Shown: positions 1 through 34,252 of the stretch, in pieces
How the letters are laid out: each line of letters begins with the position of its first letter
How positions within the stretch are numbered: the first letter of the stretch is position 1
Assembly (NCBI GenBank): GCA_003990765.1
Contig: RBNJ01000281.1
Coordinates: 1-34,252, forward strand
Reading direction: 5' to 3'
DNA length: 34,252 bases
From: Jimgerdemannia flammicorona
Lineage: Eukaryota
Notes under the pieces: generated by a model
Told to the model about the DNA's origin: nothing
What the model saw: only the letters and a program-made list of their open reading frames with translations
The model's database searches: none
Made by a program: the position numbers and the translations under genes

Positions 1-1
1 G

Positions 2-799
2 GATGATTCCAACATCTATTCAGCAAATTTTGAAGAACACCTGCACCACCTAGAGGAATTCTTCAAGCTCACCCGCAAGAATCACTTGAGACTGAATGCA
101 AAGAAATACTACTTTGGAAAACAGAAACTTGAATTCCTGGGATTCATGGTCTCAAAGGAACGAACTCATGCAGACCCAAAGAAAACTGAGAAGATCAACA
201 ATTGGCCAGTACCCAAGACTCCAAAAGAAATACTATCATTCCTGATGCTAGTATCCTACTACAGAAGGTTTATCATAGATTTTGCCCAAATCACTGCCCC
301 AATCCGAATCCTTCTCAAGAAAGAAGTGCCATTCAAATGGACAGAATCACAGGAAAAAGCTTTTAGAGAACTCAAGAACTGCATGACTACAGCACCAATC
401 CTTGTGCGCCCCAATCTACAGAAGCCATTCATCTTGTATACAGATGCTTCTAAAGATGGTCTAGGAGCAGTTCTAGCCCAAGAAGGACCTGACCAACAGC
501 ACCATGTGATAGCTTATGCAAGCAGAGCTACCAATCAGCAGCAGATGAACTATGGTAGCACCAAACTGGAATGCCTTGCAGTCATATGGGCAGTCACCCT
601 GTTCAAGCATTACCTTATTGGAAAAAGGTTCACCCTGATCACAGACCATGCAGCCCTCAAATGGCTATTCAACCACAAGGAACCTGCTGGAATTCTAGCC
701 CGCTGGATCGTTATCCTTCAGGATTACAAAATCACCATTATTCACAAAGCAGGGAAAGCCCACAACAATGTTGATGTACTTTCCCACCAGCCCCAATGA
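2..799 (+). CDS. pol: Pol fragment of element A: RT C-terminus and RNase H (5'-truncated by window)
   Basis: The frame is open from DDSNIYS (YxDD region) through FLGF, LYTDASKDGLGAVL, LECLAVIWA and TDHAAL to NVDVLSHQPQ*. Confidence 0.93.
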   Translation, partial: DDSNIYSANFEEHLHHLEEFFKLTRKNHLRLNAKKYYFGKQKLEFLGFMVSKERTHADPKKTEKINNWPVPKTPKEILSFLMLVSYYRRFIIDFAQITAPIRILLKKEVPFKWTESQEKAFRELKNCMTTAPILVRPNLQKPFILYTDASKDGLGAVLAQEGPDQQHHVIAYASRATNQQQMNYGSTKLECLAVIWAVTLFKHYLIGKRFTLITDHAALKWLFNHKEPAGILARWIVILQDYKITIIHKAGKAHNNVDVLSHQPQ

Positions 800-1853
800 A
801 TCAGAGGAAGGGTGTCCCGAGGAACCACACCCTAAAGAAAGCTCCTCAGACCATCAAAGCACAAGAAGATCTTATCCGAAAAGAACATCAGAAAGCCCAC
901 CAAGGACAGACAAGTATAGAAGAGAGGATTAAAAAAGAATATCAACATTGGCCCCACCTCAGAACTCAAGTTTGGGACATCATCCAGAAATATGACATCT
1001 GCCAGAAGTACCAAGGAAAGAAGAACTATTAAGCCCCTCTGCAACCGATTCCCCCACCCACTCACATCTTTCAAAGATGGGGAGTAGATGTAATTGGACC
1101 TCTACCAGTTACACCAAGAAGAAACAAATATATTCTTGTATTTGTAGAACATCTGACCAAGTGGCCCAAGGCTTTTCCAATGGAAATCACAGATGCCTTA
1201 ACCATTGTAGGCCTCCTCCATGGACTCACACTCAGATATGGACCTCCAGAAGAACTCATCTCTGACTGAGGCACAGAATTCATCAACAACATAATTACAA
1301 GTTATGCCCAAATCCACAAGATCCACCTCAAAAGGACCACATCATACCACCCCCAGACCAATGGCATGACAGAAAGAATGAACCAGACCATTAAGAGGGA
1401 CTTGTCCGAGTCAACTCTACTAATTGGGACCTCTGCTTACCTGAGATCCTGTGGGAAATTTGGAATACCCCTGCCACATCCACCAAACAAAAGCCATTCG
1501 AAATGATGTTTGCCAAGAAAACCAGAACTGCTGACCATGAGAATCTCGGAGACCTCCTCAAGAAGACAGAACAGTTACGAAATCAAGCCCAGGAAAGACA
1601 AAAGAAATACTATAACCAAAAACAGAAGGATCAGGAGATCAAGATTGGAGATCAAGTCCTAGTTTGGAGAAGTATAATTGAGACAAACTTTGCCGCCAAA
1701 CTGGAATCAAAATGGGAAGGACCTTATTTTGTATACAACATCAGAGGAACCAGCATCTATTTAAGAAGCATGGATAGATGAACCCTGAGAACACCAGTAC
1801 ACATCAATCACCTCAAGATATACCTCTTCTCACACCATAAATCAGAGAGTTGA
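796..1853 (+). pseudogene. Integrase of element A, separate ORF
   Basis: Starts at ATG 796. Contains an HHCC region (HQKAHQG...DICQ), WGVDVIGP, SD*GTEF, YHPQTNGMTERMN and KWEGPY, ending VHINHLKIY...*. Has in-frame stops and one frameshift near 1400. Confidence 0.9.
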
Positions 1854-2349
1854 CAACCACCTCCAAACTCTTGTTCTCAGTTCCCTCCAAGCCCTACCAG
1901 TTCCCCTGCCTCAGTTCTGGGAACCCAATGGAACCTATCTTCAGAGAATCCAAGTTCATCAAGAGAACCTCACCCTGGCTGAGAGATTACTCCAGGTCCA
2001 CCAGCTGCAGGCATATTATACAATTGGAGAACAATTGCAGAATCTTCCTCTCCCAGACCTAGCCTATATCCAAAACACCACTGGCCTGAACAGAAGGAAC
2101 ACTACTGCTGCAGACAGACTATACACCATATATAAACGAAATCCTTCTGCCTTAATCCAGGCCCAGTTTTCTCTGAATGACCTCCAAAGAATGACTCTAC
2201 CCACCTACCTCAGCATTATTCACCAAGTGGAGACCCTATTTTCTGAGGAAGAAGAAGAGCCCCTGGAATAGAGTGACCGCAGCTCAGATGATGATGATGG
2301 AACAGGTATAGATGCAGAAGCTGCTTATGTCTATTGGGATGATGACTGA
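1837..2349 (+). pseudogene. Accessory 3' ORF of element A, unknown function
   Basis: The frame is open from ATA at 1837 (probably a mutated ATG, M-N-Q-R) to TAG 2271 and continues to TGA 2349. Contains LQAYYTIGEQL...AADRLYTIY and an acidic tail. Confidence 0.7.
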
Positions 2350-2388
2350 AGAATAGTCTGGGACAGACTACCCTTCAGTGGGGGCTGA

Positions 2389-3854
2389 TGTAACAAGACC
2401 AAAACATACCACCTGAATTATAACTTAGCCAGATGATGCGAACAATTAGCATACTTACTCAGCATGATGTGACTTCCAGTATATCATAGTTACTCATGCC
2501 CACCACACTTATAATTAGCCAAGACACCAGATCAGAATTGTTTACCTGTGTCCTGAGGACACACTCATGTCTTGCAGACACACTCATGTCCTGTGGACAC
2601 ACTCATGTCCTGTGGACACACTCATGTCCTGCAGACACACTCATGTCCTGTGGACACACCTGTACCCAGAGGACACACCCAAACATTACCAAAGATAGCA
2701 AATCTATAGTTAGCCACATAGTAACCAGATAGTAACCAACTTGTATAAATTACCCCAGAGGCGCGAGTGAATAAAACTTCAGTCCGAATTGAAGTGCAAA
2801 CCAAAGAAGCCTCTAAAGGTTGGACAATTGGTCCTCTTATTCCCACTCCAGTCCACTTTCCAATATAAAGAAGAGTTTGTTACATTTTTGGTTCGCTTGC
2901 CAGATAAGCCTGAAGATTTGCCACCTAAGTTCAAGGAGAACTTCGCCGCCTTTTGAAGAACCCGCAGCTTAAAGGAATAAGCCACACTATTGGTACACTT
3001 GCCAGATAAGCCTGAAGAACCCTATCCTCCGTCTTTCCAAGAAAGCCACCTTGCTTAAGCCAGTTTCTGATGCAACTTCACAGTGATCCGTTCGCACAAA
3101 CAAAGCTAGTCTTTGACGTAACTTTGCCAAGAGACCCTTTTCCAAGGAATACCGCCAGTTGTTCGTATTCCCAGTAGAAGCCTGCTGATTCAGGAAGAAT
3201 CTGTGCCATCCCATTTCCCAGTTAGAGCCCACCGATTCAGGAAGAATCCACATCACCTGTCATTTCTAAGCTATCCGCCATATTCTCAGTTGAAGCCACT
3301 GATTTAGAAGAGTTCATGCCATCCGAGTTAATTCCCAGTTAAGCTGCCATTTTCAAGAAGTCTGCCAAATCTGCATCATCCACCACTTTCAAGTTATTCA
3401 CATTCCCTGTGAGCCCGGTATAGAAGAATCTGCACCATATGATTCCTAGTGAGCCAAATCGAGTTATCCGCCGAATTATCAGAACATCCGCATAAGGAAC
3501 CCGCCACGCTACACGAAGATCATCACGCTACACAAGATCGTCACACAGAAATCGCCCACCACCCAAGAAGGAGAACCGCTAAATTGCCAGACTGTCACAC
3601 ACAAGGAGATCATCACGCTACACAGAAATTGTGCTATTCCCAGTTGACCGAAGAAGGAAAAGACATACAAATCGCCGCTACACCCAGAGAACTGTCCCAA
3701 TAAGGAAATTGCTCGCACAGTATCCAGATCTTGACTATTATACCGCTAAATACCAAGAACATTTTGTTGCTTTTAACAAAGTAACTGGGGGCTCAAGCCA
3801 AACTACATCAACCCCCAACCTTGTATTTTGCCTCCATTGAGCCGGCACATTATA
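2389..3854 (+). repeat. 3' LTR of element A (about 1.47 kb)
   Basis: Begins TGTAAC and ends CACATTATA, a mutated CACGTTACA as seen in the 33681 copy. TATA at 2744, AATAAA at 2770. Confidence 0.88.
2547..2680 (+). repeat. 19-bp tandem repeat (CCTGTGGACACACTCATGT, about 6 units) in U3 of LTR A
   Basis: Directly visible head-to-tail units with no spacers. Confidence 0.92.
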
Positions 3855-4198
3855 ATAGATTAAATTGAATATACTAGATATATATTTCATCTATTCTTCA
3901 AATGATCACTAAGATACTTTATTTGCTATACAATCTTTACAGAAGTTATCATTAGGATATATTGCTAGTAATCCTCATATGAATTTATTCCTAATTATTC
4001 TTTTTAGACTTAATTTGTCCATATGTCCTAAGTATTAATACTATGTATTAGATATGTCAGATATAGTTATCATATATATAGAGGCTTTTATACTATTTAA
4101 TATACTATTGATTGCATAAAGATTGTCTTGTTTTAATACTATTATAATTTACTTAATATTTTTCAAACTATATACTATTACTCTTATTGAGTATATAT
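3855..4198 (-). pseudogene. Decayed Ty1/Copia fragment (GAG-pre-integrase region); target of elements A and B
   Basis: The minus strand reads T-*-Y-*-Y-L-G-H-M (WHxRLGH-like) and FCKDCIANK (CxxC). Confidence 0.6.
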
Positions 4199-6077
4199 TA
4201 TAACAATATCTTTGAAATCAGTGATATCAGAATTCAGAAGACTGTCTTGACTTTGTAAGCTACTAGTTACAAGTTGTGACTCAACTAAGACTCATCTTGA
4301 TCAGAAGATGATTCCTATCTAAACTTATAATAACTCATAATGAGTCCAATAGTATACTACTCTAAAGCAGATAACCTTACTCTCTGAACCAGAGGAGTAG
4401 ACCCTCAAGATATAAAAAGAAGTATCAAGAGAAGAAATACAAAGTATCAACTATATATAAAAGACTTACTACAAAACAAAATATCTGTCATCTGTCAAAT
4501 AGTAAGGTCAAGGAGCTACCCAGGTCCATTAGTTTAAGAATATATATTTACTGATATCAAGAGGGCATTGAGGTTATATATATATAAGAAAGACCTCTAG
4601 TCTGAACTTTTACATAAGAGACCTCTATCTCTATACTCTCAACTATCAAAAAATGGAAATAGGAATAACCACAGCTACTAAGTATCTCTGGATATAGTAA
4701 GAATATAAAAAGAAACATCACCTCTACTAATAATTCTCACAAGCCAGCTCCTAAGAAATTACAGACAATATATACATAGATAGATATTAACAAAAATTAG
4801 CCAAAAGAGTTTATCAGATCATCAGACATATATCCTGAACCATTCTCAATCTGGAATATGTCAAAATATCTGACATTTAAGAACTGACAAGCTGACATAT
4901 AGACCATCTTGAAGAAATGATTGCAGAAGAGGCCCAATATATCATTATAGTCAAGAGTGATGAGGGTCAAGATCTTTAGAATCTTATCCTAGAGAACAAC
5001 TCAGATTAGTTCATCTATGATCTGATTGTATTATTTCAAGACTCTTCTCTGAGAGTCTGCTCTCTCCAGAATCCCACAGATATTCCCTACTTTGTAGATA
5101 ACAATACCATTAACTAGAGATCTTAAAAGTAGAATGACTTTATGCTCTTTAGTAATATTATCAATAATGACTTAGAGAATAGTGGTGATCTATTTATCTT
5201 TTTAGAAGATGATCTCAACAACTTACTAAGAGATACAGAAAATAATTTGGCCAGACTCTCTGAAGAAAATGAGAAGAAGGATGAGAATGATATAATTTTA
5301 GTTATATTGAATTTTAAGATATATAGGGATAGTTCTATTAGTCAAATTAAGTAAGTTAGTTAGTTGGACAAATAGTAACTACATATTAACTAGCCAAAAT
5401 CATCACAAATATAAAATTAGCCTTATTCAGTTAGTTCATTACCTGAAATTTCAAAATTGTACTAATTAGCATCTATTAGTAATTGTGAGTTAAAATTAAT
5501 TATCTAGCCTTATATATAGCTTGGAAACTATATAAATACCCTCTGATCTATAGAAAATAAACCTCAGTCAATTAGTTTGCAATACTAACTTAAGTTCTGA
5601 AAGATAAGAAAGTCAAGTGTAAGAACTTTGAGAAAAGACTCCAAGAGCTAAAGAAATTACTCTTGCTATTGCCATTATAGAAAATTGGATACAAGACTAT
5701 GAAAAATCATCATGAAACTCAAGATACAAATCTGTCAGTCAAAATTACTATTGGAAAACAAGACTAAGGAAAAGACTTAGAAAAATTGCCAGGAAACTCC
5801 AGAACAACCTACTGGTACTGAAATTGGATACAAGATCTAAGAAATCTATCAGAAAACTCAAGAACAACATATGATATAAGTAATTGCCCTTTTAACATAT
5901 GATTTGAATAACTATCATGTAACCAATAACCAAAGACATGTGAACAGATAAAACAGCAGTTAAAGAGAACATTGAGTCAGAAATATAGTTGAAAATAAAT
6001 AAAAAATAGTATATAGATATTCAGTAACATATGAGTCATATATATCAAGAACTAAGATATATAAATTGCATGCTACA
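4199..6077 (+). repeat. 5' LTR of element B (about 1.88 kb)
   Basis: Aligns colinearly with 13741-14286 plus 20181-21623. Starts TATAAC (mutated TGTAAC) and ends GCTACA before the PBS. Confidence 0.88.
4340..5354 (+). pseudogene. Accessory ORF embedded in U3 of LTR B (about 335 codons)
   Basis: Starts ATG 4340 (MSPIVYYSK). Comparing the two LTR copies restores one reading frame containing LY*EF...QKLAKRVYQII and an acidic/coiled-coil tail. Most stops are explainable by transitions. Confidence 0.7.
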
Positions 6078-6080
6078 TTT

Positions 6081-6096
6081 TGGAGATATAACTGGG
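6081..6096 (+). promoter_or_regulatory. Primer-binding site of element B
   Basis: TGGAGATATAACTGGG lies 3 nt after the LTR-terminal CA, the same spacing as in element C. The tRNA is not assignable by eye. Confidence 0.65.
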
Positions 6097-6229
6097 AAAG
6101 TTTTCTAAAGACTTGGCCATTTGGCTCAAGAATCCAGCAGTTATTTATAGTGGAGGATTTAGAAGAAACTAGTCAGCAGTAAGACTAGGGCCATCAATAG
6201 TTTACTTCAGAAAGAGAAGCTTATATCAT

Positions 6230-9200
6230 TGTTAGAACAGCCCTTACCCTGTTTAGAACTAGTAGTCAGAAAACTAAATCAGAAGAAAGAAGTGATACAG
6301 ATTATGGTTTGATCTTAAAAAAAAGAAGATAACTCAGAAGACTATCTAAGTCTATCCAGATCCAAGGCCCAGAACAAGAAGAAGATTTTCCTGAAGATTA
6401 CTGGATTCTAATCTATAGAAGAGATTCAGACAGAAGTGACTACATTATTACTATCATTACTTAAGCCACTCTACTGGATTAAGCATATTTTGAAACATCT
6501 GAAGGAGAAGAAGACAACCATCCTTATCTTCCAGAACAAGAGAAAGATAATAATTGAAGAAGTTAACCAGACTACCTAAGAGATGAATTCAACCTTTATT
6601 ACTACTTAGGTAGTAATATAGATTCTTGATAAGATAAATAGAATTCTTTTGCTTCACAATAGCAAGAGACAGACAAACTGAACATTAGCTACATCAGTCT
6701 TATTCTAATTGTCAGAACCTCAGTACTCTGGTCCTTTATACTCTGATACTATTCACAAGAGACAAGAAGCTCTAGCCCTCTCAGTATCTTAGTATTTAGT
6801 GATTACTATCACTCAATTAGAGAACCACTACCATCAAGAACCTCTATCCCAGCTTTAATTAGAAGGGCCAGACTCCCCATATTCTCACCAAGATACTGCC
6901 TTTTGCCAGTACTACTAGTTCATCAAGCATCTCTACTATCTCTATCTCTATAAGTATCATTAAGAAATTCTACCCCAGAACTAGACTCAGATAGTAAAGA
7001 TGAACTAGACATAAGCTATCTTCAGGAATTCCATAGAGCAGACAGTGAGGATATCAAGGAATTCTTTGGAGAAATTGAAGTATAAGCAGTAGTCAAGTAG
7101 TAGAATATCCAGAGAAAGCTCAGAATTGTGAAATTACTTCTGAGATATTCAACCCTACAGAAGTATAACCAAGTAAAGCAAGTTGGAAGAGATAGAATAT
7201 ACCAAAAATCTTCAAGTAAATAGAGACCATATAGATAGATATAATATTTATAAAACCTAGCTCTATACTTAGATCAATGGTCTTGAGCACTAATGGGAAG
7301 TATAAGAAGCTTTAATCTATATGAGCCAAGCCACCAATAAAGCTCCAAAAGGTTTTTATTATTGAATTTAAGCTCAGATGATTAGGGCAAACTTGTAATC
7401 TTCAGTCTAACTAGCCTTGTCTAAACCACCTTTCTCAATAGAATATTCTCAAAACTTTGAAGACAGGTCATTAGAATGGGCTATTTAAGTATTGAGTAAC
7501 AAGTTGCTAGAGTATAAGAATGCTGAGAAGTAGACTATAGACTATCTCAGCAAGTTCAAGAATATCAAGAACCAGCTCAAGCTGAAACCTTAAGAACTTA
7601 TATAATAACTATAAAATAAGAGAATGTCTACTTGAGAGCCCAGTTGGCCAGCTATGAGATCAGACCCCCACTCTCAATTTCAACTCAATACAGGCAACAA
7701 TAGCAGCCCCCACTAAGAACTTAAGAAGACCCTATGATAATGCTCACTAAATAAATAAAAGACCTAGTTATTGTGATTGCTCAGTTAAAGAACTAAGAGA
7801 GAAGATAATAAGATTATTGTTGAGATAATAGACCAGACTACTGATAGTAAGATAACAGGAGTTCCATTCAGGCCCCACTGGTTACAACTGCAGATTCACC
7901 AGCAATAGGTTTCTATACTCTAACTTGCTTCAACTGTAGAAACCAAGATTACATTCAGAGGTTTTTCCTAAAGAAACAAACTCCATCCAAATACAGAAAT
8001 ATCAATCTCATTTAAGTAGATGAAGAGACTCAAAAAATATAAGAAAAAGCTACCTGACTTCATGATCAAGAGAATATCTATCCATACTATAAAATCTTTT
8101 TCTCTAAGATAACTTGAGATGTAGTATATATATTGACCAGAGAATGAGAAAGACCTCTAAGGACCCCACTTCCACCACCATTGCCTGTAACTATATCTAC
8201 AAGCAAACATCTAAGATATGGCCATTCTTTTTCAGATACTTCTCTGAAGAAGGACAAGATTGTCAGAGGAGACACCTCTGAATCAGAAGCTGGTCCATCA
8301 AGAGTATCAAGAAGTACCTCTCTATCTGATCTTGAAGAAGACAAATATATAAGTATAGAGTCCTCAGCTGATGAAATGTCCAATAGAAATAAGAGGATCC
8401 ATTATAAAAGACCTAGACATTAAAGAAGCAATAAGCCCCATGAAGCAGCATTACTTTGGAAACATCACTATATCCAGAATACAGGTCTCACAGTTGAACA
8501 AGTTCTCAAGAATATACTAGAGATTAGGTGAAAATTCCTAAAGGAAGTTAAAGAAGATATCAAGAGAATTTCTGTCCAAGGACTATATATACTAGAGCCT
8601 AGCACTATCTATGTAGTCTATGAATATCAATATTAAGAATATCAATCTATAAGACTAACTAATGAAAAGGTATATAGTGAGAATACCAGAATTCTTATTA
8701 ATACTGAAACAGCAGTTTGCATTATCACCCAGTGAATACTAGAAAGAATTGGATGGAGAATTGATGAAGACACCAAAGCAAGAGTTATTATGGCAGATGA
8801 ATCAGCATCTATCCCCCTTAGACTAGTCAGAGATATATCTATTTAAGTTGGAAAAAAGTCTACCTCAATATAACTTAAGCTATTGTAACTCTAGTAATCT
8901 CTTATAATCTGATTTTGAGAACTAACTAGTTAAACTAAGTTGGAGTCAATGTAGATATCAAGAAATAACTCCTGGTCTTCACCTTCTATAGATAAAAGCA
9001 TAAGGTACCAATTGAGTCAAAAGAATTAAGGAGAGCCAGTCAGGTCTCTAAGACAGAATAGTAAGGATATAGAGATATACTCACTATTATAGAGAATAAA
9101 GGTAAAGCAAATTTTCTACAAGAACTAGGAAGTGATTTTGATACCTCTAAAGACTCTGAAAGTAGTCAAGAAGACCTTTTTATCAGAGTTATTAATACTG

Positions 9201-12144
9201 AAAGCCTGGAAGCAAGTATTGATTAAGCTATTAATGAAGAAGCAGTACTTATATTTGAAGGACCATCTATACAACCACTCTTATCTCTGAAAGAAAATCA
9301 AATTATGCAAGCCATCTACCTAGGTATATATGAATACTATAACTGTTTCTACTCATCAAAAGATAATTGTAGCAACTGCCAAATTCTTAATCTCAACAAT
9401 ATTTTAATACTAGCAATCAAAGATTAAAATGAGCTCCAGTACTCAGATAAATATAACTACCCACTCTAAAGGCTTTCATAAAGACCTATAAGAAAAAGCA
9501 GAAAATTCTCTCTCACTAATCTTTGGAGATCCTCATAATTAAAGGCAATAATAACAGTACTTATACCATTATCTGAGCCCTCTAGATCACTCTACCTATC
9601 TATGATAAATATTGAAAGAGGTATTCAACAAGTAAGAAAATCAGACAGTAGAATGAGGAATTCATCAAGCAAGGGCACTGTGATTGTGGAAAACCCTTTA
9701 TCTATTACTAGTATAAATATCAAAGTATTTACCTCAGTAAAGATATCTATAAAAGCCAAGGATCCCACTTTGTAAGAACTTTGAATTTGCTAGACTTGTT
9801 GGAAATACAAAGAGATCAACCATGAAGAAGACTATAAAGTCAAGAACAAGACCTCTATCTAGAAGCTACTATTAGAAATTTATGTCATTATTTATTAATA
9901 TTACCAGTCACACCAAGATAAATAAGAAGTCAATCTTGTCTTCACCTTCAAAGAAGCCTTAGATCTATTTGGAAAAACTAGATTCAACTATACAAGAAAC
10001 CTAAAGACTTGAGTATATTGGCCATTATTTAAGTCAGAATATATGAAGTTCTCATCTGTAGTAGTAACTACTGAATTGACATTCCTCAAGACCCAGTCTG
10101 TCATCTAAGTCAAACTGCTCTCACCTTGGGCACAACCTCCTCTTGCACAAGTAGAAGGATCAGTAGGATATGACCTCTGTCTTCCCTATCAGGCAATGCT
10201 CTATCCAGGACTACTAGGATTTTTGACCTTCAAATCACACTTGCTATACCATCTGGATATTATGGACAACTGGCATCAAGATTATCTCTAGCAGTCAAAG
10301 AAATCATAGTAAAAGGAGAAATAATTGATTAGAATTATCAAGGTCCTCTGAAGGTCATTATTTGCAATAATAGTAAAAACTACTGAGTCTTTAACCCCTT
10401 GAAAGCCATCTGCCAAATTCTATTTATTAAGATATTACAGTCTACTTTTCAAGAGGTAAATCAACTAGACAGCACTAAGAGAGGACAAGGAGGTTTTGGA
10501 AGTATATATAAATAGAACTCCTCTATTACTACTCATTGAAGTTTACTTAACAATAGTAGCTAAGTTCTGATAAATAAAATCATATATCTGCCACCCTATT
10601 TAAGCAAAAGAAGATATCCTCCTTCAACTATATAAACAAAGAAGTCTTGATATATATCCATCTGTAGATACCAATAATCTGATATTTGAGTCATCAATAG
10701 AACTCCAAGAAAATTATCACCTTCTCCTGACTGAAGAATGAATCTATAATAGATATTATTAATCCACATTTCTGGGCTTTAAAGTAGTAATAGTCTCTAG
10801 AGGAATAATATTAAGATACTTTGAATTTCTGATAGATACCTATGAGAAAAAAGTCTTTGAATTTTTGAAAAATAGCAAGCTCTCTCTAGTGAGACTGATA
10901 GTACTAGAGAAAAAGACTCAATAATTAAAGCCATTGATATTGAGACAACTCTGACCAAGAATTAGCAATAGTAGATACAGAAGTTGATAGAAGAATATAA
11001 AGATATATTTACTATTATATATAATAATTTTTCACTATATCAATATAGAGAATATGCAATATATATAGAAGATATCAAACCAATCTAATAATATCCCTAC
11101 TGAATACTACACTACTTGATTGAGTTTAAATAATAATATATAGATGAAAAACTATGAAATAGAGTTATCAGACCCTCATTAAGCCTCTGGGCTTCACCAG
11201 TAATCATAGTATCAAATAAAAGAGACCAGACAAGAATAGTATGAATACCTCTAGATGCTATTTAGACTATGCAATATACTAGTCTTATTCTAGTAAATGA
11301 TGAACTATATATACTGAGACCTTGTTGGAAGAAATGTGCTAGTATTATAAATGATATAATTATCTACTCTAAGACATTTGAACAATACCTGTGAGATCTC
11401 TATGAAGTATTTGATACCATCTGAAACTCAGGATTTAGACTCAATACTATGAAATACTTCTTTAGAAAACACTAAGTTAAATATCTAAGATATATAGTTT
11501 TAGCCCAAGGAACTCATGCTGATCTGTGTAAGGTAGAGAAATTTAAGAATTATCCAACTTCTATCTCTATAAAGGAAGTTCTATCTTTTCTTATATTAGC
11601 ATCTCATTACTAGTAATTCATCCTAAGATTTTCAGATAAGACAGCTCTACCATATGATATCTCCAAAAAGGACCAACTATTCTACTGAAAGGAAGAACAG
11701 TAGAAGTAATTTGGCTTGCTCAAAAAGGCCCTCACCAAAGTCCCTATTTTAGTATAACCAGATTTTAACAAACCATTCATCTTGGCAACTGATGCCTCTG
11801 TCCTTAGACTTGGATCAATCCTATCTCAGCTAGATGATCAGAAGAAAGAATATATTATTGAGTATACTTGTAAGGCCACTAATGATATACAAGCAAACTA
11901 TAGAGCCACTAAGCTGAAATATCTTGTAGTAATATAGACTATAGATCACTTCAGACACTACTTCTTAGAAAAGAGATTTGTCCTTATTACTTACTATCAA
12001 GCTTTATAATAGTTGTTCAACAAACCAGAACCCTCAGAAATCTTTACCAGATAGATCATATCTCTACAAAAATATCAGTTTACTATTGTCTGTAAGAAAG
12101 GAGTTAAGAATTTCAATATTGATATTCTGTTAAGGATCTCATGA
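6230..12144 (+). pseudogene. pol: Decayed gag-pol of element B (Gag with CCHC knuckle, protease, dUTPase, RT, RNase H)
   Basis: CFNCRNQDYIQRF at ~7927; ILINTETAVCII (DTG-like) at ~8690; SPWASPV at ~11180; mutated YxDD at ~11345; LATDASVLRLG at ~11780; ends NIDILLRIS*. RT has an internal deletion near 11235. The start is approximate. Confidence 0.85.
10100..10506 (+). pseudogene. dut: dUTPase domain of element B
   Basis: Reads VKLLSPWAQPP..GSVGYDL, YYGQLASRLSLA, GEIID*NYQG and TKRGQGGFGS, matching dUTPase motifs 1, 2, 3 and 5. Confidence 0.85.
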
Positions 12145-13418
12145 ACTTAATAAGAAGAGAAGGAGCCCCTATAAGAGAAGGTGCTTCCTGCTTACCCAAA
12201 TGAGCCAAGAACTGTACCTTGCTCTCATCTGGAGCCTATACTATAGAAGCTTCAAAAAAGGAATTCAGCCAGCTTATAAGCTATTTATTTAAAAGAATTT
12301 TAAAAAATTTCAAGAAAGTGATGGCAAACTTTAGAAGTAGAAGGAGATTAATATACCTAAGTTCTACAAGAAGATTAAATACTGAAGATACTTATAACTA
12401 ACTATGGTCAGAATATATGTCAAGAAATTGGAGCCACTATTGCAAGAATTAAGAAAAGATACTAGTGGCCAAAAATAAGGAAATAAATTTTGACACATAT
12501 TTAACAATATGATATCTACCAAAGATACTGATAGAAGCCAACTAACAAAGCACTACTAATACTGATTGTAGCACTAGCTAGAGTCTTTCAAAGACTATAA
12601 ATAGATATTATTGATTCTCTACTAATAACTAGCTCAGGAAGATACTATATTCTCACTATTGAAGATTATCTAACAAAATGACCTAAAGTCTTTGTCATTG
12701 AGACTACTGATGCTCAAACAATAATTAGGATTCTGTATGATGAAATTCTCAGCTGCTATGATATTCTCAAGAAAATTATCATAGACTAAGACTGAGAATT
12801 CATTAACAAAACCATAAAGACCTTTGCAGGTAACTTTAAGATCAAACTGTGATCAATAATAGCTTATTATCTACAAGTAAATAGACTTACTGAATAAATT
12901 AACCAGACCATTCAGCAAGGCCTCAATAAAACTAAAGATCAATTAAACTGAGATATTTATCTTTCAACAATCTTATTTAGTATCTATACTTCAAAGATAT
13001 CTGTTATTCAACAGACTCCTTTCTATTTGGTATATGGCCAAGAAGTACAAGACTCCACTGAACTGATTCAGCTGAATTTAGCAAAATGAGTTACTGAAGA
13101 GATTATCTAATTATATAAAATATACCAATAAGTATAAGAATTTATTACTAAGGCCCAAGAATTATAAAAGAAGTATATAACTACAAAGCTGACCTTGAAC
13201 TCTTACTTATTAGATAATAAGTCTTGGTATACTATACTATCATAGAAGAAAACTGAAGTGTCAAACTTGAACTGAAATAGAAAGGACTCTATCTTATATA
13301 TCAAGCATTTACAAATTATATCTATCAACTTATGACTCTAGATAGAGTTATACTCAAGACTAAGATATACTACAACTACATAAGACCTTACTACTTAGTA
13401 GAAGTAAAATATATTTGA
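12141..13418 (+). pseudogene. Integrase of element B, separate ORF
   Basis: ATG 12141 is in frame with the ORF-track segment 12219-12401. Remnants include IDIIDSL, D*D*EF, AYYLQVN, TPFYLVYG and K*KGLY. Confidence 0.8.
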
Positions 13419-13882
13419 ATAACTCAGCTCACTCCATCTGTATCATCACTATTGAAGAATAATAAATGCTTTCTTTAAAACTCAAGAAGCTAATAATATT
13501 GGAACTATTCTTAAGACCATCTATGTGACAGATATTACTACTAGAAATTGTCTCAGATTTTAGGAAAATCTATTTCTGAGAGGTTTGAACCCCCAGCTAT
13601 AATAATGAGAGCCCTCACCCTAGATAAGAATGGCCAGTTCTCATAAATATACCAATAGTTTATTCAAAAATGGAACTAAGACCTGCTATTTCTATATAAT
13701 CATCACTGCCAAGAATGACTCTAATTTTATAAGGAGCAGATGTAATAATAGCTTCAAAATCAGTAACATCAGAATTCAAAAGACCATCTTGACTTTTCAA
13801 GCCACTAGTTGCAAGTCTTGACTCAACTGTGACTCATCTTGATTAAAAGATAATTTTTATCTAAACTCATAATAACCTAAAA

Positions 13883-14006
13883 ATTAAAAAAAACTTATCT
13901 ATATAAGGCTATTTACTCAGAAAGGTAGTATCATTCTTATATAAGGATCATGCTAATCTTCTCTATATCATTTCAATTTTTTCAAGTATCAGCAGTTTCA
14001 AAGAAC
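13883..14006 (-). pseudogene. U6: U6 snRNA retrocopy, full-length and mutated
   Basis: The minus strand reads AAATTGAAATGATATAGAGAAGATTAGCATGATCCTTATATAAGAATGATAC, the U6 core with only transitions. It has a 5' GTTC-TTTG-AAAC (UUCG hairpin remnant), a 3' T-run and a degenerate 13-bp TSD, and is absent from the 5' LTR. Confidence 0.9.
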
Positions 14007-14367
14007 TTGATAACTTAAAATGACTCATAATGAGCCCAATAGTATACTACTCTAAATCAGATGACCCTACCCTATGGACCAAAAGAGAAGATCCTCAAAA
14101 TATAAAAAGTAATATTAAGAAAAGAAGTTCTAAATATCAACCACAAATAAGAGACTTACTATAAAATAAAATATCTACCATCTGCTAATAGTAAGGTCAA
14201 GGAGTCACCCAGGTCCATCAGTTCACAAACAGATATTTACTGATATTAAGAGAGTAATGAGATTGTATATAAGAAGGACCCCTAGTATCTTTCTCCAGTA
14301 ACATTCAGGTTACACAACCCTTTGATGACATTTTCAACACAGTTTCTGGAGAAAAGCTACTAGTATC

Positions 14368-16398
14368 ATGGCGACCAATGAGCATCTGGAGGTGCATACT
14401 GGGCAGGGTGGCCCTGGAGCATTTGAATGGCAGCAAGTGGGGAGAGGCCCCGGCTTGGAGGGAAGTATGAGGGGCCTGCTGGCAGGGGGCTGTGGTGGAG
14501 GAGGGGGCAGAGCTGGAGGTCAAGGGTCTGGCAGAGTGAGCTTTGCAGAGAAGGTGAAGGGGGGTCGGTAGGGAGCTGGACTGGAGAGCTGGTTGAGAGG
14601 GGGGAAGGTACCGGTGGCGGCTTCCAGGTAGCAGCCTCTTGGGGGTACCTCTCTAGTGGGCCATAGGAGTGGAGCTGGGGGGGTAGCAGCTGGGGCGGAG
14701 ACTGCTGATGGGAGTGTGATGGGTGATCTGGAAAAAAATTTAGATGGGACTGCTGATGGTGAGCCGAGCAGTGGGAAGAGCATGAGGCCCGGGGACCTGG
14801 CGGATGGTGTAACAGGACTGGTGGTGGCTCCGTTACTCAAGAAGTCGATCTCGGCGTTCACAGTCATGCTGTGCTTCCGGGGCTTAGCAGTGATGGCAAA
14901 AATGGTGTTGGGACTTATCGCTAAGCAGGTGGTGGGAGCGGCTTCAGTGAAGTTTCTGAAGGGACTGAAGGGGGTGGAGGTGGGATTTGAGGAGGTTGAA
15001 CTGCTGGAAGAGGCACTGAAGGTTGGGTTGGTGGTTGGGGAGGTGTATGTTCTAATGGCGAGGTATCTGAAATGGGATCCGAGGGTGGTCCAACTGCTGG
15101 TGAAGGGAGTACTCATGGTGACGGTGATGGAGACAAGGAAGAGAGTGGAGAATGTCATGGCAGAGTACAGAGAGGTGGTGGATATCAGATTCAGGGTCTG
15201 GGAAGGGACCATGCTCAGGACTGGGGATGTGGATGTGAGGATTCAGCTGGCTGGGAAAGAGGCTACCAGAAAGACGAGGGACTGGCCTTCAGTGTTGGTC
15301 TGGGGAGCTTTTCTGTGCAAGGTGACATAGGTGAAAGGAAGTGAAGAAGAGGAGGAAGATTTATTGGAAGTACTGGAGGAGCTGGATGGGGCTGTGGACC
15401 GGCGAGCTAAGGTCTGGAAGGCTTTCGAGGAGTCGATGCTCCTGGAGGTGGTGGATGGAAAGAGGATTCGAGTGGACAAGGTGCAGTGGGAAAGGGCTCA
15501 GGGGTGGAAGAGGCAGAAGGATCTGCTGGCTAAGCTGGGGGGGGGACCACAGAAGGATGCAAGCAGGAAGACAGGTGCAGAAGGGGCCGGAGCGAGTGTC
15601 TGGGTTGGTGAGAGGAGTGGGAACGATGGGGCAAAGTCAGGAAAGGCTAAGGAGGCGAAGATTAGTGACCTATATGCTGACGGCACCTTGGAGGTTTGGG
15701 ATGAAGTCTGGGAGAATTCCCCCACCCCCTCCCCTCTTATCAGGCATGGCCCGGCTTCCAGGAACAAGTCTGGGGAGGACGTGATGATGCTGGAGACCCA
15801 GCAGGTGAAATTCAGTATTCCGGAGGTATTGGATGGGGACCGAGTAGAGGCAGCAGGGGAGGAGGAACTGGTGGATGTCCCGGAGGTATGGGATGAGGAT
15901 GCAAGTGTGGGAGCTGACACCACGATGCTGGAGGGAGGGAGGCTGGCGACCCCTGGTGGAAAGGAGGTGGGGAACCTACTTTGGATGTGCCGGATGATGA
16001 ATAACCTGGCAGCAGAAGAGCTGGGGGAGGTGGACTTGTGTGGGATGGGTGACGAGCACTAGATGAGAATTTTGCAGGGGGAAGGAGTGGCGATGGCGCT
16101 GAAGGCGGAAATCCTTGCAGTGTATCTGGAGAAGGAAGGGTACGAGGTGGATAAGGAGAGGGAGGCGGAGTTGGCGGTGGTTGCTGGGGAGAAGGCTGAG
16201 TACTGTTGAAACCGGCATCATGGGTTGCAGCTTTGGCAGGAGGCTTGCATCAAGTACTGGGAGGAGTTTGAGGAGAAGGCTGATGAGGAGATGAATGAGC
16301 TGTTGGCTGGACTGGAGGCTCAGAGGGCTGAAGAGGAGGAGGTGATGGCTGAACATAATCTGGACACAGCGCAGGAAGAGAGGGGCATGGAGCAGTAG
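14368..16398 (+). pseudogene. LINE ORF1
   Basis: ORF-track segments 14368, 14656 and 15331 share one frame, broken only by TAG codons. Contains the SFAEKVK motif typical of L1/Tx1 ORF1 N-termini. Confidence 0.75.
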
Positions 16399-16428
16399 AG
16401 ATTGATTGAGAACAAACCGTATTTTACT

Positions 16429-19400
16429 ATGAACAGTATAACCAATATTTTTTCTTTGAATGTGAATGGGCTGAGGGGCACGGTTCGACACAGGAACATT
16501 TTTATTTGGTTGAAGGGATTGGAGGCCGATCTCTTCCTCTTGCAGGATGTCAGGTGCGAGGATGATGCTGATAGGATGGAATGGACTAGAGAATGGGGTG
16601 GTATGGCAACTTGGAACAGCAAGGTTGGGATTCTGGTTCAGAAAGGCAGAGGGGAGATAAAGGATGTGAGGAGCTGGGGGGAGAGACTGGTCTGGGGGGA
16701 GTGGATTTGTGCAGGTTGGGAGCTGGTCACCATTGGCTCCTGTTACTGCCCTGCTGTGCAGGGTGAGCATGTGGATTGGGTGAAAGAGCTCCTGGAGAGT
16801 GGGATCCTTGCTGAAGCTGGGTTGGATATGCTTGGAGGAGATTTCAATATGGTTTGGAATGTACGGTTGGATAGAACTGATGGAGGACGGGGTGCAGAGA
16901 GCAGGAGTGGGGGGTTGGTGATGTGGGAGGAGGTTGAATGGCTAGGAGCACTGGTGGATGCTGGTAGGGAGCACTGGGGGGACAGGAGGGTATATACGCA
17001 TTGGGCTGGAGGTCTGGGGACAAGGATTGACTGGATTCTGATGACCGACTATTGGGGCCACAATGTTTGGAAGATATTAGAGGTAGAATAGTATCTGTGG
17101 TCAGATCACTGGGGCCTCTTGGGACAGGGGTGTTTTGGGGGAAGTAGGGATGGGCCTGGACATTAGTGCCTAAATTCCTCCTTGTTGGATGATGAGGCCC
17201 AGTGGAAGGTGTGGGCAGAAGACATTCAGCTGAAGGTGGCGAATTGGTGGCAGGAAGGGGCCACAATTGGGGTTTGGTGGATGAGAATAAAAGAGATGGC
17301 CAGGATGTATTGGAGCAAGGCTGGCAGAGTGGCTGGGAAGCAGCGAAGGCAGAAAGTGCATTGGGCTTCCACTCGATTGGCTAGGCTCCTGGAGGAGGGG
17401 GCAAGACTGGCAGCAGTGGAGGGAGAAGAGGATTGGAGAATGTCAAGGGTGAAGATGGAGGTTGAGGAACTGCAACAGGTGCTACAGGAAGAGGAAGAGT
17501 CAAGAGTGCAAGGCCTGGTGGCATGGCTTCATTGGCAGGGGCTGGAGGAAGGGGAGAGGCCTTCCAAGTTTCTCACAAGGACACTTTGAGTGAGAAGGGT
17601 ACAGCAGCAGTGGGAAGGGGTACTTGGCTCGGATGATGTACTAGTGCATGGTGTACAGGATATCCTTAGAATGCTGAAGGCGAAATAGAGTGGATTGTGG
17701 AGTGAGGAGGAGGGTGGGGCAGATGCTACAGCCATTGACCAAACATTAGAGGATTGGCACCCACCACAAGCTGAGGGACTAGGTGACCTGGTGATGCCTG
17801 TAAGGGAGGAAGAGATCCACCAGGTTCTTGCCGCGACAGCCTCGGATACAGCACCTGGGGAGGATGGCCTCCCTTGGGACTTCTGGAAGCGAATGGTTGG
17901 AGTCCCGGGCATATTGGGGGAGTTGACAGCACTGTGTAACTCTATATTGCAGTCAGGGAGATGGGTGGGGGAGCAAGACCTTGGGCTGGTGATGCTGCTT
18001 TATAAGAACAAGGGAAGGTGAGAGGATTGGAAGAACTGGCAGCCGATAATGTTGCTAGATATGGACAGGAAGTTGGTGACTAAGGTGGTGGTCGCAAGGC
18101 TACAGAAGGTAGTCCAGCAAATTGTGGGTGGTGAGCAGAGGGGCTTCATAGGAGGTCGGCTTATTAGAGATGGCACAGCCTGGGTACATGGAGTTATTGA
18201 AGGTGCTCAAGCCTGTGGACTAGATGGGTGTCTTGTCTTCTTGGATCAGAAGAAGGCTTATGACTGGGTGCGGCGAGTCTGGCTGGCGAAAGTATTAGAT
18301 AGAATTGGAGTTCCAGGCCCATTTTGGTCAGCAATGGTCAGCCTACTGGAAAGGAGTAGGGCTGCGCTTGTATGCAATGGGCATCAAGGGGTGGCTTTCT
18401 CTCTGGGTAGGGGAGTGCTCCAGGGGGACCCACTGTCCCCCATTTTGTATGCTCTTTCCTTGGAACCTCTGATGGACAGGATTCGGTGGAAGATCGTGGG
18501 GCTCTCTATCTATGGCATTGGCTGGAAGGTTGGAGCCTTTGCAGATGACATGGTGGTTGGCTTGGGAGTGACTGTGGATGTCGAGGAGCTCCGGAAGACA
18601 GTGGAGTGGTATGAGGAGAACTCTGGGGTGAAGCTGAATTGGCACAAGTGTGAAACAATTGTGCTGGGCAATGGCTTGGTGGGCGGAGAAGTTATTGGAA
18701 CAATTGTCCCCACCGGAGAGGCAGTGCGGTACTTGGGCATCTATTTGTCGGTCTATGGGTCGGTTTTGCCCAGACTGTGGTGGGAGCAGAGGATTGGAAT
18801 TTGGGAGGAGGACCTGCAGAGTTGGGGGGGTCGACACTTCTCTCTGGCAGGAAGGATCTCGATTTTGAATGTATACTGGTTGCCAAAGCTGTGATATTTG
18901 GCCTATCATCTGGACTTCCCAGCCTGGGTAGTGAAGAGATTGGTGAAGGTGGCCAAGGGATGGATTTGGGCTGGCAGATGGAGTCAGATTGGTTGGGAGA
19001 CTTTGTCCCTACCGGGGTGAGAGGTGGTCTTGGGCTGGTGGACTTCCCCAAATGACTACACTGCTTGAGAACTTGGTAGCTGAGGAGGGTGGTGGAGTTG
19101 CATGGAGGGGGCTGGATCCCCCTGCTGCAGAAGATATGGGAGAGGCAGACATCGCCTAGAGGCTTGACTGGTGATCTTCTTTCATTGGTTGGGCTTCAGA
19201 ACACTGCACAACTGAGATATAAAGGCTTCTGGTGGGGGATAGCCAAGGGGGCACACCACATTGGTATTCACTGGCAAGGGGATGAGGGGGAGAGGGCTTG
19301 GGACCCAGTGATGTGGAGATGGGATAGCATTCTTCTGGGAGGCATGCCTTTACTGGAGTTCAACATTAGTGATAGCATCAAATGTCAAAGGGGCCCAGGC

Positions 19401-20084
19401 CAGGATCTGTGGCCTAGTGGTTGGCAAGGAGTTGGAATTGGTGAGGAGTGAGACTGGTAGGGGGTTTGGACCTGGAGTGCCATAGTGAAGAATTGGATGC
19501 TGCCGAAGTACTGGGTAGTCTGGTGGTGTATACTGAGGAGGAATGTGATGCTTAACTTCCACTCAGGACACCTTGTGGTAGGGGGCTGCTTTGACTGCGA
19601 GGAGTGCCATAATATTGGGCAGGAAGGGGGATTGGTACAGACACTGGAACATTGGCTAGGGGAGTGTGAAGTGTTGGGAGACTTTTGGCAGGCTATTGGG
19701 GACCGCTTGGGGGTAAGGCATAGGGGTGATGATGTATGGGGGAGGTGAGAGGACCTGAGAGATCAATTGATTGGAGGGGTTGGGGAAGAGTGGATTACTC
19801 TAGACTGGATGTTGGCTATTTGGATTGGGCTGGCCAGCCACTGGCTATTTGTATTTGAGGAGGAGAAGCGACCGAGCTTAGGGAGCCGGTTAGCAAGGTG
19901 GTGGTTCCTTATGGAGGATACCTTAACAGGCTGGTGGCTTGATTGGGGGCTGCAGGGGAGTCAGAGGCGCCACTTGGTGGTGAAAATCTGTGGTCAGAGT
20001 GGTGGGAGGGTTGGAGTTATTGGTGAGAGGATGGTCTTTATACGTAACAAGGTGGGGTGGGGCCACCTGATGGGGATCGGATAG
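16429..20084 (+). pseudogene. LINE ORF2: AP endonuclease, reverse transcriptase, C-terminal Cys/His domain
   Basis: Contains SLNVNGL, GGDFN, RIDWI, SDH, APGEDG, DQKKAYD, QGDPLSP, FADD, YLG, GGLGL and CFDC..EH...EC. Has in-frame stops and a frameshift near 19012. Confidence 0.95.
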
Positions 20085-21623
20085 TGGGTGGTGATATTGT
20101 ATACTCATTCATAGACTGGTAATAAAGACAGAGTCTAAGGGACTATAAACAAAAAAAAAAAAAAAAGAAGGACCCCTAGTCTAAATCTCTATATAAGAGA
20201 TCTCTATCACTATACTCTCAACTACTGAGAAATAAAGACAAGAATTATCACTATTATTAAGTGCCTCTAGATGTAATAAGAATATGAGAAGAGATATCAC
20301 CTCTACTAAGAATTCTTACAAATTAGCTCTTAAGAAATTTCAGACACTATATATATATATAGATAGATATAAATAGAAATTAGCCAAAAGAGTTCATCAG
20401 ATCTTCAGATATATATCCTGGACTATTCTCAATTTGAAATATTGCAAAGTCTCTGATATTTAAGAACTGGCAAGCTATTATATAGACTTTCTTGAAGAAA
20501 TAGTTATAGAAGAGGCCCAATCTATTATTACAGTTAAGAGTAATGAGAGTTAAGACCTTTGGAATACTATCCTAGAAGACAACTCAGATCAGTTCATCTA
20601 TGGTCTAATTGTATTATTTCAAGGCCCTCTCCTGAGAGTCTGCTTTTTTCAGAATTTCACAGATATTCTCTACTTTGTAGATAATAATATCATTAACTAG
20701 AGATCTCAAGAGCTATGTCTCTTAATAATATCATTAACAATAACTTAGAGAATAGTGACAACTTACTTATTTTGTTAGAAGATGACCTCAATAACTTTCT
20801 GAGAGATGTAGAAAATAATTTGGCCAGACTTTCTGAAGAAAATGAGAAAGAGAATGAGAATAATATAATTTTAGTCATATTGAATTTTAAGATATATAAG
20901 GATGGCTTTATTAGTCAAATTGATAAGTTAGTTAGTTGAACAAACAGTAACTGCATATTAATTAGCCAAAATTATCACAAATATAAAATTAGCCTTATCT
21001 AGTTAGTTAGTCACCTGAAATTCCAAAATTATATTAATTAGTATCTTTTAGTAATTGTGAGTTAAAACCAATTATCTTGTCTTATATATAGCCTAGAAAC
21101 TGTATAAATACCTCCTGATCTGTAGTGAATAAACCTCAGTACAATACCAACTTAAGCTCTAAAAGATAAGTATAAGAACTTTGAGAAAAGACTCTAAGAG
21201 GTGAAGAAATTACTCTTACCACTGCTACTATAGAAAATTGGATACAAGACCATAAAAAATTATCATGAAACTGAAGATATAATTCAGTTAATCAAACTAC
21301 CATTAGAAAACAAGACTAAGAGAAACCCCTATAAAACTTACCAAAAAAACTCTAGAACAATCCACCACTACTAAAATTGGATATAAGATCCAGAAAACCT
21401 ACCAAGAAACTCTAGAATAATATATGATACAAGCAATCACCCTTTTGATATATAATTTAAATAATTATCATATAACTAATAACTCAAGATATATGAACAG
21501 ATTGAATAGCAGTTGAAGTAAACATTGAGTTAGAAATATTGTTGGAAACAAACAGAAGATAATATAGATATTCAGTAGCATATTGAGCTAAGTATATCAA
21601 GAACTAAGAAATACAACATTATA

Positions 21624-21780
21624 TATTTCTTTATTACTACAGACAATCATTTTTCTGATTGAAAATAGATTTTGCCTATTTTTGGAATATATAGTATATT
21701 CTGAATTATATTAGCAGACTTTGTAATAGTTTTATAAAGATATATATTAATATTTTCTCTTTCTTAAGTATATATAATAT
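21624..21780 (-). pseudogene. Decayed Copia fragment (post-protease region), continuing into 3855-4198 across element B
   Basis: The minus strand reads IQNILYIPKIGK-(N)LFSIRK, resembling the Copia nVLyVP..NLlS motif. Confidence 0.5.
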
Positions 21781-22173
21781 TATTATTGTAAATATAGAGT
21801 ATATACTAGAGAAAGAGAGAGAGAGCAGAGTATTGTTTATTATTCCAGATAGTATATATATATATATATATATTTACATATTGAGTGACCTAACTCTAAT
21901 ATGATATAGTTATATATATATAAGTTATATTATTGAGATATTAAAATAATAAAAATTTCAATACTACTGCTAAACAAGATTATATAAAATGATATAATAT
22001 AAGTAGGAATATAATATAACTAAGTAATATCTGCAAAATACCTACAAATATACTAAAAGAATATAAGAATCTATAGTGAAAATAAAGGATATAGATAGGT
22101 CTTATTGGTGGAAAAACTCAAATATAGAGAAGAGATAAGATTGCTTAATCAGATACTAGTATATACCTATTTC

Positions 22174-24285
22174 TTAGTTGCATTGTTTAAATTTAGGTCC
22201 CAAAAGAGCTTTGGTAAGCAAATATATAATTATATACTCTGTGGGGATATATTCTAAATATATAGTCTCATTCTCTATGCTCTCTCTTATATAATAGTGC
22301 TGTATATCAATATGCTTTGTTCTGGAGTAGTATATAGAGTTCTTTGCCATAGCAATCATAGACTAGTTGTTCTAATAAATAAGTATAGAGTTTTATTTCT
22401 GATTAAAGCCTAGCTTCTTTAATAATTGGTATAGCTAAATAACTTTCTTTATTGTAATAAAAAGTGCTTGATACTCAGTCTGAGTAAAAGAAATTGTTAT
22501 AGAGGACTGCTTGCATATTTACTATGAAATAATAAACTTATTGTCAAAATAAAGAAGTATCCAGTCATAGATTAAGAGTTGTCTAAGTCTCTGGCCCAAT
22601 CAGTATCATATATACTAGATAGTTATATACTATTCTTGTTGTTATTATTGTTATTACTTCTGCTCAATCTACTGAGAGTGAGTATATAATATACTATATC
22701 TTTAAGGTATCTGAAAATTCTTTTAATAATACTCCAATATAAATTATTATAGTATAATGAGTATTATGTCACCTTATTGACTATAAAACCTCATTTCAAA
22801 TATGAGATATATAAGAGAACTGACTACTTGCCAATAGAGAATATTGATATCATTCTTGATAGATATATTATTACCATCCTCTGGTATAGTATTAGGCTTC
22901 CTTAACTTTACAGATGTATCTATAGGAGTACCAACAGACTTGTATTCATTTATATTAAATTATTTGAGAATTTTTTGAATATATGTTACTTAGAGGAGAT
23001 ATATAGTATATATATTCCTATTATATATGTATAATAGAGATCTCTAAAAGAAAGGATGCATTGCTCATATCTATCATCTTAAATTCTTGGCATAAGGCTT
23101 TTTTAACTTTATTAAGCCTATTCTTGCTGGCAATAATAATGATATCATCTACCTATATATTAATGAATACTATACTACCATTATTATAATCTTAGACATA
23201 TATACAATTATCTATTTCAAAATATATAAATCTATTATAAAGAAGATATTTATCAATCTTTTAATTCTATATATATGGCTTGCTTAATGCTATATAATTC
23301 TTTACATAACTTGTATAAAAGGTTACTGTTCTAACTATTATATAGTTTATATTCTTCTGATTAATAAAATATAGCTCAGTATCTATATCACTATTGAGAA
23401 AGGCTATCTTAATATCTATCTGATGGATTTTTAGATTATATATATAATATACTAATTATAAGAAGTATTCTCAGTGAAGTAAGCTTGAATACTAGCAAAA
23501 ATATCTTATTATAGTCAATACTATAATCTTGTAAGTAACTCTTAGTAATAAAGCAAGCTTTATACTATTCTATATTTCTATCATTTTTGTACTTAATTTT
23601 ATAAATCCAATATGATCCTACATATGACTTATAATTACTCAGAAGAGATATCAGATCTTATGTATCATTCTTGATAAGCAAATTATACTCTTTGTCTATG
23701 GCTTACTTATATTTCTTATTGTTAGAGAAAGTTATCACTTTATTATATATGTTTGGCTCACTGAAAGTTATAATAAACATATATTCATATATCTTTATAT
23801 TGAGATATCTTTAGCATATCTCAATAACTCTTTAAATTAAAATGAGTTTCTTAGAGAATATTGAAGTACTTTTGCTTACTCTTTATAGAGAACCTCTTGC
23901 CATCATTAGAGGTCTTGTTATCCTTGATTTTCTTTATTCTTAGCTCAGGTAATGTTGACTTATATAGCAGATAATTTTCAACTAACTGTATTTAAAAAAT
24001 ATTTTTCTTTATTGCTAAAGAGATTGGCACAAGTTATTACATTTATACTGGCTATAATATAAAGATAGATATCTCAATATATATATCTATATGGGGTTCC
24101 TAATTTCCTTTTTCATTAAACTACACATTATATGAGATTATTATTTAATATTTGTATGAATTCCAGAGTCAGTATACCTTGCTGAAATATCTCAAAAATA
24201 TGTACTTGCTGGCTTTTGGTTCAAACTTGTATCAATTAACATTCCTCTTATTCAGAATATATGTATTATACATATCTATATATAT
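22174..24285 (-). pseudogene. pol: Decayed Ty1/Copia pol: integrase C-terminus, RT, RNase H
   Basis: KFEPKASKYIFL..KVY*LW at ~24200; HQIDIKIAFLN at ~23410; *VDDI at ~23145; RTKHIDIQHYYIRE..LTKAL at 22174-22359. The IN-RT-RH order is Copia-type. Confidence 0.88.
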
Positions 24286-24753
24286 TGTAACGTAGCAGAT
24301 ACTTACTCTTGAAAGTACGTCAGATTTCTGTATCTTGAAAACTTGACCATTCTGACTCTCACAGAGTCTCTTGAAATTGTAGGGGAGGGTGGGTGAGTTC
24401 AAAGTGTATCTGCCCACAGGCTTACTAGTTCCTTTACTATCTCTTTGCTTTTGAACTATTTCGATCTGAGGTTTATTCACTCGAAGATACTGGGTTATTT
24501 ATACAAGTTTGCTAGCTATGAGATAGCTACTGAGTTATGCGGCTAAGTTATGAGTCATTTAGACAATGTCTAGAAATTTAGACAATGTTGAAATGCTATA
24601 CTAAATCAGGGTGTTCGATTTGAATAATGTCTAAGAATTTAGACAATGTCGAAATCGAAGACTGCTAACTATAAGGCTATACTACTTTGGGACTGGGTGT
24701 GATCAAGTATCTATTCTCTATTTCCTTCTTCCAAATTTGGCTATACCATTACA
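24286..24753 (-). repeat. 3' LTR of element C
   Basis: Direct repeat of 32568-33035, preceded on the minus strand by PPT-like CAGGAGGAAGT. Confidence 0.97.
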
Positions 24754-25597
24754 ACTTCCTCCTGAATAGATGGTCTCATCTCTGGGGCATCTATTCAAAC
24801 TCCCAGGCTTCAACCATCTGTATGGTCTTGTACTGTGCAATTTGCTGTATGACTGTTTCTCAATGATGTCTTCTCACTTTCTCGAAGTCGGTGGGGGTTA
24901 CTCCTCTCAGGTGGTCTATTTGTAAGAGGGTTACTTTTTAGAGTAACTGTTACATAGTTCTAGAAGGGTTTTTTGGATATTCTGGATGTTCTGGAAGACT
25001 GTTTTCTTATGGTCAAGATCAATATCATATGGAGTACATCCTCTACGCTTATTGATTTCAAGATCAGATTGACATCTCAACCAAAGTCCTTTTTTGGACT
25101 AGTTCTGGATGTTCAGGATTTTCCGTATTTCAGAAAGTTCAAGAAACTAAGACCAGCTTAGTTGAATTGGTGTATCGCTGCAGACAATATCCAATTAGGA
25201 AATTTCGTGATGGGGTTAGGAGTAGGACCTAACAGGGAGCGGATTTACTTAAGTGTGGTTTGTGGGTTATAGAATAGGTTTATTTGCTATTCATGATATT
25301 GCTATACTAGGAGTATTTGTGTGAAGGAGTATTGTGGAGAAGTATTCAGGAATGTTCTTGTGTATTCGAGTCTGAGATTCTGAGGTCTGGGGGAGGGGGT
25401 ATTTATACTAGTGAGGGGCTATCTGAACTATACTGAATATAGGTGTAGCACTAAGTGCCTTGCTGAGTCGGAATGCAGTCACGTAGTACAAGTGTGATCT
25501 GATATGTCAAGAGATCGTCTGACTGCTGAGTCAGTTCACAGTCACATTATACAAGGCTAATCTATCTATACTATGACTGCTAGACTATTTATAGGTC

Positions 25598-26752
25598 TTA
25601 GGCACTATCTGGGTAGTCTTCGATGACATCACCATCGATTGCATCATCTCTGATGAAGTAGTCATCTAGGAAGAGTGGTTCGCAGATTACTTCTCCTTGT
25701 TGGCTGAGGTAGTAATACATTGGAACTTCATCTCCATCCCACAGGATAGCATTGTCTGTCTCGTAGGCTGGATAAGGTGTTGGTGGACAAAGAATGGGTG
25801 TATTGTCTTCGCTTTCATCAGATTCACTATCTGCATACCTTCTATAGGTTATGGCACTATGAGTTGTGGGGTTATAGTATGCTGGCAGCTGTGGTTCATG
25901 TCGCTCGTACTCGGGTGGTGGAGTGGTTGGTTCGATCTCAAGGGTTGTCTAAAGGTACAGGTTGTATTCTCCAGTCTCTTCATTGTAATTGAAGTAATCA
26001 GGGGTAAATGCGGGTTGGTATTCATGCCAGTGGTCATTGTCCCAATAAGTCTCATATGCAGTTATGAACTGTTGTAAGTTCATTGGCAAGGTTGGCGGAG
26101 TGATCAGGGTTGGCAGAGATCCTTGGCTTGAGGTCATGTCAGCATCAGAGGGATCATTGTCTTCTGCTTCATCTTCGTCAAAGTGGATTATATCATAGAC
26201 ATCCTTTATGGCGTATCTGACTTGAGGCATTTGTAGAATATAGTCATCAGGGTGCGGGAAGGTTCTGTCTGTAGTCTGGACGTATTCGAGATACTTGTGG
26301 TTGAGTTCTTGTATCATGTCATCAATTTGGCCGTAGGACAGGGTAGCAACCATTCCGCTGGTAGTAACTCGGAGGCGGGGAATAACAGTGCTGTACTCAT
26401 AGAAGAGTTCTCGATGTTTGCGGGTGATGAGCTTCTGGTGTTGAGACATCTGGGTAATGTCTGTATCATGATGGTGTTCGACCATGTCTTCCAGGAGGCG
26501 GCCAATCTGGTAGTAGCTTGAGATTTGTCTGATTTGGTAGGCCTTGCTAAGCATGTTCAGGGCGTTCCATCGGGCTTCCACAAAGTAGAGAGGTGCCAGG
26601 CTATGGATATTTATGAGGGGCAGAGGGGGTGTGGCTCGGTTGACAATGGCATTCCAAATGTCAGCACGGATATGGTTGTAGATCTCGGTGGTCATGTTTG
26701 TGTGTTTGGAAGTTGTGGTTGTTGTTTGTTTTGGTTCTCTGATTCGACGCAT
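25598..26752 (-). pseudogene. Second accessory 3' ORF of element C, unknown function
   Basis: A 267-aa ORF (ISSYYQIGRLL...QKLITRKHRELF). A protein-like acidic/Pro-rich reading continues past TAG 25949, with one frameshift, to TAA ~25598. Confidence 0.75.
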
Positions 26753-26784
26753 CTCGGTGCTCGGTATATATGCATTTAGTCCTA

Positions 26785-27264
26785 ATTGGTAAGATTCTGT
26801 TTGTATAAATCTTGTGTTCCGTGACTTTGTATTAACTCAGCTTTGTGTGCTGTGACTTCGGTTTGACTCAGCTTTGTGATCAAGCAGGTGATTTCCAGAT
26901 TTGTTCAGAGGTCACATGTAATTTCAGTGGCTTGGAGGTTGTGCACTTACACTATTGCTGATTCATCTTCTCGGAATAACTTGTGGATCCTTTTGGTGAT
27001 AGTGATCTGTGAGTGAGAGAGTTGACACTCGGCAATCCAGTCCTTCTTGGTCTTTGCTGGATCCTGATTGAGCACCTGCCCAAGCTTGAAGTACTCTTGG
27101 AATTCTGCCCAATATTGATAGGCTCTAAAGTACGAGATCCAAGAGAGATGAGTCTGCACAATACTCTGAATATCCTCATAGTATACCTCTATGGTCGGAG
27201 GCTTGGTGGTGTGCCATTGTCTTTTGATGGCTCTTTGGGCAGCACTAGTGATCTTGAGTGCCAT
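26785..27264 (-). pseudogene. First accessory 3' ORF of element C, unknown function
   Basis: ATG lies just after the integrase stop. Contains FQEYFKLGQVL...ITKRIHKLF; the reading continues past TAA 26947. Confidence 0.72.
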
Positions 27265-27276
27265 CACAGTACTTTA

Positions 27277-28470
27277 TTACTGGCCATAATATTTCTTGAG
27301 TCAGTTTCGGTAAATGGTGGTGGGGATTATTGTGTCTGAGGGTTTTCATAGCCAAAAGGTGGTCCCTTTTATATCTTGCACAAGGTAAGGTTCTTCCCAC
27401 TTGGGCTCCAGTTTTCATGACTATGAAGCTTCTACCATATTCTGATACACTAGGACCTTATCTCCTATCTTGATAATCTCCAAGGGCTTGTGGGTCTTTT
27501 CCGCATTCCTCCATTGTAGTGTCTGCGCCTTGGATATATAATCCTCAGCCTTCTTCCTGATTTGGTTTAGTTTCTGTATTTCCATGTCCACATGTTTCCA
27601 TACAGCATCTCCATTGGATGATAGGGTTCCTTGAGAACATTCTTCTCTGAATAGCATTTCTCGAGAGGTAAAGTGGGTACTTTGTGATCAGATATCCTGG
27701 AGAGCAGATAATGCTATTGGCAGATAGTGATCCCAGTTCTTGTAGTTATCACAGATCTTAGCGATATAATTCTTGAGGGTTTTGTTGGTCCTTTCTACTT
27801 GTCCGTTTCCTTGGGGGTGATAGGCTGTAGTTCGAATGTACTGGATCTTGTACTTCTTGTAGAGAACCTCAAAGAGCTGGTTCATGAATTCTGTTCCTCT
27901 ATCTGTAGTTACTTGTATTGGGGTCTTGAACCGGCAGATGATTTCCTTGTGGAAGAAATCAGCGATTGACTGTACATTGGCTTCCTTGAGGGGTCCTGCT
28001 TCTATCCACTTCATAAAAAGGTCTACGATGACAATGATGTATCGGTTACCACTCAGGGTCAAGGGTAGAGGGCCAATTACATCCATTGCTATATGGGCAA
28101 ATAGTACTGGTTCTATGTGTGCTGATCCTGGGGCCTGATTCTGTTGGTCTTGTTTCTGTTTCTGGTATTTGTCGCATATCTTGATAAATTGTCTGATATC
28201 TTCCTCTATCTCTGGCCACCATATTGTTCTTCTTGCCTTGTCATATATATTCATTTCTCCTAGATGGCCAAGTTTGTATACTGATTTCATTGCTTGCTCC
28301 TTCTTGTATTCTTGTATGACCAGTAGTTTTCCTTTCTTCAGTGTTTCTCCATTGGTTTCGAATTGTTTCCATGTCCTGTCGATAATCGTTTGTATCCATT
28401 CTTCCAGATGTTGGGGCATCTTTCGCTGTCTCAGGTATGTGATAATTCCGTAGTAGAGCTCCTTATTCAT
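27277..28470 (-). pseudogene. Integrase of element C, separate ORF (about 398 codons)
   Basis: Starts MNKELYYG at 28470. Contains DVIGPLP, TDRGTEF, YHPQGNGQVER and PKWEEPY, ending LKKYYGQ*. No chromodomain. Confidence 0.92.
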
Positions 28471-31400
28471 GATTGATTTGTTGGTTAGAGGTAGTTTGAG
28501 GTATCCATGAGAGAGCATCTGCATTGGAATTTATTCTTCCAGGGCAGTATACAATGGTTACATTATAGGCTTATAACTTCATTATCCATCTAGCATAGAT
28601 TCCCTTGGGTTGTCCAGTTGTCAGTAGCTAGATGAGAGCTGAGTGGTCTGTCTGGATGGTGAAGTGTCTTCTGGCCAGATAGTAGTGGAACTTTTCTACA
28701 GCCCAGATGACTGCAAGGCATTCCAACTTGTAGGACTCATATTCTTTTTCAGCCCCTCGGGTTCCGTGGCTAAGATATGCAATGACATACTCCTTTTTGT
28801 CTTCTTTTTGAGCTAGGACTACTCCTAGTCCCTGTGCACTTGCATCCATCTGAAGGATAAATTCTTGGGTCCAATTGGGTCATCTGAGGATGGGTGTCTG
28901 AGTTAGTCTGATCTTGAGTTCATCAAATGCTTTTTGTTGTCTGCCGGTCCACTGGAACTTAGTATCCTTCTTGTTGAGTTTGTAGATTGGACCTGCAATG
29001 TTGGAGAATCCTCTAATAAATCTGCAATAGTAGGAGGTAAGTCCCATGAAGGCTTGGGCTTCTGTAATGGTAGTGGGCCTTGGGTATGCTGCTACCGCTT
29101 GTATTTTGAGGGGGTCCGTGTGTGTTCCATCTCAATTGATAATATGGCCAAGATAGGAGATCTCGATTTCTGCAAACTTGCACTTCTTGGGTTTGATATA
29201 AAGGCCATGTTGTCTTAGTCTCTCCATTATCTGCTGTATGTGCTACAGATGTTCCTCAGGTGTCTTGCTATAGATGATTACATCATCGATATAGACCATT
29301 ATCCATCTTCCTATGTCATAGTGGAAGATTTTGTTCATCATTCACTGAAAGCTTGCTGGTGCATTACACATTCCAAATGGTATTCATAGGTAGATGTAGG
29401 TTCTGTCTGGGGTGATGAAGGCTGACTTTTCACTTGCCATCTCTGTGAGTCCAATTTGGTGAAATCCTGAGTATAAGTCCAGGGTGCTGTAGTACTCTGC
29501 TTCGTCTCCCAATGTTATAAGGATGTCACTGATGAGTAGCAGTGGTTGGCGATCCTTCTTGGTAACTGCATTGAGCTTTCTGTAGTTGACACAGAGCCTT
29601 GGGGCAAATTCTCCAGGTTTGCTTCCTTTTTTCGGGGCTAGTACAACTGGTGAAGACCAGGGGCTGCTGGCTTCTTTGATGATGCCGGCTTCTTCCATCT
29701 GCTTGATTTCTTCTCTGAGCCATTCTCGGTAGGCCGGCGGGACAGGTCTTGCCTTCTGGTAAATTGGTTTGGTGTCTCCAGTATCTACCTTATGTTAGTA
29801 GTGTGGGGTCTTTCCTTTGATATCCTTGAAATCCGTGGCAAGGACATCCTCAAATTTGTGGAGTATTTTCTTGAGTTCCTCCTTGAGTGGGAATTTGTCT
29901 CCAATGGTGTAACTGTGCTTGCTCGTGTTTTCCTCCTTCTTATGCTCAAGTTTGGTGATCTTGGTGCTGGCAAATACTCCTCTTCCTGTAGATCCGAATC
30001 CTTTCTTTCCTCTTTTCGTTTCCTCCATATTCTTGACTTCTATGATTCTTGGCTGTATGATTGGGAAGATCAACATCTGTGACAATTGGTCCTTCTTTTT
30101 GACTGGGAATGGAATTGTAGGATTGTGGTTCCTAACAATGAGTAGAATTTCTCCAGTATAGTCTGAATCAATGACTCCTCCTTTGATTGTGATTTTGCTT
30201 CTAGCCAGGCTGCTTCTTGTCTTGAGAATCCTGATATGATCCTTTGGGATGGTCATCTCCAGTCCAGTTGTGAGTAGGGTGGTTGTCTGGGGTTCCAGTA
30301 CAGTTTCTTCTACTGTAGCGATGTCCATTCTGGCTGCATTTTCTGACTTGTATTCTGGCAAGACTGCATCAGAGTGGATCTTTCGAATCTTGACCTTGAT
30401 TTCTTCTTCATCATCACTATCCTCCAGGAGGGTTGGTGGTTCATCATCTTTCTCCTTCTCTTCTTCCCTGATCTGTTTTTGAGAGCTTTCTGCCTTCTTT
30501 TCTGGTAGATCTTCTTGGTTCTGATGGTACATTGGTAGCAATCATTGATATGCTCCATACAGTACATCTTGATTCCATGAGAACAGACTCCTTGTGGGGT
30601 ATAGCCTTCTGCAATCTTCTTGTACCATTCTTCTTCACTCATCCATCCAACTTTCTTCTTCTTTGGAATAGTTACCATATAAGCTTCCTCTTGCTCACTC
30701 TTTTCTTCCTCCATATCGGGCAGGACTCTTTTGTTGATGTTGATGGAAATTTATATCTTCTGTCCCCAGTAGGTGATCTGCATCTTCTGAGCATTGAGAT
30801 CAATTACTGCCTTGGCTTTGTGAAGCCACTGATTGCCAATGAGGATATCATAGTTGGTGGCATTGGTTACGATTATATCTACTGGGATTGTTGCTCCTCT
30901 GATCTTGATGGGAATATCTCGGATCTTTCCCAGAGGTGTGGCTCTTGTGCCATCAGCTGTGATGAATACTAGCTTAGTTGCTTCTTCCACATTCCAACCT
31001 AGGCAGTCTGCTGCCTTCTTACTGAGGAGACATCCTCCTGCTCCTGTATCAATAATGGCTTCAAAGGTTCTATCTTCGATTTGGCATGTTGCATAAGCAG
31101 AGGTTTTGCGATTATCCTCACTTTCTTCTCCTGAGTCCTCTTGAACATTATTGGTCTCAGTTATCTTCCATCCTTGTTTCTTGGTTGTTTCAGCAAGTCC
31201 AAACCTCATTTGCTGTCTGAATGTTGGGATTTCTGCAAGCTGACCAAAGGTTGCATTGACCTTTTGTTGACTGAGATCCTTGAAGATATCATACTTGAAG
31301 GTCTTGGTCTTGCAAAGCTTCTTTTCTTTTTCTCCTTCACTGGCTGGAGTGGTTCCTCAGATGATATCTTGAACTGCTTGCTCCAGCTCGATATCTTGGT

Positions 31401-32454
31401 CCATCTCTTTAGCTTGGCTTTCTGTGTCAGTTTCCATCCACTTTTCCACTGGGTTCTTCTTGGGTCTTCCTGGCAGTCTCTTGTAGGGTTCTTTGTGAGC
31501 ATCCTTCTTAGTGGTCTGAGCAGGATAGGCCTCCCATTCCTCTTCATTGGATTCTCTGATTTCTTCAAAGGTGATTGTATTGGCCTGCTCCTTGTTTTGT
31601 GTGGCATTGCTTGGTTGAGCCTTGCATTTGGTTTCACTCATACATTCATAGGAGTAGTGGCCTTCTTCTCCACAGCTGTAGCAGGTACCTTTCTTCTTGT
31701 CTGAGGTGGTGGCAAACTTCTGAACAGGGCAGTGATCTCTTTCTCGGATTTCCTTTACCACATCTCCCAGGTGGGCAGTCATTTCAGCAAACCTTTTGGC
31801 GAGTTCCTCCATAGGGTCACTGTTCTTTTGCTGCTCTGTAGCTTTTGGCTGAGGTGTGTTTCGATTGATCATTGTGGTGGGGATCACACTGATTGCCTTG
31901 GGTGCCTTGATTCTGACTCCTGTAACTCTTTCCATTATATAGTCTTGTGGGTGTCTGGCTATCCAGTATCGCTGAGCATAGGTGACCTTCTGTGGCAGAT
32001 CCAGAATCACTGGTGATGAGCAGATGGCCATGGCTATTTCTGGATGGACTCCTTTCTTGAAGGTTGCTTCGGCTACTTGATCTCGGATAGCAGCAGCATA
32101 ATCTACAAGGATTATCTGATATCGAATTCTGGTATAGAATGTGTTTGGATCCTCGCTTATTCCTTGGTATGTTGTATTGAGCTGATCCTTCAGGGCTTGC
32201 TTGATCTCATCTGTATAATATGTATTTCGGAGCCAGGTCTTCTGTGCTGTCAGTATGGCATCAGCATCATTTTCTGCATGGGTTGCAGCTGTGAATGCTA
32301 CTCTGGCAGGGCCTTGTAGGCTGAAGGGCATGAGGGCTACTTGCTGTGCTGCTGTCAGAGTCCTTACAGCAGCATACTGCTCGAAATCATCAATGAAGGT
32401 AATGATTGATTCATCTGAGGTATATCTATAGAATACTGGCGGTCTCATATCCAT
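28463..32454 (-). pseudogene. pol: gag-pol of element C: Gag (CCHC), protease, Cys/His linker, dUTPase, RT, RNase H
   Basis: Contains CYSCGEEGHYSYEC, IIDTGAG, dUTPase motifs, SPWSSPV, DLYSGFHQ, YIDD (~29282-29293) and DASAQGLG. It is one frame apart from in-frame stops and a shift near 30525. Confidence 0.95.
29983..30403 (-). CDS. dut: dUTPase domain of element C
   Basis: Contains AARMDI, TRSSLA, GGVIDSDYTGEI, SQML and RGKKGFGSTG, all five trimeric dUTPase motifs. Confidence 0.95.
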
Positions 32455-32546
32455 CTTGTCTGGGTATTGGGGCTTGATTTGTATGGTTGTTCGGATAGTG
32501 GCGGTTGTTCGTTGTTCAGCTTGAAGTGAGGGATTCGTCTTGAATC

Positions 32547-32564
32547 ACCAGCCAATGGGTACCA
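32547..32564 (-). promoter_or_regulatory. Primer-binding site of element C
   Basis: TGGTACCCATTGGCTGGT lies 3 nt inside the 5' LTR. Confidence 0.75.
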
Positions 32565-32567
32565 AGT

Positions 32568-33035
32568 TGTAACATAGCAGACGCTTACTCTTGAAAGTAC
32601 ATCGGATTTCTGTATCTTGAAAACTTGACCGTTCTGACTCTCGCAGAGTCTCTTGAAATTGTAGGGGAGAGTGGGTGAGTTCGAAGTGTATCTGCCTGCA
32701 GGCTTACTAGTTCCTTTGCTATCTCTTTGCTTTTGAACTATTTCAATCTGAGGTTTATTCACTTGAAGATACTGGGTTATTTATACAAGTTTGCTAGCTA
32801 TGAGATGGCTACTGAGTTATGCGGCTAAGTTATGAGTCATTTAGACAATGTCTAGAAATTTAGACAATGTTGAAATGCTATACTAAATCGGGGTATTCAA
32901 TTTGGATAATGTCTAAGAATTTAGACAATGTCGAAATCGAAGACTGCTAACTATAAGGCTATACTACTTTGGGACTGGGTGCGATCAAGTGTCTATTCCC
33001 TATTTCCTTCTTCCAAATTTGTCTATACCATCACA
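32568..33035 (-). repeat. 5' LTR of element C
   Basis: A 468-bp repeat of 24286-24753. Confidence 0.97.
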
Positions 33036-33680
33036 ATATATAGATATGATGTATCTGACTTTGCTCTACTTTATAACTCTTTAGGAGTAAGATTATTATC
33101 CTTGGAATACTTATTATTATTATTAGATTTCTTATTTAATACTTAAGATATACATTAGTTATATATATATACTACTATATTGATGACTTTAGCCCAATAT
33201 AAATATGATAATCTAGTCATATTGATCATCATTCTCACTTTTTCTATATCTATATAGTTAAATTACTTAGTCTACTATTCTGCTGTAATATATATAGTAT
33301 TGTTATCTGAGAGTATATACTATGGTTTCTTAAATACTACTTAAATGTACTATTGATATATTGATATCTATTATCAGAATATAAAGTATATATTCTATAT
33401 TTTATTTCATTTTCCATAATTACTTTAAATTCTTTAAATTTATCTAAGGCTTCACTCTTTACTAATAAGAAATAAATATATATATATATCTTAATATATA
33501 TATAGTTATTTGAATATGATGAAATTTCTCTTCTCTCTATAGAAAGTAAGCTATATATGTCTATATAGATTAAATCTAGTATATTGTATATATATATGTT
33601 TTATCTACTTTTTAAATAGATATTAGAATACTTTATTTATTATATAATCTTTATAGAATCTGTCTCTGGAATATATATAT
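33036..33680 (-). pseudogene. Decayed Copia integrase core, continuing into 22174-24285 across element C
   Basis: The minus strand reads LDLIYIDI, YFLLVKSEALDKFKEF, LYSDN, YWAKVINIVVY and TPKEL. Confidence 0.82.
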
Positions 33681-34252
33681 TGTAACGTGCCGGCTCAATG
33701 GAGGCAAATTACAAGGTTGGGGGTTGATGTAGTTTGGCTTGAGCCCCCAGTTACTTTGTTAAAAGCAACAAAATGTTCTTGGTGTTTAGCAGTATAATAG
33801 TCAAGATCTCGATACTGTGCGAGCGATTTCCTTATTGGGACGGTTCTCTGGGTGTAGCGGCGATTTGTATGTCTTTTCCTTCTTGGGTCAACTGGGAATG
33901 GCACAATTTTGTGTAGCGAGGCGATCTCCAAAAGTATGCGATTTCTGGGTGACGGTCTTGTGTAGCGTGACGATCTCTGTGCGTGATGGTGTGGTAATTT
34001 AGCGGTTCTCCTTATGCGATTTCTGCGTGACGATCTCTGTGTAGCGCGACGATTTCTGTGTAGCACGGCGGGTTCCTTATGCGGGTCAACTGGGAATGCG
34101 GCGAACTGGCTGATAACCTGATTTAGCTCACTGGGAATTGTATGGCGCGGATTCTTCTTTCTGGGAATAATGCTAGCGGCGGATTCTTCTATAGCGGGCT
34201 CACTGGGAACAACGAATAACTTGAATGGCGCGGATTCTTCCTGAATCGGCTT
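33681..34252 (-). repeat. 3' end of another family-A LTR (3' or solo LTR; runs off the window)
   Basis: The reverse complement matches ~3230-3854. It has an intact terminus GCACGTTACA flanked by ATAT, with no PBS. Confidence 0.92.

What the first reader, a model, noticed from the sequence alone, without database searches (positions are those of the whole stretch)
796..28470. Integrase is a separate ORF with an overlapping start/stop in all three Gypsy families
Seen: pol stops a few codons after RNase H and integrase starts at an overlapping out-of-frame ATG. The junctions are caATGAat in A (796-799), tcATGAac in B (12141-12144) and cATGAATAA in C (28470-28463, minus). All three integrases begin Met-Asn, and A and B begin similarly (MNQRKGVP and MNLIRREGAP). 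Established: canonical Ty3/Gypsy integrase is cleaved from one Pol polyprotein. Inference: the same break at the same junction in three divergent families is a lineage trait, not decay. It implies termination-reinitiation or a subgenomic/spliced RNA, and packaging of integrase in trans.
Basis: partly seen in the sequence, partly recalled or inferred. Interest (0 to 1): 0.85.

Follow-up and report, generated by a model that had tools for sequence, protein, structure and literature searches.

The report
Gypsy retrotransposons with separate integrase gene
In a whole lineage of Ty3/Gypsy retrotransposons of early-diverging fungi, the integrase is not part of the Pol polyprotein but has its own gene, whose start codon touches the stop codon of the preceding gene, so the element must make and package integrase in an unusual way.

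Summary
For B it holds only in part. All three window copies are dead, so they cannot decide the question alone; relatives do.

- **DNA relatives:** all 5 metagenome contigs closest to C that reach the junction end pol 9-25 residues after RNase H. Integrase starts at an ATG within 5 nt of that stop (TAATG, TGAtcATG, ATGA, ATGaaTAA). Of the other 62 loci, 58 are fused.
- **Protein relatives:** gag-pol proteins of Rhizopus end 3 residues after the RNase H "LSR" motif, as in A. The 120 best integrase hits are integrase-only proteins, including Rhizophagus and Entrophospora. 106 of them start at the same column.
- **Trees:** RT-RNase H and integrase trees each put A, B and C in one clade with these elements.

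The break is therefore a lineage trait with one origin, not decay. In B the homologous start is probably a second ATGA at 12200, not 12141. The frame offset varies (-1 or +1) and there is no shared slippery site. I favour stop-restart translation, untested, over frameshifting; a subgenomic RNA remains possible. My searches found no published description.

The parts
2..799 (+). Copy A: RT-RNase H part of pol (open to the window edge), ending 'NVDVLSHQPQ' + TGA 797-799
   Evidence: RT_RNaseH 2e-38. The stop position, 3 residues after the LS[RH] motif, is shared with P0233, P0258, P0259/P0323/P0326 and P0316.
796..799 (+). Copy A: ATGA, with start ATG 796-798 overlapping pol stop TGA 797-799 (-1 frame)
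   Evidence: No indel or joint is listed here among related contigs of a soil metagenome (only the best-supported rows are shown).
796..1871 (+). Copy A: integrase remnant. Frame 1 covers 796-1494 with 2 stops. Frame 3 follows from about 1401. The N-terminal module of relatives is absent.
   Evidence: profile matched only from position 62. Loose ends of related contigs at 1396.
11347..12144 (+). Copy B: RT-RNase H (frame 1, many stops), ending 'NIDILLRIS' + TGA 12142-12144
   Evidence: (best match is the pol of L008, residues 1304-1567 of 1577).
12141..12203 (+).
12200..12346 (+). Copy B: second ATGA (12200-12203) and a frame-2 stretch 'MSQELYLALIWSL...'. This is the probable homologue of the conserved integrase start module.
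   Evidence: profile positions 1-50, E 0.0013 locally. (E 0.22 over the whole window). Not reported by the broader profile at E <= 100. Tentative.
12358..13050 (+). Copy B: integrase zinc finger and catalytic core remnant, back in frame 1
28463..32313 (-). Copy C: gag-pol remnant, ending 'NADALSWIPQTTSNQQINHE' + TAA 28465-28463. It has one private frame break near 30470-30487.
   Evidence: 64-72% identity to the single ORF 774-4616 of L010.
28463..28470 (-). Copy C: ATGaaTAA. Start ATG 28470-28468 lies 5 nt before pol stop TAA 28465-28463 (+1 frame).
   Evidence: The same ATGaaTAA motif is in L010.
27277..28470 (-). Copy C: integrase (MNKELYYGIITYL...). It is open to 27688 and then broken by stops.
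   Evidence: Profile match from position 1 at the ATG, E 7e-37.
26947..27273 (-). Copy C: remnant of a third ORF downstream of integrase, of unknown function
   Evidence: 63% identity to ORF3 of L010; ORF3s of L001, L002, L003, L008 and L010 are related. No Pfam family for the ORF3s of L008, L001 and L010; this piece of C was not scanned.
24285..24584 (.). Copy C: LTR, paired with 32567-32866 (95% identity)
32567..32866 (.). Copy C: the other LTR
4322..5743 (.). Copy B: 5' LTR. Its partner is 14012-14271 plus 20165-21296 (79-88% identity).

Best explanation
A, B and C are dead copies of one clade of Ty3/Gypsy LTR retrotransposons. Named members of the clade are from Mucoromycota fungi (Rhizopus, Rhizophagus, Entrophospora).

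In this clade one long ORF encodes Gag, protease, RT and RNase H, and it stops 1 to 25 residues after RNase H. Integrase is a separate cistron. It begins at a conserved Met that opens a conserved N-terminal module (M-[D/E/N]-x3-Y-x2-L-x2-Y-L). In every junction seen as DNA, the integrase ATG overlaps the pol stop or lies within 5 nt of it. A third ORF of unknown function follows integrase. This organisation is shown here.

Inferred: integrase is translated from the full-length RNA by termination-coupled reinitiation (stop-restart). Fungal victoriviruses and hypovirus CHV1 do this at AUGA/UAAUG, and the LINE element SART1 does it at UAAUG. The result would be free integrase at a fraction of the Gag-Pol level. 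That integrase would then have to join the particle in trans, possibly through its N-terminal module.

I put the lineage trait at about 0.93 and the stop-restart step at about 0.45-0.5.
For: **Trait in DNA relatives.** L001, L002, L003, L008 and L010 are the 5 loci that reach the junction, out of the 12 closest to C. All 5 have a pol stop next to the integrase ATG: TAATG twice, TGAtcATG, ATGA and ATGaaTAA. L008 is intact, with a 1577-aa ORF (open to the contig's start) holding the Gag zinc knuckle, protease, dUTPase, RT and RNase H, and a 418-aa integrase ORF.

**Contrast with other loci.** Of the 67 loci that hold both RNase H and integrase, 58 are fused in one frame. The 4 other breaks are ordinary damage or unclear.

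**Pol proteins.** A's nearest relatives (44-51% identity) end 1-12 residues after the RNase H domain. They include full 1387-1389-aa gag-pol proteins of Rhizopus delemar and R. microsporus, which end '...ADFLSRLGY'.

**Integrase proteins.** A profile search gives 1556 hits at E <= 1e-20. The best 120 are all integrase-only (358-453 aa). 106 of the 120 start with the module at the same column. D, D and E of the catalytic triad are invariant in 10 of 10 aligned sequences.

**Trees.** In the RT-RNase H tree, 13 short-tail rows plus A, B and C form one clade (SH-aLRT 86), and the sister trio also lacks rve. In the integrase tree, one branch (88) separates 62 fused rows from 27 integrase-only rows plus A, B and C.

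**Private versus shared breaks.** C's break near 30.48 kb is absent from L010, while the RNase H/integrase break is shared.

**For restart rather than frameshift.**
- The integrase frame is -1 in 6 junctions and +1 in 2.
- Only 1 of 9 junctions has any XXXYYYZ heptamer.
- The integrase frame is open only 18-33 nt upstream of the ATG in A, B and L008.
- There is no room for an intron between the last RNase H motif and the Met.
- The AUGA and UAAUG motifs are those of fungal stop-restart viruses (passages read in PMC6631646; PMC5972666).
Against: - No RNA or protein data exist: no RNA run was listed. The mode of expression is therefore untested.
- RNA structure next to the junction is inconsistent. 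An upstream hairpin is clear only in L001 (z -2.3), L002 (z -4.5) and A (z -2.45). L003, L008, L010 and B show none.
- A hairpin about 20-60 nt downstream is significant in 3 of 6 (L002, L003, L008) and is not in one pairing register.
- Complementarity to 18S rRNA could not be tested.
- The third ORF overlaps the integrase end by 26-404 nt, so it is not stop-start coupled. Some other route, such as a subgenomic or spliced RNA, is probably used for it and could also serve integrase.
- In B the homologous Met (12200) lies 56 nt after the pol-frame stop. Tight coupling to pol may therefore not hold in the A/B branch, for which I have no intact DNA relative.
- Clade supports are 81-88 SH-aLRT from quick searches, below the 95 star.
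- 3 of 16 short-tail pol rows fall outside the clade (P0283, P0275, P0305) and are unexplained.
Confidence: 0.5

Rival explanations
1. The separate integrase ORF is a real lineage trait, but integrase is translated from its own subgenomic RNA (spliced, or made from an internal promoter), as retroviral and Gypsy env genes are. The closeness of stop and ATG would then reflect compact packing of coding sequence, not ribosome hand-over.
For: A third conserved ORF follows integrase and overlaps it by 26-404 nt. It is unlikely to be reached by stop-restart, so these elements probably make at least one other message. RNA structure near the junction is not consistently present. In B the homologous Met may lie 56 nt past the pol-frame stop.
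Against: In 8 of 8 junctions with an assigned ATG, the ATG is within 5 nt of the stop of the preceding frame. This holds across lineages that share only about 40% protein identity, and the motifs are exactly those used by fungal stop-restart viruses. Packing alone would tolerate longer overlaps or gaps, as seen for ORF3. No splice or promoter evidence could be gathered.
Confidence: 0.3
2. Integrase is made as a Pol-integrase fusion by programmed ribosomal frameshifting in the short overlap, so the polyprotein logic is kept.
For: The integrase frame is open 60-135 nt upstream of the ATG in L001, L002, L003, L010 and C, so an overlap exists. Frameshifting is the usual device of LTR elements at gag/pol (passage in PMC5902531).
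Against: The required shift is -1 in six junctions and +1 in two. The difference appears even between neighbours in the tree (L008 versus L010). There is no shared slippery heptamer: 1 of 9 junctions has any. The overlap is only 18-33 nt in A, B and L008. A frameshift needs no ATG, yet the Met is fixed at one column in 106 of the 120 best hits. In the 4 fused relatives that could be aligned, that column is E or K.
Confidence: 0.07
3. The breaks are plain decay (indels) in dead copies, and the ATGs are chance.
For: All three window copies carry many stops and further frame breaks. ATGA occurs about 185 times per strand. One unrelated locus, L040, has a chance ATGA at an ordinary frameshift inside the integrase N-terminal module. 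B's first ATGA may be such a case.
Against: The same break is found in intact or nearly intact relatives, in annotated proteins of three named fungal genera, and in over 100 integrase-only protein clusters. It maps to one clade in two trees.
Confidence: 0.04

Closest known systems
Canonical Ty3/Gypsy (Metaviridae) elements such as Ty3 and Tf1
   Same: LTRs; domain order protease, RT, RNase H, integrase; H2C2 zinc finger and DDE core in integrase; Gag zinc knuckle.
   Different: Integrase is not in the Pol ORF. Pol stops 1-25 residues after RNase H and integrase has its own conserved Met. Gag through RNase H is a single ORF with no gag/pol shift (L008, Rhizopus P0323). A third ORF follows integrase. 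58 of the 67 related loci surveyed keep the canonical fusion.
Stop-restart (coupled termination-reinitiation) of fungal victoriviruses and hypovirus CHV1 (AUGA / UAAUG)
   Same: Same overlap motifs (ATGA, TAATG) at the boundary of a long upstream ORF and an enzyme ORF, in fungal hosts. The product would be separate, not fused (passages read in PMC6631646).
   Different: Those are RNA viruses with a CP/RdRp boundary and a demonstrated upstream pseudoknot. Here an upstream hairpin is seen in only some members, and nothing has been tested. Two members use ATGaaTAA and one uses TGAtcATG.
Non-LTR retrotransposon SART1 (UAAUG between ORF1 and ORF2)
   Same: A retroelement using overlapping stop-start. 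In SART1 a hairpin downstream of the restart site is needed (passages in PMC5972666, and PMC5902531). Hairpins 20-60 nt downstream are predicted in L002, L003 and L008.
   Different: A different class of element and a different boundary (ORF1/ORF2, not RNase H/integrase). The review read contrasts LTR elements, which use frameshifting, with this mechanism.
DIRS/Ngaro retroelements and Caulimoviridae
   Same: From recall, not from a call: relatives of LTR elements in which the recombinase (DIRS, Ngaro) or successive genes (caulimoviruses) are separate, closely packed or overlapping ORFs on one RNA.
   Different: DIRS and Ngaro use a tyrosine recombinase, not a DDE integrase. Caulimoviruses have no integrase and need the viral TAV protein for reinitiation.

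Membership tests
Ty3/Gypsy (Metaviridae) LTR retrotransposon | RT (RVT_1) followed by RNase H, then integrase downstream of RT-RNase H | tested here: met
   Pfam on A, C and L008. Order confirmed in A, B and C by blastx and profile matches.
Ty3/Gypsy (Metaviridae) LTR retrotransposon | Long terminal repeats flanking the coding region | tested here: met
   C: 24285-24584 and 32567-32866, 95% identity. B: 4322-5743 and 14012-14271 plus 20165-21296. A is cut by the window edge.
Ty3/Gypsy (Metaviridae) LTR retrotransposon | Integrase with H2C2 zinc finger and DDE catalytic core | tested here: met
   Integrase_H2C2 and rve in C and L008. D, D and E are invariant in 10 of 10 aligned integrases.
Ty3/Gypsy (Metaviridae) LTR retrotransposon | Integrase released from one Pol polyprotein (the usual organisation, not a formal criterion) | tested here: not met
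   A stop lies between RNase H and integrase in A, B, C and 5 of 5 close DNA relatives. Pol proteins lack rve.
Termination-reinitiation (stop-restart) expression | Stop of the upstream ORF and AUG of the downstream ORF overlap or lie a few nt apart | tested here: met
   Offsets of -5 to +5 nt in L001, L002, L003, L008, L010, A and C. Both candidate junctions in B are ATGA.
Termination-reinitiation (stop-restart) expression | Nearby RNA element (TURBS with 18S complementarity, pseudoknot or hairpin) that holds the 40S subunit | tested here: inconclusive
   Upstream hairpins in L001, L002 and A only. Downstream hairpins significant in 3 of 6. Pseudoknots and 18S pairing could not be tested.
Termination-reinitiation (stop-restart) expression | Downstream product made as a separate protein, dependent on termination at the upstream stop | not testable with these tools
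   Needs reporters, ribosome profiling or proteomics. No RNA run was listed.
Programmed ribosomal frameshifting | Conserved slippery site in the overlap and one conserved direction of shift | tested here: not met
   1 of 9 junctions has any XXXYYYZ heptamer. The direction is -1 in six and +1 in two.

The most novel reading that the evidence does not exclude
A widespread clade of Ty3/Gypsy elements in Mucoromycota has abandoned the Pol-integrase polyprotein. Ribosomes that finish Gag-PR-RT-RNase H restart at an overlapping AUG (AUGA/UAAUG) and make free integrase at a set, low ratio. This would be the first stop-restart known in an LTR retroelement. The free integrase is then recruited into the particle in trans through its conserved N-terminal module. 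The stop-restart would replace the gag/pol frameshift as the stoichiometry control, which fits the single Gag-to-RNase H ORF.
Probability: 0.4. Interest if true: 0.78.

Novelty: new variant of a known kind. Interest (0 to 1): 0.66.

Why it matters
**Retroelement biology.** Textbook retroelements bring integrase into the particle as part of Gag-Pol. A large, evidently successful clade without that link raises two questions: how integrase is dosed, and how it reaches the cDNA. It offers a natural system to study both.

**Translation.** If the stop-restart reading is right, it extends a mechanism known from RNA viruses and one LINE to LTR elements in fungi.

**Annotation.**
- Pipelines that demand one intact pol ORF will score active elements of arbuscular mycorrhizal fungi and Mucorales as broken.
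- The integrase cistrons are being annotated as stand-alone genes. Examples are 'DDE-type integrase/transposase/recombinase' in Rhizophagus irregularis and 'transposase InsO family protein' in metagenomes. This inflates gene counts.

Tried and rejected
- **Whole genome:** none is held for this window, so family alignments from genomic copies could not be made.
- **Earlier findings:** nothing on record.
- **Viral-contig scan with the A-type RT-RNase H alignment:** 1 locus at 33% identity, and fused. I therefore have no DNA of intact A/B-branch or Rhizopus-type relatives, and their stop-to-ATG spacing is unknown.
- **Sequencing runs:** 1 run listed, a soil metagenome with 9% of the words. No RNA holder was listed.
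- **Laying that run's contigs on 1-13000:**
  - Many short A-like contigs were laid.
  - No indel or joint is listed at 796-799, and there are loose ends at 1396.
  - Most rows are not shown, so this is only a weak hint.
- **L040:** at first sight another ATGA case. It is a plain frameshift inside the N-terminal module of a fused-type element.
- **L052, L066 and L076:** L052 and L066 have in-frame stops; L076 is unclear.
- **B's second start at 12200:** a broad profile of 109 integrase N-termini, run over all six frames of the window, reported C's start but not 12200 at E <= 100. A narrower profile gives E 0.22 window-wide. The assignment is tentative.
- **A versus B DNA alignment at the junction:** uninformative.
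- **RNA folds of 90 nt upstream and 110 nt downstream:** no element common to all.
- **ORF3:** no Pfam family for the ORF3s of L008, L001 and L010 and no usable Atlas hit for L008's.
- **Start column in fused relatives:** only 4 of 65 could be aligned there (E or K, never M).
- **Literature:** seven searches and passages of PMC4427930, PMC5911963, PMC3248453 and PMC13468544 gave no description of a separate integrase ORF in Ty3/Gypsy. The library lacks most subscription journals and Repbase reports, so this is not proof of absence.


Full report
**What is in the window.** The 34-kb window holds three decayed Ty3/Gypsy copies.

- **Copy A** (1 to about 4000, plus strand) is cut by the window edge.
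- **Copy B** runs from about 4322 to 21296 on the plus strand, at about 30% G+C. Its LTRs are 79-88% identical. Its 3' LTR is split by a nested LINE at 14272-20164, which carries an endonuclease and an RT.
- **Copy C** runs from about 24285 to 32866 on the minus strand, with LTRs 95% identical.
- No whole genome is held for the window.

**The observation.**

- **A:** the RT-RNase H frame stops at TGA 797-799, three codons after the RNase H end motif. ATG 796 opens the -1 frame, which carries the integrase zinc finger.
- **C:** pol stops at TAA 28465-28463. ATG 28470 opens the +1 frame, a 280-codon open frame (stop to stop) with the zinc finger and the rve core.
- **B:** ATGA is at 12141-12144 and the RNase H frame stops there. 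The frame opened by that ATG lasts only 20 codons. The integrase zinc finger and core are back in the RNase H frame from about 12358.

All three copies are dead:
- A's integrase has two stops and another frame break near 1396-1401.
- C's RT-RNase H has five stops, and gag-pol has another frame break near 30.48 kb.
- B is riddled with stops.

The window alone therefore cannot separate design from decay. ATGA is also a common word, with 187 and 182 occurrences on the two strands.

**Relatives of C.** A protein search with C's integrase ORF gave five integrase-only proteins (530-571 aa) as the best hits. All five start at the Met aligned with C's MNKELYYG.

A scan of metagenome contigs with their alignment returned 80 loci. 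Of the 12 closest, five reach the junction: L001, L002, L003, L008 and L010. In all five, pol ends 9-25 residues after RNase H. The integrase ATG is within 5 nt of that stop:
- TAATG in L001 and L002
- TGAtcATG in L003
- ATGA in L008
- ATGaaTAA in L010, the same motif as in C

L008 is intact. It has a 1577-aa ORF, open to the contig's start, with a Gag zinc knuckle, protease, dUTPase, RT and RNase H. A 418-aa integrase ORF and a third ORF follow.

C's other frame break, near 30.48 kb, is absent from L010's single ORF, whereas the RNase H/integrase break is shared. This is the pattern expected if one break is private damage and the other is design.

**How special this is.** 67 of the 80 loci hold RNase H and integrase next to each other. 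58 of them carry both in one open frame, the canonical state. Nine are interrupted:
- five are the loci above;
- L040 is an ordinary frameshift inside the integrase N-terminal module, with a chance ATGA;
- L052 and L066 have in-frame stops;
- L076 is unclear.

**Relatives of A and B.** An exhaustive HMMER search with A's RT-RNase H ORF showed that many of its nearest single-copy relatives (44-51% identity) end 1-12 residues after the RNase H domain. P0233 ends '...LSRIVH', P0258 '...LSRLGR', and P0259 and P0316 '...LSRLGY'. A ends '...LSHQPQ' and B '...LLRIS'.

The P0259 cluster is from Rhizopus delemar, R. arrhizus and R. microsporus. Its full gag-pol proteins of 1387-1389 aa end at that point and hold no integrase.

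On the integrase side, the best hit to A's integrase is an integrase-only protein of Entrophospora candida that starts MDIQLYESIKYYL.

A profile of integrase-only proteins found 1556 proteins at E <= 1e-20. The best 120 are all integrase-only (358-453 aa). They include proteins of Rhizophagus irregularis and R. clarus. 106 of the 120 begin M-[D/E/N]-x3-Y-x2-L-x2-Y-L at the same column.

A gene caller always starts at a Met. What it cannot create is the same column in 106 clusters, so the ATG itself is conserved. The catalytic D, D and E are invariant in 10 of 10 aligned integrases.

**Trees.**

- **RT-RNase H tree** (92 rows, with the tail columns left out). 13 rows with short pol tails plus A, B and C form one clade (SH-aLRT 86). 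A and B are sisters (98). C pairs with L010 (99). The sister trio P0263, P0257 and P0304 also lacks rve by Pfam, which gives 19 rows (81). Three other short-tail rows (P0283, P0275, P0305) lie elsewhere and are unexplained.
- **Integrase tree** (92 rows). A single branch (88) separates 62 fused rows from 27 integrase-only rows plus A, B and C.

The two gene regions agree. Supports come from quick searches and are below the 95 star.

**Corrections for B and A.**

*B.* The start module of relatives matches frame 2 from ATG 12200 ('MSQELYLALIWSL'). This ATG again forms an ATGA, with the TGA that closes the 20-codon frame opened at 12141. The match is weak: E 0.0013 in a local search, 0.22 over the whole window, and not reported by a broader profile at E <= 100. 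I put about 0.65-0.7 on 12200 being the homologous start.

*A.* The integrase profile matches only from position 62. A lacks roughly 60-70 residues that its relatives have. Contigs of a soil metagenome that hold many A-like pieces show no listed indel or joint at the junction. They do show loose ends at 1396, A's other frame break. Most rows of that output are hidden, so this is a hint only. A's pol stop is clearly the conserved one. Whether ATG 796 ever served as a start is open.

**How it probably works.** A frameshift is unlikely, for four reasons:
- The integrase frame is -1 in six junctions and +1 in two.
- No slippery heptamer is shared: 1 of 9 junctions has one.
- The integrase frame is open only 18-33 nt upstream of the ATG in A, B and L008.
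- A frameshift would not need a conserved Met.

Splicing that fuses pol to integrase has no room. Conserved RNase H residues end 2-27 codons before the stop (2-3 codons in A, B and the Rhizopus-type pols), and the conserved module starts at the Met.

Two routes remain: stop-restart on the full-length RNA, or a separate message. I favour stop-restart because the stop and the ATG stay within 5 nt of each other across lineages that share only about 40% identity. The motifs are also the AUGA and UAAUG of fungal victoriviruses and hypovirus CHV1, and of the LINE SART1 (passages read in PMC6631646, PMC5972666 and PMC5902531).

The evidence on RNA structure is mixed:
- There is a strong hairpin just upstream of the stop-start in L001 and L002 (z -2.3 and -4.5), built from different letters. 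A has one as well (z -2.45).
- L003, L008, L010 and B have none.
- A hairpin 20-60 nt downstream is significant in L002, L003 and L008 but does not share one pairing register.

Against restart as the only route: a conserved third ORF overlaps the integrase end by 26-404 nt and probably needs another message. No RNA data could be found.

Free integrase implies recruitment to the particle in trans. This follows from the gene layout, but no test was made here.

**Comparison and novelty.** By domains, order and LTRs these are Ty3/Gypsy elements. They depart from the usual organisation in three ways:
- integrase is outside Pol;
- Gag through RNase H is one ORF;
- there is an extra ORF.

The review read states that LTR retrotransposons use frameshifting, and contrasts them with the stop-restart of a non-LTR element. 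Seven literature searches and four papers read in passages gave no description of a separate integrase cistron in Ty3/Gypsy. The library omits most subscription journals and Repbase, so earlier mention cannot be excluded. I class this as a new variant of a known kind.

**Verdict.**
- The mechanism is still to be tested.

Noticed in passing
window 14272-20164: A G+C-rich (50-56%) insert with strong G-over-C skew sits inside B's 3' LTR. Its ORFs carry an Exo_endo_phos endonuclease (6e-8) and an RVT_1 reverse transcriptase (6e-26). It is a nested LINE-type non-LTR retrotransposon.
   Followed up: partly
L008 5951-6649; L001 3012-3779; L003 2403-3119; L002 1597-2271; L010 5756-6253; window 27273-26947 (minus): A third ORF follows integrase in all members seen as DNA. 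The ORF3s are related to each other (E 1e-5 to 3e-49 in a small search). Each overlaps the integrase end by 26-404 nt. No Pfam family was found for the three scanned (L008, L001, L010), and L008's gave no usable Atlas hit. Function unknown.
   Followed up: partly
L008 2-4732 (residues 931-1058): The gag-pol ORF of the intact relative L008 carries a dUTPase domain (3e-32) between protease and RT.
   Followed up: no
L001 1799-1833, L002 419-450; L002 474-521, L003 1244-1282, L008 4760-4790: Two sets of predicted hairpins. One lies just upstream of the stop-start (L001, L002). The other lies 20-60 nt downstream of the integrase AUG (L002 z -3.3, L003 z -3.7, L008 z -2.5). They are built from different letters in different members and are not in one pairing register. 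They may be restart elements or chance.
   Followed up: partly
L008 contig ends (2-40 and 8090-8115): The contig begins and ends with the same coding stretch ('FIRDFELYA'), so the assembly wraps around. This fits a tandem, circular or LTR-collapsed assembly of the element.
   Followed up: no
window 796-850 and 12141-12203: A and B share a short similar stretch right after the pol stop (MNQRKGVP / MNLIRREGAP). In B it is a 20-codon mini-ORF bounded by ATGA at both ends. Whether it is a coding integrase extension, a relay ORF or just a spacer is unexplained.
   Followed up: partly
proteins P0393, P0449, P0441: Integrase cistrons of this clade are annotated in Rhizophagus genomes as stand-alone genes ('DDE-type integrase/transposase/recombinase', 'putative integrase core domain protein'), with 35-42 member sequences per 90% cluster in the two R. 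irregularis clusters.
   Followed up: no

Follow-up and report, generated by a model that had tools for sequence, protein, structure and literature searches.

What do the additional reading frames of a group of Gypsy elements encode, and do they belong to one gene family? The question arises in a 34,252-nt stretch of Jimgerdemannia flammicorona DNA (assembly GCA_003990765.1, contig RBNJ01000281.1, forward strand), here called the window. A preliminary description had aligned four such frames by eye over a common core, and assigned them to three Gypsy families, referred to below as elements A, B and C.

Position of the frames in elements A and C and in a nested LTR

Element A lies on the forward strand. 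The 3' end of its pol (1395..1851) encodes the integrase C-terminus (KWEGPYFV...PVHINHLKIY), as identified by Pfam rve/rve_3 matches upstream, by tblastn to the integrases of C and B and by three-frame translation. It contains a premature in-frame stop at 1779-1781 and a terminal TGA at 1849-1851. ORF-A (1837..2349, forward strand, 170 codons plus stop) is supported by relatives P0002-P0010. It shares the final 15 nt of pol in a different frame and has an acidic tail with the C-terminal end YWDDD. The window copy has ATA at the start position and a premature TAG at 2269-2271. Directly 5' of the 3' LTR, a purine-rich candidate polypurine tract, agtgggggctga, was read from the sequence (2377..2388, forward strand). 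The LTR itself (2389..3851, forward strand; TGTAACA...), with the TATA motif GTATAAAT at 2743, was delimited by LTR comparison, its end being set against another A-family LTR end, which lies inverted at 33675-33909. ORF-A is therefore a sense-strand frame between the pol end (1851) and the LTR start (2389), which fits the position of a third gene, ORF3.

Element C is on the reverse strand. Its integrase region, recognized by Pfam Integrase_H2C2/rve, extends to the end of pol (27274..28530; ...LKKYYGQ) and closes with TAA TAA at 27279-27274. The ATG of the next frame, C1, follows 9 nt past this double stop. A 5' part of 104 codons (26952..27264, reverse strand), including the upstream copy of a target-site duplication, is continued in register after an insertion by a short 3' part (IDHLRGVTPTDFEKVRRHH, stop; 24860..24920, reverse strand). 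Rejoined, C1 encodes about 122 aa, ends in ...KVRRHH* and has no acidic tail. Taken alone, the 19-aa resumed piece gives no significant score, as 193 of 2000 shuffles were equally good. C1 also fits the ORF3 position, since it starts at 27264 and lies between the pol stops and the LTR at 24753. This 468-bp 3' LTR (24286..24753, reverse strand; TGTAATGG...GTTACA) is preceded by the purine tract aggaggaag and is 94.9% identical to the 5' LTR at 32568-33035 (reverse strand). C1 had been given before as 27264-26785; the true gene consists of 27264-26952 and 24920-24860, and 26951-26785 is inserted LTR sequence.

The insertion, segment D (24921..26951, reverse strand), is a solo LTR that measures 2031 bp and belongs to a fourth family; it was inserted into C1 and splits it. 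It has 6-bp terminal inverted repeats (TGTAAG...CTTACA), is flanked by the 5-bp duplication AATAG at 26956-26952 and 24920-24916, and carries a TATA motif, GTATAAATACCCC, and AATAAA as do the LTRs of A, B and C. Neither terminal direct repeats of its own nor, by tblastn, any pol similarity was found in D. A candidate empty site is given by one contig (run X1) in which 4 other letters separate 24916 from 26957, a weak case in which the shorter side has 27 letters against a bar of 30-31.

D contains the frame C2 (25598..26695, reverse strand, 365 codons) in its U3. From the LTR start at 26951, the ATG follows at 26695, the stop at 25598 and, 190 nt past this stop, the TATA motif at 25408 (GTATAAAT ACCCC, 25401..25408, reverse strand), which is the same in the LTRs of A, B and C. 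C2 consists of the common core and a 229-aa acidic, aromatic-rich region, and has a single premature TAG at 25949-25951. Its assignment is based on P0012, which has the same start Met, and on P0001, which is open across the stop position. Of the span 26752-25598 proposed earlier the end was kept, and the start is most likely 26695. C2 had also been read as a duplication within element C. That reading does not hold, as C2 belongs to the nested solo LTR that interrupts C1; such an apparent in-element duplication is a worked example of a nested solo LTR.

Homology of ORF-A, C1 and C2

Sequence comparisons showed that ORF-A, C1 and C2 are true homologues with a collinear core of about 105 aa that is predicted to be helical. 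The collinear alignment begins at one common Met, and in hhalign the start Mets of two families were aligned. BLASTP pairs were weak but consistent (A/C1, E=0.002; A/C2, 6e-4; C1/C2, 0.015). An HMM built from nine external A-family fragments was run against all 546 six-frame ORFs of at least 30 aa in the window. After A itself it retrieved C1 (E=9.8e-4) and then C2 (E=0.01), and the first ORF below C2 scored E=0.47. Leave-one-family-out profiles recovered the omitted family in each case (A and C1 to C2, 2.9e-5; A and C2 to C1, 6.5e-7; C1 and C2 to A, 2.1e-3). For five further tests the target was left out and the alignment built anew, and in every one of them 0 of 2000 composition shuffles reached the real score. 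Identity in the core is 13-19% between families. The host elements are themselves diverged, with RT-RNase H identities by tblastn of 45% (A/C) and 43% (A/B).

The fourth frame, at 4340-5354, lies in the 5' LTR of element B (4199..5750, forward strand), which starts T[A]TAACAATATC and has its TATA at 5530. The 3' LTR of B begins with TGTAATAATAGC after the purine tract aaggagcaga (13741..14271, forward strand) and resumes from 20165 to about 21303 beyond a 5.9-kb LINE insertion. The motifs attributed to 4340-5354 in fact derive from two frames of the 3' LTR copy (20172-20420). The frame itself has about 14 stops in approximately 264 codons. Against the family profiles it reached E 1.7-1.8 (ranks 19 and 23 of 684 tiles), and 22 of 500 and 10 of 500 DNA shuffles scored as well. 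Between B and D, blastn and tblastx gave no match beyond the TATA region. Thus the shared core and the profile similarity were confirmed for three of the four frames, and failed for the stop-riddled, non-significant frame of B, which is not supported as a family member by profile; carriage by all three Gypsy families is unproven. The layout of B nevertheless resembles that of D. Its U3 of about 1.33 kb runs from the LTR start at 4199 with an ATG at 4340, a frame end near 5354 and the TATA at 5530, so that both LTRs have a long U3 and a long frame that ends about 180-190 nt before the TATA. By this layout, the ORF of B is probably located inside U3, as in D.

Probable maintenance of the gene and predicted properties of the protein

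Relatives outside the window are few. About eight were found among 1.8-5.8 billion proteins, all of them metagenome fragments. Seven external A-family fragments share 45-84% identity with each other (overlaps of at least 40 aa), and their frames are still open. The Met position that is ATA in the window is kept in 8/8 A-family sequences reaching the N-terminus and also in P0012, which is 90% identical to C2 and starts at its Met. The YWDDD terminus is present in 3/3 A-family sequences that reach the C-terminal end. P0001, 64% identical over 250 aa, reads through the position of the C2 stop. Because the relatives are all gene-caller ORFs from short contigs, the way the data were gathered itself partly selects for open frames and Met starts. 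In one external contig the pol 3' end is directly upstream of the ORF: the first 41 aa of P0006 correspond to it in another frame (68% identity, E 1.3e-20). The predicted location 3' of a Gypsy integrase was thus seen for A, for C and for this contig.

From these data ORF3 is likely to be an accessory gene with some function. On balance we favour the more specific reading of a real, selectively maintained and fast-evolving third gene of a Gypsy/Ty3 clade that encodes a soluble protein. That the frames are functionless, as decaying leftovers, chance frames in the pol-LTR spacer or a passively carried host gene fragment, is improbable: all copies in the window are damaged, relatives are few and fragmentary and the core evolves very fast, but the three-way homology survives across elements of 43-45% RT-RNase H identity, both ends of the frame are conserved, copies that have diverged by about 50% are still open, and no host-protein relative was found among 1.84 billion representatives.

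The elements of this clade share LTR ends of the form TGTAA...TTACA and a common LTR promoter motif. Wherever the region from protease to RT can be seen, a dUTPase is encoded there, and a chromodomain is lacking. In every case ORF3 comes last among the sense-strand genes. In A and C it occupies the interval from the pol stop to the polypurine tract, and its ATG is no more than 15 nt away from that stop. In D the LTR boundary is upstream of the gene, and the whole ORF therefore lies in U3 and is copied into every LTR.

The protein is predicted to have an all-helical, N-terminal core of about 105-135 aa with near-neutral charge (pI 6.3-9.6, not basic). A Leu-rich N-terminal stretch has a conserved P-x-P-L-P turn. 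Tails differ in length: C1 has none, the A family has 37 aa (net charge -15 in P0002) and C2 has 229 aa (net charge -43, 14% W/F/Y). Acidic tails had been described for three of the frames; this is correct for A and C2 and incorrect for C1, and B shows only a D/E/N-rich broken frame. The expected lack of a transmembrane helix was borne out, the maximal Kyte-Doolittle 19-residue mean being at most 1.14 in 8/8 sequences, and an Env-like ORF3 was rejected on this basis.

Domain and fold searches support the proposal of a lineage-specific helical family that lacks a named domain. In Pfam, 0 families matched ORF-A, C1, C2 and four relatives at E<=0.01, including Chromo, HTH families and the retroviral accessory proteins Tas, Rev, Tax, Sag and Vpr/Vpx. 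A chromodomain targeting module and a known HTH family were rejected accordingly; for the latter, the best PDB sequence match (E 0.054) was an unrelated protein. Structure models were weak (mean pLDDT 53 and 59), and fold searches with them gave a best Z of 5.7 and Foldseek E values of at least 0.26. The HTH proteins sigma region 4, Mu C and DnaA domain IV appeared only among chance-level rows, at Z 3.7-4.6, and Vpx at Z 5.0-5.2 with an rmsd above 7 Å. In the viral fold collection BFVD the best E was 0.26, and SIV Rev was at chance level (E 0.79). The Atlas structure neighbours were helical-hairpin dimerisation domains at TM<=0.37.

CpG is completely depleted in the sequence, and a CpG-methylating host is therefore indicated. 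Bdelloid rotifers are not known to methylate CpG.

Possible roles and known parallels

As a tentative leading guess, ORF3 would be an acidic-tailed regulator or adaptor, transactivator-like for the element's own LTR. The protein would be translated from the 3' end of the element RNA, by ribosomes that reinitiate past pol or on a subgenomic message. Its helical core may bind an element component or DNA, and its acidic-aromatic tail may recruit a host factor. The non-basic charge of the core and the chance-level scores of the HTH folds speak against DNA binding. An activation-domain mechanism fits poorly, because C1 has no acidic tail. Foamy-virus Tas/Bel1 are small, 3'-proximal transactivators with a folded N-terminal or central part and an acidic C-terminal region. 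ORF3 has the same size class, position and arrangement and could be a functional analogue. Unlike Tas/Bel1, it has no Pfam or fold match, one member (C1) lacks the acidic part, and DNA binding and activation are putative.

An integrase partner whose acidic tail binds basic host proteins such as histones, and which tethers the pre-integration complex to chromatin, appears unlikely. Integrase C-terminal modules target integration in other elements (chromodomains, Ty5-Sir4), and chromoviruses such as Tcn1-like elements carry a chromodomain immediately past the integrase GPY/F module. Here pol terminates right past a GPY/F-like motif with no chromodomain in Pfam, and the ORF takes its place, starting at most 15 nt from the pol stop in A and C and carrying, where a tail exists, strongly negative charge. 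But ORF3 is separate, all-helical and without a Chromo match. Its own conserved Met favours a separate protein over an integrase extension, in D the LTR boundary separates the gene from pol, and C1 lacks the tail.

Still less probable is a post-transcriptional factor, an oligomerising helical protein for nuclear export, stability or packaging of unspliced RNA like Rev or CERV, for which Cer1 CERV is reportedly a precedent. The small, helical protein would suit such a role, as would the Atlas neighbours at their low TM values and the Leu-rich stretch with its turn, whose likeness to an export signal is by eye only. Against it, no arginine-rich or other recognisable RNA-binding motif is present, and the viral fold search was empty, the Rev hit being chance.

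Among known systems, the family-specific, non-env ORF3s of the dUTPase-bearing, Gypsy-like elements Vesta, Juno and TelKA of bdelloid rotifers are close in arrangement. They too are sense ORFs after pol, often without assignable function and not envelope genes, and those with an identity are enzymes (GDSL lipase, DEDDy exonuclease) and TM or coiled-coil proteins (PMC5408684). The present family, compared by description, has no lipase, exonuclease, TM or coiled-coil domain. Orphan ORFs that outpace pol are likewise described for plant Gypsy elements, the ORF0 of Retrosat2/RIRE having about 10% similarity against more than 60% for ORF1 (PMC3485330), which is comparable to the core and RT-RNase H values here; unlike ORF3, ORF0 lies upstream of gag-pol, is from another host kingdom and is apparently unrelated in sequence.

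For a complete ORF within the U3 of a Gypsy LTR, no description was found in the open-access literature. MMTV sag is a vertebrate retroviral gene in the U3 of an LTR and encodes a type II membrane glycoprotein. As with sag, D, and B by layout, has a complete ORF in U3 upstream of the LTR promoter; because it is inside U3, each LTR copy includes the ORF, and the genomic RNA carries it at its 3' end. Unlike Sag, C2 and its family have no membrane segment and no relation to it in sequence or predicted structure. D is a clear case of a complete ORF in a retrotransposon U3, an arrangement otherwise known from MMTV. Retand is reportedly another plant Gypsy element with a fast-evolving extra ORF.

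The present family is an orphan protein family common to several diverged Gypsy families. Extra genes distinguish 'simple' retrotransposons from those retrovirus-like agents that regulate themselves, yet to our knowledge a role has been assigned to very few of the non-env accessory genes in LTR retrotransposons. It is a speculative thought that the Gypsy clade, in a soil eukaryote that methylates CpG and may be an early-diverging fungus, has evolved 'complex-retrovirus-like' genetics with its own LTR transactivator or anti-silencing gene. The acidic tail would then be of the activation type, and a shift of the plus-strand priming site would have moved the gene into U3 in some lineages. If so, every LTR, solo LTRs included, would bear a protein gene beside its promoter, a retrotransposon parallel to MMTV sag or foamy Tas with hundreds of regulator copies scattered through the genome. 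Should the protein prove to regulate transcription, RNA fate or integration, it would open a new way to study how such elements evade host control or exploit it.

The common core of ORF-A, C1 and C2

ORF-A, C1 and C2, the orphan frames of the Gypsy-type elements, were compared with each other and with external relatives from metagenomes. Pairwise BLASTP similarity was weak and fell in the same region every time (E-values of 0.002 for A/C1, 6e-4 for A/C2 and 0.015 for C1/C2). Relatives of the A family comprised four matches among 44 candidates. A profile search of 1.84 billion representatives revealed six matches at E<=1e-3, five of them true fragments of 65-157 aa. The sixth, P0011 (E 3.2e-4), was discarded: this protein of 671 aa contains five repeat stretches, and it matched the N-terminal Leu/Pro-rich segment as a repeat protein. 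P0009 follows the family for only about 69 aa before diverging, probably owing to a frameshift, and was excluded from later alignments. C2 had just two relatives, P0001 (one match among 188 candidates) and P0012 (the single candidate matched).

An HMM of nine external A-family sequences was then run against 546 six-frame ORFs of the window. C1 (E 9.8e-4) and C2 (E 0.01) ranked right behind A, and the following ORF had an E-value of 0.47. When profiles were built with one family left out, they regained that family at E-values of 2.9e-5, 6.5e-7 and 2.1e-3. As a shuffle control, alignments were rebuilt without the target, and the real score was reached by 0 of 2000 shuffles in each of five tests. 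In hhalign, Met48 of C2 (stop-to-stop frame numbering) pairs with the start Met of the A family, and the start Met of P0012 lies at the same position. As judged by sequence comparison, A, C1 and C2 thus have a homologous, collinear core in common, and the relationship proposed for these three frames in the preliminary description was borne out. The core opens with Met and a helix; a P-x-P-L-P turn leads to a long helix that ends in Q-x-x-x-Y-[YF]-x-[IL]-G, and two short helices with the motif [KR]-[RK]-x-[HY]-x-[LI]-[FY] follow. Scans of metagenome contigs and viral contigs for further relatives found none.

Gene position in elements A and C and in the nested LTR D

The window contains a nest of retroelements in AT-rich eukaryotic surroundings, and soil-metagenome runs contain thousands of fragments 85-99% similar to this region. 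Elements A, B and C are distinct yet related, with RT-RNase H identities of 45% (A/C) and 43% (A/B). The four LTR types (A, B, C and D) vary in length between 468 bp and 2031 bp; all begin with TGTAA, end with TTACA or a decayed form of it, and have a promoter block, GTATAAAT[AT]CCC...AATAAA, in common.

Element A enters at base 1 on the plus strand and carries RT-RNase H and integrase according to Pfam. Its pol has an in-frame premature stop at 1779-1781, after which the frame continues (...PVHINHLKIY...) and terminates at 1849-1851. ORF-A (1837-2349, plus strand) starts within these last pol codons in another frame. The A LTR begins at 2389 (TGTAACA), immediately after a purine tract, and extends on the plus strand to 3851, an end set from the second copy, which reads ...GGCACGTTACA. 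ORF-A therefore occupies the spacer between pol and the PPT. In the window copy the start position reads ATA and a TAG interrupts the frame at 2269-2271, where the frames of the relatives continue to a YWDDD terminus. Residues 1-41 of the relative P0006 correspond to the pol 3' end read in a third frame (68% identity, E 1.3e-20), and its contig thus shares the pol-ORF junction. A second LTR end of the A family, in inverted orientation, occupies 33675-33909. Within the R-U5 part of this second LTR, an Arg/His-rich open frame of 185 codons (33698-34252, minus strand) leaves the window end. Its counterpart in the LTR of A itself (3283-3851, 84% identical) is not open, and the frame is probably due to chance.

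Element C is complete on the minus strand between LTRs of 468 bp each (24286-24753 and 32568-33035). Its gene order is gag, protease, dUTPase, RT, RNase H and integrase, with the dUTPase (29798-30541, minus strand; Pfam E 4e-24) between protease and RT. Pol ends with ...LKKYYGQ TAA TAA, and the C1 ATG follows 9 nt downstream. One extra base at 27272/27273, after the pol stops and before the C1 ATG, was present in all covering contigs of the soil-metagenome runs X2 and X3 and in a minority in X1, so that in many copies C1 is out of the pol frame, like ORF-A.

After 104 codons C1 is interrupted by the 2031-bp segment D (26951-24921). D has the termini TGTAAG and CTTACA, lies between two copies of AATAG (26956-26952 and 24920-24916) and contains the promoter motif of the other LTRs, GTATAAAT[AT]CCC followed by AATAAA. 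A search within D for terminal direct repeats of its own found none. Past the downstream AATAG the C1 frame picks up in register (IDHLRGVTPTDFEKVRRHH) and stops at 24862-24860, about 100 nt before the C LTR. Based on these termini, flanks, promoter motif and in-register resumption, D is a solo LTR of a fourth family inserted into C1. In one soil-metagenome contig 24916 was joined to 26957 with four letters between, the length to be expected of an empty site; this contig counts as weak because one side has only 27 letters. Summed word depth over 24996-26983 exceeded that of either flank several-fold in each of the four runs. This would fit a high-copy LTR but was set aside, since parts cannot be ranked by contig depth. 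The resumed piece of C1 resembled the A-family helix DLQRMTLPTYLSII by eye; scored alone, it was equalled by 193 of 2000 shuffles, and this match was discarded.

C2 lies entirely within D on the minus strand, from its ATG at 26695 to a TAA at 25600-25598, with one TAG at 25949-25951. It had been taken for a duplicate within element C, a view revised by its location in the nested solo LTR that splits C1. C2 starts 256 nt from the LTR start of D, its end is separated from the TATA box (25408-25401) by 190 nt, and it thus sits in U3. In the D leader, upstream of the C2 ATG, a 31-nt stretch is tandemly duplicated (26812-26873), and metagenome contigs vary there. Loose contig ends at 26910-26951 were rejected as a breakpoint, since they fall within this small variable repeat. 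A complete ORF inside U3 is known from MMTV, where it encodes sag, and C2 is alike in this respect; for U3 of Gypsy elements no report of a complete ORF was found in searches of the open-access literature. The simplest account of a gene inside or outside the LTR would be the position of the plus-strand priming site, which sets the LTR start: in A and C this site would follow the gene, and in D, probably also in B, it would precede the gene.

The frame in the B LTR

Element B (plus strand) has LTRs of 1.55 kb, the 5' LTR at 4199-5750 and the 3' LTR at 13741-14271 and 20165 to about 21303. The 3' LTR is split by a LINE of 5.9 kb (14272-20164) with an APE endonuclease (16399-17088) and an RT (18022-18891). 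This LINE has 54% GC versus roughly 30% around it, and a very strong coding-strand skew of G over C (+0.32 to +0.52 over 6 kb). A copia remnant follows at about 22-23.5 kb. Like C, element B carries a dUTPase between protease and RT (10207-10503, plus strand; tblastn E 4e-12).

A fourth family member had been proposed in the B LTR. Its motifs were located in the 3' LTR copy (20172-20420), across two different frames; in the 5' LTR copy, a manual count gave about 14 stops in about 264 codons. The B frame received profile E-values of 1.7-1.8 (places 19 and 23 among 684 tiles), and 22 of 500 and 10 of 500 DNA shuffles scored equally well. Membership of B was thus not upheld. Comparison of B with D by blastn and tblastx matched the TATA region alone. 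The B layout is the same as in D: LTR start at 4199, ATG at 4340, a long broken acidic frame ending at about 5354, and TATA at 5530.

Element B (4199-13740, GC about 31%) has zero CpG in 9.5 kb (observed/expected 0.00), compared with 0.27-0.50 in A, C, D and the LINE. Its LTR pair is 84% identical and differs by 157 transitions versus 24 transversions. The pattern resembles methylation-driven (or RIP-like) decay of C to T that has gone to completion, and the strong or even complete loss of CpG from the elements points to CpG methylation by the host. As to the host, the structure Atlas provides a weak lead to Mucoromycota (clusters at 0.76, among chance-level rows), which does not amount to evidence. 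Since B is the most decayed element, loss of signal is expected there, and homology of its frame to A, C1 and C2 is unproven rather than excluded.

Properties of ORF3 and its possible maintenance and function

Pfam assigned no family to the three window ORFs (four frame pieces) or to four relatives scanned, consistent with the earlier remark that no named domain is recognizable. The best match in a PDB sequence search was no better than E 0.054. An origin from gag was rejected, as hhalign against the C gag revealed no relation (E 0.87). AlphaFold models were all-helical and weak, with a mean pLDDT of 53.1 (5 sequences) or 59.2 (11 sequences) and 71-85 for residues 31-105. For P0002, the Atlas model had a pLDDT of 0.76, and its nearest structures were helical-hairpin dimerisation domains at chance level (TM<=0.37). 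Fold searches of PDB and viral structures gave chance-level rows alone (best Z 5.5 and 5.7, Foldseek E>=0.26). For a homodimer of the core, the predicted score was 0.55, and one control came to 0.39. A search for membrane-like segments found none, in agreement with the assignment as non-Env. The core is near-neutral (pI 6.3-9.6). The tail carries a charge of -15 over 37 aa in P0002 and of -43 over 229 aa in C2, with 14% aromatic residues in the latter. A PPxY late domain, a W-acidic kinesin-light-chain motif and an SH3 PxxP were considered in tail or turn and dropped; PPEY is not kept in P0001 and the PxxP spacing is absent.

CERV of Cer1 and the ORFs of plant Retand are reportedly also non-env ORFs. 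Non-env ORF3s are a known class, and the bdelloid rotifer elements, which have many kinds of them, bear a dUTPase as elements B and C do here (PMC5408684). The ORF3 family matched none of the known non-env ORFs that could be compared. ORF0 of the rice Retrosat2 group is a similarly fast-evolving extra ORF (PMC3485330).

The signs that ORF3 is maintained are indirect. The external fragments stay open at 45-84% mutual identity (overlaps of at least 40 aa), and start and end are conserved among the relatives, subject to an ascertainment bias, as all of them are products of gene callers that report only open frames with a Met start. The family persists across elements with RT-RNase H identities of 43-45%, and core identity falls as low as 13-19%. 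A functionless ORF3 was ranked last among the explanations.

ORF3 is the final gene on the sense strand of the element and encodes a soluble protein with a helical core and an acidic-aromatic tail. In two families the gene begins right at the pol stop; in a third it lies within U3. Its translation may depend on reinitiation or on a subgenomic RNA. Ranked first, and put forward tentatively, is a transactivator-like regulator, against which stand the non-basic character of the core and the missing tail of C1. Second comes an integrase or chromatin tether in place of the missing chromodomain, and third an RNA factor of the Rev/CERV type. The ORF3 protein would act as an adaptor, whose tail may recruit a host factor.

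Follow-up and report, generated by a model that had tools for sequence, protein, structure and literature searches.

Both LTRs of element B, a dead Ty3/gypsy retrotransposon on the 34,252-nt stretch of DNA that we analysed (the window, to which all positions below refer), contain in their U3 a protein-coding gene that is now dead as well. An earlier note on this DNA had described the gene as a sense ORF of about 335 codons located upstream of the TATA box in a 1.9-kb LTR, and had proposed that it is homologous to 3' ORFs that are internal in two other elements of the window, A and C. As an open frame this ORF does not exist. The three forward frames of 4340-5354 contain 31, 24 and 24 stops in 338, 338 and 337 codons, respectively, the longest stop-free forward stretch spans 73 codons (5133-5354), and alternative genetic codes (tables 4, 6, 10 and 30) leave the frame closed. 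The span of the gene had been given correctly: ~335 codons correspond to 4340-5354 minus an insertion of 4 nt, and both termini of the read-through align with those of relatives. The elements and related features of the window are the following:

1-3962, forward strand: element A, a Ty3/gypsy element of which the 3' part is present, including RT, RNase H and IN
1789-2385, forward strand: 3' ORF of A, a weak homologue of the B gene, which ends beside a putative junction of polypurine tract and TGTAAC at 2391
2391-3962, forward strand: putative 3' LTR of A, with a predicted start and an end at 3962 that is common to A'
4199-21625, forward strand: element B, a dead Ty3/gypsy element with dUTPase and RNase H (Pfam), whose PR, dUTPase, RT/RNase H and IN are colinear with those of C and A
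14287-20164, forward strand: a LINE with APE, RT and a poly-A tail, which sits in the second copy of the gene and splits the 3' LTR of B
Within 21626-24284, reverse strand: a decayed Ty1/copia pol
24285-33036, reverse strand: element C, a fuller Ty3/gypsy element with a zinc knuckle, PR, dUTPase, RT, RNase H and IN
24285-24754, reverse strand: 3' LTR of C, 470 nt, TGTAATGG...TTACA, 95% identical to 32567-33036
25604-26836, reverse strand: internal 3' ORF of C, distantly homologous to the gene of B, located after IN (end ~27289) and before the polypurine tract (24755-24763)
33565-34252: A', an inverted partial copy of the end of A

The 5' LTR of A falls outside the window, and B is known from a single copy (n=1). 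The LINE is accompanied by a target duplication of 16 bp, found at 14271-14286 and 20165-20180. Element B, with the gene denoted ORF3, is composed as follows:

4199-6077, forward strand: 5' LTR, 1879 nt, beginning with TA (from TG) TAAC and ending with GCTACA, delimited by alignment to the 3' copy
4340-5354, forward strand: ORF3 copy 1, decayed, in the frame of 4340 to ~4576 and, after a 4-nt insertion, in the frame of 4584 to the TAA at 5352-5354
5529-5567, forward strand: TATA box and AATAAACCTCAG motif at the presumed U3/R border, present in all four B and C LTRs and in changed form in A
6078-13740, forward strand: interior, with PR at ~8694-8843, dUTPase at 10207-10503, RT/RNase H at 11240-12129 and IN at 12445-13394 (Pfam; tblastn against C and A)
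6081-6096, forward strand: putative PBS-like stretch starting with TGG, 3 nt past the end of the 5' LTR, read by eye
13731-13740, forward strand: polypurine tract, AAGGAGCAGA, after a spacer of ~347 nt behind IN
13741-14286, forward strand: 3' LTR, part 1, beginning with TGTAATAATAGC; ORF3 copy 2 starts at the ATG at 14030
13899-14011, reverse strand: decayed U6 snRNA pseudogene, only in the 3' LTR, flanked by ACTCATAAT repeats and 19 nt upstream of the ORF3 ATG
20181-21625, forward strand: 3' LTR, part 2, in which ORF3 copy 2 continues to 20926

The LTRs of B form a direct repeat of 1.9 kb, of which the 5' copy (4199-6077) and the 3' copy (13741-14286 plus 20181-21625) are ~81-83% identical. 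Their ends read TA (from TG)...CA in the 5' copy and TG...TA (from CA) in the 3' copy, the deviations being transitions. Colinear tblastn matches to C and A gave the gene order PR-RT-RNase H-IN for the interior. A recognisable target-site duplication of 4-6 bp is absent around B, which is preceded by TATAT before 4199 and followed by TTTCT after 21625; decay may mask it. The U6 pseudogene in the 3' LTR matches the full Rfam model RF00026 with 53 bits (gathering score 44), and the alignment of the two copies shows that it is not present in the 5' LTR. Two TATATAAGG motifs upstream of the ATG of the 3' copy were considered as an internal promoter and rejected, because they belong to this decayed pseudogene on the opposite strand.

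Several lines of evidence support the view that ORF3 is the remnant of a real gene. Firstly, the ATG is kept in both copies, at 4340 (141 nt inside the LTR) and at 14030, and stops common to the two copies are scarce in two segments of frame. In the frame of 4340, there are zero stops common to both copies over 4340-4597. In the frame of 4584, only 3 copy-shared stops are found in the 183 codons of 4791-5354, compared to 13 and 20 in the two remaining forward frames and to 8, 18 and 11 in the reverse frames. A stop count that tolerates frameshifts, obtained by dynamic programming, was below that of dinucleotide shuffles for the 3' copy (z -3.4 to -3.7) and for the 5' copy (z -2.2 to -2.5); for reference, z was about -2.6 for the real pol of B and about 0 for the R-U5 portion of the LTR. 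As the reverse strand of the 5' copy scored in the same range as its forward strand (z -2.2 to -2.5), the stop-count test alone is not decisive.

Secondly, and most importantly, ORF3 has relatives outside the window. A phmmer search with the X-masked frame of 4782-5351 against 1.84e9 representative proteins resulted in four matches at E<=0.001 (9.3e-22, 1.9e-12, 2.5e-10 and 1.1e-8), and a profile search of a set of 5.8e9 proteins enlarged the family to 10 proteins, 87-342 aa in length, with 39-85% identity to the first. The HMM of this family (alignment A4, 292 positions), which contains the 10 database proteins and excludes the window sequence, was searched against a translation of the window in all six frames and gave 9 rows at E<=10, three of them at chance level. 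The 5' copy was matched in one frame over 4587-5324 with E 7.3e-56 and 178 bits, covering HMM positions 34-277 of 292, and positions 9-31 of the HMM match the upstream frame of the same copy. The 3' copy was matched at 20353-20715 (E 1.2e-43), 20118-20357 (E 2.6e-16) and 14197-14319 (E 7.5e-5). In the shuffle control, the best of 200 shuffled 5' read-throughs reached 6.1 bits, compared to the 178 observed. The profile match to proteins from outside the window, together with this control, establishes that the ORF3 remnant is real.

The closest relative, P0012, shares 108/201 identical residues with the 5' copy and 71/117 with the 3' copy (54-61%). The relatives also align at the N-terminus of B ORF3 (MSPI...VRSRSYPGPLV.EYIFTDIKRAL) and at its C-terminus (...ILVILNFKIYRDSSISQIK), where the pattern ...LNF...SISQI is shared; B ORF3 carries ~48 additional residues after residue four. 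Within the window itself, tblastn of the LTR translations against the remaining sequence gave a best E of only 0.09. The coordinates proposed in the earlier note proved essentially right for the 5' copy (4340-5354), for the start at 14030 and for the TATA box; the 3' copy ends at 20926, not at 20939 as had been given.

The damage to the two copies differs. In the 5' copy, 16 in-frame stops occur along with a single insertion of 4 nt in a TA run at ~4575. The 3' copy has 11 stops, the LINE insertion, and indels of -1 at 14186, +4 at 20347, -10 at 20712 and -1 at 20923; in a test for an intact frame, in which the frameshifting indels of the 3' copy were counted as 3, neither copy possessed one. 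As the earlier note had observed, the indels complement each other: each of them is private, and where one copy is shifted the other holds the frame that aligns with the family.

The stops themselves fall mostly where relatives have W, Q or R. The codons for W, Q and R (TGG, CAR and CGA) can be converted into stops by a single C>T or G>A change. Over 4584-5351, 12 of the 14 stops fall on W/Q/R columns of the closest relative, which make up 42 of its 255 columns (hypergeometric P 6.5e-9), the other two falling on E; over 20353-20715, all four stops fall on Q, Q, Q and W of P0012. The alignment of the two B LTRs, at 1963 sites, shows 281 transitions versus 94 transversions, with CpA as the favoured context and CpG absent; a hand estimate from these counts is that ~39% of the CpA sites have changed per copy. 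CpG is also reduced to zero in B as a whole and in the AT-rich gaps, while its observed/expected ratio is 0.2-0.3 in A, C and the LINE. The ORF3 stops fit a pattern of C>T/G>A hypermutation, as seen in the loss of all CpG from B. Along the homologous path, six stops are common to both copies, two of which were read by eye. Parallel changes at hot W/Q/R codons can account for these six; they may also reflect damage already present in the source copy.

The borders of the LTR and the position of its promoter place this gene in U3. The similarity between the two repeat copies starts exactly at the junction of polypurine tract and TGTAAT, at 4199 and 13741 (the 5' copy reads TATAAC). The LTR junction of C, AGGAGGAAGT followed by TGTAATGG, resembles that of B (alignment score 27, compared to 19.4 +/- 3.2 for shuffles, of which 8/300 reached it), as does the junction of A at 2391, GGGGGCTGA followed by TGTAAC. 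Furthermore, the 236-nt flank at 3963-4198 is unrelated to the interior of B upstream of 13741 (score 45, compared to 36 +/- 6 for shuffles).

At the other side of the gene, the TATA box at 5529-5536 is conserved in both B copies, which bears out the earlier placement of a TATA box at 5531, downstream of the ORF; it begins 175 nt after the ORF3 stop. The TATA plus GAATAAACCTCAG module, searched as TATAAATA plus (G/A)AATAAACCTCAG, occurs in all 4 B and C LTRs; elsewhere in the window it is absent when up to 2 mismatches are allowed. The region of B after the ORF, ~180 nt around this module, aligns to the C LTR with a score reached by 1/300 shuffles, and by 2/500 when each copy was taken separately. 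The TATA module of A is located at ~2743-2790, and its alignment score to C was reached by 0/500 shuffles. The TATA motif lies at position ~1357 of the B LTR and at position ~277 of the C LTR, and the difference of 1080 nt is near the 1015 nt of the ORF. Since the gene is located between the 5' end of the LTR and a promoter/poly(A) module conserved in three elements, it lies in U3. From these sequence comparisons we consider it likely that ORF3 is situated inside U3 in both LTRs, upstream of a start of transcription that we infer. This degree of confidence applies to our best explanation as a whole, namely that B is a dead Ty3/gypsy element with an ORF3 gene 3' of the polypurine tract and within U3.

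The proposed homology to the 3' ORF of C is confirmed by the family profile, which matched 26315-26740 on the reverse strand with E 5.4e-5 (hmmsearch). In addition, hhalign of the 10-protein family against the C ORF and its one database relative gave E 1.3e-4 and a score of 38.9 over 123 colinear columns, with a probability of only 53%; 65 column shuffles scored 14.8 +/- 3.2 and at most 28.6. The family profile alone bridges B and C, as BLASTP of the raw B read-through against the C ORF gave no match. The C ORF is, as had been stated, internal: it lies verifiably outside the 470-bp LTRs of C. For A, the same claim stands in part. Homology is weak, the family HMM matching the A 3' ORF at 1939-2166 with i-E 0.074 and hhalign giving E 3.3e-3 (score 26.1, compared to a shuffle maximum of 22.0 in 65), and an internal position is suggested by the junction at 2391 together with the TATA box at ~2743. 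The A ORF is also linked to that of C by BLASTP (E 2e-4).

The distance between IN and the polypurine tract is 347 nt in B and ~2.5 kb in C, whereas the distance between IN and the ATG is alike (~490-620 nt in B, ~450-550 nt in C). The modules IN, ORF3, polypurine tract/att and TATA look conserved between B and C, and probably also in A, with a different order of ORF3 and polypurine tract in B. In this rearrangement either the tract module or the ORF may have moved, and the upstream shift of the LTR boundary proposed in the earlier note is one possible course.

In our explanation, the accessory gene of B, of ~336 codons and belonging to the orphan ORF3 family, is located 3' of the polypurine tract, within U3 and before the TATA/poly(A) module. 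In LTR formation, U3 is duplicated to both ends of the element by reverse transcription. All sequence 3' of the polypurine tract is thus copied to both ends, so that the gene is present twice per element; the homologous gene of C, and probably that of A, is found upstream of the polypurine tract, as a single copy. Given this mechanism, the occurrence of the gene in both LTRs implies one or more rounds of reverse transcription and integration for the U3 layout. An RNA started at the promoter of the 5' LTR of an active copy would include, at its 3' end, the gene of the 3' LTR, whose expression could proceed from genomic or subgenomic RNA in the manner of MMTV sag and lentiviral nef; the gene of the 5' LTR would precede the start site of the element itself. 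Solo LTRs would keep the gene and, as the earlier note proposed, may spread it. Once integrated, the two copies underwent C>T/G>A hypermutation and private indels, together with the insertion of the LINE and of the U6 sequence.

It is possible, but rather unlikely, that the gene has a different history and entered the U3 of an ancestor without ORF3 as a new acquisition, for instance by template switching onto the co-packaged RNA of another ORF3 element. The gene of B is 54-61% identical to P0012 and only ~20% to the ORF of C (123 columns), and the RT/RNase H of B, by contrast, is 36-43% identical to those of C and A, a pattern that would be in line with a separate origin of the gene. It also counts for such an acquisition that U3 is described as the variable part of fungal LTRs in the available text of PMC10787394. 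On the other hand, in all three elements the gene is located just after IN and in the same orientation, and the IN-to-ATG distances are similar. Furthermore, no donor was identified. The 141-nt segment that precedes the ORF in B has no significant match, its alignment scores to the U3 of C and of A being reached by 114/500 and 253/500 shuffles and comparison with the spacers of C giving no significant match either. The data are also compatible with a move of the polypurine tract module.

Considerably less probable is that 4199-5354 represents the end of another, truncated B copy located upstream in a tandem or recombinant array. The gene would in that case have the internal position seen in C, with a true LTR beginning only after 5354. 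This would agree with the absence of a visible target-site duplication, with the size of the part that follows the gene (5355-6077, ~720 nt), which is closer to that of the 470-nt LTR of C, and with the fact that the post-ORF region of B aligns to the C LTR only from C position 126 on. However, the similarity between the copies begins exactly at the junction of polypurine tract and TGTAAT, which resembles the LTR starts of C and A, and the sequence to the left of 4199 is unrelated to the interior of B (score 45 versus 36 +/- 6). In addition, no second such junction was seen by eye between the stop of the gene and the TATA box; a formal search with the junction pattern is a weak test here, as it found only the junction of C and missed that of B itself. 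Finally, the view that there is no gene, and that stops are scarce by chance in an A-rich, low-complexity LTR, could point to the closure of every frame and to a depletion of stops in the 5' copy that is modest (z about -2.2 to -2.5) and equalled by its minus strand, but is refuted by the matches to proteins outside the window (E 7e-56 and 1e-43, with shuffles at <=6.1 bits) and by the location of the stops on W/Q/R, and we see practically no chance for it.

We compared B with known systems. The sag gene of MMTV is a superantigen ORF in the U3 of a betaretroviral LTR that is read only from RNA entering the 3' LTR. Likewise, the whole sense accessory ORF of B, of ~1 kb, is located in U3 and hence in both LTRs, and both B LTRs show the arrangement by which sag is classed as a U3 gene, i.e. 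an ORF between the 5' end of the LTR and the promoter/poly(A) signals. Unlike MMTV, the host element of ORF3 is a Ty3/gypsy element and not a vertebrate retrovirus, and the B copy is dead; Pfam, applied to the LTR frames and the family proteins, gave no homology of ORF3 to MMTV Sag. Other 3' accessory genes, lentiviral nef and foamy-virus bel/bet, cross the polypurine tract into U3. These overlap U3 in part, whereas the entire ORF of B, with its start 141 nt into the LTR, is located 3' of the polypurine tract.

Among retrotransposons, Ty3/gypsy elements of the Athila/Tat type contain env-like extra 3' ORFs. Extra ORFs are also described, in the available parts of the respective papers, for elements of bdelloid rotifers (ORF3s; PMC5408684) and of fungi ('add. 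ORF'; PMC2864245). C and A are like these elements in having a sense ORF downstream of the integrase. The extra ORFs of Athila/Tat and, as far as the available text goes, of the rotifer and fungal elements are located between pol and the 3' LTR, in contrast to the U3 gene of B; a check of phrases in the main text of PMC5408684 found no mention of an ORF overlapping or within an LTR, nor of polypurine. Moreover, the family described here differs from env-like ORF3s in that it has no transmembrane segment. The available text of PMC2864245 describes fungal Ty3/gypsy elements with a dUTPase in Postia, Phanerochaete and Tuber, and B and C resemble these in having their dUTPase between PR and RT, one of the positions described there; that text does not mention genes inside LTRs. 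A partial overlap of pol with the LTR is described for a fish element in the accessible portion of PMC11117352. The statement of the earlier note that U3 genes are known from retroviruses and are unusual in LTR retrotransposons agrees with our search of open-access full texts for exact phrases, which gave ORFs in U3 or the LTR for retroviruses only, mainly MMTV sag; an earlier report on a retrotransposon may exist.

Genes within U3 characterise a small number of complex retroviruses, and the same layout is found here in a Ty3/gypsy retrotransposon. The occurrence of B beside relatives with an internal homologue provides a natural before/after pair for a gene that crosses the polypurine tract, and the set of B, C and A allows one to ask how duplication in two LTRs affects dosage and survival, and whether solo LTRs act as gene carriers. 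A practical lesson is that genes may go unnoticed in very long LTRs, and that profile searches with masked stops are needed for hypermutated copies. We can speculate further that placement in U3 is a working strategy of a retrotransposon lineage rather than a one-off accident, that solo LTRs constitute a scattered store of a trans-acting element protein or provide material for domestication by the host, and that ORF3 represents a new accessory class comparable in role to nef or sag; we regard this wider proposal as doubtful. If it were true, each insertion would bring two copies of the gene, and each LTR-LTR recombination would leave one in a solo LTR.

As for the ORF3 protein itself, the sequence comparisons identify an orphan family, present in at least three diverged elements, of which the member of A is weak. 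Pfam gave nothing at E<=1 for 12 LTR frames, and only two unrelated rows at chance level for eight family and neighbour proteins. A sequence search of the PDB with two profiles gave 0 matches, the best values in the ESM Atlas, 0.83 and 0.88, were under the lead level of 0.9, and a search for longer, fused forms of the family found none. A contig scan for relatives gave one candidate genomic locus (L001), which was rejected as an ordinary bacterial contig with a chance match of 16 residues. AlphaFold2 on the 10-sequence alignment predicted mostly low-confidence helices, with a mean pLDDT of 42 and a pTM of 0.25, too poor for a fold search. The maximum Kyte-Doolittle mean over 19 residues was 0.59-0.99 in 8/8 proteins, so that none has a transmembrane segment. 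The members of the family have in common a conserved core, an acidic tail and a ...LNFLL end.

Over the whole window, CpG was entirely absent from the Ty3/gypsy element B and from the AT-rich gaps, it reached 0.2-0.3 of expectation in the interior of element A, in element C and in the LINE, and it was near expected in the terminal 575 nt of A (0.84 of expectation) and in A', the inverted partial copy of A's end (1.2). These contrasting levels indicate that decay or methylation history, as read from composition, differs sharply between adjoining repeats of the window. The following two features lie within the 3' LTR of B:

13877-14011: decayed U6 snRNA pseudogene (U6 match at 13899-14011, minus strand; Rfam)
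14287-20164: LINE with endonuclease and RT, a poly-A tail and a 16-bp target duplication

The U6 match is full length and scores 53 bits vs a gathering value of 44, and the U6-derived segment (135-148 nt) is present only in this LTR. It is flanked on both sides by ACTCATAAT repeats, which suggests that the pseudogene was retroposed after B had integrated. A gap of 19 nt separates the pseudogene from the downstream ATG of the LTR's copy of ORF3, the orphan accessory gene. The LINE differs from all surrounding sequence, both in its G+C content (53%) and in its markedly G-rich sense strand (GC skew 0.32-0.52).

Both B and C seem to have inserted into or beside an older Ty1/copia element, and both carry a dUTPase domain:

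21626-24284, minus strand: decayed pol of Ty1/copia type, with RVT_2 (E 1e-13) and a retroviral SH3-like domain (E 2e-6)
10207-10503: dUTPase domain of B, between protease and RT
about 29990-30370, minus strand: dUTPase domain of C, between protease and RT

The AT-rich, CpG-free composition of 21626-24284 recurs in 3963-4198 and 33037-33564. The dUTPase position is one of those described for some fungal Ty3/gypsy elements (PMC2864245).

A and C contain further repeats and an open stretch:

2549-2678: tandem array in A's putative U3 (19-nt unit, 5.8 copies)
26812-26878, minus strand: 31-nt tandem repeat in C (2.2 copies)
26950-27262, minus strand: open stretch of ~105 codons after integrase in C

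The array, ~70 nt upstream of A's TATA module, looks like an enhancer-type repeat. The repeat in C immediately precedes the ORF3 start region, and a TATATA motif lies ~75 nt ahead of the ATG at ~26695 (minus strand).

Among the database proteins of the ORF3 family and its neighbours, all eight that were scanned (P0002-P0005, P0007-P0009 and P0012) have strongly acidic last 90 residues. The C-termini of P0004, P0009 and P0010 read ...DEAP..LNFLL, a sequence that we take to resemble an acidic dileucine sorting signal.
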